Shown piece by piece: positions 1-64,000 of a stretch of 64,000 nt of DNA. This DNA comes from an uncultured Clostridia bacterium. GTDB lineage: Bacteria; Acidobacteriota; Aminicenantia; UBA2199. Each line of letters begins with the position of its first letter. Position 1 is the first letter of the stretch. Made by a program: the position numbers and the translations under genes. The stretch is taken from positions 4,900-68,899 of the forward strand of contig CAYRAO010000001.1 of NCBI GenBank assembly GCA_964422395.1. The letters are read 5' to 3'. The notes beneath the pieces were generated by a model. That model was not told where the DNA came from. It made no database searches and was given only the letters and a program-made list of their open reading frames with translations.

Positions 1-542
1 ATCTTGGAATCAAGATTTGCCGTTGGTTCATCGGCAAGGATCATAGAGGGATTCGATACCATTGCTCTTGCAACCGCCACTCTCTGCTGCTGCCCGCCCG
101 AAAGTTGTGTCGGTCTTCTTGACTCCATACCTTTTAATCCAATTTTGTCAAGTATGGCTATAACCCGTTCATGCCTCTCTTCTTTTGAAACACCCTGAAG
201 CAACATAATATATTCTATATTTTCCTCAACAGTCAATACCGGAATGAGATTGTACGATTGAAAAACAAATCCTATATTATCCCTTCTGAAATCCGATAAC
301 TCATTCCCTTTCATTTCAGATATCAATTTTCCGTTAATCAGAACTGTTCCTGAAGTCGGTGTATCAAGTCCCGATATTAAGTTCAGAAATGTGGTCTTCC
401 CCGACCCCGATGGTCCGACCAAAGCGGTAAATTCTCCCGATTCGATTTTTAAATCTATCCCTCTAACAGCTCTGGACTCAATTCCATTATCTTTGTATGT
501 TTTTACAAGATTTTCCGTTGAAATAATTGTTTTTTTCTCCAT
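1..542 (-). CDS. ABC transporter ATP-binding protein, LolD/MacB-like (3' end runs off the window)
   Basis: Manual translation from ATG at 542 (GGAGG SD upstream): MEKKTIISTENLVKTY..., Walker A GPSGSGKT, signature LSGGQQQRVAVARA, Walker B ILADEPT. Confidence 0.93.
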   Translation of the reverse strand, partial: MEKKTIISTENLVKTYKDNGIESRAVRGIDLKIESGEFTALVGPSGSGKTTFLNLISGLDTPTSGTVLINGKLISEMKGNELSDFRRDNIGFVFQSYNLIPVLTVEENIEYIMLLQGVSKEERHERVIAILDKIGLKGMESRRPTQLSGGQQQRVAVARAMVSNPSMILADEPTANLDSK

Positions 543-597
543 TTATATCCTCCATTTAAACATTGAGATAACCATCTCCGATTTTCCTTTCATTTTT

Positions 598-1824
598 TTA
601 CATACTTTTTCGTAAGGCATCAATAACCTTCATTTTTCCTGCTACAAAAGCAGGATATATACCGACTACAACCGTAATAATAAACACAAATAACGGATAT
701 TTGATATATTGTCTGATATTCATAACGGGGAATATTTTTTCATGAATATATGCACCGGAAAGTTCTATTCCCCCATAATCGATTCCATACTTTAACAAAA
801 TGATACTTGCTACAAAACCTAATAAGATTCCGATCACACAACTGATAATCGCCAACCATCCCGCTTCAAATATAATCAGTTTCCTTAGGCCCGAAGGACG
901 TGTCCCAACCGCTTTTAGTATTCCGAATTCAAACATCCGTTCATATAGAGACATAAAAAGTGAGTTAATGATTCCGAATATAACAACAAGAAATAGGATT
1001 CCACCCATCATATAAAGAGATATATCGGTCATATCCAATACATTTTTTAACTCCGGCATTAACTCCGTCCAACTCGCCGCTTCATTTCCTTTCGTACTAT
1101 ACTTTTCCCAAAATATGTTTTTTTTATTCTCTGCAAATCTTAAATTGTTGAATTTAATGGCTATTTCATGAATTTCATCTCCGAGATTCAACATTTCCTG
1201 AGCCCTTTTCTTCCTTACAAAAATCATTCCGCTATCCATTTCCTTTACATTAAAACGGTAAATTCCGCTTATCCTAAACATCTCCTGCGATAAATCCCCG
1301 CTGAACGCTTGTGCCACGGTTACAACAACTCTATCACCTATGGAAACTTCAAGCACTTCGGACAGTTTACTACCTATAATAATTTCCCTGTTGCCGACAT
1401 TTCCAAAATAGGTCCCTTTATCAATTCTATCATCAATTTTTGAAAGATATTTATCCTTTTCTGGATCTATACCATAAAGTATTACTGATTCGGCTGTTAA
1501 CGGAGACGTAATCATTCCCAAAGATACAACTCTCTCACTAAATGATTGTACTTCCCGATCAGAATTAAGTTCTTTAATAACCTCATCCTTTTTTAAAATA
1601 GTTTTTTCCACATCCTGACTTATCCTGAAATTCTTGCTATGTATTTGAGCTTCTCCAAGTAATGTGGAAGTAGCCGAATTAACAAGATTGTTTTTCATCC
1701 CTATCATGAAAGCATCCGTAAGAATAAGGGATGCAAGTCCGACTCCTATTGCTATACTCGCAATAATGGTTCTCCTCTTATTTCTCAAAACATTTTTCCA
1801 TGCTAATTTTAGATAGAACTTCAT
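598..1824 (-). CDS. ABC transporter permease, LolC/E (FtsX/MacB) family
   Basis: N-terminal LAWKNVLRNKRRT plus TM helix, large periplasmic domain, ER-x-x-EFGILKAVG motif, three C-terminal TM helices. Confidence 0.9.
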   Translation of the reverse strand: MKFYLKLAWKNVLRNKRRTIIASIAIGVGLASLILTDAFMIGMKNNLVNSATSTLLGEAQIHSKNFRISQDVEKTILKKDEVIKELNSDREVQSFSERVVSLGMITSPLTAESVILYGIDPEKDKYLSKIDDRIDKGTYFGNVGNREIIIGSKLSEVLEVSIGDRVVVTVAQAFSGDLSQEMFRISGIYRFNVKEMDSGMIFVRKKRAQEMLNLGDEIHEIAIKFNNLRFAENKKNIFWEKYSTKGNEAASWTELMPELKNVLDMTDISLYMMGGILFLVVIFGIINSLFMSLYERMFEFGILKAVGTRPSGLRKLIIFEAGWLAIISCVIGILLGFVASIILLKYGIDYGGIELSGAYIHEKIFPVMNIRQYIKYPLFVFIITVVVGIYPAFVAGKMKVIDALRKSM

Positions 1825-1842
1825 TTTATCCTCCGATAGTGT

Positions 1843-3060
1843 TCAATATGTCCTCATAGCCTTCGACGGATCCGTCCTTGCTGCTTTTAATGCAGGGAAA
1901 AAACCCACAAAAGTAGCAGATAAAACAACAATAAATGCAGGGATAATAAAGCTTCTTAAATTTATCTCTGAAGTCATTTGGTGAAATTTCATTCCACCGT
2001 AGGTGATAGGTTCCGGTAGTGTAATACCATGTTTTGAGAAAATATAATTTATTGCCAATCCCGCAATTGAACCGAGAATAATACACAATAATGCGAGAAT
2101 ATTAATCTCCAAAAGTATTAATTTTATTATATCTCTCGGCTTTGTTCCCATAGCTTTCAGAACACCATATTCCCGCCTCCGTTCAAGTACCGACATAAGA
2201 ACGGTATTTAGTACACCTACCGCAACAACAAACATTATGATTAAAAGCATAACCCACATACCTGCTACATCAGCTTGCATAGCATCATAGAATGACTTTG
2301 CAAAAACCTGCCAGGGGACAACGGATAGTTTATCCGAATTTATCTTCTCCTTTATAACACCGTTCATGTCCTGCACACTCCCAAGACTTTTCACGGTAAC
2401 GGCAATTTCGTGAATCCTCCCTTTCAATACCAGTAGCTCCTGTGCCGTTTCAAGAGGAATATAAATTGTCATCCTATCTTCGAGTTCATTTCCGCTTCTT
2501 AACAATCCTATAATTCTATAAGAGTCATTTGCTATCGAACCGTCCGCACCTTGACTTACAACAATCAAATCTTCTCCCGGAGAGGCTTTTAACACCTTGG
2601 CAAGTCCCTCACCAACAATAACCTCATTTGCTGTCGGGGAACTAAACAAATTACCGGAAAAAACTTTCTTATCAAAATTTGTCGTCCGAATCTCTTTTTT
2701 CAAATCCAATCCCGTTATTTTCACACCAGAGCTTTTTTTACCAACCGATGCTATTCCTGCAGAATAAATTCTCGGTGAATAGGATTCCACGCCCTCTATT
2801 TCAGATAATTTTTTATACAATACTTTATAATCATCCACCGTCTTGTAAAGTGAAGGTTTATCAAGATACGATTTTTCATGAATCTGAATATGTCCTAAAT
2901 TGTTTCTTGTGAACATAGATATAATCTGATTATACGCTCCGTCCGAATATCCAATAAAAAAGCATGCTAAGAAAAAACCTCCGAACATACTTAGAGCCGT
3001 CAGTATACTTCTCCTTTTTTGTCTAAAAATATTTCTAAATGCAATCTTTAAAATAATCAT
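1843..3060 (-). CDS. ABC transporter permease, LolC/E (FtsX/MacB) family
   Basis: IAFRNIFRQKRRS, LERRREYGVLKAMG, same 4-TM layout; paralogue of the adjacent permease. Confidence 0.9.
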   Translation of the reverse strand: MIILKIAFRNIFRQKRRSILTALSMFGGFFLACFFIGYSDGAYNQIISMFTRNNLGHIQIHEKSYLDKPSLYKTVDDYKVLYKKLSEIEGVESYSPRIYSAGIASVGKKSSGVKITGLDLKKEIRTTNFDKKVFSGNLFSSPTANEVIVGEGLAKVLKASPGEDLIVVSQGADGSIANDSYRIIGLLRSGNELEDRMTIYIPLETAQELLVLKGRIHEIAVTVKSLGSVQDMNGVIKEKINSDKLSVVPWQVFAKSFYDAMQADVAGMWVMLLIIMFVVAVGVLNTVLMSVLERRREYGVLKAMGTKPRDIIKLILLEINILALLCIILGSIAGLAINYIFSKHGITLPEPITYGGMKFHQMTSEINLRSFIIPAFIVVLSATFVGFFPALKAARTDPSKAMRTY

Positions 3061-3061
3061 T

Positions 3062-3823
3062 TCAAATCCCTTTTCTTAAATTTCTCAAAGTAAATATTTT
3101 CTTGTCAAGTTTTATATCAAATTTTGCCTCTATGTAACGAATTATTGTTTTACGTCCTTTCTTTTTTGATGGGATCAGTTCCATAACCGAAGGGACTTCT
3201 CTTTTTCCATACATTTTTACATCTTTAAAATAAAGCTCTCTCATAAGATTCCCTTTTTCATCATAATATTTTTGCCAAACAGGAATATTCCTATCCTCCC
3301 TGACAGCAATTACAACATGTCCCCATATTATCGGTAATCCTTCCTTGGGAATGCATTTAACATAAGTATTCGATTCCTTTTCCCCTTTGATTTTAATTAT
3401 TTCAAAATCATAATCTTCAAGATAGGTATACTCTTTTACAAGATCATCATTTGTGAAATCGGATCCCATCCATGACCCCATCATCATTGAAGGAGGAATT
3501 TTCATTACTTTATTGGTTTTCGGAAGATAGTTCCACATCTCTCTGTTGATCTTTAAGGTAGCCATTCCTTTCTCCTTTTTCGGCTCAAGTATCCTCATAA
3601 ATGTTTTCTTTTTCCCCAAACTCCACGATTTGATCTTTAATTTCCTTTTCCAATGAGGAGTGATAATTTCCATTTCAAATAAACCGTAACTGGAACTACT
3701 CCTATACAGGTCATCTACCTTGTTCACAATCTCCCTTGCCCTCGCATTATCCTTAGCAGATAACGTTAAAATCATAAAACCGATTAAACACAAAAAAGCA
3801 AATATGGATTTAAAATTTTTCAT
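3062..3823 (-). CDS. Outer-membrane lipoprotein-sorting protein (LolA-like)
   Basis: Sec signal peptide; WMGSDFTNDD motif and FTLRNL C-terminus typical of the LolA_like family found with paired LolE-like permeases. Confidence 0.8.
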   Translation of the reverse strand: MKNFKSIFAFLCLIGFMILTLSAKDNARAREIVNKVDDLYRSSSSYGLFEMEIITPHWKRKLKIKSWSLGKKKTFMRILEPKKEKGMATLKINREMWNYLPKTNKVMKIPPSMMMGSWMGSDFTNDDLVKEYTYLEDYDFEIIKIKGEKESNTYVKCIPKEGLPIIWGHVVIAVREDRNIPVWQKYYDEKGNLMRELYFKDVKMYGKREVPSVMELIPSKKKGRKTIIRYIEAKFDIKLDKKIFTLRNLRKGI

Positions 3824-4458
3824 TTGGATTCCTCCTCATTTTTCGATATTGTTCCGACTCCTTCAAAAATTAAATTCACTATACTTTCCTCAATTTTTTC
3901 TACATTTATTATACTCTCGTTTAGTATCCATTGAACCATCACTCCGTCAAGCATTCCGATAAGAACACTTGAAAGCTCAAACGGGTCAATATTTTTTTTT
4001 ATACTTCCGTCTTCAATCCCTTCTTTTAAAACATCCGCCAAAAGAGATTTGTATAAGCCGTATAACTTATTCATCTCGTTTAGCATAAGACCTTTCCCTC
4101 CTCCCTTTATCCCTTCAGCCCAGAAATCAAACATCAGGTGCATGTTTTCACTGTTTCCGGGTTTCAATTGCTTTAATACAATGCTTATAATATTTTTTAA
4201 TTTCCCGAAACCGTTTTCTTTAGATAAAAGAAGAGTCTCCAAATCAACTTCCAAATCTTTTTGAAAATACCTGAATGAGCTATCGATTATTTCATTCTTA
4301 TTTTTAAAGTATTCATAAATAGTCCCTTTCCCGATTCCGGCTTTATCGGCAATATTTTGTATGGTTGCTTTGGAAAAACCCTTTTCTGAAAATTCGGATA
4401 AGGCAGCGAGAAGGATTTCTTCTCTTTTTTTTTCTTTGTCTATTTTTAATGCACACAT
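3820..4458 (-). CDS. TetR/AcrR family transcriptional regulator
   Basis: N-terminal HTH: ILLAALSEFSEKGFSKATIQNIADKAGIGKGTIYEYF. Confidence 0.95.
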   Translation of the reverse strand: MCALKIDKEKKREEILLAALSEFSEKGFSKATIQNIADKAGIGKGTIYEYFKNKNEIIDSSFRYFQKDLEVDLETLLLSKENGFGKLKNIISIVLKQLKPGNSENMHLMFDFWAEGIKGGGKGLMLNEMNKLYGLYKSLLADVLKEGIEDGSIKKNIDPFELSSVLIGMLDGVMVQWILNESIINVEKIEESIVNLIFEGVGTISKNEEESK

Positions 4459-4460
4459 TT

Positions 4461-4486
4461 TAATTGACCGACCGTTCGGTCAATTA
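4461..4486. promoter_or_regulatory. Putative TetR operator (11-bp perfect inverted repeat)
   Basis: TAATTGACCGA-CCGT-TCGGTCAATTA, located between the -10 box and the tetR ATG. Confidence 0.8.
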
Positions 4487-4487
4487 C

Positions 4488-4516
4488 AATATAGAATATT
4501 TATCTTGATTTGTCAA
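4488..4516 (-). promoter_or_regulatory. Sigma70-like promoter of the tetR-ABC operon
   Basis: TTGACA-N17-TATATT on the minus strand. Confidence 0.75.
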
Positions 4517-4541
4517 TATTTATTTTTTTTTTCTTATAAAA

Positions 4542-4571
4542 TTGACGTTACGACCATTTCTGATGTATAAG
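4542..4571 (+). promoter_or_regulatory. Sigma70-like promoter of the sulfatase operon
   Basis: TTGACG-N18-TATAAG, followed by GGAGA SD before ATG 4595. Confidence 0.55.
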
Positions 4572-4594
4572 TAATATATTATCTGGAGAAAATA

Positions 4595-6136
4595 ATGAAA
4601 AGACGAGAATTTCTGAAAAAAACCGGATTATTAGTCAGTTACGGAATACTTAGTAGCACGTCACTAAAATCCGGTGAAACAAAAAAAACTAATATTGTAT
4701 ATATTCTGGCTGACGATTTGGGATACGGTGAATTGGGAGTATACGGTCAAAAAATAATCAAGACACCGAATATTGATAAATTGGCCAAAGAAGGGAAAGT
4801 TTTTACAAACCACTATTCGGGTGCACCGGTATGTGCTCCTTCGAGATGTGTTTTGTTGACCGGACTACACTCAGGTCATTCATATATAAGAGGAAATGAC
4901 GAATGGACGGAAAGGGGAGATGTTTGGGATTTTTCAGCAGCAAGTGAAAATATTCACCTTGAAGGACAGCGACCGATATCGGCTGATACCGTCACAATAG
5001 GAAAATTATTGCAACAGAGCGGATATAAAACGGCCTGCATAGGAAAATGGGGTTTAGGTCCTGAATATTCGGAAGGTTCTCCTAACAAACAAGGTTTCGA
5101 TCTCTTTTTCGGATACAACTGTCAAAGACAAGCCCATACTTACTACCCAAAACATCTGTGGAAGAACAATAAAAAAATACATTTAAAAAACAAACTCATT
5201 GAACCCGGTACACCATTAAAAAAAGGAAGTGATCCCAATGATCCGAAAAGTTATGAAAACTTTACTTTAAATGAATATTCACCTGATCTTATGAGCAGAG
5301 AAGCACTTAATTTTCTTGAGGAAAACAGATCGAATCCATTCTTTCTATACTATGCAACTCCCCTACCTCACCTGCCGTTACAAGCACCTAAAAAGCTTGT
5401 TGAGAAATACAGAAACATTATCGGAGATGAAAAACCCTATTCCGGTAAATACTATTTCCCATGTCAATATCCAAGAGCTACTTATGCTGCAATGATCTCT
5501 TATCTTGATACCGATGTTGGAAAAATCATCAAGAAGCTTAAAGATATAGGTGTATTTGAAAATACTTTAATAATTTTCACTTCAGATAACGGTCCCACTT
5601 ATACAGGTGGAGCTGATACGGAATTTTTTAACAGCGGAGGAATTTTCGGAGAAAAGTACGGACGGGGTAAAGGTTTTCTTCATGAAGGTGGGATCAGAGT
5701 GCCGATGATAGCAAGCTGGCAAGGGAAAATCAAACCAGGAACCAGTACCGATCATATCTCCGCTTTTTACGATGTTCTGCCGACTTTATGTGATGTCGCC
5801 GGAAAAAAGATACCCAAGATTTCGGATGGGATAAGTTTCTTACCAACTCTTCTCAACAGAGGTAAACAGCAAAATCATCAATCTCTATACTGGGAATTCC
5901 CGTCATATGGCGGTCAGCAAGCGGTTAGAATGGGTAAATGGAAAGGAATTAGAAAAAATATTTTCAAAGGAAACAAAAAGATCGAATTGTACGACCTGAG
6001 TAAAGATCCGTCCGAGACTTATGATGTTTCGCAAAAGAACAAGGAAATTGTAAAAAAAATAAGCATAATAATGGATAAAGAACATATACCTGCAAAGCTT
6101 AAGAAATTTAAGTTCAAGCAACTTGGAGATAAATAG
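4595..6136 (+). CDS. Arylsulfatase (Cys-type, formylglycine-dependent), Tat-exported
   Basis: Twin-arginine signal MKRREFLK; ILADDLGYG; CAPSR (CxPxR) motif; GKWGLG; SDNG. Confidence 0.95.
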   Translation: MKRREFLKKTGLLVSYGILSSTSLKSGETKKTNIVYILADDLGYGELGVYGQKIIKTPNIDKLAKEGKVFTNHYSGAPVCAPSRCVLLTGLHSGHSYIRGNDEWTERGDVWDFSAASENIHLEGQRPISADTVTIGKLLQQSGYKTACIGKWGLGPEYSEGSPNKQGFDLFFGYNCQRQAHTYYPKHLWKNNKKIHLKNKLIEPGTPLKKGSDPNDPKSYENFTLNEYSPDLMSREALNFLEENRSNPFFLYYATPLPHLPLQAPKKLVEKYRNIIGDEKPYSGKYYFPCQYPRATYAAMISYLDTDVGKIIKKLKDIGVFENTLIIFTSDNGPTYTGGADTEFFNSGGIFGEKYGRGKGFLHEGGIRVPMIASWQGKIKPGTSTDHISAFYDVLPTLCDVAGKKIPKISDGISFLPTLLNRGKQQNHQSLYWEFPSYGGQQAVRMGKWKGIRKNIFKGNKKIELYDLSKDPSETYDVSQKNKEIVKKISIIMDKEHIPAKLKKFKFKQLGDK

Positions 6137-6142
6137 GTATCA

Positions 6143-8062
6143 ATGCCGCTTTTTGTCAATAAGACACTGATAACAGATCAGGAAATAAAAACCGAAACGG
6201 GTTATATGAGAGCTGAGTATGCGAAAACTTTCCCTGATCAAAGTATACAAGAGCAAGAGAAAACCTTATTTAACTGGGCATTGGAAAATATTACGGAACG
6301 GGTACTTTTAAAAGAGTACGCTCTTAAAACAATTTCTATTTCGGAGGATGAACTCAAGGAGAATACGGATGGAGTTCAATCAAAAATCGACAAATTAATC
6401 ATTCAAATAAAAAAAGAAGCTCCATTAGTAACTGAAAAAGAAGTAAAGGATTACTATAAAGAAAACAAAAATAAATTTATGATTTCTGAAAAAAGGCACG
6501 TTAAGCACATAGTCAAACATCCGACAAAAAAATCATTAAGTGAGATCAATAAAATTTATGATTTAATGAAGAAAGCTGAGGAGGAACTTAAAGACGGAGT
6601 AAGTTTTGAAAAGGTAGGTGGTAAGTATTCGGATTGTTCGGGAAACGGGTTGGATTTGGGTTATATTTCTATAGGTGAGATGGTGGAAGCATTTGAAAAT
6701 ACGGTATTTTCACTTAAAAAAAACGAAACATCTGAAATATTTGAAACGGAATTCGGATTTCATATCGCTAAGGTATATGACATATCGCCTCCGAAAATTG
6801 CACCATTTGAACAGGTTAGTGAGCAAATATTAAAAGAATTACAGGAAGAAAGGACAGAAAAATATATTGAAGATTTTGTAGATAAATTAAAATCGGATTC
6901 GAATATAAAATATATTAACCCTAAAAATATGGTTAAAAGTGCTAAAATCGGTTTCACTTTTACAAAACCCTTGAATTTTTTACTTATAAAGCCATCCGGA
7001 CCGGATTGTAATATCTCATGCGACTATTGCTTTTATTTAAAAAAGGGAAAACTGTTTAATTCCGGTAAAAAAAGGATGAATTTGAAAACAGTCGAGAAAA
7101 TGATAAAGCAGGCAGCGGAACAAAGCATTGAAAGCATTAATATCGGATGGCAGGGTGGAGAACCGTTATTGATGGGACTGGATTTTTTTAAAGAAGTTAT
7201 GAAATTTCAGAAAAAATACGGTCAAGATAGATTTACTAACAGTATTCAAACAAACGGAATTCTATTAAATAAAGATTGGGCAATGTTTTTTAAGAACAAC
7301 AAATTCTTGGTCGGATTATCAATTGACGGAAACAAAAATGTTCATGATAAGTATCGCAGAGACTCATCCGATAACGGCACGTTCAAAAGAGTTGAACATT
7401 CCGCAAAACTACTTCTCAAAAGCGGAGTTGAAGTAAACTCACTTTCCGTAGTTAACGATCATTCCTCAGAGTACATTGAAGAAACTTATACTTTTCTAAA
7501 AGGAATCGGATTTACCCATATGCAGTTCATTCCGGTCGTAGATATTGATCCTGTAACCGATAAAATAAGCAAATTTTCCGTTGATCCAAAGAAATACGGG
7601 GAATTTTTATCGAATCTGTTCGATATGTGGAAAAAAGATTTCTCAAACGGGAAACCGAATATTTATATCAGATTTTTCGAATCGGTTTTTTACACTTATT
7701 TGGGGATGGAATCACCCGACTGCAATTTAATGTCCGAATGCGGTAAATATTTGGTAGTCGAACACAACGGGGATATTTATCCCTGTGATTTTTTTGTTGA
7801 CCCAAAACAGAAACTTGGCAATCTAAATAAGGATAATTTATTGGAGTTGCTCAACTCGGAAAAACAAAATAAATTCGGAAAAGTAAAAAAAAATCTTCCG
7901 GCAAAGTGTGAAAAATGCAAATGGGTATCAAAATGTTTCGACGATTGCCCGAAGAATAGAATGATGACAGGGGAAAAAATTTCATATCTTTGTGAAGGAT
8001 ACAAAATGTTTTTTGAGCATGCGGACAAAGATTTTAAAAAATTTGCCAACAATTTGAGATAA
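6143..8062 (+). CDS. Fusion protein: parvulin/PrsA-NifM-like peptidyl-prolyl isomerase plus anaerobic sulfatase maturase (radical SAM/SPASM)
   Basis: aa ~1-260: rotamase motifs HVKHIV, DLGYI, ETEFGFHIAKV. aa ~275-639: CNISCDYC, WQGGEPLL, QTNG, SIDG, SPASM cysteines (C..C..GDIYPCD; CEKCKWVSKCFDDCPKNR; YLCEGY). One ORF with no internal stop. Confidence 0.9.
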   Translation: MPLFVNKTLITDQEIKTETGYMRAEYAKTFPDQSIQEQEKTLFNWALENITERVLLKEYALKTISISEDELKENTDGVQSKIDKLIIQIKKEAPLVTEKEVKDYYKENKNKFMISEKRHVKHIVKHPTKKSLSEINKIYDLMKKAEEELKDGVSFEKVGGKYSDCSGNGLDLGYISIGEMVEAFENTVFSLKKNETSEIFETEFGFHIAKVYDISPPKIAPFEQVSEQILKELQEERTEKYIEDFVDKLKSDSNIKYINPKNMVKSAKIGFTFTKPLNFLLIKPSGPDCNISCDYCFYLKKGKLFNSGKKRMNLKTVEKMIKQAAEQSIESINIGWQGGEPLLMGLDFFKEVMKFQKKYGQDRFTNSIQTNGILLNKDWAMFFKNNKFLVGLSIDGNKNVHDKYRRDSSDNGTFKRVEHSAKLLLKSGVEVNSLSVVNDHSSEYIEETYTFLKGIGFTHMQFIPVVDIDPVTDKISKFSVDPKKYGEFLSNLFDMWKKDFSNGKPNIYIRFFESVFYTYLGMESPDCNLMSECGKYLVVEHNGDIYPCDFFVDPKQKLGNLNKDNLLELLNSEKQNKFGKVKKNLPAKCEKCKWVSKCFDDCPKNRMMTGEKISYLCEGYKMFFEHADKDFKKFANNLR

Positions 8063-8185
8063 ACATATATTTCAAGTATTAACTTTTCCTTTCCTAAAGC
8101 ACATCGTCACCCCCATATTGGATCGCTTGCCTATTGACGGAAAGGTTGGTTATGATATATAAATACATCATAACTTAGAGGAAAA

Positions 8186-8764
8186 ATGGTAAATAATAAA
8201 ACCGACAGGGAAAAAATCGAAAAAGGGATAGAGCTTATTCTTGAAGGAATTGGTGAAGACAAGAATGATGAGAGACTTAAACTGACTCCGAGACGTACAG
8301 CCGACATGTTTCTGGAAATTCTTGAAGGAACAAATAGCGATCCTGCTGAATTCCTAAATGCTCTCTCTGAAGAGAGTCATGAAGAGATGGTTATTCTTAA
8401 AGATATTCCTCTCTATTCAATGTGCGAGCATCATCTGCTTCCATTTTCAGGAAATGCAAGCATAGCTTATATTCCGAGAGATGGAAAAATAATCGGACTT
8501 AATACTTTAGCAAAGTTAGTTGACTGTTTATCAAAAAGACTTCAGTTGCAAGAGCGACTTACAAAGGAAATTGCGGACTATTTGGTCAGATCACTTTCTC
8601 CTCAAGGAGTAATGGTAGTCATCCGTGCTGAACATCTCTGTATGACAATGAGAGGTGCAAAGAAACCCGGTTCAATAACCATTACATCCGCTGTAAGAGG
8701 ACTATTCAGAGAAAAAGACGCCACCAGAGAAGAAGCAATGTCTCTTATACTTGCAGACAATTGA
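8186..8764 (+). CDS. folE: GTP cyclohydrolase I
   Basis: TPRR, SMCEHHLLPF, RLQLQERLT, AEHLCMTMRG. Confidence 0.92.
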   Translation: MVNNKTDREKIEKGIELILEGIGEDKNDERLKLTPRRTADMFLEILEGTNSDPAEFLNALSEESHEEMVILKDIPLYSMCEHHLLPFSGNASIAYIPRDGKIIGLNTLAKLVDCLSKRLQLQERLTKEIADYLVRSLSPQGVMVVIRAEHLCMTMRGAKKPGSITITSAVRGLFREKDATREEAMSLILADN

Positions 8765-9563
8765 CTTTATCTTCAAAAAGCCTTAAAGATTCGACTTCCA
8801 AAGCTTTTCCGGTAGAAATATCAATTTTAATAATTGCCATGTCGGAAACCACATTTTTTTTAGCTACTTCCCATCTCTGATTTATCCCCGTCCGAAATTT
8901 ATCAATAACAGGTTTCCTTTTCATGCCGATTACGGAATCAAGAGATCCTGTCATCCCCACATCGGTCTGATATGCTGTCCCATTTGCAAGGATTCTAAGA
9001 TCAGCAGTCGGAACATGAGTATGAGTACCGAGAACAGCACTGACTTTCCCGTCAAGAAAAAATCCCATTGCCTGTTTTTCTGCTGTTGCTTCCGCATGGA
9101 AATCGAGTATAACTATTCTTGACTTAACACTTTTTAACCATTTTTCAATAAAATTAAAAGGATTTTCCGCTACCGGTTCCATGAAAACTCTTCCCTGCAA
9201 ATTTGCTACGGTTACAAAAAGTCCGTCTCTTATTTTGAAATCACAAAAACCCCTGCCGAAAACTTGATCAGGATAGTTCATAGGTCTAACAATATATCTA
9301 TTAGAACTTAGGAAATCATAAGATTCTCTCTTGTCCCACATATGATTCCCACCTGTTATTACATCAACACCAGCTCTAAATAACTCATTTCCGGTCTTTT
9401 CCGTTATTCCCAATCCTCCGGCGGAATTTTCACCGTTAGCAATAACCATATCGGGTTTATATTTTAATTTAACTTGATACAGATGCTTTTCAAGTATTCG
9501 CCTCCCGGGTTTCCCAATAACATCTCCTATGAATACTACTGTTATAACCGAACTATTTTGCAT
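8745..9563 (-). CDS. ymdB: YmdB/TIGR00282 family metallophosphoesterase
   Basis: FIGDVIGKPG, NGENSAGG, TGGNH, DFHAEATAEK, GTHTHV; downstream of rny. Confidence 0.92.
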   Translation of the reverse strand: MQNSSVITVVFIGDVIGKPGRRILEKHLYQVKLKYKPDMVIANGENSAGGLGITEKTGNELFRAGVDVITGGNHMWDKRESYDFLSSNRYIVRPMNYPDQVFGRGFCDFKIRDGLFVTVANLQGRVFMEPVAENPFNFIEKWLKSVKSRIVILDFHAEATAEKQAMGFFLDGKVSAVLGTHTHVPTADLRILANGTAYQTDVGMTGSLDSVIGMKRKPVIDKFRTGINQRWEVAKKNVVSDMAIIKIDISTGKALEVESLRLFEDKVNCLQV

Positions 9564-11112
9564 ATTCCGTTGCTCTGATTTCTCTGATAACCGTAACTTT
9601 TATTTGTCCCGGATATTCCATATCTTCCTGAATTTTCTTTGCTATATCTTTTGAAATCATAAATGTTTTATTGTCATCAGTCTCGTTAGAGTCAATTATC
9701 ACTCTAACTTCTCTTCCTGCTCTCAGAGCATAGGCTTTATTTACACCCTGGAAACTTACGGACAACTCTTCCAGTTCCTGAAGTCTTTTTATATATGATT
9801 CAAACATTTCACGTCTTGCTCCGGGTCTCGCTGCCGAAATTGCATCAGCGGATTGAACAAGGACACCCTCAATTGACGTGAAATCCACATCCATATGATG
9901 TGAAGCAATCGCATCCTGAATTTTTTTTGATTCCCCGAATTTCTTAACGAGATCAACTGATAATTTAGTGTGAGTACCTTCGGTTTCTCTATCAATAGAC
10001 TTCCCGATATCATGTAACAATCCGGCCCTTTTTGCTACACTTATATCGACACCGAGTTCTGTTGCCATGTATGTAGCAATCATCGCTACTTCCTTGGAGT
10101 GCTGAAGCACATTCTGACCGTAAGATGTTCTGTATTTCAGTTTACCAAGATATAGAAAAAGTTTTGGATTCAGATCAGGGATCCCCACTTCCATAACGGC
10201 ATTTTCGCCTACTTCTCTCAAATAGGAATCGAAATTATTTTTCTCTTTCTCAACCACTTCCTCAATTCTCGCAGGATGAATTCTTCCGTCACTAATAAGA
10301 GATTCGAGAACCCTCTTTGCAATTTCCCGCCTTATGGGATCAAAAGAAGAGACAATAATAGCCTCAGGAGTATCATCTACAATAAAATCAACTTCAGTCG
10401 CTGTTTCAAGTGCCCTTATATTTCGTCCCTCTCTTCCGATAATCCTTCCCTTCATTTCATCGTTGGGAAGATCAATTACAGTAACGGCAGAAGACATTAT
10501 ATGTTCGGTACCTATTCTTTGAATTGCAGTTGATACTATCTCCTTTGCAAGCAAAGAACTTTTTTCCTTGTACTCCTCTTCAACAACTTTTAACGATTTA
10601 ACAGCATCCATTTTCGCTTCATTTTCCAATTCCTTAATGATCGCATCTTTTGCCTCTTGTTCCGTCATGCCTGAAATCTTTTCAAGCTTCTCTTTTGCTT
10701 CGGATGTCAATTTTTCAAGTCCTTGTCTGATAACTTCAAACTCTTCCTCTTTCAATCTGTTATCATTTTCCCTTTTCTTAATCTCTCTATCCTTGTTATC
10801 TAAGCTCAAATACCTTTTATCGAGATTTTCTTCTTTTTGTATTAGTCTTCGCTCCAACTCATTTAGCTTATTAACCCTCTGACTATGTTTATTATTATAA
10901 TCATTTTTCCAGGAAATAAACTCTTCCTTCAAATCAAGGCTTATCTTATGTTTAAGAGTTTCTATCTCTTGCTCATTTTTCTTTCTCAACTCATTTTCAA
11001 TCTCATTGATTTTATTAAAATCCTTTGCAAATATTACCTTTCTCAAAACAAAGAACAGTACAAACGATATCACCGCTCCTATTACTATCGATACTATATT
11101 AATACTACCCAT
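9553..11112 (-). CDS. rny: Ribonuclease Y
   Basis: N-terminal TM, coiled coil, KH domain (KGRIIGREGRNIR), HD domain (LLHDIGK), ARPGARRE. Confidence 0.97.
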   Translation of the reverse strand: MGSINIVSIVIGAVISFVLFFVLRKVIFAKDFNKINEIENELRKKNEQEIETLKHKISLDLKEEFISWKNDYNNKHSQRVNKLNELERRLIQKEENLDKRYLSLDNKDREIKKRENDNRLKEEEFEVIRQGLEKLTSEAKEKLEKISGMTEQEAKDAIIKELENEAKMDAVKSLKVVEEEYKEKSSLLAKEIVSTAIQRIGTEHIMSSAVTVIDLPNDEMKGRIIGREGRNIRALETATEVDFIVDDTPEAIIVSSFDPIRREIAKRVLESLISDGRIHPARIEEVVEKEKNNFDSYLREVGENAVMEVGIPDLNPKLFLYLGKLKYRTSYGQNVLQHSKEVAMIATYMATELGVDISVAKRAGLLHDIGKSIDRETEGTHTKLSVDLVKKFGESKKIQDAIASHHMDVDFTSIEGVLVQSADAISAARPGARREMFESYIKRLQELEELSVSFQGVNKAYALRAGREVRVIIDSNETDDNKTFMISKDIAKKIQEDMEYPGQIKVTVIREIRATEYAK

Positions 11113-11440
11113 TTGATTTCTCCATCTTTCCTTTTTTTGAAAAACTTATCTGTCCCAACTCCTTACTCTCTTCTTTTGAAACAATTGAATCAATATTATC
11201 TAAAATGGATTTGAGTTTTGCATTTTCCTTTTTTAAATGAAAAAATTCTTCTGTTAAATTTATGGAAGTAAGGAGTCCGAGTCGAAAAATATCATTCTCC
11301 TCAGTACTGTTTTTTATTTTTGAATATTTATCTTCTACATAATTTATTATCTCAAGAAAGTCATCGGTATTAATCTTTCCTGAAATTACAAAGGAAAAAG
11401 GTTTCCCGAGAATTGATACATCAATCTCTTTAACTTTCAT
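11105..11440 (-). CDS. zapA: Cell division protein ZapA
   Basis: V-x-ILGKPF start, LGLLTSINLTEE motif, coiled-coil tail; conserved position pheT-zapB-zapA-rny. Confidence 0.75.
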   Translation of the reverse strand: MKVKEIDVSILGKPFSFVISGKINTDDFLEIINYVEDKYSKIKNSTEENDIFRLGLLTSINLTEEFFHLKKENAKLKSILDNIDSIVSKEESKELGQISFSKKGKMEKSNG

Positions 11441-11639
11441 CTTCTATCGATTCGATAAGCTTTATCAGCGATTTAACTCTTTTTTTAATTTGATCTTTTT
11501 CCGTATTGTTAATTGAACTTTCATTTCTGAGGTCTTTGAGTTTTTCAGTTAAAACAGCATTCTCATTTCTAAGCAATTCCAGATTGGTCACCATCTTTTT
11601 TACCTTTTCCTCAAGTTTGTTAAGATCCTCAATATTCAT
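11430..11639 (-). CDS. ZapB-like coiled-coil protein
   Basis: 69-aa coiled coil (LEEKVKKMVTNLELLRNENAVL) between pheT and zapA. Confidence 0.65.
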   Translation of the reverse strand: MNIEDLNKLEEKVKKMVTNLELLRNENAVLTEKLKDLRNESSINNTEKDQIKKRVKSLIKLIESIEDES

Positions 11640-11649
11640 TTTTTTCTCC

Positions 11650-13692
11650 CTAACGATGAATAACCCCTAATTCATCAATCAATTTTCCAGCAAGGGTATT
11701 ATGCAATTCATTAACTTCATCATTTGTCAAAGTCTTTTCAAGACTTCTATATCTAAAATTCATAAGCATACTGATCTTACCCTTGGGAATATCCTTTCCT
11801 TCATAAAGATCCGTTAGAGAATAATCTTCGAGATCTTCAGGTCTATGCTTTTCTATCGTTTTTTTTATTTGATCATAACTAACATCCCTACTACTAAGAA
11901 AAGAAAAATCCCTTATAGCATAAGGAAACTTATTCCAAAGCTTAAATTTTTTCTCTTCTCTCTTGTCAGCAATAAGTTCGAGGTCAATCTGGCAAGTAAA
12001 AACAGGATTGTCAATCTTATAATAGTTAATAACCGACTCCCCGATCTCTCCTATAAATCCAACTATTTCCCCGTCTATTTCAATATCAAAACTATATGAT
12101 GAACAAAGAAAATTTGTGTATTTATCTGAAAGTTTCAGATCAACGGCGAAACCTGAATTATTTAGAAATGCCATCACCTGAGATTTGAACAGAAAGAAAT
12201 CGAAAATACGACCGTTTCCGTCCTTCCAGTTGGGAAGGGATTCAAATCCGGAAACGGAAAGACAGAAAAGCTCTTTTTCAATTAATTCATTACCTTTTTT
12301 ACAAAAAACCGTTCCTGATTCAAACAAAGATATTCTCTTGAAATCATTATTGAAATTTGTTGCGGTGTTTTTTAAGATACCCGGGATAAGAGAATTTCGC
12401 ATAATGGCATAATCGGAACCTATGGGATTTTTTATTTCAACATTTGAATTTTCATTTCCGAAGAAAGAATTATCTTTTAAGGTATGAAAACTATAATTAA
12501 TCACTTCACTGTACCCGTTTGAAATAAAATGATTCCTGAATCTTTCAAGTAAATCTCTTTTATTATAACTTTTTACCGATTTACTTACCGTTTTCGGGAT
12601 AGTGGAATCAAGTTTGTCATACCCGTAAATTCTTATGATCTCTTCCACGATATCTTCATGTCCGTTTATATCCACTCTGAAGGAAGGAACTTCTATATTC
12701 CATTTTTCTCCTTCATCTTTAACATTGAATCCAAGATTTTTTAGTATTTCCAAAGAAATATTCATTGGAATTTCAATTCCCGTAAACTTGTCTGGGAAAT
12801 TTTTTCCCATAGTTATAAATTGTTTTTTATGTTTAACCGGATATAGATCAAAATATTGAATAATATCGGGATTATTTTTCAATTCATTAAAAATAAGTTG
12901 AATTGTCAAATCAATTATACGGTTTGTATTTTCAATATCAGCTCCCCTCTCGAACAAATAAGAAGCATCGGTTTTCATTCCGAATTTTCTTGAAGTTTTT
13001 CTTATTCTGGAAGGAGCAAACCATGCACTCTCAATGAATATATTAGCCGTCTCGTTTGTTACACTTGAAAACTCCCCGCCCATGACTCCGGCAAGAGCAA
13101 TCGGTTTATCTATATCCGCTATAACGAGGTCGGAATCATCCAGCGTTTTTCTTTCACCGTCAAGAAGGATCAATTCTTCTTCCGGTTCCGCATTTCTTAT
13201 GATGATTTTCTTACCGTTGATTTTTTCAAGATCAAAGATGTGAATCGGGTGTCCATATGTCATTAAAATCACATTTGATATATCAACAACATTGTTGACC
13301 GACCGTAACCCGAAACTTTCAATTAAAAACTTTAGTGAAGGTGAAGATTCCTCAACTTTGACATTATTAAGTATAGCTCCGGAATACCTTGGACACCCTT
13401 CTTTATCCTCTATAACTACTTTAAATTCACTTTGCCCCTCTTCCGACTTATGTTCTACAACAATATCTTTTAAATTTAATTTTGTATTCTTCGCAAATAT
13501 TTCTCTTGCAATTCCGTAATGTGATAACCAGTCGGGTCTGTTAGGTGTAATCTCCACTTCAAAAATATCTTTCCCGTTCAAGACAATCATTTCAGCAACT
13601 TCTATACCTATTGATGCAAGAAGCTCTTTTAGTTCCGACTTAGTATAGTTATGATCAATGAAGTTTTTTATATACTCTAAATTAATTCTCAT
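11650..13692 (-). CDS. pheT: Phenylalanine-tRNA ligase beta subunit (short form)
   Basis: EITPNRPDWLS, B3/4 domain, RVDINGHEDIVEEIIRIYGY, C-terminal FDX-ACB domain. Confidence 0.95.
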   Translation of the reverse strand: MRINLEYIKNFIDHNYTKSELKELLASIGIEVAEMIVLNGKDIFEVEITPNRPDWLSHYGIAREIFAKNTKLNLKDIVVEHKSEEGQSEFKVVIEDKEGCPRYSGAILNNVKVEESSPSLKFLIESFGLRSVNNVVDISNVILMTYGHPIHIFDLEKINGKKIIIRNAEPEEELILLDGERKTLDDSDLVIADIDKPIALAGVMGGEFSSVTNETANIFIESAWFAPSRIRKTSRKFGMKTDASYLFERGADIENTNRIIDLTIQLIFNELKNNPDIIQYFDLYPVKHKKQFITMGKNFPDKFTGIEIPMNISLEILKNLGFNVKDEGEKWNIEVPSFRVDINGHEDIVEEIIRIYGYDKLDSTIPKTVSKSVKSYNKRDLLERFRNHFISNGYSEVINYSFHTLKDNSFFGNENSNVEIKNPIGSDYAIMRNSLIPGILKNTATNFNNDFKRISLFESGTVFCKKGNELIEKELFCLSVSGFESLPNWKDGNGRIFDFFLFKSQVMAFLNNSGFAVDLKLSDKYTNFLCSSYSFDIEIDGEIVGFIGEIGESVINYYKIDNPVFTCQIDLELIADKREEKKFKLWNKFPYAIRDFSFLSSRDVSYDQIKKTIEKHRPEDLEDYSLTDLYEGKDIPKGKISMLMNFRYRSLEKTLTNDEVNELHNTLAGKLIDELGVIHR

Positions 13693-13695
13693 TTT

Positions 13696-14727
13696 TTACC
13701 CGAATTGGTTGTTGAATCTAAGATCGTTCTCGTAGAGGTACCTCAAATCTGTAACACCATACTTTAACATTGCTATCCTCTCAATTCCCAGTCCAAATGC
13801 AAAACCTGAAAATTTGTCGGGATCTATGCCACAATTATTCAACACTTCCCTGTGAACCATGCCACTTCCGAGAATCTCTAACCATCCGCTACCTTTACAA
13901 ATTCTACATTTCTTATCTTCTCCGGAACAAAGAAAACAACTTATATCCACTTCAGCTGACGGTTCGGTAAAAGGAAAATATCCCGGTCTGAACCTTAATA
14001 AGGTTTCATTTCCAAAAAGTGTTCTCAAAAATAATTCAAGAGTCCCCTTTAAATGTGAAAAAGTTATCCCCGAGTCGACAAGCAAACCTTCAATCTGGTG
14101 AAAAACCGGAACATGAGTAGCATCAGGTTCATCTTTTCTGAACACTTTTCCGGGGGATATTATCTTCATAGGGGGTTTGTTATTCTTCATGTATCTTACT
14201 TGTACGGGAGAAGTATGAGTTCTAAGCAATAAATTATCATATCCACTTATAAAAAAAGTATCCTGTTCATCTCTTGCGGGATGATCTTCTTTAAAGTTCA
14301 GAAGTGTAAAATTATTTTCGTCAAGCTCAATCTCAGGTCCGTCGGCAATAAGATAACCCATATTGAGAAAAATATTCTCAATGGATCTCCTTATAAACGT
14401 TATAAGGTGAGTACTGCCCGCTACTATATTGAACTCAGGTAAATATCCGTCGATTTTTTCTTCGGATTCGGTTCCAAGATTCCCTTCGGCTTCTCTGAGT
14501 TTTTCTTCCGTGAATTTCTTTGCAGTATTTATCAGACTACCGAATAGTGGCTTATCCTTTGCCGGTAATTCCTTCAACTTCATCATAAGAGATGAAAGTA
14601 GTCCTCTCTTTCTACTTAGATACCTATCCCTTAATTTTTGGAATTCTTCATGAGATTGAATATTTTCTATTTCATTTAATAACTTTTCTTTTATACTCTC
14701 AATCTCAATTCTGAGATTATCAATCAT
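13696..14727 (-). CDS. pheS: Phenylalanine-tRNA ligase alpha subunit
   Basis: [38 protein letters not shown]. Confidence 0.98.
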
Positions 14728-15077
14728 AAGGCTGCTTTTACTTTATCAACAATAATCTTAAAAGTTTCCGGATCATTTATTGCCAGATTGGATAATATTT
14801 TTCTATTGAGTATAATATCGGCTTTTTTAAGACCATTCATGAATTTTGAATAGTTCAAATCATATTCTCTAGTAGCGGCATTGATCCTGATATTCCAGAG
14901 TTTTCTGAAATCTCTTTTTTTGTTTCTTCTATCTCTGTAAGCATATGTTAACGCTTTCTCTACCGCTTCTTTGGCTGTCCTGTAGTTTGATTTTTTTGTG
15001 CCGAAAAATCCCTTTGCAAGTTTAAGTATCTTCTTCCTTCTTAATAATTTTTTATTTCCTCTCGTAACTCTTGGCAT
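14724..15077 (-). CDS. rplT: 50S ribosomal protein L20
   Basis: [31 protein letters not shown]. Confidence 0.98.
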
Positions 15078-15086
15078 TGTTTCCCC

Positions 15087-15284
15087 CTATGAATAAGGTA
15101 AAAGAGCTTTTACTCTCTTATATTCTTCACTTACCACAACAGTAGAACTCTTTAAGTTTCTTTTCCTCTTTCTGTTTTTTTTAGTAAGTATATGTGAAGC
15201 ATTCGCTTTCATTCTCGTAATTTTGCCGCTTCCCGTTACCTTAAACCTTTTTTTTGCTCCTCTATGCGTTTTTAGTTTTGGCAT
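15087..15284 (-). CDS. rpmI: 50S ribosomal protein L35
   Basis: [21 protein letters not shown]; second ATG fits the GGAGG spacing. Confidence 0.97.
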
Positions 15285-15825
15285 CATTTCCTCCTTTTTT
15301 CTGTCCGATAAGAATATGGTAACTCCACCTTTCTCTCTTTGGCGGTGATTCGATATCAGAAATGTCCTTTAGTATCTCAACGATTCTTTCGGTCATTATG
15401 TCAAGCATCTCAGGCTTTCTCTTTTGTCTTCCCTTGAGCCATATTGTAATCTTTACTTTATTCCCTTCTTCAAGAAATTGTTTTATTTTTTTTAACTTAA
15501 CTTCTATATCATGATCTCCGATAACAGGAGTAAATTTTATCTCTTTAATATGAATCTTCCTCTGCATTTTCTGAGCTTCGTGAGCCTTTTTCTGAAGTGA
15601 ATAGATATACTTCCCATAATCAAGAAGTCTGCAAACCGGAGGATCCGCATTTGGAGATATTGCAACGAGATCAAGATCCTTTTCTCTTGCTAATTCCAAT
15701 GCTTTTTCAGCAGATACTATTCCGACTTGATTTTTTTCTTCGTCAATCAACCTTATTTTTGAAGCTCTTATCTCTTCATTGATTAGGTGAAGCCTCTTTT
15801 TCTTTATGCGTTTATTGTATTTCAT
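15262..15825 (-). CDS. infC: Translation initiation factor IF-3 (start codon uncertain)
   Basis: [32 protein letters not shown]; located between thrS and rpmI. Confidence 0.96.
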
Positions 15826-17659
15826 GTTCCGGACATTTCTCCTCTCTTATCCTGTTAATTTCTTTTAAAAAATTCATAATATCTATTTTACCCTGATCCC
15901 CTTTTTTGTGGATCCGGTACGAAATATTTCCCTTCTCTTCCTCTTCATCTCCGATAATTAGAATATAGGGTATTTTCATATTTTCCGCATCTCTAATCTT
16001 CCTTCCGATCCCTTCATTCCTACTATCAACCTCAACTCGAAAGCCTTTCTCCTTTATGGTGGTCGCAATATTTTCCGAATATTTATTATTTTTATCCGAG
16101 ACAGGCAAAATAATAACCTGAACCGGAGCCAACCATAAAGGGAATGCTCCGCCATAATGCTCAATAAGTATACCGAAAAATCTTTCAAGTGATCCGAGCA
16201 GTGCCCTGTGTATCATAATCGGTTTCTTTATTTTACCGTCATTATCGGAATATTTTAGGTTAAATCTTTCAGGAAGGTTAAAATCTACCTGAATTGTCGT
16301 ACATTGCCACGATCTTTCAAAACGATCCTTAACTTTTATATCAATTTTGGGTCCGTAAAAAACTCCCTCACCGGGGTCAACACTATAATTCACACCTAAC
16401 CGTTCAAGTGCTTTTTTTAGTGCATCGGTTGCTTTTTCCCAATCGGAGATTTCTCCTACAAATTTTTCCGGTCTGGTTGAAAGAAACACTTCCAACTCTT
16501 TAAAACCAAACTCACGAAGCATCCTCAAACTGAAGTCAATCAAATTTTCAACTTCCGAATCAAGTTGTTCGGGAGTACAAAAAAGATGTGCATCATCTTG
16601 AGTAAAACCACGCACCCTCAAAAGTCCGTGAAGTACTCCGCTCCTCTCGTATCTGTAAACCGTACCAAGCTCCGCCCATTTAAGGGGCATTTCTCTGTAA
16701 CTTCTATTTCTTGACTTGAATATTTCAATATGAAAAGGACAGTTCATAGGCTTCAATCTATATTTGGTATTATCAAATTCTATGGGAGTAAACATATTTT
16801 TTTCATAAAATCCATTGTGACCGCTTGTATTCCAAAGCTCATACTTTGCAATGTGAGGGGAGTTTACCAATTGGTATCCGTTTTTCAAATGTTCATCAAA
16901 CCAAAATTTTTCAATCTCATGCCTGATCATACTACCTTTCGGATGCCATAACACAAGTCCGGCTCCGATCTCATCACTTATTGAATAAAGATCAAGCTCT
17001 TTTCCCAATTTTCTATGATCCATTCTCTTTGCTTCTTCAAGCATATTTAAATGATTCTTTAACTGTTCATCGGTTGGAAAAACAACTCCATACACTCTCT
17101 GCATGGATATTCCGTTCTCTTCACCTTTCCAGTACGATGATGCAATCGAAGTTAATTTAAAATTTTTCAGGTAACCGGTTGACGGCAAATGCGGTCCTCT
17201 GCAAAGATCCGTAAAATCACCTTGAGAGTAGACCGAAACTTCGTCATTAAGAACTTTATCTTCGATCAGTTCAACTTTCAAGTTCTGACCCCTCTCTTTG
17301 AAAAATTTTATAGATTCCTCTTTGCTTAGTATTTCTCTATTGATTTTTATATTCTGCTTGACAAGGAATCTCATCTTTTTGGTTATTTTCTTCAAATCTT
17401 CAGGAGTAAACGGATCATCCGTAATAAAATCGTAGTAAAATCCATTGTGTAGAGCGGGGCCAACACCATATTGTGTATTAGGATACAGTTCCACAACTGC
17501 TTGTGCCAACAAATGAGCACAACTGTGTCTATACACTTCCAATGATTCCGGCGAATCGGTTCCTATTTCCACAACTTCAGAACCTTCATTTGCCGAAAAA
17601 GAGAGATCTTTTATCTCTCCGTCAACTTTTAACAAAATAGTATTTTTACCTTTTCCCAT
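15812..17659 (-). CDS. thrS: Threonine-tRNA ligase
   Basis: RHSCAHLL, DLCRGPH, KPMNCPFH, RVRGFTQDDAH, MIHRALLGSLERF. Confidence 0.98.
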   Translation of the reverse strand: MGKGKNTILLKVDGEIKDLSFSANEGSEVVEIGTDSPESLEVYRHSCAHLLAQAVVELYPNTQYGVGPALHNGFYYDFITDDPFTPEDLKKITKKMRFLVKQNIKINREILSKEESIKFFKERGQNLKVELIEDKVLNDEVSVYSQGDFTDLCRGPHLPSTGYLKNFKLTSIASSYWKGEENGISMQRVYGVVFPTDEQLKNHLNMLEEAKRMDHRKLGKELDLYSISDEIGAGLVLWHPKGSMIRHEIEKFWFDEHLKNGYQLVNSPHIAKYELWNTSGHNGFYEKNMFTPIEFDNTKYRLKPMNCPFHIEIFKSRNRSYREMPLKWAELGTVYRYERSGVLHGLLRVRGFTQDDAHLFCTPEQLDSEVENLIDFSLRMLREFGFKELEVFLSTRPEKFVGEISDWEKATDALKKALERLGVNYSVDPGEGVFYGPKIDIKVKDRFERSWQCTTIQVDFNLPERFNLKYSDNDGKIKKPIMIHRALLGSLERFFGILIEHYGGAFPLWLAPVQVIILPVSDKNNKYSENIATTIKEKGFRVEVDSRNEGIGRKIRDAENMKIPYILIIGDEEEEKGNISYRIHKKGDQGKIDIMNFLKEINRIREEKCPEHEIQ

Positions 17660-17667
17660 TTAATAAA

Positions 17668-17741
17668 TAGGCACGGGCGGACTCGAACCGCCGACTTCTA
17701 CCATGTCAAGATAGCACTCTAACCAACTGAGTTACGCGCCT
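17668..17741 (-). tRNA. tRNA-Val(GAC), no encoded CCA
   Basis: Cloverleaf: acceptor AGGCGCG/CGTGCCT, anticodon arm CTATC-TTGACAT-GGTAG, T arm GGCGG-TTCGAGT-CCGCC. Confidence 0.95.
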
Positions 17742-17758
17742 TTTCCGCGACTTAAAAG

Positions 17759-18034
17759 TCACTCTACCGATTCCTTCAATTTTTTAGCCGGAAGAAATTT
17801 CACACTCCTTCTTCTCGGAATAACAATTTCTTCTCCTGTTCGGGGATTTCTACCCTTTTTCTTTTTCTTAATGATAGTCCTAAAAGATCCCAAACCGACA
17901 AGAGTCATTTTCCCATCTTTCTTCATTAACTCATCAGTAATGGTGTCTATCATTAAATTAACAAACTTAAGAGCCTTGGTCTTTGTCATGTCAGTATTCT
18001 TTATCAATTCATTAACCAATTCATTTTTATTCAT
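17759..18034 (-). CDS. HU family DNA-binding protein
   Basis: MNKNELV, LVGLGSF, GRNPRTGEEIVIP, VKFLPAKKLKE. Confidence 0.92.
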   Translation of the reverse strand: MNKNELVNELIKNTDMTKTKALKFVNLMIDTITDELMKKDGKMTLVGLGSFRTIIKKKKKGRNPRTGEEIVIPRRRSVKFLPAKKLKESVE

Positions 18035-18057
18035 TGAAATACTCCCGAATATAGCTA

Positions 18058-18086
18058 TATTTACATCAAAATAGGTAAAAAGTCAA
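18058..18086 (-). promoter_or_regulatory. Sigma70-like promoter for the HU-tRNA-thrS run
   Basis: TTGACT-N17-TAAATA. Confidence 0.6.
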
Positions 18087-18202
18087 TACCATGAACGGTT
18101 TCGTCACTCTATTTCCATATATAAAATCACCCTATCACCCATCACTGTACGACACTTTACTATTAAAATTGTCATGTAATTAAACACGAAATAAATAAAC
18201 AA

Positions 18203-19363
18203 TTAATTTTTATTAAGTAATTCCTTTAGCTTCTTCTCAAGTGCATATCCCAAAAGCTCATTTCTGGTTGCAATAATAGTCCCTTTTTTATCTATCAAAA
18301 AACTGGTTGGAATTCCCCTTATTGCATATTTCTTAGCACTCTCGGATTTTATTCCATTTAATACACGCACATTAATCCACGGAACATTTTCCTCTTTTAA
18401 CGCATCAATCCAGTTTTCTTCCTCCGTATCTATAGATACCGCATATATCTCAAAACCCTCGGAGTGATATTTTTTATATACTTCTTTTAAACTCGGAAAT
18501 TCATTACGGCACGGATGACACCAACTTGCCCAAAAATCAAGAAGAGTAAACTTATTTTTCATAACTACTTTTCCCAGATCCACTTTTTTACCGTCGGTAG
18601 AAACCTCTGAAATTTTTATAAAAGTTTTTCCCTTACTCATTATTGAATCTCTATTTTTCCATTTAAGAAGACGCTCCCTTAATTTGTTCAGGTAAGCATC
18701 ACTACCTATTTCCTTCTCATATTGCTCTAACATAGCTAATCTTTTTTGCAAACCGTAAGTTTTCAGATCATAATTATCGGACAGAACAAAAAATTTTGTT
18801 AACGCAGGATAATCTCCGTTTAATATACCGTTCTGATAGCTCCTTTTTATACTTAATACCACGCTGTTTTTATCATTCAAATCATTTTTCAGTTCTCTCT
18901 CGGCAATTCTATCCAACTTTTTTTTTAAATCAATTGCTTTAATTTCAAAGTTCTTCTTAGCTTCAAGATATTTCTGTTTATAAGTATATCCATAAACCAA
19001 CTTATGTATCATTCCACCTTTAGTGTAAGTATTGTATTTATCAATCGTAGTTTTATATGAATAATTTTCAAGAATTAATTCGGTAAAGATCGAAAGTTCA
19101 TCAATTTTCAAAATAACTTTTGAAGGTTTTTCAACATTTCCCTTGAAGCAAAACTTTCTATTCACTACCGGTACGGTAGCTATGGTTTTCCCATCAAAAT
19201 CCGAAAGTTCGGCAATTATACTCTTACTGTCATCCAAAACAACATTTTTACCAATTGTTCCCGAGAGCTCATAACCGGTCTTGGTATCTCCCCCGCAAGA
19301 AATAAAATACAGACAGACAAAGATACATATCAATAAAGATTTAAACAATTTAAAGTTTTTCAT
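18203..19363 (-). CDS. TlpA/AhpC-TSA thiol-disulfide oxidoreductase lipoprotein with DUF4369-like N-domain
   Basis: Lipoprotein-like signal (YFISCGG); C-terminal thioredoxin fold LDFWASWCHPC, YAIRGIPTSFLID. Confidence 0.85.
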   Translation of the reverse strand: MKNFKLFKSLLICIFVCLYFISCGGDTKTGYELSGTIGKNVVLDDSKSIIAELSDFDGKTIATVPVVNRKFCFKGNVEKPSKVILKIDELSIFTELILENYSYKTTIDKYNTYTKGGMIHKLVYGYTYKQKYLEAKKNFEIKAIDLKKKLDRIAERELKNDLNDKNSVVLSIKRSYQNGILNGDYPALTKFFVLSDNYDLKTYGLQKRLAMLEQYEKEIGSDAYLNKLRERLLKWKNRDSIMSKGKTFIKISEVSTDGKKVDLGKVVMKNKFTLLDFWASWCHPCRNEFPSLKEVYKKYHSEGFEIYAVSIDTEEENWIDALKEENVPWINVRVLNGIKSESAKKYAIRGIPTSFLIDKKGTIIATRNELLGYALEKKLKELLNKN

Positions 19364-19532
19364 TCAGACACTCCTTCGTTATTCGTAATAATTCTATGAT
19401 AAATCCACTTCTTAAGATATACTATTTTACTTGTTTTTACCATAGTTTCGGATTATGCAAAAAAATAAAAAGCATTTATCAAGCTATTGTTCGGATAAAA
19501 GAAATATGATATGATTTTTTCCAAATTGTTTT

Positions 19533-19616
19533 GCCGGGGTGGCGGAATAGGCAGACGCACGGGACTTAAAATCCCGGGAGGGCGACCTCGTGGGGGTTCG
19601 ATTCCCCCCTCCGGCA
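19533..19616 (+). tRNA. tRNA-Leu(TAA), no encoded CCA
   Basis: GCCGGGG acceptor, anticodon arm CGGGA-CTTAAAA-TCCCG, long variable arm, GGGGG-TTCGATT-CCCCC. Confidence 0.95.
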
Positions 19617-19676
19617 AGCTTAACAATTTAATTTGAGAAATTATTTTCAGAAATAAATATCTTCACGACAATGATA

Positions 19677-19710
19677 AAAAAAAAAGGGGAACCTTTAAGG
19701 CTCCCCTTAT
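19677..19710 (-). terminator. Intrinsic terminator (possibly bidirectional)
   Basis: AAGGGGAACC-TTTAA-GGCTCCCCTT hairpin with an A-run on its left (U-tract on the minus strand), downstream of 19736..20206. Confidence 0.7.
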
Positions 19711-19735
19711 ATTTCAAAAAACTTTAATCGGTTTT

Positions 19736-20206
19736 TTACAACACTATTGTCAATCCAAGAATGGAACCAACCCCTGACAAACCTTTCGTAATTGAAAAAT
19801 ATAGTCTCAGCGATATCGCAAGATTATTTTTAAGAAAATATCTTGCACCAAAACCTGGCATAAAAATAATTCCACTCGAATATACCACACCTCCGCCGAT
19901 ATTGGTGAAATAACCGATACTTCCTCCTGCAAATAGATCAACCGGAATATCAAGACTCGTGAAGTGATAGAACATATCTCCGCTCATCTGAATAGCTGAC
20001 CAACCACCCAAAAGATATGTCATTAATGTCGCACCTACTTCAATATTACTTGAAAGTCCGAGACCAAAACTGGCACCAAAAGGGACAGCATACGAGTTAA
20101 GTCCAATCTGACCCGTGAGATATTTACCACCTTTTTTAAAATTATCTCCGTAAACCCCTGCAACCAACGTAAAAACAAGTAAAGATATAACTAAAATTTT
20201 TTTCAT
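19736..20206 (-). CDS. Hypothetical exported protein, probable small outer-membrane beta-barrel
   Basis: Signal peptide; Gly/aromatic-rich alternating strands; hydrophobic C-terminal strand; GGAGG SD. Confidence 0.55.
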   Translation of the reverse strand: MKKILVISLLVFTLVAGVYGDNFKKGGKYLTGQIGLNSYAVPFGASFGLGLSSNIEVGATLMTYLLGGWSAIQMSGDMFYHFTSLDIPVDLFAGGSIGYFTNIGGGVVYSSGIIFMPGFGARYFLKNNLAISLRLYFSITKGLSGVGSILGLTIVL

Positions 20207-20275
20207 CCATCCTCCTTTTTTTTAATATTATACTTCAATATATCTCTCTTTTCAAGTATAGACTGAAGATAAGAT

Positions 20276-20303
20276 TTGAATTTTTTGATCTTTCTGTTAG
20301 AAT
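20276..20303 (+). promoter_or_regulatory. Promoter, likely leaderless (lysE-like gene)
   Basis: TTGAAT-N16-TAGAAT with TG extension; 6 nt to ATG; no SD. Confidence 0.55.
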
Positions 20304-20309
20304 TCTAAA

Positions 20310-20990
20310 ATGTCATCAATAATCTATTTTTATCTCTCATCTTACTTTATCGGATTTCTTTTATGTATTCCAATCGGACCGGTAAATCTTGAAATTTTTA
20401 ACAGTTCACTTAAAAAACAATACATGCATGCTATCTTCGTTGCCATTGGAGCCTCGTTAGGTGACGGGACTTGGGCATTAACAGCTTTTTTCGGGATTTC
20501 ACCTTTCAGAAACGGAAATCAGAATCTTGAGTGGGTATTCTTTCTTATAACCGCCATTATAACAGGAAGTCTTGGAATATTTGCCCTTCGAGATTCAAAG
20601 CGGATAAACAAAAAAGAGGACGAACTGACGATCATAATAAAAAAAAGGAAAAGATGGGCATTTCTTAAAGGATTTACACTTGTAATAGTAAATCCTCTCG
20701 CTGTGGTATCGTGGATGATTACTCTTAAATTTCTTGAGAGTCTTGACATAAAGATTCCGCTAAGATTCAATTATGAAATTTTTTTCTTCTTCGCCGTTGC
20801 AGCAGGTGCTGTTTCGTATTTCCTCCTTATAGTTTTCATTACGAATAAAATGAAACATTTTTTCAATCCGAAAAGAACGGCACGAGTAACAAAATATGTA
20901 GGTTACATCCTTTTGGCATTCAGTATATATTTTATTTACTACACTATAAACTCTTATCTTTTCGGAATCAGCATTACGGATATTGCATAG
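20310..20990 (+). CDS. LysE/RhtB family translocator
   Basis: PIGPVNL, GASLGDG, GFTLVIVNP; about 6 TM helices. Confidence 0.85.
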   Translation: MSSIIYFYLSSYFIGFLLCIPIGPVNLEIFNSSLKKQYMHAIFVAIGASLGDGTWALTAFFGISPFRNGNQNLEWVFFLITAIITGSLGIFALRDSKRINKKEDELTIIIKKRKRWAFLKGFTLVIVNPLAVVSWMITLKFLESLDIKIPLRFNYEIFFFFAVAAGAVSYFLLIVFITNKMKHFFNPKRTARVTKYVGYILLAFSIYFIYYTINSYLFGISITDIA

Positions 20991-21011
20991 GAATACTGTT
21001 GACATCATTTG

Positions 21012-21039
21012 TTGACTGAACTCCAATTTCGGTTATAAT
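21012..21039 (+). promoter_or_regulatory. Promoter, likely leaderless (ychF)
   Basis: TTGACT-N16-TATAAT; 6 nt to ATG; no SD. Confidence 0.7.
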
Positions 21040-21045
21040 TACCTT

Positions 21046-22113
21046 ATGATATTAACAATTTACGGTTATCCCAAAACCGGTAAAACACTTTTATTTAACC
21101 TTTTGACAGATAAAAAAGAAGAATTATCAAAATTCTCGGCATCAACAAATGAATTTCATAAAGCTGTAGTAAATGTACCTGATAAAAGACTTAAAAAACT
21201 TGCCGACTTTTTCTCTACCCCCCCCGTGTATGCAAAAATCGAATATCTTGATACCGGTGCGGTCTCTTTCGGTGATTCAAAGAATTCCACATTCATTGAT
21301 CTGATTCGAAGAGCGGACGGATTAGTTCATATGGTGAGAGGATTCAAAGATGATGAGATTCTCCATCCCAACGGATCAATCGACCCTCAAAGAGATATCC
21401 GTTCCATAGAAGAAGAACTTATAACTACGGATTTTATAACGGTTGAGAAAAGAATTGAAAGAGTGGAATCCGACTTAAAGAAAATTAAAAAAAAAGAGTT
21501 GGTAAAAGAACTTGAGCTATTAAAAAAAATCGTTCCGGTTCTTGAAGGAGGATCACCTCTTCGAAATATCGATTTAACGGAAAATGAATTGCTAATGATA
21601 AGAGGTTTCAAGTTTCTTTCTATAAAACCCGTAATGAATATAATTAATTGTGATGAAAATTCATATGCCGAATATAAAAAACTTGAATCTCCTCCCGAAA
21701 ATAACACTGCAACTCTTGTTTTTGCAGGTAAAATCGAAACTGAATTACTTGAACTTGAAAAAGATGAGAGGCAGATTTTTGAAGAAGAATACGGACTAAA
21801 AAACTATAAATATATGAGAGAATCTTTCATTCAAAACAGTTATGACCTTATGAAACTTATTTCCTTTTTCACCGTCGGAAGCGATGAGACAAAAGCATGG
21901 ACAATAAACAGAGGAGATAATGCCTACCAAGCTTCGGGAAAAATTCATTCCGATATCCAGCAAGGGTTTATCAGGGGGGAAACAATAAATTGGGAAGACT
22001 TTCTCAATGCCGGAAGTTTTAATCAGGCAAAAGAAAAAGGGTTACTCCGACTTGAAGGTAAGGAATACATAGTTAAAGATGGAGATATAATCCATTTCAG
22101 ATTTAACAAATAA
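21046..22113 (+). CDS. ychF: YchF/Ola1 family ATPase (divergent)
   Basis: P-loop GYPKTGKT; C-terminal TGS domain with FFTVG, AWTI, GKIHSDIQQGFIRGE, RLEGKEYIVKDGDIIHFRFN. Confidence 0.88.
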   Translation: MILTIYGYPKTGKTLLFNLLTDKKEELSKFSASTNEFHKAVVNVPDKRLKKLADFFSTPPVYAKIEYLDTGAVSFGDSKNSTFIDLIRRADGLVHMVRGFKDDEILHPNGSIDPQRDIRSIEEELITTDFITVEKRIERVESDLKKIKKKELVKELELLKKIVPVLEGGSPLRNIDLTENELLMIRGFKFLSIKPVMNIINCDENSYAEYKKLESPPENNTATLVFAGKIETELLELEKDERQIFEEEYGLKNYKYMRESFIQNSYDLMKLISFFTVGSDETKAWTINRGDNAYQASGKIHSDIQQGFIRGETINWEDFLNAGSFNQAKEKGLLRLEGKEYIVKDGDIIHFRFNK

Positions 22114-22127
22114 GATTTTAGATTAGT

Positions 22128-23207
22128 TTACTTGATAACCTGTTTGATCAAAACATCAAACTCCAACTCAAAATTGGGTGTAAATACCCCCTTTTCCAAA
22201 TTTGCTTTTATGTTCTTTATCTTCCAATATTTACCATCTTCGATTTCTTCCTTATTAAATACTATATTCTTATCGTATCTCGCTACAAACATGTATACAA
22301 GTTCCGATTCCACATCGCTCTTCCACACATACCGTCCGATCAATGAAGGTTTAAAATCTTTTATACCAAGTTCCTCATAAGACTCCCTGAAAAGTGCCTC
22401 TTCTATTTTCTCTCCTGACGATACATGCCCTCCGACAGCAGTGTCCCATTTCTCGGGTTGAATCTCCTTTTTACTATCTCTTTTCTGAAGATATATCCTG
22501 TTTTTAAAATCAATTATATGTAGATGGACTACAGGATGAAGCAACCCTCCTCCCGAATGGCACAACGTCCTCGGAGCCTTCCCTTTAACATTGCCTTCTT
22601 CATCTACAATATCAAACCACTCATCATCTTTATACTTTTTCGCCCAACTCTTAATCCTCATTTTTTTTCTAACAAGTTCGACAATAAAATAAACTCCGAA
22701 GATAATGTAAAATAATCCCCCGCTTATGAAAGCCCACGCTTCCTTTGACATAAAAAAAGCCGAATAAATAATCAAACCGGTATGAATCGAGAATATACAA
22801 AAGATTACCCTCAAACTTCTCTTCATCTCTTCAGCCATTGTCTCATTTATATCAATATTTTTCATGTAACGCTTAGTCATCAACAACATGACATTAACCG
22901 GAGAAAATATGGAAATCGCCAAAACGACACAAAAGATCAACTCGATTAATGCAGGTTTCAACTTAAAAAAGATGGGATTATCAAGAACTATTGAAACAAT
23001 TCCGAGAATCACGATAAGCCCTATATCAAGGAGAACAAACTTATCGATGAATTTATTTTTAAACCAAGAAAATGCTATCTCAACAATTCCCGCAAGTATA
23101 GCAACAATTAGTCCTGTTTTTGTTCCCCAAACAGAGTCGGCTACAATAAAAATCACAAGTGGGAGGAACCCCGGTAACAAACTTTTGAGAATATCTTTTT
23201 TATTCAT
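22128..23207 (-). CDS. Fusion of YciB/IspZ-like membrane domain and Nudix hydrolase (YfcD-like)
   Basis: N-terminal TM region with DNPIFFKLKPAL; C-terminal Nudix box GGHVSSGEKIEEALFRESYEELGI. Confidence 0.8.
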   Translation of the reverse strand: MNKKDILKSLLPGFLPLVIFIVADSVWGTKTGLIVAILAGIVEIAFSWFKNKFIDKFVLLDIGLIVILGIVSIVLDNPIFFKLKPALIELIFCVVLAISIFSPVNVMLLMTKRYMKNIDINETMAEEMKRSLRVIFCIFSIHTGLIIYSAFFMSKEAWAFISGGLFYIIFGVYFIVELVRKKMRIKSWAKKYKDDEWFDIVDEEGNVKGKAPRTLCHSGGGLLHPVVHLHIIDFKNRIYLQKRDSKKEIQPEKWDTAVGGHVSSGEKIEEALFRESYEELGIKDFKPSLIGRYVWKSDVESELVYMFVARYDKNIVFNKEEIEDGKYWKIKNIKANLEKGVFTPNFELEFDVLIKQVIK

Positions 23208-23328
23208 GTTATTTTTTTATTGAACCATTGCACACTTGAGTTTGGAGATTATCACACAGATTTTTCCATGTCAACGTGTAAGTCTTGAAATATACCGATT
23301 CCTAACGGATGTAATTTTCGACAAAATA

Positions 23329-23357
23329 TTGACATCCTTATTATTTAGAAATAAAAT
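23329..23357 (+). promoter_or_regulatory. Promoter, likely leaderless (CDF gene)
   Basis: TTGACA-N17-TAAAAT; 6 nt to ATG; no SD. Confidence 0.7.
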
Positions 23358-23363
23358 CAAAAA

Positions 23364-24287
23364 ATGGCACGAAAGAAGTCCTCAAAATCTGTTATTTTTA
23401 CCGCTTTATTTGCAAACCTTTTTATTGCCATCATGAAACTTATAATTTCTGCAATTACACGGTCCACTGCAATGCTTGCTGAATCCATTCACTCACTTGC
23501 CGATTCCTTTAATCAAATTTTCTTATTGGTAGGGATAAAAAAGGGAGAGAAAAAAGCCGATGAACTCCACCCTTTCGGGTTTTCCGGAGAACTCTATTTC
23601 TGGTCGTTTATTGTGGCTATTGTCTTGTTTTCAGCCGGAGCGGTATTTTCCGTTTATGAAGGTATTCACAGGCTGTATCATCCTACAAAAGTCGAAAAGA
23701 TCGAATATGCTTTTATAGTTTTGGGATTGTCATTTCTTGCCGAGGGTCTTGCTTTCATTAAAGCCAACAAGAGCATAAGCATAGACAGGAAAGGCGAACC
23801 GATATTCTCTTATCTGAAAAAAACAAAGAAATCCGAACTCCTTGTGATATTTCTTGAAGATTTTGCCGCATTGATCGGACTATCGGTTGCAATAGTTGCC
23901 CTTTTACTTCAACATTTCACGGGAATTGTGATATTTGACGGCATTGCCTCAATTTTAATAGGTATAATACTTGCAGTTGTTGCATTTTTTCTTGGAAATG
24001 AGACAAGATCGTTACTTATAGGTGAAAGTGCCGATCCTGAACTTATTTATAAAGTCAACAGTGTTTTCGCAAACGAAGAGAGCATTAAAAGGGTCATTCA
24101 TCTAAGATCTCTTCAATTGGGACCGGAAGATATTCTGCTTGCGGCAAAAGTAGAATTTGATCAAAGACTTAATTCAAATCAAGTTAGCAACTTTATAAAT
24201 GCAATAGAATCCGAGATCCGTTTTCAATTCCCAATTATCAGAAAAATATATATCGAACCCGATATTTACAAAAAAAATTATCGGTGA
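23364..24287 (+). CDS. Cation diffusion facilitator (CDF) transporter
   Basis: AMLAESIHSLADSFNQ, HPFGF, EDFAALIG, C-terminal dimerisation domain ending IYIEPD. Confidence 0.92.
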   Translation: MARKKSSKSVIFTALFANLFIAIMKLIISAITRSTAMLAESIHSLADSFNQIFLLVGIKKGEKKADELHPFGFSGELYFWSFIVAIVLFSAGAVFSVYEGIHRLYHPTKVEKIEYAFIVLGLSFLAEGLAFIKANKSISIDRKGEPIFSYLKKTKKSELLVIFLEDFAALIGLSVAIVALLLQHFTGIVIFDGIASILIGIILAVVAFFLGNETRSLLIGESADPELIYKVNSVFANEESIKRVIHLRSLQLGPEDILLAAKVEFDQRLNSNQVSNFINAIESEIRFQFPIIRKIYIEPDIYKKNYR

Positions 24288-24318
24288 AATTTATTAATAA
24301 TTTTAAAAAACCGTCATG

Positions 24319-24347
24319 TTGTAACTACGGAATTCGTATGTTATATT
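24319..24347 (+). promoter_or_regulatory. Promoter, likely leaderless (nitrilase-nadE-rsmI)
   Basis: TTGTAA-N17-TATATT with TG extension; 6 nt to ATG; no SD. Confidence 0.6.
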
Positions 24348-24353
24348 TATTTT

Positions 24354-25187
24354 ATGAAAGCAAGAATTGTACAATTCTCTCCCATGTTGGGGAATGTTGA
24401 ATGGAATTTCAATTACCACGCATCCAAGATAAAAGATGCAATAAACGAAAAGATTGATCTGATAGTTTTTCCGGAACTTAGCCTTACAGGTTATCAGCTA
24501 AAGGATATAATCTATGACATACCAAAGGATAATATAGATAAAATCATAATTGATTTTATGGAATTAAGCAAAGATATAGATATTGTTATCGGTCTCCCTT
24601 TTGAAGAATCTCAGGGTATTTTTTATAATTCAGCATTATATTTTTCTGAAGGAAAAATATTACACAACCATAAAAAAGTTCAGCTTCCGAATTTTGGAAT
24701 GTTTGAAGAAAAGATGATTTTCAAAGCCGGTAATAGTTTTAAATCTTTCCGTACCGGTAATTTAACCGTCGGAATTCTGATATGCAGAGAAATTCTGTTT
24801 CCGGTTAATGCTTACCTCTACCACCTTCAAAATACGGATTTAATAATATCTGTCTCTAACAGTCCTCACAGGGGAATGGGACCTAATGGATTTGAATCTC
24901 ATAAGCTTTGGGAACGGCTTGGAGAGGTTTATTCGATACATTATCACCAAAATTTTATTTTTTGTAATAGAACAGGTTTTGAGGACGGAATAGGTTTCGG
25001 CGGAGGTTCTTTTTATGCTTCTTCCGGTAAAGGGATAGTCAATATGGGGAAATATTTTGATGAACAATGCATTAACTGTGAAATTGATGATGAAAGTATA
25101 AGGAGATCCAGAATCGGTTCAAATTATCTCAGAGATGAGAAACCTGATATAATATTAAAAGAGATGAACAGGATAATCAATGAATGA
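24354..25187 (+). CDS. Carbon-nitrogen hydrolase; glutaminase subunit of a split NAD synthetase
   Basis: Glu-Lys-Cys triad: FPELSLTGY, KVQLPNFGMFEEK, ICRE; overlaps nadE by 8 nt. Confidence 0.85.
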   Translation: MKARIVQFSPMLGNVEWNFNYHASKIKDAINEKIDLIVFPELSLTGYQLKDIIYDIPKDNIDKIIIDFMELSKDIDIVIGLPFEESQGIFYNSALYFSEGKILHNHKKVQLPNFGMFEEKMIFKAGNSFKSFRTGNLTVGILICREILFPVNAYLYHLQNTDLIISVSNSPHRGMGPNGFESHKLWERLGEVYSIHYHQNFIFCNRTGFEDGIGFGGGSFYASSGKGIVNMGKYFDEQCINCEIDDESIRRSRIGSNYLRDEKPDIILKEMNRIINE

Positions 25188-25995
25188 GATCAATCTTGAT
25201 GTTACGACAGACATAATTGTTAAATTTATATACGATTCGATAAAGAAGAATGGATTTAAGAATGGTGTAATAGGAGTTTCAGGAGGAATTGATTCCGCTT
25301 TGGTTTTAGCGTTAACCGTTAAAGCTATAGGGAAAGAAAATACATTCGCAATCTTAATGCCTTTTAGAACATCATCTCCCGACAGCCTCTCGGACGGGAA
25401 ATATTTATGTGACAAATTTGATGTCGATTATGAGGTTATTGACATAACACCTTCAATTGATCCATATTTTGAAAAATTCCCTACGGATAACAAAACTCTT
25501 ATTGGGAACAAATGTGCACGAGAAAGGATGAGCATCCTTTATGATTTTTCAGGAAGAAAAAATGCATTGGTTGTCGGAACTTCGAATAAAACGGAGATTC
25601 TGATAGGATACTCGACACTTTACGGTGATTCCGCTGCAGCATTCTTACCTATCGGTGATCTATATAAATCCGAAGTATTTCTGATGGCAGAGCATTTGGG
25701 AATACCCGAAAGGATAATAAATAAAAAACCTTCGGCCGATCTTTGGAAAAATCAAACCGATGAGGAAGAGATCGGATTCACTTATGAAACTTTGGACAAA
25801 ATATTATATATGATGATTGACCAAAGAGCATCTGATAAAGAGTTAAAAGTTTCGGGATTCAGTTCCAAAGACATTATTAGAATAAAAAAAATGATATCGT
25901 CGTCACACTTTAAAAGGACTATGCCTCCCATAACAAAAATTCATTATAGAACAGTTGGAATTGACTTTCGTTATCCGAGAGATTGGTTAAAATAG
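25180..25995 (+). CDS. nadE: NAD+ synthetase
   Basis: GVSGGIDSA, ARERMSILYD, GTSNKTE, GYSTLYGD, PIGDLYKSEV, KPSADLW. Confidence 0.96.
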   Translation: MNEINLDVTTDIIVKFIYDSIKKNGFKNGVIGVSGGIDSALVLALTVKAIGKENTFAILMPFRTSSPDSLSDGKYLCDKFDVDYEVIDITPSIDPYFEKFPTDNKTLIGNKCARERMSILYDFSGRKNALVVGTSNKTEILIGYSTLYGDSAAAFLPIGDLYKSEVFLMAEHLGIPERIINKKPSADLWKNQTDEEEIGFTYETLDKILYMMIDQRASDKELKVSGFSSKDIIRIKKMISSSHFKRTMPPITKIHYRTVGIDFRYPRDWLK

Positions 25996-26002
25996 TATTT
26001 CA

Positions 26003-26785
26003 ATGATCCTATATATTGTTCCTGTTCCGATCGGCAATCTAAGAGATATAACATTAAGAGCAATAGACATACTTAAATCAGTTGATTTTATTATTGTTGA
26101 AGATACGAGACATTCTCTGAAATTATTAAATAAGCTTGAAATAAAGAAACGGTTATACAGTTATTACAAACCTAAAGAAGAGGAAAAATCTGCCAAAATA
26201 ATAGAACTATTAAAGTCCGGTAACGGAGCATTGATCACCGATTCCGGAACTCCGGTAATTTCCGATCCGGGTCATATATTGATCACCAAAGCTATAAAAT
26301 CAGGTATTGAAATAATATCTCTTCCCGGACCAACCGCATTTGTACCGGCTATAACCAACTCAGGTATCAGATCGGATATGTTTCTTTTTGCGGGTTTTTC
26401 ACCAAGAAAGGGAGGAAAATTAAGAAACTATCTTAAGGCACTTTCAGAGTTGAAATGTACTATTATATTTTACGAATCACCGAAAAGAGTGAAAAATTTC
26501 CTTAATACCGCTTATGAAATATTTGGTGACAGAACTTTTTCAATATCAAAGGAATTGACAAAAATAAATGAGAAAATTTGCAGAGGCAACCTTAAAAATT
26601 ATATTTCCACGTTGGGAGAGATAAAACTTCAGGGAGAATTTGTTATTGTGATTGAAGGAAGTAAAGGGGGAAAAAATGGAGAGAGTCCCGATCTTAACTC
26701 CGTAGAAGACATATACGATTATTTTAAAGAAAAATATAACATATCTCGAAATAAAATCAAAAAGATCTTAATGAGAAGGAAATAA
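26003..26785 (+). CDS. rsmI: 16S rRNA (cytidine1402-2'-O)-methyltransferase
   Basis: VPVPIGNLRDITLRA, EDTR, DSGTPVISDPG, FYESPKR, KELTKINE. Confidence 0.95.
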   Translation: MILYIVPVPIGNLRDITLRAIDILKSVDFIIVEDTRHSLKLLNKLEIKKRLYSYYKPKEEEKSAKIIELLKSGNGALITDSGTPVISDPGHILITKAIKSGIEIISLPGPTAFVPAITNSGIRSDMFLFAGFSPRKGGKLRNYLKALSELKCTIIFYESPKRVKNFLNTAYEIFGDRTFSISKELTKINEKICRGNLKNYISTLGEIKLQGEFVIVIEGSKGGKNGESPDLNSVEDIYDYFKEKYNISRNKIKKILMRRK

Positions 26786-26789
26786 AAGA

Positions 26790-28328
26790 TTATAACTTGA
26801 AAATATTGGCTGACCTGTAACTTAAAGCTTCCTGAATATCCGATACTCCTATGTTCTCACTATTTTTTAGGTCGGCAATGGTTCTTGCTATCTTCAATAT
26901 TTTAAAATAACTTCTGGTACTGAGATCAAGTTTCTCCACTGCCGTTTTGAGTATCTTTTCGGTATTTGAGTCGATCAAACAGAACTTTTTAATCTCCCTG
27001 TTTCCCATCTGTCCATTTGCAAAAATATTTTTTTTCATTTTTTCGAAACGACTAATCTGAATATCCCTTGCAGCCATAACCCTTTGTCGAATTATCTCGG
27101 AACTATCCGAAAGGATATTTGATGTTATTTCATCAAGTTTAACTTTATTTACTTCAATTTGCAGATCAATTCTGTCAAGGAGTGGTTTGGATATCCGTGA
27201 ATAATATCTCCTTTTTTGTGCTTCGCTGCATCCCTCAAATTCAGAAGATTTAATTCCCATTGAATCTTCACAGGTATTCATAGCTGCAAGTAGCATGAAT
27301 CTTGCCGGAAATGTGTAAGTCGAAAGAGAACGGGATATTGATATTTCTCCATCCTCAAGAGGCTGTCTAAGAACCTCAAGTGCTGTCTTTTTAAAATGGG
27401 GAAGTTCATCAAGAAATAGAACTCCGTTATGTGCTAAGGATATCTCACCCGGAATGGGAAATCGTCCTCCTCCACTCATTCCGACATCTGAGATTGTATG
27501 GTGAGGGGACCTGTGGGGTCTATCCGATATTAGTCCCATTTTATTATTTAGAAGTCCCGCAGAGCTGTAAATTAGAGATGTTTCCAATATCTCCGCCTCG
27601 GTCATAGTAGGCAAGATTGAAGGTAAAGCCTTTGCCATCATTGATTTTCCCGAACCGGGAGGACCTATCATTAATAAATTATGAGAACCGGCTGCGGCAA
27701 TTTCCAAAGCTCTTTTCGCAAGATATTGACCTTTGACCTCATTAAAATCGGTATTATGAAACTTAGTATTAATTTTAGCTCGATTTTTAGTTGGACAAAA
27801 CCGTTCAATTTGGTCTTTATTGAATATGAATTTTCCGATTTCGGAAAGATCTTTTAGTGCAAATACTTCAATTCCTTTAACATGTGATGCCTCATTTCCA
27901 TTCTCGTAAGGAACAACAATTCCTTTGAATCCATGCTGCTTTGCTGCAATAGAATAGTTAAGAACACCTTTTACGGGTTTTAGTTTACCTTCCAGATTTA
28001 ATTCGCCGAAAAACAGATAATCTTTAAATTGATCGCTATCAACGGAGTTTTTTTTCATTATTATTCCCATGGCAATAGGGAGGTCAAGTGAAGAACCCTC
28101 TTTTTTAACATCCGCCGGAGATAGATTTATTACGGTCTTTACTCCTACCGGATACTCGAAACCGGAATTCTTTATTGCAAACTTTATCCTCTCTTTGCTC
28201 TCGTTAACTGCATTATCCGGTAACCCGACAATCGTTATCCCCGGAATTCCTCTTGAAAACCCAACTTCAATTTCGGCCATAATTACAATTAGACCATTTA
28301 AAATCGCAGAATTAATTTTTGCTATCAT
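26790..28328 (-). CDS. comM: YifB/ComM family Mg-chelatase-like AAA+ ATPase
   Basis: VGLPDNAVNESKERI, GPPGSGKSM, PHHTIS, GEISLAHNGVLFLDE, KIARTIADL. Confidence 0.93.
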   Translation of the reverse strand: MIAKINSAILNGLIVIMAEIEVGFSRGIPGITIVGLPDNAVNESKERIKFAIKNSGFEYPVGVKTVINLSPADVKKEGSSLDLPIAMGIIMKKNSVDSDQFKDYLFFGELNLEGKLKPVKGVLNYSIAAKQHGFKGIVVPYENGNEASHVKGIEVFALKDLSEIGKFIFNKDQIERFCPTKNRAKINTKFHNTDFNEVKGQYLAKRALEIAAAGSHNLLMIGPPGSGKSMMAKALPSILPTMTEAEILETSLIYSSAGLLNNKMGLISDRPHRSPHHTISDVGMSGGGRFPIPGEISLAHNGVLFLDELPHFKKTALEVLRQPLEDGEISISRSLSTYTFPARFMLLAAMNTCEDSMGIKSSEFEGCSEAQKRRYYSRISKPLLDRIDLQIEVNKVKLDEITSNILSDSSEIIRQRVMAARDIQISRFEKMKKNIFANGQMGNREIKKFCLIDSNTEKILKTAVEKLDLSTRSYFKILKIARTIADLKNSENIGVSDIQEALSYRSANIFKL

Positions 28329-28434
28329 CTCACTTCCCTAAAAACTTGTTGAATATATTTAACTCAATATATTTAATATTATATGCATAAATATGGATTA
28401 TTTCAACTTAAAAAAAGAATATATTGATTTTATA

Positions 28435-29802
28435 CTATCTTGGGATCAGCAATCTTTTACCCGGTCTAATCAGATTGGATCTTAGTTTATTTACTCTTTT
28501 TATTTTTCTTACCGAAGTACGGAATTTTCTTGCTATTGAATAAAGGCTATCCCCTTTTCTCACTCTGTACCATCCTGCAAAATATCTGCTCTTTGGAGGT
28601 AATCTTTTTAATTGTTCCAAAACAGACTCGTCGGATCCGATAGGAATTCTCAATTCATACTCTTTTTTATTAAAAGGGGTAAAGTCCCTAACTATCTCCG
28701 GATTAAGCTTTTTCAACTCCGAATATGGTCGGTTAAGCAACGCAGAAACACTTTTTAAGCTAACCGGTGATATGATTTTTACAATTTTGGAATTATTGTA
28801 AAGTTTATCAGGTTCATTAACAATAAATCCATATTTTTCGGGCGATTTTGCAATTAAAAGCGAAGCTATAAAAGCCGGAACATAATTCCTTGTTTCACGT
28901 CTTAGATATCTGCTTTTGGCAAGTCTGTAAAAATTTCTACTTCCTACCCTCTTAATAGCTCTTGATACTTTCCCCGGACCACCATTATAACTGGCAAGAG
29001 CAAGATACCAATCATCAAATTTTTCATATAAATATTTTAAATATTTTGCCGCTGCATATGCAGATTTTTCAGGATCCTTTCTCTCATCCAATATCCAATC
29101 CACTCTCAATCCGAACAATCGTGCAGTCATTTTTATAAACTGCCAAATTCCCATAGCCCGTGCTCTTGAATATGCGTTTGTTCTAAATCCGCTTTCAATA
29201 ATAGGCAGATATGCCAAATCTTCGGGAATACCCGCTTCATTAAAAATTACTTTATACCTTTTGATATAAATTCCCGATCTGTCAAGAGCATTCTGAATGC
29301 TCTTATGGCGAACCGTCTGAAATGCTTTTATAAAAGATACGACCTTATCATTAATCTCAATTGGGATGGAGAATGTAGGTTCCGATATAACCGCAAGTTG
29401 TTTAATCTTCTTTATCTCTTTTTGTGAAGGTTTAAACAATCTCGTATTGACAACTTCGTCAATAAGAGCTTTTTCCTTTTCGGTTGAGATATTATTATTG
29501 TATTCAAGTTGATTGAGCTCTATGGAAGATATCTTTATTACATACTCATTTACAATTCTACTGAATTCCGGATTATCCGAAACAGAATTAAGCAATATAT
29601 TTATAGCTTTATCAAAATAGTAACCCGCCGCATCCGACCGTCCTTCATTTATTAGTGCTTTACCTTTTAAAAAATTCGACTCTGCTTTTCTTATTATGGG
29701 ATTTCGATAATTTAACTTATACCCTTTCCGAAATAGACTGTTCGAGCATCCTGCACTCAAAACAAGAACCATAACAAATAAAATAATTCTATTTTTCCAC
29801 AT
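28435..29802 (-). CDS. MltD-like lytic murein transglycosylase with LysM, lipoprotein
   Basis: Lipobox LSAGC; SLT motifs IIESGF, AMGIWQF, ALASYNGG, ETRNYVP; C-terminal LysM (YRVRKGDSLYSIARKF). Confidence 0.92.
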   Translation of the reverse strand: MWKNRIILFVMVLVLSAGCSNSLFRKGYKLNYRNPIIRKAESNFLKGKALINEGRSDAAGYYFDKAINILLNSVSDNPEFSRIVNEYVIKISSIELNQLEYNNNISTEKEKALIDEVVNTRLFKPSQKEIKKIKQLAVISEPTFSIPIEINDKVVSFIKAFQTVRHKSIQNALDRSGIYIKRYKVIFNEAGIPEDLAYLPIIESGFRTNAYSRARAMGIWQFIKMTARLFGLRVDWILDERKDPEKSAYAAAKYLKYLYEKFDDWYLALASYNGGPGKVSRAIKRVGSRNFYRLAKSRYLRRETRNYVPAFIASLLIAKSPEKYGFIVNEPDKLYNNSKIVKIISPVSLKSVSALLNRPYSELKKLNPEIVRDFTPFNKKEYELRIPIGSDESVLEQLKRLPPKSRYFAGWYRVRKGDSLYSIARKFRTSVRKIKRVNKLRSNLIRPGKRLLIPR

Positions 29803-30799
29803 CTAATATGAGATTTATCTTCTCTACTCCTTTAGTCAGTTCAATATCAATAGTTTTAAGGATGTTCGAATCACTATCCTTGATATCTATTATAAAACTT
29901 TCAGCAGATTGTATTTTTTTTATAATCGTAAGACGTGAACTATCACCTTGCAAAGAATCTAACAAATCATAGCTCTTTTTATCTTCGGCACCCTGTTTCC
30001 TTTCCTCTTCTTGGGGAATAACTTCCAACTCATCCTCTAAAACTATTATATCTTCTTCAACTTCACGAAGGCTGACATCTTGGATAATATCATGCTTTTC
30101 ATCATCATCGGTTTTTATCCTTTTAACAGGAATATCATCTTTTGAAATTATCTCTTTTTCGGTATTGATATCAAAACTAATTTCAGGACTAACCCCACTC
30201 TTGGTATCAAGAAAGTCAATTTCTCTTTTTATTTCATCAAGAGTTAATGCGGATATCTCACGGAGTGTCTCCACCACACCTCTTCCCTCTGTGGAAACAG
30301 CCTCAAAATAAGGATAATTTTCCGGATTTAATATCCTGTTCATTTTTTCAATAGACATGATGTTTTTTAAATCACGTTTATTGTATTGAAAAACCAAAGG
30401 GACGGAACTCAATTCATCACCCTGTTCAGCCAGGTTAATCCTAAGATTTTCTAAACTTTCTATGTTCGATTCTTCCATTGCTTCTTGAGAATCTGCAACA
30501 AATACTACTCCGTCTGCTCCTTTCAACACCATTTTTCTTGTAGAATCATAGAATATCTGACCAGGGACAGTGTATAGTTGAAATTTTGTAAAATACCCTT
30601 TTATAAGTCCCACATTTATGGGAAGAAGATCAAAAAAGAGAGTACGTTCAATATCGGTTTCCACACTAACAAGTTCTCCCCTCGCTTGTGGATTTGTAAC
30701 GGAATAAATATACTGCAGATTTGTTGTCTTTCCACTTAGACCGGTTCCATAGTAAACTATTTTTGCCGTAACTTCCTTTGAAGAGTAATTAATAAACAT
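29789..30799 (-). CDS. MglA-family small GTPase with acidic C-terminal extension
   Basis: KIVYYGTGLSGKTTNL, ERTLFFD, LYTVPGQ, DGVVFVADSQ, YNKRDL; about 140 extra C-terminal residues. Confidence 0.9.
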   Translation of the reverse strand: MFINYSSKEVTAKIVYYGTGLSGKTTNLQYIYSVTNPQARGELVSVETDIERTLFFDLLPINVGLIKGYFTKFQLYTVPGQIFYDSTRKMVLKGADGVVFVADSQEAMEESNIESLENLRINLAEQGDELSSVPLVFQYNKRDLKNIMSIEKMNRILNPENYPYFEAVSTEGRGVVETLREISALTLDEIKREIDFLDTKSGVSPEISFDINTEKEIISKDDIPVKRIKTDDDEKHDIIQDVSLREVEEDIIVLEDELEVIPQEEERKQGAEDKKSYDLLDSLQGDSSRLTIIKKIQSAESFIIDIKDSDSNILKTIDIELTKGVEKINLILDVEK

Positions 30800-30860
30800 T
30801 TATATCTACCAATAGTTGAATTTTCTCACCAATTAAGGATGAAGTCAACATTTTTGATAT

Positions 30861-32078
30861 TTACGTATAATTGTTGAGATACTCCGGATAGTTATCTTTA
30901 AGCCAACCAAAATAGTTTTTTACGGCAATCTCGTGTTTCTCCCACCATCCGGTTACGATCCCGTCGTTATTGAGTTTATGAAGATTCTTTTTATCCTCAT
31001 CTTTAAGATAAGTCGGAAGACGGAACTGATATTCACTTCCCGAAAGAGGAAAAAAATGGTGAAGATGGATTTTAACTCTATATCTTTTGGACAATTTCCG
31101 AATAAAACTTAATGTTTTTTCTCTCTCATCTTCCGATTCATCCGGATATCCGATAATAAAATCAAGATTTACTTTGAATCCATACGAATTTGCTATCTCA
31201 ATATCGGATTCTACATCATAAGTAGAGTGACCCCTATGAAGTTCTTTTAACCTCTCATCGGAACCACTTTGAGCACCAAGCGTAATCCATTTATTTGTTA
31301 CATTTTTTTTTAGAATCTTAACCAATTCCTTATCCAACGTCCCCGGTCTTATTTCAGAAGGGAATATCCCATATTCAAAAAAATTAAAACCAAATGAAGC
31401 AACTGTCTCCAACAGTTCGGAAATACTTGAATGGTCAGGTTTACCGGGAATTTTTGATCCGTATTCCAAGGCGGAAGGAGAAATAAAGGTTACCCTTTTA
31501 AAACTTTTTTCCTTAAGACCTTTTAAAAAGGTAACTATTGAATTCATGGAACGGAAAGAATAGTCGGCGGTTCCGGTTTGACAATACTTGCAATTCCATA
31601 AGCATCCTCTGAAGATTTCAAGAGGAGGAACCATTTTGAAATATTTTGAAAAGGGTAAGTATTTATTAAGATCTGTTTTAACTTTTCGGGAATATGTTTT
31701 TCCTCCGTCTTTAATATTTCCCGAGATCAGATCGTTTCCGAATTGTTTAAAAGATTCTTCTCCAAATCCTTTAAACAGAATATTAACACCGATCTTTAAA
31801 GGTAATTCTGTACTTCCGTCGATATGAGAACCTCCGGCTGCAATCAATACATTTTTGTCCTTTAGGGAATATATCTCTTCAGCAATAATCGGTAGATGAG
31901 GTGTCATAAATGAGTACACTACTATATCACCCTCTTTGCATGCAACCCGACCCTCTGAAATAACAATATCAAAATAACTATCTATACCGGCTTTTTCCCA
32001 TACGTTAAGAAGTACCGGAAAAGTAAATCTATTAAACGGAAATACTCTGAATATTACTCTCTTCCTTTTCATGAACAT
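30861..32078 (-). CDS. B12-binding radical SAM protein (TIGR04013/MJ1487-like); start possibly at 32072
   Basis: N-terminal cobalamin-binding region (YSF, AAGGSH); RGCLWNCKYC; GAQSGS. Confidence 0.8.
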   Translation of the reverse strand: MFMKRKRVIFRVFPFNRFTFPVLLNVWEKAGIDSYFDIVISEGRVACKEGDIVVYSFMTPHLPIIAEEIYSLKDKNVLIAAGGSHIDGSTELPLKIGVNILFKGFGEESFKQFGNDLISGNIKDGGKTYSRKVKTDLNKYLPFSKYFKMVPPLEIFRGCLWNCKYCQTGTADYSFRSMNSIVTFLKGLKEKSFKRVTFISPSALEYGSKIPGKPDHSSISELLETVASFGFNFFEYGIFPSEIRPGTLDKELVKILKKNVTNKWITLGAQSGSDERLKELHRGHSTYDVESDIEIANSYGFKVNLDFIIGYPDESEDEREKTLSFIRKLSKRYRVKIHLHHFFPLSGSEYQFRLPTYLKDEDKKNLHKLNNDGIVTGWWEKHEIAVKNYFGWLKDNYPEYLNNYT

Positions 32079-32080
32079 TG

Positions 32081-32109
32081 ATTATAAACCGAACTTACAC
32101 TCCGTTCAA
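32081..32109 (-). promoter_or_regulatory. Promoter, near-leaderless (B12 radical SAM gene)
   Basis: TTGAAC-N17-TATAAT; 8 nt to the second ATG (32072). Confidence 0.65.
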
Positions 32110-32190
32110 TCCGAACATTTGAGTATCCAAATGATACATAAAACTCAGTAATACTCTCTCTTTAAAACAAGAAATTTATCGCATATGATT

Positions 32191-32219
32191 TTGACTGTTA
32201 TATAGCACAGTGCTATAAT
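32191..32219 (+). promoter_or_regulatory. Promoter, likely leaderless, containing a palindromic operator
   Basis: TTGACT-N17-TATAAT (TG extended), 7 nt to ATG; TATAGCAC-A-GTGCTATA palindrome at 32201-32217. Confidence 0.75.
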
Positions 32220-32226
32220 TTTTCCA

Positions 32227-33912
32227 ATGAAAAATCCAATTAGAAAGTTTCTTTATATTTCTTTTTTAATTTTAATGATAATATTCATTTACCCCCCTCT
32301 TTCATTTAAAAAGCTCAACAATACAAATGCCCTCCCCGAAAATATCATTAAAGGTGTATTTCATATACATTCGAATTATTCCGACGGCAAAGGAGACCTA
32401 AACGAGATAACAAAAGCTGCAAAGTATAACGGACTTGATTTTATTATTTTGACAGATCATGGAGAACCTAATCTCAAAAGTGCCGATTCAACATCCTTTA
32501 TGAATGACGTGCTGATTGTCGGAGGCTCTGAATTTTCTTTAGACAGCGGACATATTGCATCTGCGGGATTTAAAGTTGAGAAATATAAAATCCCTTTTGA
32601 ACCCATGGAAGCAATCGGAGAAGTAAATAAAAACGGAGGATTCACCTTTATAGCACATCCGTTTGATAACAAGATTCCATGGACGGATTGGGATATAAAA
32701 GATTTTACGGGGATTGAGATATTAAGCTCTTACAGTAGTGCAAGAAGGAGAGGATTTTTAAACCTCCTTGTATTTCCGCTCCGCTATATATTAAACCGTG
32801 AATACTCCCTTTTAAATTCATTGGAAGACTACCCCGAAAAAAATCTTAGAGCATGGGATACACTCAATCGTAAAGGTAAATATATGGGAATTTATGCACT
32901 TGATGCACATGCAAAGATTCCTATTACAAAAAAAATATCACTAAATTTCCCTTCATACAAAGCAATCTTCGGAACACTTAATATATACGTAAAAATTAAT
33001 GCTCCCATTGGTAACAACCCCATCCGTTCCGCGAGAGAAATTATTTCCCAAATAAAAGATGGAAAATATTTTAATGTAATTGAAGGTATAGCTCCCGCAA
33101 ACGGATTTGATATAAAATTCAGTTCAATTAACGGTAAAGTCTACGAGTCGGGAGATAATATCCCTTCCAAATCCGGTTCCTTTCATATCAATCTTCCATT
33201 TAATTTTCCGGTCAATGTCAAAATTATCCGAAACGGTGAAGAATTTTTTCGTAAAAGAAAAATTATCTCAGGAAAACTTGAAATCGGAATAACCGATCAG
33301 GGAGTCTACAGATGTGAAATATCCGTCGGGAAGGGAGCATTTAAAAATCTTCTTTGGATAATGACGAATCCATTCTTCATCGGAATTAATAAACAAACGG
33401 AAACTTCCCAAACCGTATCTGAAACTTTTGATCTGCTTTTAGACAAAAAAACTTTTGTTGTTGAAAAGAACAACGGTTCATCCGGAATTATAAAACATGA
33501 CTATTCGGACAAAAGTAGTGCATTAACAAAACTTAATTACATTTTAAAAGGATCTCCGAAAGAAAAAGATTTTTGGGTATCTTTATCTTCTCGAAAAAAC
33601 AGGGATCTTGCCCGTTACTCCGGAATTATATTTGAAAGTAAATCTTCCGAACCTATGAGATATTGGCTTGAGATAAGAACAGAAGGTGATAACAGTGAAT
33701 TATGGTTCAGACACTCCTTTATTGCTTATCCGGAATGGAGCAAAATAAAAATCCCTTTTAAGAAAATGCACTTGATATCAAAAAAATCCAGCAATAATAA
33801 GATGAATTTATCTAAAACCAGATCAATTTTCATCTCTATAAATAATTCTGTTGTGAATTATAAAGAAATAAAAGGTAGCATCGAGATAAGGAATTTTTCC
33901 GTTTACAAATAA
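32227..33912 (+). CDS. Membrane-anchored PHP-domain (CehA/McbA-like) metallo-phosphoesterase with C-terminal CIA30/CBM11-like domain
   Basis: N-terminal TM; HIHSNYSDG, TDH, GH, AHP, DAH metal ligands; C-terminal beta-sandwich pattern (YSGIIFESKS, WSKIKIPF). Confidence 0.72.
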   Translation: MKNPIRKFLYISFLILMIIFIYPPLSFKKLNNTNALPENIIKGVFHIHSNYSDGKGDLNEITKAAKYNGLDFIILTDHGEPNLKSADSTSFMNDVLIVGGSEFSLDSGHIASAGFKVEKYKIPFEPMEAIGEVNKNGGFTFIAHPFDNKIPWTDWDIKDFTGIEILSSYSSARRRGFLNLLVFPLRYILNREYSLLNSLEDYPEKNLRAWDTLNRKGKYMGIYALDAHAKIPITKKISLNFPSYKAIFGTLNIYVKINAPIGNNPIRSAREIISQIKDGKYFNVIEGIAPANGFDIKFSSINGKVYESGDNIPSKSGSFHINLPFNFPVNVKIIRNGEEFFRKRKIISGKLEIGITDQGVYRCEISVGKGAFKNLLWIMTNPFFIGINKQTETSQTVSETFDLLLDKKTFVVEKNNGSSGIIKHDYSDKSSALTKLNYILKGSPKEKDFWVSLSSRKNRDLARYSGIIFESKSSEPMRYWLEIRTEGDNSELWFRHSFIAYPEWSKIKIPFKKMHLISKKSSNNKMNLSKTRSIFISINNSVVNYKEIKGSIEIRNFSVYK

Positions 33913-34812
33913 ATGAAATTTACAAAAGAAATAATAGAGCTATCAATAATAATAGTTAATTTCAACTCCGGCAATTACTTATCGGGAACAATAAGTTCTA
34001 TCTATAAAAACAGACCTAAAATCTCTTTTGAGATTATTGTTGTTGACAATAATTCAAATGATGATTCTCTTGCAAATGCGAAAAAAGATCATCGGGAAAT
34101 TATAATAATAGAACTTTCCGAAAATTTCGGATTTGCTAAAGCTAATAACATAGGAGTTAAAAAATCCAAAGGAAAATATATATTGGTACTTAACAACGAT
34201 ACGGAGATTCTTAACGGTTCAATCGACTCTCTCATTTCCCTGCTCGACAGTGATTCCAAATACGGAATCGTAGCTCCTCTTATTCTATTCGGAGATAATA
34301 CACCTCAATTATCTTTCGGACGCGATCCCGAAATTATATCCGAATTTATTACAAAATATTTTTCAAAGATCTTCTTTAAAATTCAAGTTAAATTTTTACA
34401 AGATAAGTTTGCAAAAAATGTAGACTGGATTTCCGGAGCATGTTTTCTAATAAGGAGAGAACTATACAACTCTCTCGGAGGATTTGATGAAAAATTTTTC
34501 CTCTACTATGAAGATTGTGACTTCGGAAGGAGAGTCAGAGATGCCGGATATTTGAACCGTATTTCATCTGATAGTAGAATCATTCATCATCTTGGAAAAT
34601 CACGTCGCCCACCCTATTATGAGCTGCTGCTCGCTGTAAAAAAAGGGCACCTTTATTATTATAGGAAACATAATACAAGGTTTTCATTTATAGTATTAAA
34701 GACCTATCTTACCTTAAAATTCAATTTCAAAAGGATATATTCTTATTTAAGAACGGATAAAACGGAAACTTCCGAAATAGATAAATTTCTATCATTTTTA
34801 AAAAAAATTTAA
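33913..34812 (+). CDS. Glycosyltransferase family 2 (WbbL/rhamnosyltransferase-like)
   Basis: SIIIVNFNS, VVDNNSND, NFGFAKANN, LNND, SGACFL, FDEKFFLYYEDCD. Confidence 0.92.
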   Translation: MKFTKEIIELSIIIVNFNSGNYLSGTISSIYKNRPKISFEIIVVDNNSNDDSLANAKKDHREIIIIELSENFGFAKANNIGVKKSKGKYILVLNNDTEILNGSIDSLISLLDSDSKYGIVAPLILFGDNTPQLSFGRDPEIISEFITKYFSKIFFKIQVKFLQDKFAKNVDWISGACFLIRRELYNSLGGFDEKFFLYYEDCDFGRRVRDAGYLNRISSDSRIIHHLGKSRRPPYYELLLAVKKGHLYYYRKHNTRFSFIVLKTYLTLKFNFKRIYSYLRTDKTETSEIDKFLSFLKKI

Positions 34813-34813
34813 T

Positions 34814-35890
34814 ATGAAAAAAATAATTCTTGATGCAAGGAAACTTAATGATTATGGAATCGGTGAATATATTAAAACCTTATTCCCTGCAATTGCCACT
34901 TCTGAAAATTTTGATACAAGAATTATCTTAAATAAAAATTCAAACTCCATATCAAAAGTATTCGGGGGATTACATAAAGATAAAATCATTTATTCGAAAT
35001 ACTCCAATTATACTATAGGTGAGCATTTTGAGATTCCAAGAAAAGTCTCTTCGATAAAAGATTTTTATTATTTTTCACCCCATTATCTATTCCCGTATTT
35101 TCTTAAGAACAAATTGATCGTAACAATTCATGATCTTATTCATTTTAAATTTCCAAGCTATTTTAAACCCGGAATAAAAGTAATACTTGCAAAACAATTC
35201 ATCAAAAAAATAAAGAATTCAGACTCCTTGGTTTTCACCGTTTCTGAAAATAGTAAAACCGACCTTATTGAAATGTTCGATTTTAAGAAAGAGAATATCA
35301 GAGTTATTTTCAACGGTATATCGGATATCTTTTTCAAATATAAAAAAGGTGCAAACCCTAAACCTTTTCCTTACATAATGTATGCAGGAAACTTTAAACC
35401 TCACAAAAACTTAATAATATTACTCAGGGCGTTCAAACAAATTTCGGAAAAATATCGGGACATAAGACTTGTTCTTGCCGGAGTTAATAGTAGTAAAACC
35501 TTATACGGATTGATAAATGATTTAAATATAAGTGACAAGGTTATTCCAACAGGATATATTCCCGTCCAAGACCTTATAGATCTTCTTGATTTTTCAGAAT
35601 TGTTTGTTTTTCCTTCACTTTATGAAGGGTTCGGACTTCCTCCGATTGAAGCCATGGCAAGAGGCAAAGCCGTAATTTCAACAAGATGCGGCAGTCTCGG
35701 TGAAGTTTTGGGAGATGCCTCAGTCTATTTTGATCAACACTCTGATCAAGATCTATCAAATAAAATTGAACAACTCCTGACTGATTCAAATCTTAAATAT
35801 GAATTTGAGTCTAAGGGACGAACACATGCTAAAAAATATACTACAAAAAGTATGGTAGAATCTTATCTAAGTCAACTCAGGAGAATTTAA
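34814..35890 (+). CDS. Glycosyltransferase family 4 (GT-B)
   Basis: TIHDLIH, KPHKN, PSLYEGFGLPPIEAMARG. Confidence 0.92.
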   Translation: MKKIILDARKLNDYGIGEYIKTLFPAIATSENFDTRIILNKNSNSISKVFGGLHKDKIIYSKYSNYTIGEHFEIPRKVSSIKDFYYFSPHYLFPYFLKNKLIVTIHDLIHFKFPSYFKPGIKVILAKQFIKKIKNSDSLVFTVSENSKTDLIEMFDFKKENIRVIFNGISDIFFKYKKGANPKPFPYIMYAGNFKPHKNLIILLRAFKQISEKYRDIRLVLAGVNSSKTLYGLINDLNISDKVIPTGYIPVQDLIDLLDFSELFVFPSLYEGFGLPPIEAMARGKAVISTRCGSLGEVLGDASVYFDQHSDQDLSNKIEQLLTDSNLKYEFESKGRTHAKKYTTKSMVESYLSQLRRI

Positions 35891-35895
35891 TAGCA

Positions 35896-37239
35896 ATGAA
35901 AAAAATAATTCTAATTGTTATGCTTGGCATATTTTGTTTAACAATACATTCAAAAGAAACCGATCCGAAAAATATAATAATAATATCAGTTGACACATTA
36001 AGAGCTGACCATTTGAGCTGTAACGGATATCCGATAAAAACTTCTCCTGAAATAGATAAGTTCTCGAAAGATTCAATTAGGTTTTCCAATTGTTTTACCG
36101 TTACACCTCTCACTGCTCCCGCTTTTTCATCAATGTTAACTTCACTCCCTCCCCACAAACACGGAGCAAAAAGAAACGGATTATCGGTTTTCAGCCACAT
36201 CCATACACTACCATGGCATTTAAAAAAATATGGTTATACCTCTTCGGCTTTTATATCAAACTGGCCTTTAAGAAAAAAGCTGTCTCAGCTACACAAAGAT
36301 TTTGATTCGTACTACGAGATATTCACAAGGAAAAGATATCATGGATTATTCAATGATGAGAGTACGGCTGTTGATGTCAACTTGAAAGTTGAAAAATGGT
36401 TGGACGAAAATTATAAAAAAAAGATGTTCCTATGGATTCATTATTCGGATCCACATGCTAAATATATCTTTCACACAAAATATAATTTTGAATATAAAAA
36501 GGAGAACAAATCATACTATCCACCGAAAACAAGATTTAAGAAAATAAGGAAATATGATAGTGAAATTGCCTTTACGGATTTCCATATCGGATTGCTGATC
36601 AAAAAACTAAAAAAATTAAATTTATATAACGACTCATTAATAATCTTTATTTCGGATCACGGGGAAAGCTTTGGAGAACATAAATACTTCAAGCACGGAA
36701 AAAAGTTGTTTAATTCAACTCTTCATGTTCCTCTTATTGTTAAACTACCTAATAATCGTTTAAAAAACACCGTCATTGACAACAATGTCTCAATCTTAGA
36801 TATATCACCTACAATTCTTTCCGTTTTAAATTTACCGATCCCGGAAAATATGGAGGGAACTTCAATATTCGAAAAAAACAGGGGAAAACCGATCTTTTTT
36901 GAAACTTACAAAGGGACAGTACTATTTAGACGGAGTAATATCAAGTTTCACAACAAAGTTCATCCGATAAAGCATGGGATTCTACTCGGTAATTCCAAGA
37001 TCATCCATTCGAGAAAATCAGGTGAACTTAAAATTTTTAATATTAAGAACGATATTTTTGAATTACAAGATTTGTATGTAAAAAATTCAAATGAGTATAA
37101 AAAATTAAAACTTTTGTTGGTCAATTATGTCAAAAGTATTAATAAATATATAAAATACTCAAGAAAATACTTTAAGCAAAATTCGAAGTTGTCACAAGAA
37201 GACATTCAGAAACTAAAGAGTCTGGGATATATTGATTAA
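35896..37239 (+). CDS. Exported sulfatase-fold (alkaline phosphatase superfamily) enzyme with Thr at the nucleophile position
   Basis: Signal peptide; ISVDTLRADH, PLTAPAF in place of CxPxR, HYSDPH, SDHGE, DISPT. Confidence 0.8.
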   Translation: MKKIILIVMLGIFCLTIHSKETDPKNIIIISVDTLRADHLSCNGYPIKTSPEIDKFSKDSIRFSNCFTVTPLTAPAFSSMLTSLPPHKHGAKRNGLSVFSHIHTLPWHLKKYGYTSSAFISNWPLRKKLSQLHKDFDSYYEIFTRKRYHGLFNDESTAVDVNLKVEKWLDENYKKKMFLWIHYSDPHAKYIFHTKYNFEYKKENKSYYPPKTRFKKIRKYDSEIAFTDFHIGLLIKKLKKLNLYNDSLIIFISDHGESFGEHKYFKHGKKLFNSTLHVPLIVKLPNNRLKNTVIDNNVSILDISPTILSVLNLPIPENMEGTSIFEKNRGKPIFFETYKGTVLFRRSNIKFHNKVHPIKHGILLGNSKIIHSRKSGELKIFNIKNDIFELQDLYVKNSNEYKKLKLLLVNYVKSINKYIKYSRKYFKQNSKLSQEDIQKLKSLGYID

Positions 37240-37289
37240 GATTTTTTAAAGAACCGATCTTAAATTTTTTTCTTATCCCTTTCGCAAGA

Positions 37290-38249
37290 CTAAATTAACT
37301 CTTTCAAGGTTTTAAAAAAGTTGTCTATTTTGTACTTTTTAACATAAAAATTGTATTTTGATTGGGACGTTTTAACAGGATAGATATCATCATCCTTATT
37401 TTTTAAGTTATAAACCTTTATATAATCTTCAACACTACCCTCAAGCTTTAAAGTAAACAGCGGATCGTTTGAAAAAACATCTGAATTACTATAATCGTAT
37501 TTGTCACATTCAATGTTCATAAGAATTGACAGAATGGAATTAACCTTGGAGTTATCAACCTTCTTACCGTTCAGAGTCCACTCTGTCACGGTTTTTTGAG
37601 ATTTATCCCCATCTTTTTTACCATCTTCTCCCTTTTTGATTGCCAAGACGGTTTTATTGAACGTATACTCTTTATTGTTTATAATAAAAATAATCTTATT
37701 TGTTTGAGATCTATCAATCGTGAAAACATTCTTATCCCTGAAGTCATCCAAACTTTTGTCAAAAATACTTCTTAATGAACCTTGTGAATGATAAACATTA
37801 TTATCCTTTGCTATTTTTACATTAGTATGATCATACGTTGAAGCAATTTTCCCAATATCAAATTCCCTTATCATCTTGTTAGCAATGAATACTTTTACAT
37901 TAATTTTCCTTTTCTCATCAAGTTCATATTTGAAATAATTTTTAGATTTTGATACAAGAGTCGTTAATTTTAATTCGGATACGGACTCTATTACTTTCTT
38001 TAGAATATCCGAATCGGTTTTGTATCCCTCATCACCTTCTACCGACCAATCACCTTCATTCTTTTTTAGAACAACTTTTCTGTCACCTTTTGTAATAACT
38101 ATTTTTTCTATTTTATCAATTTTTAAAGTTCCCAATTTAGGAACTTTGTAATTTATTTTATCCGTATTTTTTAAAAAAAGGTAAGTTAATGCAAATAAAA
38201 TGACGGCTACAATGATAATTATCTCGAAATTTCCCTTTCTTTTTTTCAT
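37290..38249 (-). CDS. DUF4340-like periplasmic protein
   Basis: N-terminal TM anchor; two repeats of a W-x-V...V.S.L..L.C/L unit; follows gldG-like gene; AAGGAG SD supports ATG at 38249. Confidence 0.7.
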   Translation of the reverse strand: MKKRKGNFEIIIIVAVILFALTYLFLKNTDKINYKVPKLGTLKIDKIEKIVITKGDRKVVLKKNEGDWSVEGDEGYKTDSDILKKVIESVSELKLTTLVSKSKNYFKYELDEKRKINVKVFIANKMIREFDIGKIASTYDHTNVKIAKDNNVYHSQGSLRSIFDKSLDDFRDKNVFTIDRSQTNKIIFIINNKEYTFNKTVLAIKKGEDGKKDGDKSQKTVTEWTLNGKKVDNSKVNSILSILMNIECDKYDYSNSDVFSNDPLFTLKLEGSVEDYIKVYNLKNKDDDIYPVKTSQSKYNFYVKKYKIDNFFKTLKELI

Positions 38250-38262
38250 CTGACAATTCTCC

Positions 38263-40455
38263 TTATTTTCCAATCGGGTTAAAAGTAGAAAATATTTTCT
38301 TTTTCCTTTTATTTCTTTTTATCCAATATATTATTCCGAAAAAGATAAACATTATCGGAAGACCGACAATATTTAAACCTTTTATTAACGTGCGAGTTAA
38401 AGGTTTTGTATCTGAAAGAGGATTAAATCTTTGTTTTTTCCCTCTCATTTCAGCAATTTTTTCTCTTCCGTTAAGATAATCCATCAAATTCAAAACAAGT
38501 GTGGCATTCGGAGAAAATCCATTCTCATCAACCAAGTTATTTTTAATAATCTCCGATGAACCGATTACAAATAATTTTGCATTCTTGCCTTCTTTAATTA
38601 TCTCTCCCGAATTTACATACCTACTCTTAATTATTTTATCGGATTTACTTTCTTCTTTTTTATCTTTTTTATCCTTAACGGGAGGTTCCGGGATTTTTTT
38701 ATCGGCAAAATAACTTTTAAAATTTCCTTCTGCAATATAGGCCAGATCCTTTTTCGCTTTTTCTTTATCTGAAGCAGGAGGTCTTATCATCATAGGCATA
38801 AGATTTATTCGTCCTTTCATTTCCCATGCGTTATCAGTTGATGAAAAAATTCTCGAATACTTAACATTCTCTTTTTTATTGATCTTTAAAGGAGAAACTT
38901 TTATAACCACGAGCTGTTTGATACTTTTTAAGAAACCGAATTTATGATTAATATTTTCATTCTTTATAATAGGTGCAAAATAAATTGGCATTTCGTTGTT
39001 GTTCCTATCTCTATTCACATAACAATTTTCATCCATTAAATAAGACCTATCAACACTTATTCCGTAATGAGCAATAAGTTTTTCCAGTCCTGTATTTAAA
39101 GGGAGATAAACAGGTTGTCGTGATCCGAACATTTGCCCTCCCTGCTGCTGACGTATTTCTTTAAATGAATCATACAAAACAGCAAGTGATCCCCCCTTCA
39201 TTAGAAACTGATCAATCATAAATAATTCCCAATTTGAAAAATTTTGCGAAGGTCCTGCAATTATCAGAGTATCAATGCTATCAGGGATTGCTTTAATTTC
39301 TTTAAGATTAACCTCTTTTATCGTGTATTCCTTACTTATAATTGATCTGAAATTCGAAATTTCCGATTGAGACTGCTGATTAAACATCTGCATTTGGGGA
39401 GGTAATTTCGGAGTCATCTGCAAAGTACCGTTAGAAGTAAGATATCCGATATCCTCATTAATGCTTATAACCTTATCAATGTTGTCATTAATAAAACTCT
39501 CTATATCTTTATCTGAAATTATAAAATAATTTTCTTCCAATCCCCTATTTGTAAGATTCAACTTTTTTGATAAAAGATTCTTTTGAACCGATTTTCCATC
39601 ATAATTAATTCCAAGGGCAATCACACCTTTTCCGGATTTAATGACAGAACCGTCAGGTTTTTTAATATCCGGCCACTCAATCCCCATATGCTTGTACTTG
39701 TTAACAATTTGATCAGAGATATTTTCGGACGATGGGTCATAAGACTTCAGTTCAAGCCTTCCGTAAGCTTTACCATTCACTTTTTTAACAATTTCGGATA
39801 TTCTCGACTCAAGTCCATCAATCCCCTTAAGTTTAATCATAGACATAATTGCTGAAACGGATGACGAATTCACAAGCTGAACTTCGATATTTGATTTCAA
39901 ATTTAATAATGCGGATATCTTGTTATTCATTTTTTGAATGGTAGTTGTTATTTTATACTCAAGATCTTCGGTAGAAATTATTGCCGGAATCTTTTCTACA
40001 ATGTCTCCGTGAATTAACACCATACCCATGTATGCTTTTTGGATCTTGGCTTCATCTTGTTCAATCTTCTGTACATTTACCGGATAAATCCCATAACTAT
40101 TTGCAATTTTTCTATTCTCTTCCGCTTTTTCACTAAGATCCCCCTCTTTTGCATTAACATCGTAAAACCTGAAATTCAAATTTTTATTAGAGTTGAGTTC
40201 ATATTCTTCCAAAATATCATGGAGATATTGCTCCACATTATTATAAGGTGCCGGTAAATTCTTTGAGAAAAAAACATTGATTGTAAGGGGTTCCGTTAAT
40301 GAACTTACCGCATCTTTTGAAGCATCCGAAAGTGAATACAAACCGTTTGAAGTAAGGTCAACCCTAAAAAATAAACTTCCAGCAACGATGTTTATTAAGA
40401 GTAACATCAAAAGATAAAGTCCGAATTTGAAATAATTATTTTTTTTATCAGTCAT
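38263..40455 (-). CDS. GldG-like ABC-associated auxiliary protein
   Basis: RVDLTSNGLYSLS, IDQFLMKGG, NPLSDT plus C-terminal TM. Confidence 0.85.
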   Translation of the reverse strand: MTDKKNNYFKFGLYLLMLLLINIVAGSLFFRVDLTSNGLYSLSDASKDAVSSLTEPLTINVFFSKNLPAPYNNVEQYLHDILEEYELNSNKNLNFRFYDVNAKEGDLSEKAEENRKIANSYGIYPVNVQKIEQDEAKIQKAYMGMVLIHGDIVEKIPAIISTEDLEYKITTTIQKMNNKISALLNLKSNIEVQLVNSSSVSAIMSMIKLKGIDGLESRISEIVKKVNGKAYGRLELKSYDPSSENISDQIVNKYKHMGIEWPDIKKPDGSVIKSGKGVIALGINYDGKSVQKNLLSKKLNLTNRGLEENYFIISDKDIESFINDNIDKVISINEDIGYLTSNGTLQMTPKLPPQMQMFNQQSQSEISNFRSIISKEYTIKEVNLKEIKAIPDSIDTLIIAGPSQNFSNWELFMIDQFLMKGGSLAVLYDSFKEIRQQQGGQMFGSRQPVYLPLNTGLEKLIAHYGISVDRSYLMDENCYVNRDRNNNEMPIYFAPIIKNENINHKFGFLKSIKQLVVIKVSPLKINKKENVKYSRIFSSTDNAWEMKGRINLMPMMIRPPASDKEKAKKDLAYIAEGNFKSYFADKKIPEPPVKDKKDKKEESKSDKIIKSRYVNSGEIIKEGKNAKLFVIGSSEIIKNNLVDENGFSPNATLVLNLMDYLNGREKIAEMRGKKQRFNPLSDTKPLTRTLIKGLNIVGLPIMFIFFGIIYWIKRNKRKKKIFSTFNPIGK

Positions 40456-40465
40456 TATTATTCTC

Positions 40466-41173
40466 CTATTTCTTCTCTTTCATGACAATATTCGAACCGT
40501 ACAACGCAATAAATGAAATTGTAATAAAGTACAGTATGTCCCTGCTATCCAACAATCCCTTGGAAATATTTTGAAAATGAAAGTTAGCACTGAAATATTG
40601 AAAAAAATCAATCAGAGTATTGGGAAGAAAATATAGTAAGAAATCGGTAAGCAACGTAATGGCAAAACATATGGTCATTCCGGTTATAAATGCAATCACT
40701 TGATTTCTTGTCAATGATGATGCAAATATCCCAATTGCACTGAATGCAGCTCCTAACAAGATTGCACCGATATACCCACCGATTACCGGACCCCAATCAA
40801 GCTTTCCGAGAAAAGATATTGAAATCGCATAGATTAGTGTCGGAAGAAGCATGACCACAATAAACCCGATAGTTGCTAAGAATTTACCCAAAATAATATC
40901 CCTGAACTTAATGGGTAAAGTAAGGAGAATTTCATATGTTCCAATATTCAATTCTTCCGAAAAAAGTCTCATTGTTACAGCAGGAACAATAAATGAAAAA
41001 ATAAGAGGTAATAACGAGAAAAAACGGGTCATACTTGCTTGACCGTTCAAGAAAAATGTTGAAAAGAATAACCATCCTTCCACCAACAAAAAAAGAGATA
41101 TTACGATATAAGCTATGGGAGTTACAAAATAACTCTTAAACTCTTTCTTGAAAATATGCTTTATGTTATCCAT
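40466..41173 (-). CDS. GldF-like ABC-2 permease
   Basis: KKEFKSYFVTPIAY, TMRLFSEE, GTYEILLT, LGKF, SSLTRNQVIAF. Confidence 0.88.
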   Translation of the reverse strand: MDNIKHIFKKEFKSYFVTPIAYIVISLFLLVEGWLFFSTFFLNGQASMTRFFSLLPLIFSFIVPAVTMRLFSEELNIGTYEILLTLPIKFRDIILGKFLATIGFIVVMLLPTLIYAISISFLGKLDWGPVIGGYIGAILLGAAFSAIGIFASSLTRNQVIAFITGMTICFAITLLTDFLLYFLPNTLIDFFQYFSANFHFQNISKGLLDSRDILYFITISFIALYGSNIVMKEKK

Positions 41174-41175
41174 AG

Positions 41176-41892
41176 TTAGTTCTCCCTTGTAATTTTTCTA
41201 AAAACATCTTCAAAAGAAGTTTTCTCATGTTTTTCCATCAGGGTTTCCACAGTATCATCCGCTACTATTTCCCCTTCATTCATTATCACAACTCTGTTGC
41301 ACGTCGCTTCGGCTTCACTTAATATATGGGTGGAAAATATGATCGTCTTTTCTTTTCCGATCCTTTTAATAATCTCTCTTGTTTCCACTATCTGGTTAGG
41401 GTCCAAACCGGATGTCGGTTCATCCAATACTAATATTTCCGGATCTCCCATCAAAGCATGAGCAATTCCTACCCTCTGTCTATATCCTTTTGAAAGTTCA
41501 TCAATAGTTTTATGCATTACATTGTTTAAACTACATATATCAGCCAAGTTTTTAATATGTTCAAGCTTCTTGTTCCGATCCACCGTCCTAATATCCGCAA
41601 TATAATTCAGATAATCATACACAAGCATATCTCTGTATATCGGTGCCGATTCGGGTAGATAACCTATTAGTTTTTTTATTTCAATAATGTCTTCTCTAAT
41701 ATCTTGACCTTTTACCGTTACTGTACCCGATGTCGGTTTAAGATATCCGGTTAATATTCTGTAAGTTGTGGTTTTCCCTGCACCATTAGGTCCGAGAAGT
41801 CCGAGTATTTCACCTTTTTTCACTTCAAAAGAGATTTTCTTCAAAGCAATAACATCTCCATAATTCTTTGATAATTCTTTAAATTGAATCAT
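41176..41892 (-). CDS. GldA-like ABC ATP-binding protein
   Basis: GPNGAGKTT, LSKGYRQRVG, VLDEPTSGLDP; GAGGAG SD supports ATG at 41892 rather than 41976. Confidence 0.92.
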   Translation of the reverse strand: MIQFKELSKNYGDVIALKKISFEVKKGEILGLLGPNGAGKTTTYRILTGYLKPTSGTVTVKGQDIREDIIEIKKLIGYLPESAPIYRDMLVYDYLNYIADIRTVDRNKKLEHIKNLADICSLNNVMHKTIDELSKGYRQRVGIAHALMGDPEILVLDEPTSGLDPNQIVETREIIKRIGKEKTIIFSTHILSEAEATCNRVVIMNEGEIVADDTVETLMEKHEKTSFEDVFRKITREN

Positions 41893-41987
41893 TATGTCTC
41901 CTCTCTGATAAAAAATACTGATTAATTTTATCAGATTTATTAAGGGAGTCAAGACCAATAAAACTTGATATTTCAAATAGAAATCGA

Positions 41988-42016
41988 TTGACTTTACAAT
42001 TCGATTAAACTATAAA
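41988..42016 (+). promoter_or_regulatory. Sigma70-like promoter (leadered)
   Basis: TTGACT-N17-TATAAA, then AGGAG SD before ATG 42034. Confidence 0.65.
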
Positions 42017-42033
42017 CAACCATAGGAGAAACT

Positions 42034-43185
42034 ATGGACAATTTAACTAATGAGGAACTGTTATCGCTTTTAAGTTCGGTGTTTCCCAGATTTGAAAATG
42101 ATAAAAAATTAGGAATACTCGTTGATATCCCTCGTGAGGAGAAAAACGACAATGAAGATTGGAAAAAAAGGAGATCAATATGCATAAATTGGTATAATGA
42201 ACTTAAAAGAAATATCACCTCTTTAAACTTGGAACAGGTTAATCTGATTGCATATCCGGATGTAAAATCCAACAATGCCGATCTACCATATAAATGCTTC
42301 ATCGTAACTGACAAACTTCCGGACACGGCAAATGACCTTCATGATAACGGAACAGAGACAGAATTCTCGAAAATATTCACGGATCATCAACTATTCCTTG
42401 CTCCAACCGAATTTTCAACTACCGCACCGTTAAAAAACAGTGCGAAAAAATTCGGATTCAGAGCCGCAACAATGCCCGGATTTTCAGATAAAATGATTCC
42501 GGCACTAAAAATAGACTATAACGAAGTCTATACACGAGTTAAAATTTTAAAAGATCTTCTTGATCCTGCCATAAAAGCCGATGTTGTTTTTGCAGTTGAC
42601 GAAGCAAGTGAATACCTTATGGATTTTGATCTTAGATTCAGGGAAAGCCATATGAGCAGCGGGAGATTCCCATTTCACTCCACGGCAGGTAACTTGCCGA
42701 GTGGTGAGACATACATAGTCCCATATGAAGGAGAATTGGAAGAAAACAGCAAAACAAACGGTACTCTTCCCGTCCAAATAGGTAATGACATCCTTTTCTA
42801 TTCCATAGTACAAAACAGAGCAATCGAAGTTCTCGGAAGCGGTGAAGCACTTGAATACGAGATCAACTACCTTGAAAATGAACCTGCTTATGGAAATATT
42901 GCCGAACTTGGGTTCGGAGTTCTCGGTGATTTCGGATTAGATCCGATAAACGAGATACTTCTTGATGAAAAACTCGGATTTCACGTTGCTTTCGGAAGAA
43001 GCGATCATTTTGGTGGAATTATCAGCCCTAAAAATTTTTCATCTCAAGACAAAGTCATTCATCTTGACAGAGTTTATATAAAAAAGATGCAACCGAGGAT
43101 ATCGGTTTTGTCTATTGTTCTCCATTATGAAGATAGAGAATCTCAAACTATTTTACTGAATGGAAATTATACAATCTTCGATTAA
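42034..43185 (+). CDS. M29 (AmpS/AmpT-type) metallo-aminopeptidase-like protein
   Basis: Ligand motifs NLPSGE, IAELG, LLDEK..FHVAFG, IHLD. Confidence 0.7.
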   Translation: MDNLTNEELLSLLSSVFPRFENDKKLGILVDIPREEKNDNEDWKKRRSICINWYNELKRNITSLNLEQVNLIAYPDVKSNNADLPYKCFIVTDKLPDTANDLHDNGTETEFSKIFTDHQLFLAPTEFSTTAPLKNSAKKFGFRAATMPGFSDKMIPALKIDYNEVYTRVKILKDLLDPAIKADVVFAVDEASEYLMDFDLRFRESHMSSGRFPFHSTAGNLPSGETYIVPYEGELEENSKTNGTLPVQIGNDILFYSIVQNRAIEVLGSGEALEYEINYLENEPAYGNIAELGFGVLGDFGLDPINEILLDEKLGFHVAFGRSDHFGGIISPKNFSSQDKVIHLDRVYIKKMQPRISVLSIVLHYEDRESQTILLNGNYTIFD

Positions 43186-43186
43186 T

Positions 43187-45373
43187 TTATAATTCAAGAT
43201 TCGTACAAATATCAGTGGTCTCAAATTCGAAATCAGGATATTCGAAAATTCCCATCCTTTTTTCCGTATTTCCGATTGAGTAGCAGTATAACTCGTCATA
43301 CTCAACCATATTCTCCCCCATATCTCTTAACTGTTTTAAGTATTCACTAATCGTTTTTGATTCAATGATAACTATTTTCCCCATGTTATCAATTACCGGA
43401 CTATGCCTGCGGGTTTTATCATGATCAAATTCGAGAATCCGCCTCCCGTATCTTGTTATTCCAATAACCCTAAATGTCAAGCTCTTTCCCACACCCGGAA
43501 GATTAAGTACACTCCGATCGGTTGAAAGAAAACTAATATTCCTTTCTTTCCTAATCTCATTTATGGAGTCCTTTACTCTTTTACTTTTCTTATGAAAATT
43601 CATAACTTTTTGCTGGCTTATTTTATCTACTTTACCTATAAATTTTTCCTCACGCTGCTCCTGAACGGATCTTGCAATCGGAGTAAAACTATGAAAATTT
43701 TCCATATAACCTTTAACGCTGAATGTGTAATAACATAGAACTCCTATATCATTAAGAGTTTTTCTAAGTTTCATGTTATGCCCTCTTCTTGAAGAAGATG
43801 TGGTATACACATGCTGATTGGTAACAATCCATCCAGATTCGAGTATCCTCTGTACGGCACTTTCCGTCTCCATTGTTACTTCAAGGGGAGACTGAAAATG
43901 TGTTTGGATTATAAACTGCTTTATTCCGACGGTTAAAGCTTTTTCCCTGAATTGCCCGAGAATTTTACACAATTCGGGAGTTACCCGCTGCGGCAGGTAT
44001 GCAAGCAGCCTTGTTCCTAATCTTACCCGTAATATTTCAGCATACTTTTCCCCTGATTTTCTTTTTTTATTATCAGATCTTTTTTCCTTTGCCATATTAT
44101 AAACCGCATCCAATAATTCGGTAAGAAACTTGTCTGAACTCATTAATGCATCTCCACCGGTAATCAGTATGTCCCTTAATTGAGAATCATACCTGAAATA
44201 ATCCATAAATATTTTCTGTTTCTCTTTCCATTTTATTCCGGGTTTTAATTTTTCAAGATCAAAGTTCAGATGCCCTCTTTGAAAATCGTACATTCTTTGG
44301 CAACTTGAACAAAGCCCTCCGCATGCTCTTCCCATTGAATCTGGGATAAGGATTGCCACTTCGGGATATCTCCTGTGAACATTCCTTTCTCCGGGAAGTA
44401 TCCAACCTGCCGCATTAGGTTTCCCCGGTTTAACTTTATCCTCCTTTTCCCAAGCAACTATATGTCCGAATTCATCAATTAGCTGCTTACTGTAAATTAT
44501 ATAGTCTCTTAAAGGAAGATCCGATCCAACGGCAAAGTACGGTACACGAACATGAAGTAGAGAAAGATAGTAAGGATTGATAAAGAACGGAATACCTTTT
44601 TTTTCTGCATTTTTAAGTATTTTTATTGTATCCGGATCTAAGGAATTTCCAAGTAATTCGTTAAGGTCATCAGGATTCCTAACTGCAAAACTTAAATGGA
44701 ATCTCCAATCATCCCACCACTCAAGAAGTTTTAAAAATTTTTGCTCATGAGATAACTCATAATCAAAACTGAACCGCTTACTCGAATATTTGCCTGCATC
44801 TATCCATTTAATAATTATATTTATTATCCTCTCTTTATTCTCCTCATAAAGGCGTATAATTCGGGGATCAAGCCCCGATACGTGTCTGTTCATCCACTCC
44901 TGCAATTTTTTTATCGTTGGCTTTTTAGGACTTATTTCTCCCCGAAACTGTCTAAATAGCATTAGCATATCTTCATAGAAATCCGGCTTTGCTCCACCTG
45001 TTCCATACGTTACTCCCAACCATATTAACTTAATAGGATTACTTATGGCTTTTTTCCCTCTCAAATTGAGATCAACAAACTCTCTTCCTGCGTTTTCTAT
45101 GTAATCAAGGATTCTTATAGCAGCAATATCTTTACTCTCAATGGAACTCATAAGCTTCCCGATATTCTTTTTCTTCACAAAGTAATCGTACGCTTTCGGG
45201 TTCTTCTTGAGTTCATCCAAAGCAAGATTCCTTACTCCGACAAGGGCTTCAGTCTCATTTCTTGCACTTCTCATTATATAATTTAATTGTTTGTTTTCAT
45301 CTAACAATTGATTAAGCAACTTGTGAGATTTTACCGTAATTGCAATCTTATCAAGATTTTTCATATCATTCAT
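43187..45373 (-). CDS. Large KamA family (lysine 2,3-aminomutase-like) radical SAM protein
   Basis: HRRYPEVAI, CGGLCSSC, ILITGGDALM, RLGTR, QTHFQSP, PGVGKS (PLP-Lys motif-like). Confidence 0.85.
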   Translation of the reverse strand: MNDMKNLDKIAITVKSHKLLNQLLDENKQLNYIMRSARNETEALVGVRNLALDELKKNPKAYDYFVKKKNIGKLMSSIESKDIAAIRILDYIENAGREFVDLNLRGKKAISNPIKLIWLGVTYGTGGAKPDFYEDMLMLFRQFRGEISPKKPTIKKLQEWMNRHVSGLDPRIIRLYEENKERIINIIIKWIDAGKYSSKRFSFDYELSHEQKFLKLLEWWDDWRFHLSFAVRNPDDLNELLGNSLDPDTIKILKNAEKKGIPFFINPYYLSLLHVRVPYFAVGSDLPLRDYIIYSKQLIDEFGHIVAWEKEDKVKPGKPNAAGWILPGERNVHRRYPEVAILIPDSMGRACGGLCSSCQRMYDFQRGHLNFDLEKLKPGIKWKEKQKIFMDYFRYDSQLRDILITGGDALMSSDKFLTELLDAVYNMAKEKRSDNKKRKSGEKYAEILRVRLGTRLLAYLPQRVTPELCKILGQFREKALTVGIKQFIIQTHFQSPLEVTMETESAVQRILESGWIVTNQHVYTTSSSRRGHNMKLRKTLNDIGVLCYYTFSVKGYMENFHSFTPIARSVQEQREEKFIGKVDKISQQKVMNFHKKSKRVKDSINEIRKERNISFLSTDRSVLNLPGVGKSLTFRVIGITRYGRRILEFDHDKTRRHSPVIDNMGKIVIIESKTISEYLKQLRDMGENMVEYDELYCYSIGNTEKRMGIFEYPDFEFETTDICTNLEL

Positions 45374-45483
45374 TAGTTGTTCCTCATATTAACTATATAC
45401 TAAATCATATCCGTTTTCATATCAAGAAGAGATTTTCTTTAACATGATTAAAAAACGGGTGGGATTACTTAAATTAAATCAGA

Positions 45484-46437
45484 TCAAGCTTGTTCAAGTA
45501 AAGCCAAAGTCAGTATAGGTAAAATCAAATCGGAATCACCGCCGGTACACAAAACCGAAATCTCATTCGAAGAATTCATATCTTCCATACCTCTTTTTAC
45601 AGAACAATCTTCAATTTCACCTAAAGTACAAATGGAAAACTTTTTAATTCGGAATCCACTTTCCATGCAAAATCCAATAGAATTAGTTAAGATATTCAAA
45701 CCGTTCTTATCCATATTGATTGAAATATAGATTCCGTTATTAATAAGTTTGGACATTATGGAAGAATACATAATAAAATCTCTGTCAAGAAGATTACCGA
45801 ATATTCCTCCGTCAAAATTTTTGTGATAATGCAGCTTGTTAGTTCCTATGGTCGAGTGAAGTATAACGGGGATGTTTAATCTGTATCCGTTTGCAATAAT
45901 ACTGTATTTGTTGAATTTAAATTTTGCACCTTCAAGATATTCCCCTACCGCTTCTCCTGCACCCGTACCCTTTCTATTACCTTCTTTAAATGCTATGTTA
46001 AGAAAAAGACCGGTCTCCTCAGCTATTCCGCAACCGGCAAACCTCCCTTTTTCAGTATTTCTATAATCTATAAAATTCCCCGAAAGAGAAAGTTCAAAAT
46101 CTTTAATAAGAAAATCTTCATCAACGGAAATAGCAGATATCCATCCACGATGCATAAGATCAATAATAAGAGGGGACAGCCCTTTATCAATAACTTCCGA
46201 TCCAATAGAGAAAAATATGGGATATCCGCTTTTTCGTGCAAATCGCATCCTTTTTACAAGTTTTTGGAAATCATTTTTATCAGTTGATTTATAACTTGAC
46301 CCGATAATAGATTTCAACCCGAAACCGGAAGAGTAAGATTTGAAAATTTTCTCTTTATCAAACTCTTTTTTCTGTTTTTCAAGAGTAAGATTTTCATCTT
46401 TAATTTTCTTTAAGAGTGGAAATTTTGAATATGTCAC
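45484..46437 (-). CDS. Deoxyhypusine synthase-like fold protein (degenerate)
   Basis: GLSPLIIDLMHRGWI, DFELSLSG, EETG, GEAVG, RLNIPVILHSTIG match the bacterial DHS-like family, but many conserved motifs are altered. Confidence 0.6.
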   Translation of the reverse strand: MTYSKFPLLKKIKDENLTLEKQKKEFDKEKIFKSYSSGFGLKSIIGSSYKSTDKNDFQKLVKRMRFARKSGYPIFFSIGSEVIDKGLSPLIIDLMHRGWISAISVDEDFLIKDFELSLSGNFIDYRNTEKGRFAGCGIAEETGLFLNIAFKEGNRKGTGAGEAVGEYLEGAKFKFNKYSIIANGYRLNIPVILHSTIGTNKLHYHKNFDGGIFGNLLDRDFIMYSSIMSKLINNGIYISINMDKNGLNILTNSIGFCMESGFRIKKFSICTLGEIEDCSVKRGMEDMNSSNEISVLCTGGDSDLILPILTLALLEQA

Positions 46438-46979
46438 TTTGATTTATTTACCATACGTGAATACTTTATAATATATTCCACTGCACTATAAATGGTTAAA
46501 AAAACCGCTATGTAAAGAATGTACGTCCCTATCTTATGGATACTTTCAGGGTTCGGAAGTTTTCTATAGATAATAAATATTGAAATAGCTACTATTTGAA
46601 AAAGTGTTTTACCTTTTGCAATACCGGAGGCGGAAAAAGAATACTCATGCATATAAAAATAGAATCTGAAAGCTGTCATAAATATTTCTCTTATAATTAT
46701 TAATGAAGCCGCCCATGTTTCTATTTCTCCAAGAGCAACAAGAGCAACTAATGCCGCTGATATTAAAAGTTTATCGGCAATCGGATCAAGGAATTTACCC
46801 AGTTCGGTAACCTGATCATATTTTCTTGCTATATAACCGTCAATTGCATCCGAGAATGAGGCAAAAAGGAATACGGCAAAAGCTATGATTTCCTTATTTT
46901 CCATTTTCGTAAGGAGAATTACAATAAATATCGGGACAAGCAATATCCTCAACAGAGTTATTATGTTCGCTTTGCTCAT
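46434..46979 (-). CDS. pgsA: CDP-diacylglycerol-glycerol-3-phosphate 3-phosphatidyltransferase
   Basis: ANIITLLR, DAIDGYIARK...GKFLDPIADK. Confidence 0.93.
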   Translation of the reverse strand: MSKANIITLLRILLVPIFIVILLTKMENKEIIAFAVFLFASFSDAIDGYIARKYDQVTELGKFLDPIADKLLISAALVALVALGEIETWAASLIIIREIFMTAFRFYFYMHEYSFSASGIAKGKTLFQIVAISIFIIYRKLPNPESIHKIGTYILYIAVFLTIYSAVEYIIKYSRMVNKSK

Positions 46980-46984
46980 ATAGT

Positions 46985-47013
46985 ATTTTATAGGTTAATT
47001 TTAAAAAAATCAA
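46985..47013 (-). promoter_or_regulatory. Promoter, likely leaderless (pgsA)
   Basis: TTGATT-N17-TAAAAT; 5 nt to ATG; no SD. Confidence 0.6.
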
Positions 47014-47084
47014 TTTTCCCGAACATTTCTCCAATAGTTATATTTAAATGTGTACAAAAATCAAAAATAATATAACTTAGAGTA

Positions 47085-47963
47085 TCATTCAAAAATATCC
47101 TGAATTATGAATTGAGAATTTCTCCAGTTCGGAGCAACCTTAACAAAAAGATCAAGAAAAACTTTTTTGTCAAAATATTCTTCAAGTTCTTTTCTTGAAT
47201 CTTCTCCGATTTTTTTAAGCATTGTTCCTTTTTTCCCAATAATTATTTTCTTTTGTGATGTTTTTTCAACAAAGATTGTTGATCTGATATAGATTACATT
47301 GCCGCGATCTTTTATTTCATCGGTCTTAACAAAAGTTGTATAGGGAAGTTCCCCTTTTGTCTGATTGAGAATTTTTTCCCTTATAAGTTCGGAAATATAA
47401 AATTTTTCCGATTGAACGGTAAATTCCTCTTCGTCATAAAACAAAATGTTGCTTTCCGGAATATATTTAAAAATTAATTCTTCAAGAAGATCAATATTTA
47501 TCTTTTTTAAAGCCGATATGGGAACAATCTCTTTCCATGCAAAAAGATCTTTCATTGAGTTGATCTTTTCAAGAGATTTTTCTTTGGCAAGTTTATCAAT
47601 TTTATTTATTATGAGAAAAACATTTTTTTTATCTTTAAGCAAAGATATTATGAAATCATCATCCTCTCGACTGGTGATATCCACAAAGTATAGGATAAGA
47701 TCCGCATCCATGAGAGAATTATGAACATCTCTCATCATCTTTTGATTAAGACTATACTCGGGTTTGTGTATCCCGGGAGAATCAAAAAAAACTATCTGCC
47801 CTCTTTCTGTTGTATGAATTCCTAATATTTGACGACGAGTTGTCTGCGGTTTATCGGAAACAATAGAAACTTTAGTATCAAGAATCGAATTGAGAAATGT
47901 GGATTTCCCCGCATTTGTCCTTCCGATCAAAGCTACATAACCTGAATTTTTATTTTTTTTCAT
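47085..47963 (-). CDS. era: GTPase Era
   Basis: GRTNAGKST, PQTTR, DSPG, NKID, ELPY, KH domain (IIIGKKG). Confidence 0.96.
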   Translation of the reverse strand: MKKNKNSGYVALIGRTNAGKSTFLNSILDTKVSIVSDKPQTTRRQILGIHTTERGQIVFFDSPGIHKPEYSLNQKMMRDVHNSLMDADLILYFVDITSREDDDFIISLLKDKKNVFLIINKIDKLAKEKSLEKINSMKDLFAWKEIVPISALKKINIDLLEELIFKYIPESNILFYDEEEFTVQSEKFYISELIREKILNQTKGELPYTTFVKTDEIKDRGNVIYIRSTIFVEKTSQKKIIIGKKGTMLKKIGEDSRKELEEYFDKKVFLDLFVKVAPNWRNSQFIIQDIFE

Positions 47964-49161
47964 GAAATATTTTCACCTTCAAGATTCTGTTTTTTTCGAT
48001 TTCCAAAACCTGAAAGATACGGTCGTGTATAGTAATCTTTTCATTTTTTCTCGGTATTTTACCCAATTTAAAACTTAAAAGCCCTGAAACCGTCTGAAAA
48101 TCTTCATCTTCTTCAATATCAATTCCCGTAACATCTTTCAGCTCACATATATCCGTATCCCCTTTAACAAGATAACAATCGGTTCCTTTAACTATCTGTT
48201 CAACATCTTCATCATATTCATCCTGAATTTCACCGACTATTTCTTCAATAATATCTTCCATTGTCACAACACCCGATACTCCGCCAAATTCATCAACAAC
48301 TACTGCGAATTTCTGTTTCGATCTCTGAAGTTCCTTTAAAAGTTCAAGAATTCTCATACTTTCCGGTATAAAAAAAGGTTTCCTTAATAATTTTAATATG
48401 TCGAAATCATGCTGATTCCAGTAATTAAAAATATCCTTTGCCAAAATTATTCCGATTACATTATCAATCTTATCGGAAATAACAGGATATCTCGATTTTT
48501 TATTTATCTTAATAATTGATAATAAATCCGATATTTTTGAATCTTTACTAACATATATCATATCAACACGCGGTGTCATGATCTCCTTAACAAGAGTATC
48601 TCCAAATTCAAGAATACTTGCTATCATCTCCGCATCTTCCTGCTCAATTACACCCTCTTTAGTCCCCTCTTCAATAAATACTTCAAGTTCTTTATCGCTA
48701 AGATCATCTCCGTCTTGAGAATCATCTTCTGTTTTTCTTTTAGTAAAAAATGAAAATACAAAATTTACGGGAGAAAAGAAACATTCTGGGATAATACGCA
48801 GAAAAATAAGCTTTTCAAATAAAAACTCCTTGTGAAAAGAAGCTATTATGAATATAAGAAAATCAAATATGAGGATAAACATAATCAGCAGCAATACTAT
48901 GAGTAGAAATGTGTTTGAAAACAGTTCCGAGAGTAGGAGAAACGAGGAGATAAAAAGTGAAAGTTTTAGAAAGAACGAAAATGATTGAAATGAATTAAGT
49001 ATTTCATCATAATTATTTACAAGATCTTCCGTGATCATTTTTTTATTTGTTTCTTCAATAAATCCGGCTAAAGACACTTTTGAGAAGCTTTTAAAACTAA
49101 TTTCCAGTAAATAGAACAACACCGTTGTTAAAAAAAGCAAGCCATAAAAAACAAATCTCAT
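47950..49161 (-). CDS. HlyC/CorC family CNNM-CBS-CorC membrane protein
   Basis: TM N-terminus, VKEIMTPR, VVDEFGGVSGVVTMEDIIEEIVGEIQDEYD, CorC domain. Confidence 0.92.
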   Translation of the reverse strand: MRFVFYGLLFLTTVLFYLLEISFKSFSKVSLAGFIEETNKKMITEDLVNNYDEILNSFQSFSFFLKLSLFISSFLLLSELFSNTFLLIVLLLIMFILIFDFLIFIIASFHKEFLFEKLIFLRIIPECFFSPVNFVFSFFTKRKTEDDSQDGDDLSDKELEVFIEEGTKEGVIEQEDAEMIASILEFGDTLVKEIMTPRVDMIYVSKDSKISDLLSIIKINKKSRYPVISDKIDNVIGIILAKDIFNYWNQHDFDILKLLRKPFFIPESMRILELLKELQRSKQKFAVVVDEFGGVSGVVTMEDIIEEIVGEIQDEYDEDVEQIVKGTDCYLVKGDTDICELKDVTGIDIEEDEDFQTVSGLLSFKLGKIPRKNEKITIHDRIFQVLEIEKNRILKVKIFHEKK

Positions 49162-49342
49162 ATTAACTGCCTTGAAACGGTCATTTTAAATTTATACTTC
49201 CGGAAATCCAAGACAACAAATTCACATTTAATACACATACTTAAAACGGATTCTATCATAATGATAAAGATAAATGAAATATTTTCTTTTTATTAATGGC
49301 AAATATTATGGGAGAAATATTACTAATTTATACATTCTTAAA

Positions 49343-49371
49343 TTGACATTCACTGGAAATAAAGTTATAAA
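49343..49371 (+). promoter_or_regulatory. Promoter of purF with very short leader
   Basis: TTGACA-N17-TATAAA; 10 nt to ATG 49382; no SD. Confidence 0.7.
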
Positions 49372-49381
49372 CAGTATCAAC

Positions 49382-50842
49382 ATGTGCGGAGTAATAGGAA
49401 TATTCGATAACGATGAAGTTGTAACGAAATTGTATGGTGCCATGCTTACAATTCAACACAGAGGGCAGGATTCAGCCGGAATTTTGACTTACGACGGGAG
49501 GTTTCATTTAAAAAAAGGAAATGGTCTTGTCGATGAGATTTTTGATCAGAGAAATATTTCCAGATTAACCGGAAATGTCGGACTGGGTCATACAAGGTAT
49601 CCTACAATCGGAGAAGGATCGGTAGAGGATTCACAGCCGTTCTGGGTCAATACCCCTTTTGGTATTGCCGGTACACACAATGGAAACGTAACCAATTTTG
49701 AAGAGTTAAAAGATGATTTGACAAAAAAATCTTTCAGAGTAATAAATTCAAATTCGGATATGGAAGTAATACTAAACGTTTTCGCAGAATACCTCGAACG
49801 TCTTAAAATAAAAGATATTACTCCCGAAATAATTTTTAAATCTATCAGACACATATATAAGAAAATAAGAGGTAGTTATTCTGTTGTATTTTACATTGCA
49901 GGAAAAGGCATGGTCGGATTTAGAGACCCTTACGGATTAAGACCGCTCCTTTTCGGTACCAACAGAGATAAACTTGTCCCATCTTATGCATTTGCTTCGG
50001 AAAGTGTTTCTCTTGATGTTATGGGATTCAATGAAATTGAAGATCTGGAACCCGGTTCCGCAATTTTTATTGATAACAATAAAAGAGTGTTTAAGAAACG
50101 CATTTTAAAGAAACCTCACAGACCTTGTATATTCGAATACATATACTTCGCAAGACCGGATTCTTATCTTAATAAAATTAATGTTTATCAATCCAGAGTT
50201 GAGCTCGGAAAAGCTATCTCAAAAAAAGTTAAAGGTCTTGATATTGATGTCGTAGTCCCTATTCCCGACTCTTCAAGGGCAGCCGCAATTGAAATAGCAA
50301 GGATTCTAAAGCTTAAGTATAGAGAAGGTCTTGTAAAAAACAGATATATAGGCAGAACATTTATTATGCCCGGAAACGAGCAGAGAAAGAAATCAATCAA
50401 CAATAAACTTAATCCGATAGGAGAAGTTTTTCAAAATAAAAATGTTCTTCTCGTAGATGACTCGATTGTAAGAGGCAACACATCAAGATCAATTGTTCAA
50501 ATGGTCAGAAATGCAGGAGCAAAGAAAGTATTCTTCCTCTCATATTCTTCACCTCTTACAAACCCATGTGTTTACGGAATAGATATGCAAAGGAAACAGG
50601 AATTTATTGCTACAAACGCAACTCCCGACCAAATTGCAAATAAAATAGGTGCCGACAAGGTAATTTACCAAGATCTTGATGATATGGAAAGAGCGGTAAG
50701 GGTTCAAAATAAAGATATCAAATCATTTTGTAAGGCTTGTTTCACCGGTATTTATCCAACGGGTGACGTTTCAAGTGAAATGTTAAGAAAGATTGAGAAT
50801 GAGAGAGATACATCAAAAAATAATATGGGGGAAGTGAATTAG
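49382..50842 (+). CDS. purF: Amidophosphoribosyltransferase
   Basis: N-terminal nucleophile MCGVIG (true start; the track's 49274 start would bury Cys1), QHRGQDSAG, GHTRY, HNG, VDDSIVRGNTS. Confidence 0.97.
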   Translation: MCGVIGIFDNDEVVTKLYGAMLTIQHRGQDSAGILTYDGRFHLKKGNGLVDEIFDQRNISRLTGNVGLGHTRYPTIGEGSVEDSQPFWVNTPFGIAGTHNGNVTNFEELKDDLTKKSFRVINSNSDMEVILNVFAEYLERLKIKDITPEIIFKSIRHIYKKIRGSYSVVFYIAGKGMVGFRDPYGLRPLLFGTNRDKLVPSYAFASESVSLDVMGFNEIEDLEPGSAIFIDNNKRVFKKRILKKPHRPCIFEYIYFARPDSYLNKINVYQSRVELGKAISKKVKGLDIDVVVPIPDSSRAAAIEIARILKLKYREGLVKNRYIGRTFIMPGNEQRKKSINNKLNPIGEVFQNKNVLLVDDSIVRGNTSRSIVQMVRNAGAKKVFFLSYSSPLTNPCVYGIDMQRKQEFIATNATPDQIANKIGADKVIYQDLDDMERAVRVQNKDIKSFCKACFTGIYPTGDVSSEMLRKIENERDTSKNNMGEVN

Positions 50843-50849
50843 TTTTTTC

Positions 50850-51977
50850 ATGGAATCTGTTTTTGAACTCACAGGAGACCTTATCGATAGGTATCTAATA
50901 GACCTCCTCTCCTTTTTACTGAAATCCGATCATGACAGCTACATCCTGAGTATTAAAGCCAATAAAACCGATAATTTAAGCACAAAAAAGATAAGTGTAA
51001 AGAAGAACAAAATTATTTTTATTTATTCGGAAAAACCCGAGGATAGATTTATTGAATTTGTTAAGAATAACACCGATATTGAAGAAAAAAATCTAAAAAA
51101 AGCGGAAATATCATCTCTTGAAAGAAAGATCCGGCTCGGAAAAGCATTAAACGAGCTTGGACTAATTGATTATACAATGCTTTGGAAACTTGTTTACGAT
51201 CATCAAAAGACACTACTTGATGAAATCGTCGGAATAAATTCCGGTGAATATAACGTTGATGAGAGGACATACGAATCGTCTGAAAATATCAGATTGGATA
51301 TTCCGATAGAAAATTTTATTCTAAATAATATCCGGAAAATTAATTCAGAGGATATGCTAAATAAACACTTTAGCATTGGAGAAAAAATTTTTTTGATTGG
51401 GAAAGACCCGATATCGAATGTGGAATTGGAGCCTTATGAAAAACATATCCTTGAACTTTGTTTTTTGTATAAAAATATAGATAGAATCCTTGAAAAAAGC
51501 GAACTCAGCAAATCCGACACATTAAAGTATTTACATTTTTTCTATTTAATAGGTATTCTTTCAGATAAAAAAAACCTTGAAAAGCAAAATAATGTTTCCG
51601 GTGACGGTTTGGCAAGCATTTCATTTAGCTCTTACGAAGAAGCACTAAAACACTATAATGTTAAATATACGATGATTTACAAAATTTTATCAAAAGAGAT
51701 CGGTCCGATTGCAATTTCAATACTCTCAAAATCCATTGACGATATAAGAGACAATCTCCCTGTATTTCTAAAAGGAGCGGAAATAGGGAAAAATGGTGCT
51801 TTGGTAGAGAAAAAAGTATTAAAAAAAGTCTGGTATCATGATTATGAAACATACAGTGCAGAGTTCGTAAGAGGACTTGAGGAACTTTTATACGCACAAA
51901 TATTTGCAGTAAAAAAGAATCTTGGTGTCTACTATGAAAATCAAATATTAAAATGGCTGAAAGGAATAGGAAACTAA
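50850..51977 (+). CDS. Hypothetical protein, DUF4388/PATAN-like N-domain
   Basis: RLGKALNELGLID and subsequent winged-helix-like pattern resemble DUF4388 proteins; C-terminal helical domain unknown. Confidence 0.5.
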   Translation: MESVFELTGDLIDRYLIDLLSFLLKSDHDSYILSIKANKTDNLSTKKISVKKNKIIFIYSEKPEDRFIEFVKNNTDIEEKNLKKAEISSLERKIRLGKALNELGLIDYTMLWKLVYDHQKTLLDEIVGINSGEYNVDERTYESSENIRLDIPIENFILNNIRKINSEDMLNKHFSIGEKIFLIGKDPISNVELEPYEKHILELCFLYKNIDRILEKSELSKSDTLKYLHFFYLIGILSDKKNLEKQNNVSGDGLASISFSSYEEALKHYNVKYTMIYKILSKEIGPIAISILSKSIDDIRDNLPVFLKGAEIGKNGALVEKKVLKKVWYHDYETYSAEFVRGLEELLYAQIFAVKKNLGVYYENQILKWLKGIGN

Positions 51978-52052
51978 CTTTAAAAAAATACCAAGCAATT
52001 TTTCTCGCTATAATTTTTCTTATATTTTTTCTAACTTTTTTGTAAAAATATT

Positions 52053-52970
52053 ATGAATTTAATTATACAGGTGCTGGGACCGACCGGTGTCGGTAAATCA
52101 CAATTATCCGTTTTTCTATCGAAAAAACTGAACGGTGAAGTTATTTCCGCTGACTCTGTTCAAGTGTATCGAAGATTCGATATCGGTTCGGCAAAAATAT
52201 CGGAACAAGAAAAAATGGGAATCCCGCACCACCTAATAGATATTCTCAGCCCTTTGGATCGGTTTAATGTCAATAACTTTATTGAACTTGCTTTCCTGAA
52301 AATCGTTAAAATCACAAAAACAGGTAAATTACCAATAGTCTGTGGCGGTACGGCACTCTATTTGAGAGGAATGATCAGAGGAATTTTTGAGGAATCCGAC
52401 AGAAATAGGATTTCAAGGAGCAAAATACTTGAAATTGGAAACACCAAGGGTTTTTTATATTTATGGAAAAGACTGGAATCAATAGATAAAAAATATGCCG
52501 AAAAGATCGGTAGAAATGATAAAAAAAGGATAATAAGAGGTCTTGAAATATATTACAATAACGGAATAATCCCAAGCAACATATCAAGTGTTACAAAATC
52601 TCCTTTTAAAAACTATAATTTTATTAGAATAGGTTTGAAAATCCCAAGAGAAATAATGTATGAGAGGATCAACAACCGTGTCGATAAAATGATTGAGGAT
52701 GGACTTGTTAATGAAGTGATAACGCTTCGTAATCTTTACGGAATTTCTTGTCCGCCAATGAGTTCCATCGGATATAAAGAGATAAACATGTTCATTGATA
52801 AAAAAATTGATTTTATTTCAGCTGTAGAATTGATAAAGCAGCATTCACGAAACTTTGCAAAAAGACAGATGTCATGGTTTCGGGGAGAAAATGATATTAA
52901 CTGGTTTGATCCTGAAAAAAAATCCGATATCTTAAACTTTATTTCAGAGAGGATTGTTGAGCTTTCCTGA
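52053..52970 (+). CDS. miaA: tRNA dimethylallyltransferase
   Basis: GPTGVGKS, SADSVQVYR, PHHL, GGTALY, NFAKRQMSWFR. Confidence 0.96.
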   Translation: MNLIIQVLGPTGVGKSQLSVFLSKKLNGEVISADSVQVYRRFDIGSAKISEQEKMGIPHHLIDILSPLDRFNVNNFIELAFLKIVKITKTGKLPIVCGGTALYLRGMIRGIFEESDRNRISRSKILEIGNTKGFLYLWKRLESIDKKYAEKIGRNDKKRIIRGLEIYYNNGIIPSNISSVTKSPFKNYNFIRIGLKIPREIMYERINNRVDKMIEDGLVNEVITLRNLYGISCPPMSSIGYKEINMFIDKKIDFISAVELIKQHSRNFAKRQMSWFRGENDINWFDPEKKSDILNFISERIVELS

Positions 52971-54222
52971 GAAAGTTTTTATAACGGGGTTATTTCCAAA
53001 TAGTGTAAAAATCCATGAGATGAAAACTATACTTGATGAGGCTATATCGCTTATTGAAACTGCCGGAGGACTTTTCTCGGGACATCTGATTCAGCGAGGA
53101 AGAAAACCGGATAAAAGTCTCTTTATAGGGAAAGGCAAAGTTCAGGAAATAAATAATCTTTTAATTGTCGAAGAGGTTGATTTAATTCTGTTTCTAAATA
53201 AACTTTCTAATGTTCAACAGAGAAATTTGGAAAATTCGCTTCAGATCAAAGTCATAGATAGAACAAGACTGATTCTTGATATTTTTGCATTGAGAGCAAT
53301 ATCACTTGAAGGTAAACTTCAGGTTGAACTTGCACAACTGCTATATTTATTACCGAGATTGACCGGAAAAGGAGTTGAACTATCCAGGCTTGGAGGAGGT
53401 ATAGGAACGCGAGGGCCGGGTGAGACCAAACTCGAAACAGATCGCCGATTAATAAAAAAAAGGATCTCAATAATAAAAGATAAATTAAAAAAAGTAAGAA
53501 ACAACAAAAAACTTCAAAGGAAGAGAAGAAAATTAAGTCCCGCACCTATAGTTTCTCTGGTCGGATATACTTCATCGGGTAAATCAACATTATTCAATCT
53601 TTTAACTAAGGAAAACACTTTTGTTACTAAAAAACTTTTCTCCACATTGGACACACTTGTCAGGAAAGTAAATCTAAAAGATGACAACGGGGATTATTAC
53701 TTCCTTTTGTCCGATACGGTCGGATTTATAAGAGATATGCCGGAGGAACTCTTAACCGCATTTTACAGTACATTGGAAGAAATTATTGAATCCGACATTA
53801 TTCTTTTATTATCGGATATTTCAAATCCCGATCATGAAGATCAAATTTCCGAAGTATATAAAGTCTTAAATAAATTAGACATTAATAAAGATAAGATAAT
53901 GTTGGTTTATAATAAGATAGATAATATAAAGGATGGAGAAGATCTGGTAAAAGATGGGGTAAATAAAGTGGGAAAAGAGGTTTATATATCCGCAAAAAAT
54001 GAAATAGGGATTCAAAACCTTAAAAAGAAAATATTTAATAAATTTTTTAGAACTTACGATAAATTTTTATTTTCCGTGGACAAATCCGATAAAAAAATCA
54101 ATAATATTGAAAAATGGGCGATAGTAACGAATAAATCATATAATGGAGATAAAATTGATTTTGAAGTTTTGTGTGACAGAGAAAAAATGTTAATATTTCT
54201 TAGTGGCAACGAGGAGAATTAA
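52954..54222 (+). CDS. hflX: GTPase HflX (TTG start)
   Basis: IDRTRLILDIFA, GGGIGTRGPGETKLE, GYTSSGKST, DTVGFI, NKID. Confidence 0.95.
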   Translation: MLSFPEKVFITGLFPNSVKIHEMKTILDEAISLIETAGGLFSGHLIQRGRKPDKSLFIGKGKVQEINNLLIVEEVDLILFLNKLSNVQQRNLENSLQIKVIDRTRLILDIFALRAISLEGKLQVELAQLLYLLPRLTGKGVELSRLGGGIGTRGPGETKLETDRRLIKKRISIIKDKLKKVRNNKKLQRKRRKLSPAPIVSLVGYTSSGKSTLFNLLTKENTFVTKKLFSTLDTLVRKVNLKDDNGDYYFLLSDTVGFIRDMPEELLTAFYSTLEEIIESDIILLLSDISNPDHEDQISEVYKVLNKLDINKDKIMLVYNKIDNIKDGEDLVKDGVNKVGKEVYISAKNEIGIQNLKKKIFNKFFRTYDKFLFSVDKSDKKINNIEKWAIVTNKSYNGDKIDFEVLCDREKMLIFLSGNEEN

Positions 54223-54223
54223 A

Positions 54224-55528
54224 ATGAAACGACATTCCATTGCTATTTTATTGGTACTGGTGGTCTTAACCGGATGTGTTACAAAAAAAATAAAATATGA
54301 TGTAGATATCCCTGAAATGGACAATAAGGGGTATAGTGATGAATTTTTCAAGGAAGGCTGGGAACAGTTGAAAATCGGGAAAATTGATCTGGCTTATGAA
54401 AAATTCAAGGAAAGCAACTCAAAAGATTACAAGCTTTACAATGCGTTCGGTTATGTATATTTATTAAAAAACAAACCTTCCAACGCCTTAAGAAATTTTA
54501 AGAAATCTCTAAAACTTAAAGAAGACAATGTTCAAGCGGAATACGGACTTGCAATGATAAGAGAGATCGGAAATGATATTAAGGGTGCATTTAAAATCTA
54601 TTCCGAAATCATTTTAAAATATCCCGATAGTGAATGGGCAAAAAAAAAATACAAATTGATAAAAGACAGGGAAACTAAAATACATCTGGAAAATGCAGAA
54701 AAATATTTAATGGCAAACAAAGATGAAAACTATATAAAAAGTCTTAAACTTGCTTCCGAATATTCACCTGAAAAAACCGAATTGAAGGTAAAAATAGGTG
54801 AATATTATTACAACAAGAACAATTTTGAAAAAGCTTCAGAATATTTTGAATATGCTCTTGAAAGCAATCCTGAAGATATTGAGATAATGAGAAAACTTGC
54901 AGGTTCTTATGAAAACGGAGAAAATATTAACTCCGCAATTATTATTTATAAAAGACTATTAAACCTGCTTCCGGAGGACCTTTCAATAACAAACAAAATT
55001 AACGACCTTAAAATCAAATTTCAGGAAATTGATTTACCTGTTAAATTCAAAGATATTTTCTTCAAAGATAACATTAACAGAGAAGAACTTGCCGCACTAA
55101 TAGGACATTATTTCAAGAAATATCTATTTTTTGAAGGACAACCAGTAATTTTGACGGACATTAAAGGATCATTCGCAAAAGATCATATAATAAAGGTATG
55201 CTCTTCAGGAATTATTAAGGGGAGTCCCAATCACAGATTCAATCGTTTCAAATTAATAACCCGTGCATTTTTCTCAACGGTGGCTACTTCTTTACTAAAA
55301 TACCTAAAAGAGAAAAGCGGCTTAGAATTATATTTTACTCCATTAGTTAACAAACCGGAGCCGACTGATATTTCACCTCTTCACAAAGATTATAAAAAAA
55401 TTATGTTTCTGTTGAATTCACAGATCCTTTATCTTGACGACGAAGGTAATTTCAATCCGACCGAACAGATATCTCCTTCCGATGTTATGATATCACTAAG
55501 AAAAATTCTTAAAAGCATACCGGAATAA
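54224..55528 (+). CDS. TPR-repeat lipoprotein with C-terminal S-layer homology (SLH)-like repeats
   Basis: Lipobox VLTGC; multiple TPRs; SLH-like FKD..INREELAA, LTDI..GIIKG..F..ITR, PTD..F.P..IS; GAGGAG SD supports start at 54224. Confidence 0.72.
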   Translation: MKRHSIAILLVLVVLTGCVTKKIKYDVDIPEMDNKGYSDEFFKEGWEQLKIGKIDLAYEKFKESNSKDYKLYNAFGYVYLLKNKPSNALRNFKKSLKLKEDNVQAEYGLAMIREIGNDIKGAFKIYSEIILKYPDSEWAKKKYKLIKDRETKIHLENAEKYLMANKDENYIKSLKLASEYSPEKTELKVKIGEYYYNKNNFEKASEYFEYALESNPEDIEIMRKLAGSYENGENINSAIIIYKRLLNLLPEDLSITNKINDLKIKFQEIDLPVKFKDIFFKDNINREELAALIGHYFKKYLFFEGQPVILTDIKGSFAKDHIIKVCSSGIIKGSPNHRFNRFKLITRAFFSTVATSLLKYLKEKSGLELYFTPLVNKPEPTDISPLHKDYKKIMFLLNSQILYLDDEGNFNPTEQISPSDVMISLRKILKSIPE

Positions 55529-55564
55529 TTTTAAGAATATTTTGGGAGAATCGGATACTCTAAA

Positions 55565-55593
55565 TTTACTTTATCCTTATTAAATGATACAAT
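55565..55593 (+). promoter_or_regulatory. Promoter, likely leaderless (dNK-panBCD)
   Basis: TTTACT-N17-TACAAT with TG extension; 7 nt to GTG; no SD. Confidence 0.55.
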
Positions 55594-55600
55594 TTTCCCC

Positions 55601-56239
55601 GTGGAAAAGTTGAATAACATAGCAATAGACGGCCTTATCAGAACCGGAAAAACAGAACTTTCAAGAATTATTGCAAAGGAATTTGATGCAAAACTTATCA
55701 TTGACGACAAAAAAAATCCTTTTATTGATGAGTTCTACGAATCGTTATCCGATAATGATAGCAGTTTGGGTTTAAAAAATCAGTTAATCTTTTTACTTAA
55801 CAGATATACTCAACAAATGAGTTTAAAACAGAAGGGACTTTTCCATAAAGGTAGTGTCAGTAATTACCTTTTTTTTCGTGAAGCAATTTACTCACACGTT
55901 GTCCTCAACGATGAAGATATTGAAATATATAAGAGAATTTATAGTATCTTATCTGAAAAAATTATAGTTCCCGACCTGGTAGTATATCTTCAAGTATCAT
56001 TTTCAGAGATGATAAACAGGATTAAGAAATCCGCCAACAATCATGAGAAAAGTGTTCCTCAAGAGTATTGGAGAGAACTTTTTGAAGCTTACAATTACTA
56101 CTTTTTCAACTACAGAACATCACCTTTGCTTGTGGTAAACGTTGAAAAAATAGATATGAATAATGAAAACGATATATCAAATTTAATAAACGAGATAAGA
56201 AATCATGAAAAGGGGATAAAGTATTATGCTCCACTCTAA
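55601..56239 (+). CDS. Deoxynucleoside kinase family protein
   Basis: IAIDGLIRTGKT, PDLVVYLQ; upstream of panB as is common. Confidence 0.8.
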   Translation: MEKLNNIAIDGLIRTGKTELSRIIAKEFDAKLIIDDKKNPFIDEFYESLSDNDSSLGLKNQLIFLLNRYTQQMSLKQKGLFHKGSVSNYLFFREAIYSHVVLNDEDIEIYKRIYSILSEKIIVPDLVVYLQVSFSEMINRIKKSANNHEKSVPQEYWRELFEAYNYYFFNYRTSPLLVVNVEKIDMNNENDISNLINEIRNHEKGIKYYAPL

Positions 56240-57083
56240 AAAAAAAACGATCCCTTATATAAAGAAAAAAAAATCCGAAGGTGGAATAACAGCCCTTACC
56301 AGTTATGATTATCCGACAACAAAGATTCTGTCAGATGCGGGAATAGACCTAATTCTCGTCGGAGATTCTCTCGGAATGGTACTTCATGGAAAAGATAATA
56401 CACTTGAAGTTACAATAGAAAATATAATATATCATTCCTCTATGGTAAGTGCGGCAAAACCGGATTCTGTAATCGTGGCCGATATGCCGTTCGGATCATA
56501 CCACTCGGATGAAAAAGAGGGTGTTAAAAATGCTATCAGACTGATAAAAGAGGGGGGAGCCGAAGCTATAAAACTTGAAGGCGGAAGAAATAGATTTGGT
56601 GTAATCAAAGCCATTCTAAAAAGCGACATTCCGGTTCTCGGACATCTTGGACTTACTCCGCAATCGATAAACCGTACAGGTGGATTTAAAGTTCAAGGAA
56701 AGATCAGGAAAAAGGCTAAAGAAATTATTGAAGACGCCATTGAGTTGGAAAGACTTGGAGTTTTTGCAATTGTATTGGAATCAATACCGGCGGAACTTGC
56801 TGAAAAAATAACAGAGAAGTTGAATATCCCTACGATTGGTATAGGAGCGGGTGCCGGGTGTGACGGACAAATACTTGTATTCCACGATCTTGTCGGATTT
56901 ACGAATTTATATTTACCAAAATTTGTAAAAAAATATGCAGATGTTTATTCCGAAATGGTAGACGCAGTAAAAAATTATATAAAAGATACGAAAAACAAAA
57001 AATTCCCCGGTCCTAATGAATCATATTATTTAAACAAAAATATAGATGAGTTTTTAAATGGAAACTATAAAAAAAATAGATAA
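56226..57083 (+). CDS. panB: 3-methyl-2-oxobutanoate hydroxymethyltransferase
   Basis: LTSYDY, LVGDSLGM, ADMPFGSY, GHLGLTPQS, CDGQILV. Confidence 0.97.
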   Translation: MLHSKKKTIPYIKKKKSEGGITALTSYDYPTTKILSDAGIDLILVGDSLGMVLHGKDNTLEVTIENIIYHSSMVSAAKPDSVIVADMPFGSYHSDEKEGVKNAIRLIKEGGAEAIKLEGGRNRFGVIKAILKSDIPVLGHLGLTPQSINRTGGFKVQGKIRKKAKEIIEDAIELERLGVFAIVLESIPAELAEKITEKLNIPTIGIGAGAGCDGQILVFHDLVGFTNLYLPKFVKKYADVYSEMVDAVKNYIKDTKNKKFPGPNESYYLNKNIDEFLNGNYKKNR

Positions 57084-57906
57084 ACTTAAAAAATCACTTA
57101 TCGGAAAAAGAGAAGGAACGATAGGTTTTGTACCGACGATGGGATATCTTCATAAAGGTCATGAAGAGTTAATAAAGAAATGTAAAAATGAAAACGATAC
57201 TTCTGTAGTTTCTGTTTTTGTTAATCCGATACAATTCGGAAAGGGAGAAGATTTCAAAGAATACCCGAGAGATCCTAAAAGGGATTCGGATATCATGAAA
57301 AATCTTGGGGTGGATTACCTTTTTTGCCCTGAAATTAAGGAAATTTACCCGAAAGGATACAAAACATACGTTAATGTTAAAGAATTTGATAAGGTTTTAT
57401 GTGGAAAAAAGAGGATAAACCATTTTGAAGGTGTCGCTACAATTGTTTTAAAGTTTATCAATATCATATCTCCGGATACTATTTATTTCGGAAAAAAAGA
57501 TGCTCAACAACTAATTATTATTAAAAAAATGGTTAACGACCTAAATTTAAATACGGTTGTCAGAAGTGTTGATATTAAAAGAGACCTAAACGGTCTTGCA
57601 CTCTCTTCAAGAAATACTCTCCTTTCGGAATCAGGGAAACTGTCTGCGTTGAAACTTTCACAATCATTAATGTATGTCAAGGAAAAAATACTGAACGGAC
57701 AATTATCGGAAGTAAAAGAAATTAAAGAGATTATAAAGAGAAATATTAGTAAAGAAAAAGGAATTGACATAGAGTACATAGAAGTCTTATCCCTGAAAAA
57801 TCTCACTGAATTAAAAAAAGTCGATTTAAACAATACAATTATTGCATTGGCTGCATCCGTTGAGAATGTGAGGCTGATTGATAATTTAATTTTAGGAGAA
57901 ATTTAA
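57058..57906 (+). CDS. panC: Pantoate-beta-alanine ligase
   Basis: FVPTMGYLHKGH, FVNPIQF, FGKKDAQQ, GLALSSRN, RLIDN. Confidence 0.97.
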   Translation: METIKKIDKLKKSLIGKREGTIGFVPTMGYLHKGHEELIKKCKNENDTSVVSVFVNPIQFGKGEDFKEYPRDPKRDSDIMKNLGVDYLFCPEIKEIYPKGYKTYVNVKEFDKVLCGKKRINHFEGVATIVLKFINIISPDTIYFGKKDAQQLIIIKKMVNDLNLNTVVRSVDIKRDLNGLALSSRNTLLSESGKLSALKLSQSLMYVKEKILNGQLSEVKEIKEIIKRNISKEKGIDIEYIEVLSLKNLTELKKVDLNNTIIALAASVENVRLIDNLILGEI

Positions 57907-58257
57907 ATGATGATCCCATTTTTAGTATCCAAGATACATCGTGCTACCGTCACTTCAACCGACAAAAACTATAACGGTAGTATCTCAATTGATTCTTACT
58001 TAATGGATAAAGCCAATTTAAAAGAATTTCAGAAAGTGGAAATTTATAATATCAACAATGGGAACAGATTCGCTACCTATGTAATTCCCGCTAAAAGTAA
58101 AAGCGGTATAATAACCATTAACGGTGCAGCCGCTCATCTCGTTAACATCGGAGACAAGATTATTATTGCAGCCTACGCTCTTATTGATGAAAAGGAGCTT
58201 GAGTTAGTAAAACCGTCTATAGTATTGATGAAAGACAATAATTGTGTTGATGAATAA
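57907..58257 (+). CDS. panD: Aspartate 1-decarboxylase
   Basis: SKIHRATVT, YNGSISID (Gly-Ser cleavage site), RFATYVI, INGAAAH. Confidence 0.96.
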   Translation: MMIPFLVSKIHRATVTSTDKNYNGSISIDSYLMDKANLKEFQKVEIYNINNGNRFATYVIPAKSKSGIITINGAAAHLVNIGDKIIIAAYALIDEKELELVKPSIVLMKDNNCVDE

Positions 58258-58287
58258 AAACGAATATGTTTTTTAGGAGAATAATAA

Positions 58288-58608
58288 ATGAATGAAATAA
58301 TCGATGATATTTCCGACAAAATATTTCTTAAAGAACTAAGGAAAGAGTTTATTGATACTGTTAATAAAAACATAAGTAAGCTTACCGATTTTTATAATTC
58401 GGGTTCTTATCCAGAGATGCGGGCAATTATTCACGATTTTAAAGGTACCGGCGGGGTATTCGGTTACGATAGAGGTGCAGAAATAGCCGGAAAATTGCTC
58501 AAGTCCATTGACAGTAATGAAAACAAACAAAAATCGGAATTATGCCTTCTATTTATTAATTATCTTAATAAGGTGGTTTTAAAGGAGAAATCAGAAGAAA
58601 ATGGATAA
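58288..58608 (+). CDS. Stand-alone Hpt (histidine phosphotransfer) domain protein
   Basis: All-helical 106 aa with HDFKGTGGVFG (H-x-x-K-G). Confidence 0.75.
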   Translation: MNEIIDDISDKIFLKELRKEFIDTVNKNISKLTDFYNSGSYPEMRAIIHDFKGTGGVFGYDRGAEIAGKLLKSIDSNENKQKSELCLLFINYLNKVVLKEKSEENG

Positions 58609-59581
58609 AATACTTGGATTAGGAAATGCACTTGTTGATCTTCTTATGGTAGTTGATGATAATTTTGTTAAATCTCTATCTTTTGAAAAAGGGAGCATGA
58701 ATCATGTTGATTTGAATTTTGCAAAAGATATTTTAAAAAGATCCGAATCTTTCAAAAAGAGTCGAGTAACAGGAGGATCTGTTGCAAATACCATTAACGG
58801 ATTATCAAAGCTTAACGTCAATACCGGTTATATAGGAAAAATAGGTGATGATGAGTTTGGAAGATTCTTTAGAGACGAAATGATAAAAAACGGAATTACA
58901 CCCAATCTTTTCACCGGTAAACAAGGAACCGGAACTGCAATATGTATGATTTCCGATGATTCGGAAAGAACATTTGCAACTTATCTTGGTGCTGCAATTG
59001 AATTAACAAAAGAGGATCTCATTCTTGATCTTTTCAAAGATCACTCTTATTTTTTCTTTGAAGGATATCTTGTTCAGAATCATGAATTGGTTGAAAAATC
59101 ACTCCAATTGGCGAAACAATCGGGATTAAAAATTGCAATTGACCTCTCAAGTTTTAATGTTGTTGAAGAAAATCTCAACTTTCTAAAAGAATCAATATCA
59201 AAATACGTGGACATTGTTTTTGCCAATGAGGATGAGGCACTCTCCTTTACAGGAGAAAAAGATCCTGAAAAAGCCGTTTTAAGTATATCGAAATTTTGCA
59301 ATACTGCGATTGTTAAAATCGGATCAGAAGGCTCACTAATAATTGATAAGAAAAAAATCAGATATAAAATTGCTCCCTATAAAGCAAATCCTGTCGATAC
59401 AACCGGAGCCGGAGATTATTATGCCGCCGGTTTTTTTTACGGATTAAGTAAAAAACTACCTGTTGAAAAATGTGGGAAAATCGGATCACTTATTGCATCA
59501 AAAGTTGTTGAAGTGGTCGGAGCCGGACTTCCGAACGACAAATGGGATGAAATTAAAAACGAAATAAAAACAATTATTTAG
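58601..59581 (+). CDS. PfkB family adenosine/sugar kinase
   Basis: GLGNALVD, GGSVANT, SERTFATYLGAA, FANEDEA, DTTGAGDYYAAG. Confidence 0.92.
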   Translation: MDKILGLGNALVDLLMVVDDNFVKSLSFEKGSMNHVDLNFAKDILKRSESFKKSRVTGGSVANTINGLSKLNVNTGYIGKIGDDEFGRFFRDEMIKNGITPNLFTGKQGTGTAICMISDDSERTFATYLGAAIELTKEDLILDLFKDHSYFFFEGYLVQNHELVEKSLQLAKQSGLKIAIDLSSFNVVEENLNFLKESISKYVDIVFANEDEALSFTGEKDPEKAVLSISKFCNTAIVKIGSEGSLIIDKKKIRYKIAPYKANPVDTTGAGDYYAAGFFYGLSKKLPVEKCGKIGSLIASKVVEVVGAGLPNDKWDEIKNEIKTII

Positions 59582-59591
59582 AAGAGTTACT

Positions 59592-60536
59592 CTATCCGAG
59601 AACCTTTTCAAGTTCGTTTTTAAGCATCGGAACAATCTTAAAAAGATCTCCGACCAATCCATAATCGGCTTTTTTGAAAATAGGAGCTTCGGGATCCTTA
59701 TTGATAGCTACAATAATTTTAGAAGTTTTCATACCTACAAAATGTTGTATTGCTCCTGAGATTCCGCAAGCAATATAAAGTTTGGGGTTAACTACTTTCC
59801 CTGTTTGACCAATCTGCATGCTATACGGGGCAAATTCCGAATCAACCGCTGCCCTTGAAGCTCCGATACCGGCATTAAGAACCTTTGCAAGCTCTTCCAA
59901 TATTTTAAAATTATCCTTCTCCTTCATCCCTCTTCCACCGGAAACTATTATATCTGCATCCATAAGGTCAATACTTTTTGACTCTGATTTTTTTACACTC
60001 AGAATAGTAGATTTTTTAAAATCGGAAATTGATTTTTCGATTATCTCAGGAGATCCCGAATCAAAATTCTCCACCGAAAAAACATTAGGTCTCAGTGTAA
60101 CAAGTTTAACACCACTTGAAATCTCTATCTCTTTTAATAATTTTCCTGAATATACCGGTTTTGTAGCTATATTACTATTAAAGTCAAACTTAACACAATC
60201 ATTTACCAAAGAACAATCGTCAAGTTTTCCAGCAATTCTCGGAAAAATCTCTTTTGCTTTAAACGAATATGAACCAAACAAATACTCCATATCCTGCTCT
60301 TTAATTATTTCACTTATTGTTTTTGCAAATGAATCCGGATGAAATCCAATATCTTCACCCTTCACATTGACCAACTTGTCAAATCCCTTAATATCGCCCG
60401 ACAACTCACCGATATCGTTAGAAAAAACAATACCGATGATTGTATTATCCGATGCCTTTGCAAGAGTAACCGCTTCATTCACATTTTTCTTAACCTTCCC
60501 GTCCTTTAATTCGATGTATATTCCTATATTTGACAT
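59592..60536 (-). CDS. etfA: Electron transfer flavoprotein alpha subunit
   Basis: VSGGRG, GASRAAVD, QIGQTGK, GISGAIQH, AINKDPEAPIF. Confidence 0.96.
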   Translation of the reverse strand: MSNIGIYIELKDGKVKKNVNEAVTLAKASDNTIIGIVFSNDIGELSGDIKGFDKLVNVKGEDIGFHPDSFAKTISEIIKEQDMEYLFGSYSFKAKEIFPRIAGKLDDCSLVNDCVKFDFNSNIATKPVYSGKLLKEIEISSGVKLVTLRPNVFSVENFDSGSPEIIEKSISDFKKSTILSVKKSESKSIDLMDADIIVSGGRGMKEKDNFKILEELAKVLNAGIGASRAAVDSEFAPYSMQIGQTGKVVNPKLYIACGISGAIQHFVGMKTSKIIVAINKDPEAPIFKKADYGLVGDLFKIVPMLKNELEKVLG

Positions 60537-60545
60537 ATTGATCTC

Positions 60546-61316
60546 CTATAATACCTTAACTTCATCTTTCAAAACCCTAACAAGTTCTTTTACCATCTCT
60601 TCAGGTTCACCCTCTATAATCTTTCCCGGGGCTTTTTCCGGTGGAGCAAAAAGTCTTTTGGATACGGTTTTATTCTCTTTTGAAATATCACTAAAATCCG
60701 AAGGATTTACTTTTTTCAGAGGAATTTTCTTTGCTTTCATTATCCCCATCAACGAAGCATATCTCGGTGTATTTAAGACTTTTGAAGCTGTAACCATACA
60801 AGGAATCTCCATCTCTATCGTTTCAATATCACCGCCCTCTATTTCTCTTTGAACGTTTACTTTATCCCCGTCAAGTTTAAATGCTGTTATATTTGTCGTT
60901 ATAGGCATATCAAGATATTCCGACACTAAAATATGAGTTTGATTTGAATCATCATCAATAGCCTGTTTTCCTACAAAAATAATTGATGGATCAGACTCCG
61001 TTTTAATCGTTTCCGCAAGCAACTTAGCTCTTGTCGATACATCGATATCATCATCACATTCAACGTGAATTCCATTATCCGCTCCCATTGCAAGTGCACT
61101 TCTAAGAGCACTTTCCACCCTTATGGGTCCAAGAGTTACCACGTTAACTATAACACCCTCCCTACTTTCCTTAAGTTTAAGAGCCTCTTCAAGAGCATAT
61201 TCATCATAAGGGCTGATTATCCATTTGATATTTTCCTCATTAATGGAATTTCCTTCTTTAAGTGACAGCACGGCTTCCGTATCTGGAACCTGCTTTATCA
61301 GAACAAATACATTCAT
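60546..61316 (-). CDS. etfB: Electron transfer flavoprotein beta subunit
   Basis: IKQVPD, SPYDEYALEEAL, ALAMGAD, GKQAIDDD, PRYASL. Confidence 0.96.
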   Translation of the reverse strand: MNVFVLIKQVPDTEAVLSLKEGNSINEENIKWIISPYDEYALEEALKLKESREGVIVNVVTLGPIRVESALRSALAMGADNGIHVECDDDIDVSTRAKLLAETIKTESDPSIIFVGKQAIDDDSNQTHILVSEYLDMPITTNITAFKLDGDKVNVQREIEGGDIETIEMEIPCMVTASKVLNTPRYASLMGIMKAKKIPLKKVNPSDFSDISKENKTVSKRLFAPPEKAPGKIIEGEPEEMVKELVRVLKDEVKVL

Positions 61317-61339
61317 TTTATCCTCCGGATTTGAAATAC

Positions 61340-61368
61340 TTTATATCGGAAATCGCTCAATTTGTCAA
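61340..61368 (-). promoter_or_regulatory. Sigma70-like promoter of etfBA (leadered)
   Basis: TTGACA-N17-TATAAA, then GGAGG SD. Confidence 0.7.
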
Positions 61369-61412
61369 TATTTAGAATCCGTTTCAGATGTAAAAAATCA
61401 TTGATCCCACTA

Positions 61413-61441
61413 TTGATTCCTTCCTCAGTTTCGACTATAAT
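61413..61441 (+). promoter_or_regulatory. Promoter of tRNA-Met-tilS
   Basis: TTGATT-N17-TATAAT, 9 nt before the tRNA. Confidence 0.65.
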
Positions 61442-61450
61442 ATTAAAAAA

Positions 61451-61523
61451 GGCGGTGTAGCTCAGGCGGTAGAGCAGTCGGCTCATATCCGATATGCCGG
61501 GGGTTCAAATCCCTCCACCGCTA
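61451..61523 (+). tRNA. tRNA-Met(CAT), probably elongator; no encoded CCA
   Basis: GGCGGTG/CACCGCT acceptor, GTCGG-CTCATAT-CCGAT anticodon arm; paired G1-U72 and no 3GC pairs (not initiator); G4-C69 and G5-C68 (unlike Ile2). Confidence 0.9.
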
Positions 61524-61532
61524 TTTTTATAT

Positions 61533-62906
61533 ATGAAATATTTATACTCTCTCTTTTTTGAAAATATAAAAAAAAACAACCTTATCAAAAAAGGCGATAC
61601 GGTACTTTCCGCATTCTCAGGAGGAAAAGATTCCGTAACTCTACTTGTTCTATTAAAAAAACTCCAAAACGATATAGATTTCAAGCTAAAAGCTCTTTAT
61701 TTCAATCACAACCTAAGAAAAGATTCGGATAAAGAAGAAGAGTGGGTTGAATCATATATTAAAACAATGGATAATATAGAGTTGGTCAAAGGAAGCTCCG
61801 ATGTGAAAACTTTTAAAGAGAAGAACAGGATTAATCTCGAAAATGCCGCCTCTATCTTAAGGTATGATTTTTTTAATGATTCATCCAAAAAATTCACTAA
61901 TCCGAAGATAGCAACCGGACATTCAAGATCGGATCTTTCCGAAACTTTCTTTATCAAACTCTTTAGAGGAAGCGGTTTGCAGGGGTTGAGCGGAATATTC
62001 GGATTCAAAAACAAAAAGATTATCAGACCACTTTTAATTTTCTCCAAATCCGAAATACTGGATTTCTTAAAAAGATCTAATCTAAAGTTCTATTCCGATC
62101 CTTCAAACAAAATCGATACATTCCTCAGAAACAATATACGGAATAACCTTATTCCTGAAATTGAAAAGATAGAACCGGAAATTGACAAACGTATATATCG
62201 TACGGTTTCAATAATTCAGGAAGAGTATGAATTCTTCAGAAAACTTTCCACAGACTTTTTATCTGCTAATCTGATTTGCAACAAAATTTTGCCTGTCTCC
62301 AAATTACTTTCGGAACCGTTAGCACTTAGAAGACATATAATAAGAGAATTTATTAGAATTCTTAAAGGAAATCTTCTCAACATTAATTTTTATCATATTG
62401 AACAACTTGCAAATAGTAGTGGAGAAAGCAAAGGGATCTCCATTCCTGGATTGACCGTTGTAAAGAAGAAAGGATTTATGTACGAAAAAAAAATAAATAT
62501 TCATAACTACCGGTATGAGATTGAAAAAGAAACAGCAATCAATATTAGAGAAATATGCTCTAATATAGTGATTTCATCAACGGAGGAATTCGTAAAACCT
62601 ACGACTAATTTTGAAATTATAATTCCTGCTAAAAAAATAATTTATCCCGTTGTAATTAGAAATCCGCTTTCAATAGATAAATACATAAAAATAAATTCCG
62701 ATATACACCAAAAGGTATTTGAAATGATAAGATATTACGGAATTCCTGCCGACATTAGGAACCTTCTCCCTGTAATAATAAATGGGAATAACGAACCTAT
62801 CTGGGTATGCGGATCACCTTTATCCGATAAATATAAAGTTGAAAACTTTAAAAGAGGGAACTTCCTAAGAATAGAATTGATTTCACCTCTCATTCAAGCT
62901 TTGTAA
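61533..62906 (+). CDS. tilS: tRNA(Ile)-lysidine synthetase
   Basis: AFSGGKDS, RYDFF, RGSGLQGL, IIRPLL, DPSN, RNNIR; the track's 61494 start lies inside the tRNA, so ATG 61533 was chosen. Confidence 0.93.
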   Translation: MKYLYSLFFENIKKNNLIKKGDTVLSAFSGGKDSVTLLVLLKKLQNDIDFKLKALYFNHNLRKDSDKEEEWVESYIKTMDNIELVKGSSDVKTFKEKNRINLENAASILRYDFFNDSSKKFTNPKIATGHSRSDLSETFFIKLFRGSGLQGLSGIFGFKNKKIIRPLLIFSKSEILDFLKRSNLKFYSDPSNKIDTFLRNNIRNNLIPEIEKIEPEIDKRIYRTVSIIQEEYEFFRKLSTDFLSANLICNKILPVSKLLSEPLALRRHIIREFIRILKGNLLNINFYHIEQLANSSGESKGISIPGLTVVKKKGFMYEKKINIHNYRYEIEKETAINIREICSNIVISSTEEFVKPTTNFEIIIPAKKIIYPVVIRNPLSIDKYIKINSDIHQKVFEMIRYYGIPADIRNLLPVIINGNNEPIWVCGSPLSDKYKVENFKRGNFLRIELISPLIQAL

Positions 62907-64000
62907 GCTACTTTTCCTCCTGTTATTGTATAAATAATCGCACCTTCCCCTTCCCATCCGTCAAACGGGCAATTATTTGCCTTTGAAACAAATTCTTTCG
63001 CAGTTATTTTAAAAGATTTATTCGGATTAAATATTGTAAGATCGGCATGTGCTCCGGGTTTAACAACTCCCCTACCCTCAAGTCCAAGTATTTTGGACGG
63101 ATTGGTTGAAAGAAGTTCAATCATCCTTCTCATACTTATTAAATTTTTATTAACCAATTTTTCAAAAATAACGTTAAACGATGTTTCCAGTCCTATGACT
63201 CCAAAAGGTGCATACTCAAATTCACTATCCTTTTCATCAAAAGTATGTGGAGCATGATCCGAAGCAATTGCATCAATCGTCCCGTCATTTAATCCTTTTA
63301 TAAGAGCTTCCCTATCTTTTTCCGTTCTTAGAGGAGGCTTCATTTTATAAATAGGATTATAAGTTGTTATCGATTCTTCGGTTAAAAGAAGGTGGTGAGG
63401 AGTAACATCCGATGTCACATTAACACCCTTCTCTTTTGCATTCCTTATCAGATCAACCGATCCCGCAGTTGAAATATGTGTAAGATGAAGAATTGAATTT
63501 ATCCTTTCCTGAAGGATTATATCTCTTGCAACTATCACCTCTTCAGCAGCAGCTAAAATACCCTTTAGACCGTATTTATATGAAATAAAACCCTCGTTTA
63601 CCTGACCGTCTCCTGAAATCGAGTGATCTTCAGGATGCTCAATTATCGGGACATTTAGCATTTTTGTATACTCCAACGCTTTTCTGATAAGATCCGCACT
63701 CATAACACATTTTCCGTCATCTGAAAAACCTTTCGCCCCGCCCTCTTTTAAGTCTGCCATCTCTGTAATATCAACACCATCAAGACCTACAGAAATAGAT
63801 GCTATGGGAAATACATTCACAGTACCAATCTCATGTGACCTTGAAATTATATATTCGGTAACCGATCTGTTGTCATTGACCGGAATAGTATTGGGCATAC
63901 ATGCAATAGAAGTAAAACCACCTTTTGCCGCTGCCAAAATTCCCGTCTCTATCGTCTCCTTATTCTCATGTCCCGGCTCTCTAAGATGGACATGCATATC
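62894..64000 (-). CDS. pyrC: Dihydroorotase (5' end outside the window)
   Basis: HVHLREPG, MPNT, FSDDG, HISTAGS, VTPHHL, KMKPPLR, SDHAPH. Confidence 0.93.
   Translation of the reverse strand, partial: DMHVHLREPGHENKETIETGILAAAKGGFTSIACMPNTIPVNDNRSVTEYIISRSHEIGTVNVFPIASISVGLDGVDITEMADLKEGGAKGFSDDGKCVMSADLIRKALEYTKMLNVPIIEHPEDHSISGDGQVNEGFISYKYGLKGILAAAEEVIVARDIILQERINSILHLTHISTAGSVDLIRNAKEKGVNVTSDVTPHHLLLTEESITTYNPIYKMKPPLRTEKDREALIKGLNDGTIDAIASDHAPHTFDEKDSEFEYAPFGVIGLETSFNVIFEKLVNKNLISMRRMIELLSTNPSKILGLEGRGVVKPGAHADLTIFNPNKSFKITAKEFVSKANNCPFDGWEGEGAIIYTITGGKVAYKA

What the first reader, a model, noticed from the sequence alone, without database searches (positions are those of the whole stretch)
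4595..8062. Parvulin PPIase fused to an anaerobic sulfatase maturase, coupled to a Tat arylsulfatase
Seen: one 639-aa ORF joins a signal-less PrsA/NifM-like chaperone-rotamase (aa ~1-260) to a complete radical SAM/SPASM anSME. It starts 6 nt after a CAPSR-type sulfatase carrying a twin-arginine signal. Known: anSMEs (AtsB/ChuR/AslB type) convert the Cys of CxPxR to formylglycine on unfolded sulfatase; Tat exports folded proteins; NifM is a parvulin dedicated to maturing one client. I do not know of a described PPIase-anSME fusion. Inference: a dedicated modify-then-fold machine that holds the sulfatase, installs FGly, then isomerises a proline (possibly the P of CxPxR) before Tat export. This is the strongest candidate for an undescribed system in the window.
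Basis: partly seen in the sequence, partly recalled or inferred. Interest (0 to 1): 0.82.

Follow-up and report, generated by a model that had tools for sequence, protein, structure and literature searches.

The report
Chaperone fused to anaerobic sulfatase maturase
A real, conserved and apparently undescribed enzyme in uncultured anaerobic bacteria joins a cytoplasmic PrsA/SurA-type folding helper to the radical-SAM enzyme that activates sulfatases, which suggests that the unfolded sulfatase is held while its catalytic residue is installed.

Summary
Window 4595-6136 encodes a Cys-type (CAPSR) S1_20-like sulfatase with a KRREFLKK twin-arginine motif. Six nucleotides later, 6143-8062 encodes a 639-aa signal-less protein. 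It consists of a PrsA/SurA-like helical chaperone module with an inserted parvulin (aa 1-255), a disordered linker, and a complete anSME (aa 279-639; TIGR03942 421 bits against a cutoff of 349).

The fusion is not a lost stop codon. The identical protein occurs on four independently assembled contigs. More than 50 clusters at 40-56% identity share the architecture (Marinimicrobia/Fidelibacterota, KSB1, Ignavibacteria, Lentisphaeria and others).

Three related arrangements also exist:
- two-gene (split) operons;
- one reversed-order fusion;
- fusions that lost the parvulin at least three times but kept the chaperone helices.

- The helical chaperone arm is the constant partner. The prolyl isomerase is accessory, although its catalytic residues are intact here.
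- Most fused homologues are not next to any sulfatase, so they act as a genome's general maturase.
- Tat-signal sulfatases also sit beside plain anSMEs, so the Tat link is consistent but not specific.
- The N-domain comes from a wider family of standalone cytoplasmic parvulin chaperones.

No paper describing the fusion was found. I rate it a new variant of a known kind, of moderate to high interest.

The parts
4595..6136 (+). Cys-type formylglycine sulfatase (513 aa), S1_20-like and probably an exo 3-O-sulfo-galactose sulfatase; the likely client of the maturase
   Evidence: Pfam Sulfatase 1.1e-58. E 2.4e-182 (about 60% identity by eye) to PDB 7ANA, a Bacteroides thetaiotaomicron sulfatase from the colonic-mucin sulfatase study. 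It carries the S1_20 signature C-Q-R-Q-A-H-T-Y-Y-P quoted in that paper (read).
4595..4678 (+). Twin-arginine-type signal peptide region (aa 1-28; RREFLK at aa 3-8, then the weakly hydrophobic stretch TGLLVSYGILSSTSL)
   Evidence: Read from the translation. It is the only ORF of at least 120 aa in the 64-kb window with RRxF[LIVM] in its first 45 residues. Homology to the mature 7ANA chain starts at aa 29. HMM models of Tat signals give no hit.
4832..4846 (+). C80-A-P-S-R84, the CxPxR formylglycine motif; C80 is the residue to be oxidised
   Evidence: Direct reading. It aligns to S-A-P-A-R of the Ser-type Bacteroides homologue 7ANA.
6137..6142 (+). 6-nt spacer between the sulfatase stop codon and the maturase start codon (probable translational coupling)
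   Evidence: Sequence. No terminator-like site lies between the two genes.
6143..8062 (+). Chaperone-parvulin-anSME fusion gene (639 aa, no signal peptide)
6143..6427 (+). N-terminal arm of the SurA_N/PrsA-type helical chaperone module (aa 1-95; invariant E18, W45, N49, E52)
   Evidence: AF2 model: short N-terminal strands (aa 3-10), then helices 12-29, 35-63, 68-73 and 77-92. Homologues carry Pfam SurA_N_2/3. Foldseek finds SurA, PEB4/Cj1289, PrsA, HP0175 and YacD. This part is retained in the parvulin-less fusions.
6428..6787 (+). Parvulin (PpiC-type) PPIase domain, aa 96-215, with an intact catalytic set (H122, C165, T202, H207) and proline pocket (L172, M180, F184)
   Evidence: Pfam Rotamase, Rotamase_2 and Rotamase_3. 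Alignments to E. coli Par10 (1JNS) and PrsA (6XD8). The residues are invariant or at least 90% conserved in 52 fused homologues.
6788..6907 (+). C-terminal long helix (aa 216-255; invariant D247) that completes the chaperone module
   Evidence: AF2 helix 222-251. Aligns to the C-terminal helix of HP0175 and PrsA. Retained in most parvulin-less fusions.
6908..6976 (+). Flexible, poorly conserved linker (aa 256-278); contains the non-conserved in-frame Met263 (ATG at 6929)
   Evidence: pLDDT below 50 at aa 265-270. Variable length and sequence in the alignment.
6977..8059 (+). Complete anaerobic sulfatase-maturating enzyme (radical SAM + SPASM), aa 279-639
   Evidence: TIGR03942 420.7 bits, above the 349.45 cutoff. 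4K37 2e-73 over the whole chain. Foldseek 4K39, TM-score 0.92 on the target.
7007..7030 (+). C289-x3-C293-x2-C296 radical-SAM [4Fe-4S] motif
   Evidence: Invariant in 52 homologues. Aligns to the CxxxCxxC of anSMEcpe.
7721..7993 (+). SPASM region with the eight auxiliary-cluster cysteines (C527, C533, C548, C589, C592, C598, C602, C617) and D549, the equivalent of the anSMEcpe 'CDF' aspartate
   Evidence: All invariant. Aligned to anSMEcpe. The numbering of anSMEcpe ligands and the role of Asp277 are from memory of Goldman et al. 2013, which I could not read.

Best explanation
The 639-aa protein is a bifunctional cytoplasmic maturase. An ATP-independent PrsA/SurA-type holdase (helical N+C module with an inserted, probably active parvulin) is joined by a flexible linker to a fully competent anSME.

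Proposed mechanism:
1. The chaperone arm captures newly made, still unfolded sulfatase. Here that is the co-transcribed Tat-motif S1_20 sulfatase; in most relatives it is all sulfatases of the genome.
2. It delays folding or aggregation and raises the local concentration of the CxPxR segment at the radical-SAM active site.
3. Cys80 is oxidised to formylglycine before the active site becomes buried.
4. The client is then released, folds (with the parvulin possibly speeding prolyl-limited steps) and is exported.

What is shown: the domain identities, intact catalytic and cluster residues, conservation of the fusion, the fused/split/reversed arrangements, repeated loss of the parvulin with retention of the helical arm, and the flexible linker.

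What is inferred: holdase action on sulfatase, the order of events, PPIase activity and its target, and export by Tat.
For: - Domains and residues.
- Conserved architecture in more than 50 clusters across several phyla and in GTDB species representatives. The identical protein occurs in 4 assemblies.
- Gene-fusion logic: four true two-gene operons with an N-domain gene followed by an anSME gene, with gaps of -1 to 84 nt, in Lentisphaera (two), Ignavibacteria and Calditrichota. One reversed-order fusion, anSME followed by chaperone (P0082).
- The helical arm is the constant part. Twelve parvulin-less fusions keep HMM positions 1-140, and most also keep 255-295. The losses are independent: the anSME core of P0057 is 89% identical to full fusions, and that of L017 is 79%.
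- Flexible tether rather than a rigid complex: the linker is disordered and pTM is 0.62 despite a mean pLDDT of 87. No fused-specific conserved residues occur in the anSME core.
- Context: a 6-nt gap to a Cys-type sulfatase in the window. Sulfatase clusters lie next to fused or split genes in L009, L014 and L084.
- 35 of 53 fused relatives also end in a SecA-type SEC-C zinc motif. In SecA this domain binds SecB and ribosomes (bioRxiv 10.1101/613315), which fits capture of nascent clients.
- Established knowledge: the FGly target residue must be modified before the sulfatase folds.
Against: - No experiment and no complex model were available.
- Plain anSMEs without any nearby chaperone gene serve Tat-motif and other sulfatases in 65 loci, so the chaperone is not required in general.
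- The closest standalone relatives of the N-domain in Planctomycetota sit in a housekeeping context (thyA-X-nrdR) with no anSME nearby. The module is therefore not intrinsically sulfatase-specific.
- The reversed-order fusion rests on one 4.4-kb MAG contig.
- The window protein lacks the SEC-C tail.
- A quick NJ tree does not resolve whether the fusion arose once or several times.
Confidence: 0.62

Rival explanations
1. The protein is a machine dedicated to the neighbouring sulfatase. It installs FGly, then uses the parvulin to isomerise a specific proline (the P of CxPxR) as an obligatory step before Tat export.
For: - The parvulin catalytic residues and proline pocket are invariant or nearly so in 52 fusions.
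- The target motif contains an invariant proline.
- All 11 complete FGly sulfatases beside fused or split genes carry RRxF[LIVM].
- There is a 6-nt gap to the sulfatase.
Against: - The parvulin was deleted at least three times independently while the helical arm stayed.
- 10 of 13 fused loci have no sulfatase within the available flanks.
- Tat-motif sulfatases are common beside plain anSMEs; p = 0.26 per locus.
- Nothing identifies the CxPxR proline as the substrate.
Confidence: 0.13
2. The chaperone-parvulin works on the maturase itself, not on the sulfatase. It would be an intramolecular foldase or stabiliser for a three-cluster Fe-S enzyme, in the way NifM is needed for the Fe-S protein NifH.
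For: - Weak similarity to NifM (60 bits) alongside PrsA models.
- anSME carries three [4Fe-4S] clusters and conserved prolines such as the GGEP motif.
- The standalone family members are general cytoplasmic proteins.
Against: - The NifM score is far below its 168-bit cutoff.
- Most anSMEs, including the crystallised anSMEcpe, fold without such a domain.
- The parvulin is dispensable in several lineages.
- No fused-specific adaptation of the anSME core was found.
Confidence: 0.1
3. The fusion is mechanistically neutral. Two co-expressed cytoplasmic genes (a general parvulin chaperone and anSME) merged by loss of a stop codon and persist without direct cooperation.
For: - Split operons with gaps of -1 to 8 nt exist, so fusion is one mutation away.
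- The linker is unconserved and flexible.
- There is no co-adapted interface.
Against: - The arrangement is kept at 40-56% identity across several phyla.
- Adjacency, fusion and one reversed fusion recur.
- The helical arm is selectively retained when the parvulin is lost.
Confidence: 0.12
4. Artefact: a sequencing or assembly error removed a stop codon, and there are really two genes.
For: An in-frame ATG exists at 6929. One relative (L011) does carry a frameshift that splits its fusion.
Against: - The identical ORF appears in 4 independent assemblies.
- More than 50 diverged full-length homologues exist.
- M263 is not conserved.
Confidence: 0.01

Closest known systems
anSME (AtsB / ChuR / anSMEcpe; TIGR03942; PDB 4K36-4K39)
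   Same: The C-terminal 360 aa are a full-length member. They score above the equivalog cutoff, align end to end (E 2e-73, TM 0.92), and keep the CxxxCxxC motif, all eight SPASM cysteines and the CDF aspartate. A Cys-type CxPxR sulfatase lies next door.
   Different: Characterised anSMEs are single-module proteins of about 370-410 aa. This one carries a 260-aa chaperone-parvulin at its N-terminus, and most relatives add a SEC-C zinc tail, which this one lacks.
PrsA / SurA / PEB4 (Cbf2) / HP0175 / PpiD-type foldases (helical N+C chaperone module with inserted parvulin)
   Same: Same domain order and fold: N helices, parvulin, C helix. Homologues carry SurA_N Pfam domains. As in SurA, the chaperone arm seems to matter more than the PPIase (the SurA point is established knowledge).
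   Different: Those proteins are extracytoplasmic (periplasm or lipoprotein). This module has no signal peptide, is cytoplasmic, and is covalently joined to an enzyme. It scores far below every curated PrsA/SurA/PpiD cutoff.
Standalone cytoplasmic SurA_N-parvulin proteins of about 285 aa ('peptidylprolyl isomerase' of Planctomycetota and others)
   Same: 34-41% identical over 97-99% of the N-domain, with the same 'M.L.VNGE.I' start, the same invariant residues and no signal peptide.
   Different: They are separate genes in a conserved housekeeping neighbourhood (thyA, ribE, pdxA, ksgA, nrdR) with no anSME nearby. As far as I could find they are uncharacterised.
NifM (parvulin accessory protein of the nitrogenase Fe protein)
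   Same: A cytoplasmic parvulin with an N-terminal helical extension that serves a particular client.
   Different: TIGR02933 scores 60 bits against a cutoff of 168. There is no nif context. It is not a member.
RRE/PqqD-type substrate-recognition domains of SPASM peptide maturases, and Tat 'REMP' chaperones (TorD, DmsD, NapD)
   Same: The likeness is functional only: an appended or partner module that holds the substrate for a cytoplasmic maturation step before release or export.
   Different: No sequence or fold relationship was detected. Binding to a leader or signal peptide is untested.
SecA C-terminal metal-binding domain (SEC-C motif) and AscA/YecA
   Same: Many relatives, fused or plain, end in N-D-P-C-P-C-G-S-G-K-K-Y-K-K-C-C-G. 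In SecA this domain binds SecB and ribosomes (bioRxiv 10.1101/613315).
   Different: The motif is absent from the window protein. Its role on a radical-SAM enzyme is unknown.

Membership tests
anSME (TIGR03942 equivalog) | Whole-protein HMM score above the curated cutoff | tested here: met
   420.7 bits against a 349.45 cutoff, aa 280-635, model positions 2-361 of 363.
anSME (TIGR03942 equivalog) | CxxxCxxC radical-SAM cluster motif | tested here: met
   C289, C293 and C296 are invariant in 52 homologues and align to anSMEcpe.
anSME (TIGR03942 equivalog) | SPASM domain with cysteines for two auxiliary [4Fe-4S] clusters, and the C-D-F aspartate | tested here: met
   C527, 533, 548, 589, 592, 598, 602, 617 and D549 are invariant. 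Pfam SPASM 4e-12. Fold TM-score 0.92 to 4K39.
anSME (TIGR03942 equivalog) | Genomic association with a C/SxPxR sulfatase | tested here: met
   A CAPSR sulfatase ends 6 nt upstream.
anSME (TIGR03942 equivalog) | Oxidation of Cys/Ser to formylglycine, dependent on SAM and a reductant | not testable with these tools
   Needs an anaerobic enzyme assay.
Parvulin PPIase (PF00639) | Domain HMM above the gathering score | tested here: met
   Rotamase 62.6 bits (cutoff 21.7), Rotamase_3 60.8, Rotamase_2 57.8.
Parvulin PPIase (PF00639) | Catalytic His / Cys(Asp) / Thr(Ser) / His set and the Leu-Met-Phe proline pocket | tested here: met
   H122, C165, T202, H207, L172, M180 and F184 are conserved. They align to the Par10 and PrsA motifs. 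The assignment of roles is from knowledge of Pin1 and Par10.
Parvulin PPIase (PF00639) | Measured cis-trans isomerase activity | not testable with these tools
   Needs a protease-coupled or NMR exchange assay.
PrsA/SurA-type chaperone | Helical N+C module flanking the parvulin (fold) | tested here: met
   AF2 helices 12-92 and 222-251. Foldseek hits to SurA, PEB4/Cj1289, PrsA, HP0175 and YacD, E 1e-10 to 1e-7. phmmer 6VJ4 aa 54-262 and 3RFW aa 21-256.
PrsA/SurA-type chaperone | Curated equivalog score (PrsA, SurA, PpiD) | tested here: not met
   Best is 75 bits against a 303 cutoff. SurA scores 23.5 against 394, PpiD 45 against 493.
PrsA/SurA-type chaperone | Extracytoplasmic location (signal peptide, lipobox or membrane anchor) | tested here: not met
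   The protein starts MPLFVNK with no hydrophobic leader. M1 is invariant in homologues.
NifM | TIGR02933 equivalog score and nif context | tested here: not met
   60.1 bits against 168.2. The neighbours are TetR, an ABC transporter, folE and RNase Y.
Tat substrate (the sulfatase) | (S/T)-R-R-x-F-L-K motif followed by a weakly hydrophobic h-region | tested here: met
   K-R-R-E-F-L-K then TGLLVSYGILSSTSL. The same motif is on all neighbouring sulfatases in L009, L014 and L084.
Tat substrate (the sulfatase) | Recognition by Tat-signal profile models | tested here: inconclusive
   No Pfam hit. In NCBIfam only a chance-level TatB_1 hit (E 0.031) on the 50-aa N-terminus. Such short models are often filtered out.
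Tat substrate (the sulfatase) | TatA/TatC present in the genome; export dependent on Tat | not testable with these tools
   No TatA-like ORF in the 64-kb window. The rest of the genome is not available.
S1_20 sulfatase subfamily | [quoted passage not shown] | tested here: met
   C-Q-R-Q-A-H-T-Y-Y-P is present. The signature is quoted from bioRxiv 10.1101/2020.11.20.392076. E 2.4e-182 to 7ANA and 1.2e-99 to 7AN1.

The most novel reading that the evidence does not exclude
The chaperone arm, fused or encoded just upstream and often paired with a ribosome/SecB-binding SEC-C tail on the maturase, is a new kind of export-proofreading chaperone. It would seize nascent sulfatase at the ribosome, or by its twin-arginine signal, and block folding and Tat targeting until the radical-SAM domain has installed formylglycine. 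That would be the first 'REMP-like' quality-control step for a post-translational residue modification rather than for cofactor insertion. It would also be built from a PrsA/SurA fold working in the cytoplasm.
Probability: 0.2. Interest if true: 0.8.

Novelty: new variant of a known kind. Interest (0 to 1): 0.6.

Why it matters
Formylglycine must be made on an unfolded sulfatase, yet how bacterial anSMEs gain access to their clients before these fold (for Tat) or are exported (for Sec) is not known. A conserved covalent or operonic pairing of anSME with a holdase-type chaperone points to a concrete answer and supplies natural constructs to test it: full-length, parvulin-less, split and SEC-C-tailed forms.

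The lineages involved (Marinimicrobia/Fidelibacterota, KSB1, Ignavibacteria, Calditrichota, Lentisphaerae) are major anaerobic degraders of sulfated glycans. The finding therefore bears on marine and sediment carbon and sulfur turnover, and on producing active recombinant sulfatases. It also brings to notice a large, uncharacterised family of cytoplasmic SurA/PrsA-like parvulin chaperones.

Tried and rejected
1. Lost stop codon or misassembly. Rejected.
2. A conserved internal start at M263 giving a separate anSME. The Met is not conserved.
3. Tat-specificity of the fusion. 11 of 11 sulfatase genes at fused/split loci have the motif against 19 of 32 at plain loci. Fisher p = 0.019 per gene, but the genes are clustered, and p = 0.26 per locus. 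Not discriminating.
4. A co-adapted docking surface. No anSME-core position is at least 80% conserved in the 71 fused sequences and at most 35% in the 54 plain ones.
5. Single origin of the fusion. The NJ tree of 130 anSME cores intermixes fused and plain clades and is unresolved.
6. Standalone N-domain homologues as dedicated anSME partners. Rejected for Planctomycetota, where they sit in a housekeeping context.
7. Profile confirmation of the Tat signal. No usable hit.
8. TatA in the window. None found.
9. A second anSME client in the window. The sulfatase-fold ORF at 35896-37239 has no C/SxPxR motif.
10. A riboswitch or other known RNA near the operon. Rfam finds only three tRNAs in the window.
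11. Literature. No paper combines anSME with parvulin, PPIase, SurA or rotamase terms, with twin-arginine, or with the SEC-C motif. The anSMEcpe structure paper could not be opened, so the conformation of the CxPxR proline in the enzyme-bound peptide remains unchecked.

Full report
**1. Observation**

Window 4595..6136 (+) and 6143..8062 (+) are two long ORFs separated by six nucleotides.

The first ORF (513 aa) is a formylglycine-type sulfatase.
- Pfam Sulfatase scores 1.1e-58.
- The motif C80-A-P-S-R84 is present.
- The N-terminus reads M-K-R-R-E-F-L-K-K, followed by a weakly hydrophobic stretch.
- It has E 2.4e-182 (about 60% identity by eye) to PDB 7ANA and 1.2e-99 to 7AN1. Both are Bacteroides thetaiotaomicron structures from the colonic-mucin sulfatase study.
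- It carries that paper's S1_20 signature, C-Q-R-Q-A-H-T-Y-Y-P.
- It is therefore most likely an exo 3-O-sulfo-galactose sulfatase. The Bacteroides enzyme is Ser-type (S-A-P-A-R); the window enzyme is Cys-type.

The second ORF (639 aa) has no signal peptide.
- It contains a parvulin domain (aa 122-212, 7e-17), Radical_SAM and SPASM.
- TIGR03942 'anaerobic sulfatase maturase' matches aa 280-635 at 420.7 bits, above its 349.45 cutoff.
- Against the PDB, aa 276-638 align to the entire anSMEcpe chain (2e-73). aa 21-262 align to PrsA, HP0175 and Cbf2-type foldases.

**2. The fusion is real**

- The identical 639-aa protein is called on four independently assembled contigs from different sources.
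- A search of 5.8 billion proteins finds more than 50 clusters at 40-56% identity. They cover 99-100% of the query with the same Rotamase + Radical_SAM + SPASM set. Where sources name them, they come from Marinimicrobia/Fidelibacterota, KSB1 and Ignavibacteria, always under the plain name 'anaerobic sulfatase maturase'.
- In an alignment of 52 fused proteins the start Met is invariant. So are the CxxxCxxC motif, all eight SPASM cysteines and the C-D-F aspartate. The parvulin residues H122, C165, T202, H207 and the pocket L172, M180, F184 are invariant or at least 90% conserved. They align to the Par10 and PrsA motifs.
- The in-frame Met263 lies in a variable linker and is not conserved.

**3. 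Anatomy**

The AlphaFold2 model has mean pLDDT 87 and pTM 0.62. It shows:
- short N-terminal strands and helices (aa 3-92);
- the parvulin;
- a long helix (aa 222-251);
- a disordered stretch (aa 265-270, pLDDT below 50);
- a domain that superposes on anSMEcpe (TM-score 0.92 on the target).

The N-half finds SurA, PEB4/Cj1289, PrsA, HP0175 and YacD. The N-terminal 255 residues are thus a complete PrsA/SurA-type 'N+C chaperone module with inserted parvulin', but a cytoplasmic one. They reach no curated equivalog cutoff: PrsA 75 against 303, NifM 60 against 168, SurA 23.5 against 394.

**4. Evidence from relatives on what matters**

(a) Split forms. In four species representatives (Lentisphaera twice, Ignavibacteria, Calditrichota) a 276-290-aa homologue of the N-domain is a separate gene directly upstream of a plain anSME. 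It lies on the same strand, with gaps of -1 to 84 nt. A fifth case (L011) is a frameshifted fusion. A sixth (L015) is divergently adjacent.

(b) A reversed form. P0082 (666 aa) has the anSME first and the chaperone-parvulin second. It is seen on a single 4.4-kb MAG contig.

(c) Parvulin-less forms. Eleven clusters and locus L017 keep the N-terminal helices, and most also keep the C-terminal helix, but lack the parvulin. Their anSME cores are up to 89% identical to those of full fusions and fall in at least three separate groups. The parvulin was therefore lost repeatedly while the helical arm was kept.

(d) Flexible tether. No position of the anSME core is conserved specifically in fused proteins. 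This agrees with a flexible tether rather than a fixed interface.

(e) The SEC-C tail. Thirty-five of 53 fused and 24 of 54 plain relatives end in a SecA-type SEC-C zinc motif, N-D-P-C-P-C-G-S-G-K-K-Y-K-K-C-C-G. In SecA this domain binds SecB and ribosomes (bioRxiv 10.1101/613315). The window protein lacks it.

(f) Origin of the N-domain. It belongs to a much larger family. An exhaustive phmmer search gives 80 representatives at E < 1e-30. Most are standalone, signal-less proteins of 250-290 aa with the same 'M.L.VNGE.I' start. In Planctomycetota these sit in a conserved housekeeping neighbourhood (thyA, ribE, pdxA, ksgA, nrdR) with no anSME nearby. The fusion thus recruited a general cytoplasmic chaperone.

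**5. Context**

In the window the pair looks like a two-gene operon.
- There is a GGAG 8 nt before the sulfatase start.
- No terminator-like site lies between the genes.
- Upstream and divergent is a TetR-family gene heading a lipoprotein/MacB-type ABC operon. Downstream are folE, ymdB, RNase Y and zapA.

Tight linkage to a sulfatase is the exception among relatives.
- A sulfatase is nearby only in the window, in L009 (two sulfatases) and in L084 (five sulfatases, in a very abundant Marinimicrobia lineage).
- Ten other fused loci have none within the available flanks, which are mostly 10 kb but cut short at contig ends in L003 and L007.
- The protein is therefore normally the genome's general maturase.

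**6. The Tat question**

Every complete FGly sulfatase next to a fused or split gene has RRxF[LIVM] (11 of 11). This includes two that also carry a T9SS C-terminal domain. But 19 of 32 sulfatases next to plain anSMEs, mainly in Ignavibacteria, have it too.
- Per gene the contrast gives p = 0.019, but the genes are clustered.
- Per locus it gives p = 0.26.

Cytoplasmic anSME maturation followed by Tat export thus seems common in these lineages and does not need the chaperone. The Tat assignment rests on the motif alone. No tat gene is in the window.

**7. Most likely mechanism**

The protein is most likely a tethered holdase-maturase (confidence about 0.6).
- The helical arm binds unfolded sulfatase and keeps the CxPxR segment available to the radical-SAM site.
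- The parvulin adds client binding or speeds prolyl-limited folding after release.
- The modified enzyme then folds and is exported, here probably by Tat.

Shown: the domains, the residues, the conservation, the fused/split/reversed/parvulin-less series and the flexible linker. Inferred: client binding, the order of events, isomerase activity and its target, and the export route.

Rivals:
- the strict 'isomerise the CxPxR proline for one dedicated client' model (about 0.13);
- a foldase acting on the Fe-S maturase itself (about 0.10);
- a neutral fusion (about 0.12);
- an artefact (about 0.01).

**8. Comparison and novelty**

- The C-terminal half is a member of the anSME family by every sequence test.
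- The N-terminal half works like PrsA/SurA but fails their curated cutoffs and their extracytoplasmic location.
- It is not NifM.
- Likeness to RRE domains or to Tat REMP chaperones is functional only.
- Full-text searches found no paper linking anSME to a parvulin or PPIase, to twin-arginine signals, or to SEC-C motifs. Databases label these proteins simply as anSME.

I rate it a new variant of a known kind, with interest 0.6. The finding is genuine, widespread and testable, but it is an elaboration of a known maturation step rather than a new kind of system.

Noticed in passing
relatives P0007-P0053 and many plain anSMEs (e.g. P0069, P0096); loci L005, L007, L012, L013, L016: A SecA-type SEC-C zinc motif (NDPCPCGSGKKYKKCCG) forms the extreme C-terminus of 35 of 53 fused and 24 of 54 plain anSMEs among the closest hits. 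The window protein lacks it. In SecA the motif binds SecB and ribosomes, which hints at co-translational or pre-export docking of the maturase.
   Followed up: partly
L083 710-2710 (P0082): A reversed-order fusion, anSME first and chaperone-parvulin second, on one 4.4-kb MAG contig (GCA_025490955.1). This is a single observation; recurrence was not checked.
   Followed up: partly
P0055-P0066; L017 10001-11767: Fusions that keep the helical chaperone arm but lack the parvulin. There were at least three independent losses; the anSME core of P0057 is 89% identical to those of full-length fusions.
   Followed up: yes
L090, L091, L093 (gene at 6001-6858 in each): A large family of standalone, signal-less SurA_N-parvulin proteins of about 285 aa in Planctomycetota. 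It sits in a conserved thyA / X / nrdR neighbourhood with ribE, pdxA and ksgA. It appears to be an uncharacterised cytoplasmic chaperone family.
   Followed up: partly
L084 13545-15332 and 15346-17178: Two Cys-type sulfatases carry both a strict twin-arginine motif at the N-terminus and a T9SS Por_Secre_tail C-terminal domain. That implies Tat export followed by type IX secretion, an unusual combination.
   Followed up: no
L084 1428-5984; L086 12353-13615: Sulfate-assimilation and sulfotransfer genes (ATP sulfurylase, PAPS reductase-like, two arylsulfotransferases) lie beside the fused maturase in a Marinimicrobia locus. An ATP sulfurylase lies directly after it in a KSB1 locus.
   Followed up: no
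L095 11993-12268; L097 12123-12488; L086 9431-9997; L095 9163-9723: Recurrent small neighbours of the fused gene: a Cupin_3 gene immediately downstream (two loci) and a DUF3267 gene shortly upstream (two loci: 3 nt away in L086, about 280 nt away in L095 with a small S4_2 gene between). Large BcrAD_BadFG/DUF2229 activase-like genes also lie nearby in L086 and L087.
   Followed up: no
window 4457-4490: A 15-nt-arm inverted repeat (ATTTTAATTGACCGA / TCGGTCAATTACAAT, 4-nt spacer) overlaps the start of the divergent TetR-family gene, about 105 nt upstream of the sulfatase start. It is a candidate TetR operator that could control either or both divergent units. A strong TTGACA-17-TATATT promoter-like site lies on the minus strand at 4516-4488.
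   Followed up: partly
window 35896-37239 (+): A sulfatase-fold (alkaline-phosphatase superfamily) protein of 447 aa with a Sec-type leader but no C/SxPxR motif. It is therefore not a client of the maturase.
   Followed up: partly
window 598-4458 (-): An operon of a TetR regulator, a TP_0789-like (LolA-like) lipoprotein and two MacB-type FtsX permeases. An ABC ATPase lies just beyond the window start, as seen in L001. The operon is divergent from the sulfatase operon.
   Followed up: no
L011 2785-4561: This species representative carries the fused gene broken by a frameshift inside the GPDCN radical-SAM motif. It is either an assembly error or a pseudogene.
   Followed up: partly
L016 10831-12081 = P0096: An anSME listed as 'plain' in the protein search is in fact preceded by a separate N-domain gene. 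Protein-only surveys will therefore undercount chaperone-associated anSMEs.
   Followed up: partly

Follow-up and report, generated by a model that had tools for sequence, protein, structure and literature searches.

Sigma-70-Type Promoters Adjoining Start Codons Suggest Leaderless mRNAs beside Shine-Dalgarno Genes in an AT-Rich Aminicenantes Contig

Results

Nine operon-first genes in the window (the whole 64,000 nt stretch that was analysed) lie directly behind a sigma-70-type promoter sequence that leaves hardly any distance to the start codon. We consider it likely that these promoters give rise to mRNAs with leaders of 0–4 nt, and that such mRNAs are made beside those of ordinary genes with Shine-Dalgarno (SD) sequences. 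The contig stems from a member of the Aminicenantes (Acidobacteriota), and the window is AT-rich (34% GC). About 81 kb of the host genome was read, consisting of the window and its flanks (L035, L036); the flank of the same contig amounts to 16.7 kb. The sole run containing the window sequence is a DNA metagenome, and a search of RNA runs with the window and with the relative L002 gave no match. For comparison, loci from other Aminicenantes MAGs (labelled L0xx) were used. A full promoter match was defined as at least 9 of 12 matching hexamer positions, with the −10 hexamer ending 5–10 nt before the start; distances are given as the nucleotides between the end of the −10 hexamer and the start codon.

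Nine Promoters Adjoin Start Codons

All nine promoter/start arrangements claimed in an earlier note on this DNA were found when the sequence was re-read at exact coordinates: a TTGACA-like −35, a spacer of 16–17 nt and a TATAAT-like −10, followed after 5, 6, 6, 6, 6, 7, 7, 8 or 10 nt by the start codon (8 ATG, 1 GTG). The sites match the sigma-70 type in 9–11 of 12 positions. On the plus strand, the lysE-like gene (20276..20312) has TTGAAT/16/TGtTAGAAT (hexamers 20276–20303) 6 nt before the ATG at 20310, and ychF (21012..21048) has TTGACT/16/TATAAT (11/12; hexamers 21012–21039) 6 nt before the ATG at 21046. The same distance of 6 nt is seen for the CDF (cation-diffusion-facilitator) gene (23329..23366; TTGACA/17/TAAAAT, 11/12, hexamers 23329–23357, ATG 23364) and for the operon of CN-hydrolase and nadE (NAD synthase) (24319..24356; TTGTAA/17/TGtTATATT, hexamers 24319–24347, ATG 24354). 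The operon of a PHP-domain protein and a glycosyltransferase (32191..32229) is preceded by TTGACT/17/TGcTATAAT (11/12; hexamers 32191–32219) with 7 nt to the ATG at 32227. The operon of dNK (deoxynucleoside kinase) and panB/panC/panD (55565..55603) has TTTACT/17/TGaTACAAT (hexamers 55565–55593), again with 7 nt, to the GTG at 55601. For purF (49343..49384), TTGACA/17/TATAAA (hexamers 49343–49371) lies 10 nt before the ATG at 49382; this site matches in 11 of 12 positions yet was absent from the promoter scan list, because its −10 lacks the T at position 6. Two sites are on the minus strand: the radical-SAM gene (32070..32109) with TTGAAC/17/TATAAT (hexamers 32109–32081), 8 nt from its second ATG at 32072, and pgsA (46977..47013) with TTGATT/17/TAAAAT (hexamers 47013–46985), 5 nt from the ATG at 46979. 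An extended −10 (TGn) is found at lysE, CN-hydrolase and dNK, whose −35 elements are the weakest of the nine, and also at PHP. As had been claimed as well, the nine genes have no SD: GGAG, GAGG and AGGA are absent from positions −18 to −4 in 9/9.

As judged by comparing sequences, the start codons are fixed by homology. The Pfam domain starts within residues 2–12 in five proteins, namely at residue 2 for CN_hydrolase (profile position 1), residue 3 for pgsA (profile position 3), residue 4 for the ychF GTPase domain, residue 7 for dNK and residue 12 for Cation_efflux in the CDF protein; the ychF start therefore cannot be further downstream. In the lysE-like protein the LysE match begins at residue 18. 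The purF start corresponds to the conserved Met-Cys-Gly-Val with the catalytic Met-Cys; the ATG of the longest purF ORF at 49274 was rejected, as the 36-codon upstream extension is broken by stops in relatives. The first ATG of the radical-SAM gene at 32078, only 2 nt from the −10, was also rejected, since it is not conserved and the ATG at 32072 is the start common to relatives. An independent gene caller selected the same starts for 6/9 genes.

Promoter-Like Matches Are Non-Random in Position

A full promoter match at 5–10 nt was present at 9/25 operon-first genes of the window, whereas dinucleotide-shuffled sequence yielded 0.62 ± 0.75 (P<0.0005). Windows at other offsets in the same upstream regions contained 1.75 full matches on average and 5 at most. 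A separate count resulted in 8/55 genes versus 1.02 expected, and −10 hexamers that agreed in 5 or more of 6 positions at the start-proximal offset numbered 8 versus 1.8. Overall, promoter-like matches were not commoner than in shuffles (87 vs. 83.5; 96 vs. 82.1); it is their position that is highly non-random. The earlier note had made its reading depend on an enrichment of TANNNT over an AT-matched background. Bare TANNNT at 5–10 nt was seen 9 times versus 5.6 and is not significant by itself (P ~0.1); the enrichment stays for the full promoter match.

Six sites with 11/12 matches lie between 20 and 40 kb, five of them upstream of genes and three of those at 6–7 nt. When the window and 20 Aminicenantes loci were considered together, 24/66 strong sites near gene 5′ ends were located 5–10 nt from a long-ORF start, and 1 at 11–15 nt. 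In the relatives, the geometry was found at 43/159 first genes versus 6/110 internal genes (P = 4e-6); three of the six internal cases are pgsA, with a gap of 36–39 nt. No TANNNT was present at 5–8 nt before the 33 internal genes of the window (0/33).

The Hexamers Are Conserved in Other Aminicenantes

Pairwise identity among 39 promoters in nine families was 92% for the −35, 96% for the −10, 56% for the spacer and 55% for the stretch between −10 and start. The hexamers are thus 92–96% conserved versus about 50–56% for neighbouring bases, among orthologues down to 60% protein identity, and the distance from −10 to start stays within 5–10 nt (mode 6) across all 39. By this comparison, selection constrains the hexamers more than the bases beside them, and for nine of nine genes promoter function is supported by the comparative data. 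TGn is kept in every orthologue of lysE, CN-hydrolase, dNK and PHP.

All five lysE-like orthologues have TTGAAx/16-17/TGnTAnAAT at exactly 6 nt. For ychF, TATAAT occurs 5–9 nt from the ATG in seven relatives, with a TTGACx or TTGCCT −35 in the six whose flank is long enough, while the spacers have diverged. Three CDF orthologues (L027, L028 and L026, 82–60% identity) show TTGACx/17/TAAAAT with 6–8 nt to ATG or GTG. L027 also has the CN-hydrolase promoter with identical hexamers, the same TGn and the same 6 nt, but a different spacer. For dNK, four relatives have TTTACx/17/TGaTATAAT (TGaTATACT in L019) 8 nt from a GTG, and the GTG start is kept in five orthologues. For purF, six relatives carry TTGACx/17/TATAAA at 6–10 nt. 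For pgsA, TTGATT/17/TAAAAT at 5–6 nt is found in L029–L032, despite an upstream neighbour unlike that in the window. The genes’ promoters were also retained through an inversion.

The radical-SAM promoter is kept in L008, L002/L027 and L004 with 8–9 nt; in the distant L005 and L006, a longer leader with an SD takes its place. For PHP, L027 has TTGACT/17/TGgTATAAT at 9 nt, and in L025, L026 and L028, relatives at 42–47% identity, the gene has a leader that contains AGAGGA or AAGGAG. Besides these two switches between orthologues, one was noted for pgsA in a relative with 67% GC.

Leadered Genes and the Share of Leaderless-Type Units

Two genes with ordinary leaders served as controls, both on the minus strand. 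At 20207..20255, TTGAAA/17/TATAAT is followed by a 20 nt leader with AAGGAGG and an ATG at 20206; this layout of promoter, leader and SD was found again in relatives. At 30800..30848, TTGACT/17/TGaGAAAAT and a leader of about 20 nt precede the ATG (30799) of a small-GTPase-like gene, and this promoter is kept in five relatives. In the window, core SDs are present at 18/33 internal genes and 8–9/25 first genes. The list of genes with clear GGAG SDs in the earlier note holds for the sulfatases, etfB and the TlpA-like gene, to which an ABC ATPase can be added; no Pfam M29 or KamA genes were found among the genes scanned. Four clearly leadered genes (TetR, IspA-NUDIX, miaA and CorC-like) have no core SD, and therefore SD-independent initiation on leaders probably exists in this organism. 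The proposed dual initiation regime was borne out in so far as there are two kinds of gene start, one directly behind a conserved sigma-70-type promoter and one with a leader and GGAG-type SD.

The share of such units is smaller than the earlier estimate of roughly half, since they make up 9/25 (36%) of the units in the window and 9 of about 57 genes (16%). A hand tally gave about 9/19 only inside the range that the note itself had covered. The candidates are unevenly distributed: the initial 20 kb of the window and the 16.7 kb contig flank contained none, and window plus flanks gave about 9/31 units (29%). Counted by family in the relatives, the geometry occurs in 8/28 window families (29%) and 6/55 non-window families (11%). 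Between roughly one quarter and one third of the contig’s transcription units are thus leaderless-type, with a lower share in the relatives.

Discussion

From these arrangements and their conservation we infer that the promoters are active, at which nucleotide transcription starts, and that translation is leaderless. Each of the nine first-in-operon genes would stand behind a working housekeeping promoter (sigma-70/sigma-A type). RNA polymerase normally initiates some 7 nt beyond the −10; the first transcribed nucleotide would therefore be the start codon’s A or G, or lie 1–4 nt before it. For purF (10 nt) and some orthologues (8–10 nt) leaders would measure 1–4 nt and not zero, with 2–4 nt expected for purF in the window. 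The predicted mRNAs have no room for an SD and would thus need the leaderless route, by which a ribosome with initiator tRNA recognises a 5′-terminal AUG or GUG. The GTG of dNK would work poorly as a leaderless start in E. coli, while mycobacteria tolerate such a start. The other first genes and the operon-internal genes would be translated from ordinary leaders, many with a GGAG-type SD, and both initiation modes would thus be used in this lineage. For ychF, CN-hydrolase and dNK, the stretch from the upstream gene to the promoter showed no terminator-like site. Transcripts that read through from upstream and have long leaders may exist as well.

Such read-through could even supply the bulk of the translated mRNA. 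The promoters would then be real, most messages would come from upstream promoters or read-through, ribosomes would initiate at internal AUGs without SD via A/U-rich unstructured sequence (S1-type or Bacteroidetes-like), and leaderless transcripts would be minor. We regard this as improbable. It is in agreement with the lack of a terminator-like site for the pairs lysE/ychF, CDF/CN-hydrolase and TPR gene/dNK, and with the leadered TetR, IspA-NUDIX, miaA and CorC-like genes that do without a core SD. However, an A/U-rich enhancer would not keep TTGACx 16–17 nt from TAnAAT, nor TGn, amid drift. The motif is missing before internal genes of the window, the reverse of what characterises group B (see below), and the divergent lysE, CDF, radical-SAM and PHP genes have no co-oriented upstream gene from which they could be read.

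Misplaced start codons would offer another way out: with the true starts further downstream, the leaders would lie in annotated coding sequence. The gene caller indeed chose Met17 for PHP (545 aa), and its choice differed for purF and the radical-SAM gene, too. This explanation is nevertheless very improbable considering the early Pfam domains of five genes and the requirement that purF start with Met-Cys; moreover, orthologue N-termini are conserved from residue 1, Met17 of PHP is a Leu in L027, and no SD precedes the downstream candidate starts inspected. The shuffle-like overall frequency of the matches and the non-significant bare TANNNT would fit an origin of the matches by chance in AT-rich intergenic sequence. 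We give this explanation almost no credence, since full matches at the start-proximal offset far exceed the shuffles, the geometry is specific to first genes, and the hexamers stand out against neighbouring bases in orthologues. The orthologous upstream regions have not diverged too recently for this comparison, because the spacers are only about 50% identical.

Start codons placed directly behind promoters are known from other lineages, to which the one studied here can be added. The earlier note was too generous about novelty, since Acidobacteria had already been predicted to bear leaderless genes: 9.7–19.4% of genes were TA-led (leaderless) in 3/3 genomes (Zheng et al. 2011, PMC3160421), to be compared with the 16% of genes in the window. 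GeneMarkS-2 placed 1028/4769 bacteria in the leaderless group C, with 25–50% of operons leaderless (Lomsadze et al. 2018, PMC6028130). The window pattern agrees with this published signature of leaderless-rich bacteria, which we counted for the leaderless reading (PMC6028130, PMC3160421). As in Mycobacterium tuberculosis and Deinococcus deserti of group C, the Pribnow box lies 6–8 nt from first-gene starts and SDs are found at internal and remaining first genes. The 36% of the window lies within the range for group C, and the group C pattern is seen at window scale (9/25 first genes; 43/159 in relatives), as judged from about 81 kb of the host genome. High-GC Actinobacteria and Deinococcus-Thermus make up most of the known group C members, whereas the host studied here belongs to the Aminicenantes and has 34% GC. 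The leaderless promoters of Actinobacteria are mostly bare TANNNT; in contrast, the promoters here have a TTGACA-like −35 that is strong and conserved, or else an extended −10.

The Acidobacteria of Zheng et al. belong to the same broad phylum and were classified by a TA-like signal about 10 bp upstream, but they were cultured Acidobacteria, and the class Aminicenantia was not among them (PMC3160421). Their report that orthologues switch between SD-led and leaderless with phylogenetic distance resembles the switching of the radical-SAM and PHP orthologues (PMC3160421). With the Bacteroidetes-type group B the window shares AT-rich, SD-less sequence just before the start. In group B the same non-SD motif precedes all genes including internal ones and is thus not a promoter (PMC6028130). 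We rejected a group B reading because the motif is confined to first genes, a −35 lies at 16–17 nt and internal genes have GGAG-type SDs. Among the papers that could be searched, none pairs “leaderless” with “Aminicenantes”. Leaderless mRNAs of the E. coli type, such as phage lambda cI from PRM and Tn1721 tetR, arise from a sigma-70 consensus promoter at which the A of the AUG is the first nucleotide transcribed (+1), and are translated from this 5′-terminal AUG. They are isolated cases in an SD-dominated genome, unlike the arrangement described here, which recurs at housekeeping genes, e.g., ychF, pgsA, purF, nadE and panBCD.

A broader reading is possible but doubtful. The AT-rich Aminicenantes would be an unusual leaderless lineage that employs full E. 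coli-like or TGn-extended promoters as the sole initiation signal of housekeeping genes, in which orthologues flip between leaderless and SD-led over short distances, and in which tRNA 3′ processing might be a second route to mRNAs almost without leaders. If true, the clade would offer a natural setting for studies of how genes change from one initiation mode to the other, and compact units of promoter plus gene would come through rearrangement intact. At thrS and tilS, tRNA 3′ processing might give SD-less leaders of 8–9 nt.

Promoter-like sequences directly upstream of nine start codons

For each long ORF of the window, the 70 nt upstream were read, promoters were scored at all offsets, and the nine proposed sites were re-extracted at their exact coordinates. 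All nine promoter/start pairs described in the earlier note are present with the spacings given there: a TTGACA-like −35 and a TATAAT-like −10, 16–17 nt apart, end 5–10 nt before the start codon. Pfam annotation bears out the gene names LysE, YchF, cation-efflux (CDF), CN-hydrolase plus NAD synthase, radical-SAM, PHP-domain, PgsA, PurF, and deoxynucleoside kinase (dNK) followed by panB/C/D. A Shine-Dalgarno (SD) sequence is absent from all nine genes, and an Rfam scan, which returned three tRNAs only, detected no riboswitch or leader RNA conflicting with the sites.

The GC content of the window is 32–36%, and the close relatives are MAGs labelled Candidatus Aminicenantes or Acidobacteriota (identity 66–85% for YchF, 74–85% for Era). 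The sole public run containing the window sequence is a DNA run, named "epibiont metagenome", and two contigs, one of 99.6 kb and one of 223.6 kb, also contain it. RNA runs matched neither ychF nor the thrS-HU region of the window, nor lysE-ychF of the relative L002.

It is the position of promoter-like matches that stands out, not their number. Raw matches were not enriched over shuffles (87 versus 83.5 ± 10, and 96 versus 82.1 ± 8.4). Matches at 9 or more of 12 positions ending 5–10 nt before the start were found for 8 of 55 genes, against 1.02 ± 1.02 in 1000 dinucleotide shuffles, none of which reached that number. With A permitted at the last −10 position, 9 of the 25 operon-first genes carry a match at this distance (0.62 ± 0.75 expected), compared to a mean of 1.75 and a maximum of 5 for six-nt windows placed at other offsets upstream of these genes. 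Counting only −10 hexamers that match at 5 or more of 6 positions gives 8, where 1.8 are expected. The bare TANNNT count, proposed in the earlier note, was not significant (9 versus 5.6, P about 0.1); by itself it could not have decided the question in such an AT-rich background. Five of the six 11-of-12 sites in the 20–40 kb region lie upstream of genes, three of these at 6–7 nt.

Conservation of hexamers and start codons

Orthologous loci were gathered for all nine genes; CDF and CN-hydrolase orthologues (locus L027 from a related MAG) were obtained through the PHP query, and the nadE query gave unrelated taxa only. Every family retains both hexamers and the spacing to the start codon, while the bases in between change. 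Across 39 promoters, pairwise identity is 92% for the −35 and 96% for the −10, versus 56% for the spacer (50% for its core) and 55% between −10 and start. The distance from −10 to start is 5 nt in 4 promoters, 6 nt in 14, 7 nt in 5, 8 nt in 8, 9 nt in 4 and 10 nt in 4. A TGn precedes the −10 of lysE, CN-hydrolase, PHP and dNK and is present in all orthologues of these four, which include the three promoters with the weakest −35. Functional sigma-70-type promoters are expected to compensate in this way. Leadered genes served as positive controls: in the gene with ATG 20206 (minus strand) a conserved promoter is followed by a 20-nt leader with AAGGAGG, and the gene starting at 30799 (minus strand) has a conserved TTGACT/17/TGaGAAAAT and a leader of roughly 20 nt.

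A chance origin of the matches would fit the unremarkable number of raw hits and the TANNNT result, but was rejected in view of the positional excess and the conservation of the hexamers against drifting spacers. The geometry could also be an artefact of mis-assigned start codons, and database gene calls indeed match only six of the nine starts, differing for purF, PHP and radical-SAM. This explanation was rejected as well, since Pfam domains begin close to the N-terminus (residue 2 in CN-hydrolase, 3 in PgsA, 4 in YchF, 7 in dNK, 12 in CDF) and the N-termini of relatives align from residue 1. Extension upstream is impossible because each ORF opens at the first start codon after a stop.

For the three deviating genes the database calls can be corrected. 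The true purF start is ATG 49382 (Met-Cys-Gly-Val, its Cys being the catalytic N-terminal nucleophile), 10 nt from the −10 TATAAA; the database call (522 aa) is 36 codons too long (49274–49381), and stop codons interrupt these codons in relatives. The PHP call (545 aa) is 16 codons too short (32227–32274); it starts at Met17, a residue replaced by Leu in L027. The radical-SAM call begins at a non-conserved first ATG, 2 codons too long (32073–32078). The 8 nt counted earlier to the second ATG is the right figure, since relatives share the start at ATG 32072. MAGs of this clade call for annotation with a leaderless-aware model.

Predicted leaderless initiation

With six bases between a sigma-70-type −10 and ATG, and going by what is established for such promoters, the A of the ATG falls at the position where transcription usually begins. 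At distances of 5–8 nt the start-codon purine would stay in the usual transcription start window, and at 9–10 nt a leader of 1–4 nt would be left. Such mRNAs would have no space for an SD site, so translation would begin on a 5′-terminal AUG or GUG. We infer these steps, which lead from a promoter to transcription beginning on the AUG and on to leaderless translation. In our view the nine sites are probably functional promoters giving leaders of 0–4 nt, with translation independent of SD.

The same defining signature is known from the TA-led (leaderless) genes predicted at 9.7–19.4% in all three Acidobacteria analysed by Zheng et al. 2011 (PMC3160421), and from GeneMarkS-2 group C (1028 of 4769 bacteria), in which 25–50% of operons are leaderless and the Pribnow box lies 6–8 nt from the start (PMC6028130). 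SD use across Acidobacteriota classes is 32–61% (PMC10783764). What is peculiar to the Aminicenantes case is modest: low GC content combined with a strong −35 or an extended −10. A Bacteroidetes-like non-SD mode (group B) was rejected, since internal genes are not preceded by the motif. A literature search found no mention of leaderless genes together with Aminicenantes. The phenomenon is known and the lineage is new to it: predicted leaderless initiation now also covers a class of Acidobacteriota that is AT-rich and uncultured. How bacteria are understood to initiate translation does not change. The TANNNT test ordinarily used is not strong enough in DNA this rich in AT, where the −35 and conservation across species have to be brought in.

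Frequency and distribution of leaderless-type genes

The dual initiation regime proposed in the earlier note is likely, although the case is not new in kind and the share of roughly half of the transcription units is overstated. It holds in the range from which it was drawn (about 9 of 19 units, hand tally), but for the whole window the fraction is 9 of 25 (36%). No leaderless-type unit occurs in the first 20 kb, and none among about six units in a 16.7 kb held-out flank of the same contig (L035, L036), where all have leaders of roughly 20–46 nt, mostly with SD. Genes of the window other than the nine look ordinary; a core SD motif stands before 18 of 33 internal and 8–9 of 25 first genes.

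In a wider survey of the window and 23 AT-rich Aminicenantes loci, using a crude ORF-based gene set, first genes showed the geometry in 43 of 159 cases and internal genes in 6 of 110 (Fisher P = 4e-6); pgsA, with a gap of 36–39 nt, accounts for three of the latter. Mostly leaderless-type families make up 8 of 28 in the window and 6 of 55 outside it, where 27 of 55 are mostly SD-led. Relatives also contain leaderless-type families that are new, e.g., a 194-aa P-loop protein (loci L024, L025) and a metallophosphoesterase (L031).

The nine genes are concentrated in 20–56 kb, as a regional cluster or regulon would be. This idea was set aside. The leaderless-type property looks gene-specific, since the geometry of pgsA persists where its neighbours differ and promoters were retained through an inversion. 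The apparent clustering is post hoc. The inverted segment, 23300–32150 (about 8.8 kb, CDF to radical-SAM), was recognised by comparison with UBA647 and other relatives (loci compared: L027, L002, L004 and L006), in which radical-SAM faces IspA-NUDIX and CDF faces PHP; each gene retained its own promoter because both breakpoints lie between back-to-back promoters.

In 42034–46437, three sizeable genes gave no Pfam match (383 aa, 42034–43185; 728 aa, 43187–45373; 317 aa, 45484–46437). They are kept next to pgsA or GldA/F/G-like ABC transporter genes in four related loci (L029–L032), and the 317-aa gene is translationally coupled to pgsA.

Predicted switching of initiation mode

In more distant Aminicenantes, orthologues of radical-SAM (L005, L006) and PHP (L025, L026, L028) have leaders of at least 24 nt with SD, with AGAGGA/AAGGAG-type sites across both genes. 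As judged from these sequences, the predicted initiation mode switches within the class and its state is not fixed per gene. Zheng et al. 2011 (PMC3160421) reported orthologues switching initiation mode, and genes that change from leaderless-type to SD-led between Aminicenantes lineages fit the published idea of a turnover with phylogenetic distance.

An Aminicenantes lineage of 67% GC (L037–L042, positions 3910–4003) has a PgsA 62% identical to that of the window, so GC content within the class spans a very broad range. In this lineage pgsA is preceded, at 14 nt from the ATG, by TTGCTT/17/TACAAT, and a GGAG lies in the interval, which implies a very short leader bearing an SD.

tRNA-adjacent and leadered genes without SD

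The thrS start (ATG 17659, minus strand) lies 8 nt past the 3′ end of tRNA-Val (17668–17741) and has no SD (...GCCTATTTATTAA ATG). Processing of the tRNA 3′ end could yield a near-leaderless thrS mRNA. For tilS (61441–61535 region, plus strand), the longest-ORF rule and the database gene caller alike give a 470-aa ORF starting inside a CAT-anticodon tRNA (61451–61523). The true start is likely ATG 61533, 9 nt past the tRNA and without SD, which would place the PP-loop domain from residue 24. The tRNA has its own TTGATT/17/TATAAT promoter ending 9 nt before the mature 5′ end; being beside tilS, it could be the tRNA-Ile2 substrate, Met and Ile2 not being distinguishable. In a metagenome scan for conservation of the tRNA-adjacent TilS start, the only relative recovered was 29% identical and had no neighbouring tRNA.

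The TetR-family gene (3820–4458, minus strand) has an 11-of-12 promoter, TTGACA/17/TATATT (region 4459–4530). Its 29-nt leader lacks an SD and contains a perfect inverted repeat, AATTGACCGA-ACGG-TCGGTCAATT, which is likely an operator. The IspA-NUDIX fusion gene (minus strand) has TTGACA/15/TGtGATAAT (region 23208–23280), an extended −10 with a 15-nt spacer, kept in the close relatives L008 and L002 and not in others. Because its leader of roughly 40 nt has no recognisable SD, this organism probably also initiates translation on some leadered mRNAs independently of an SD.
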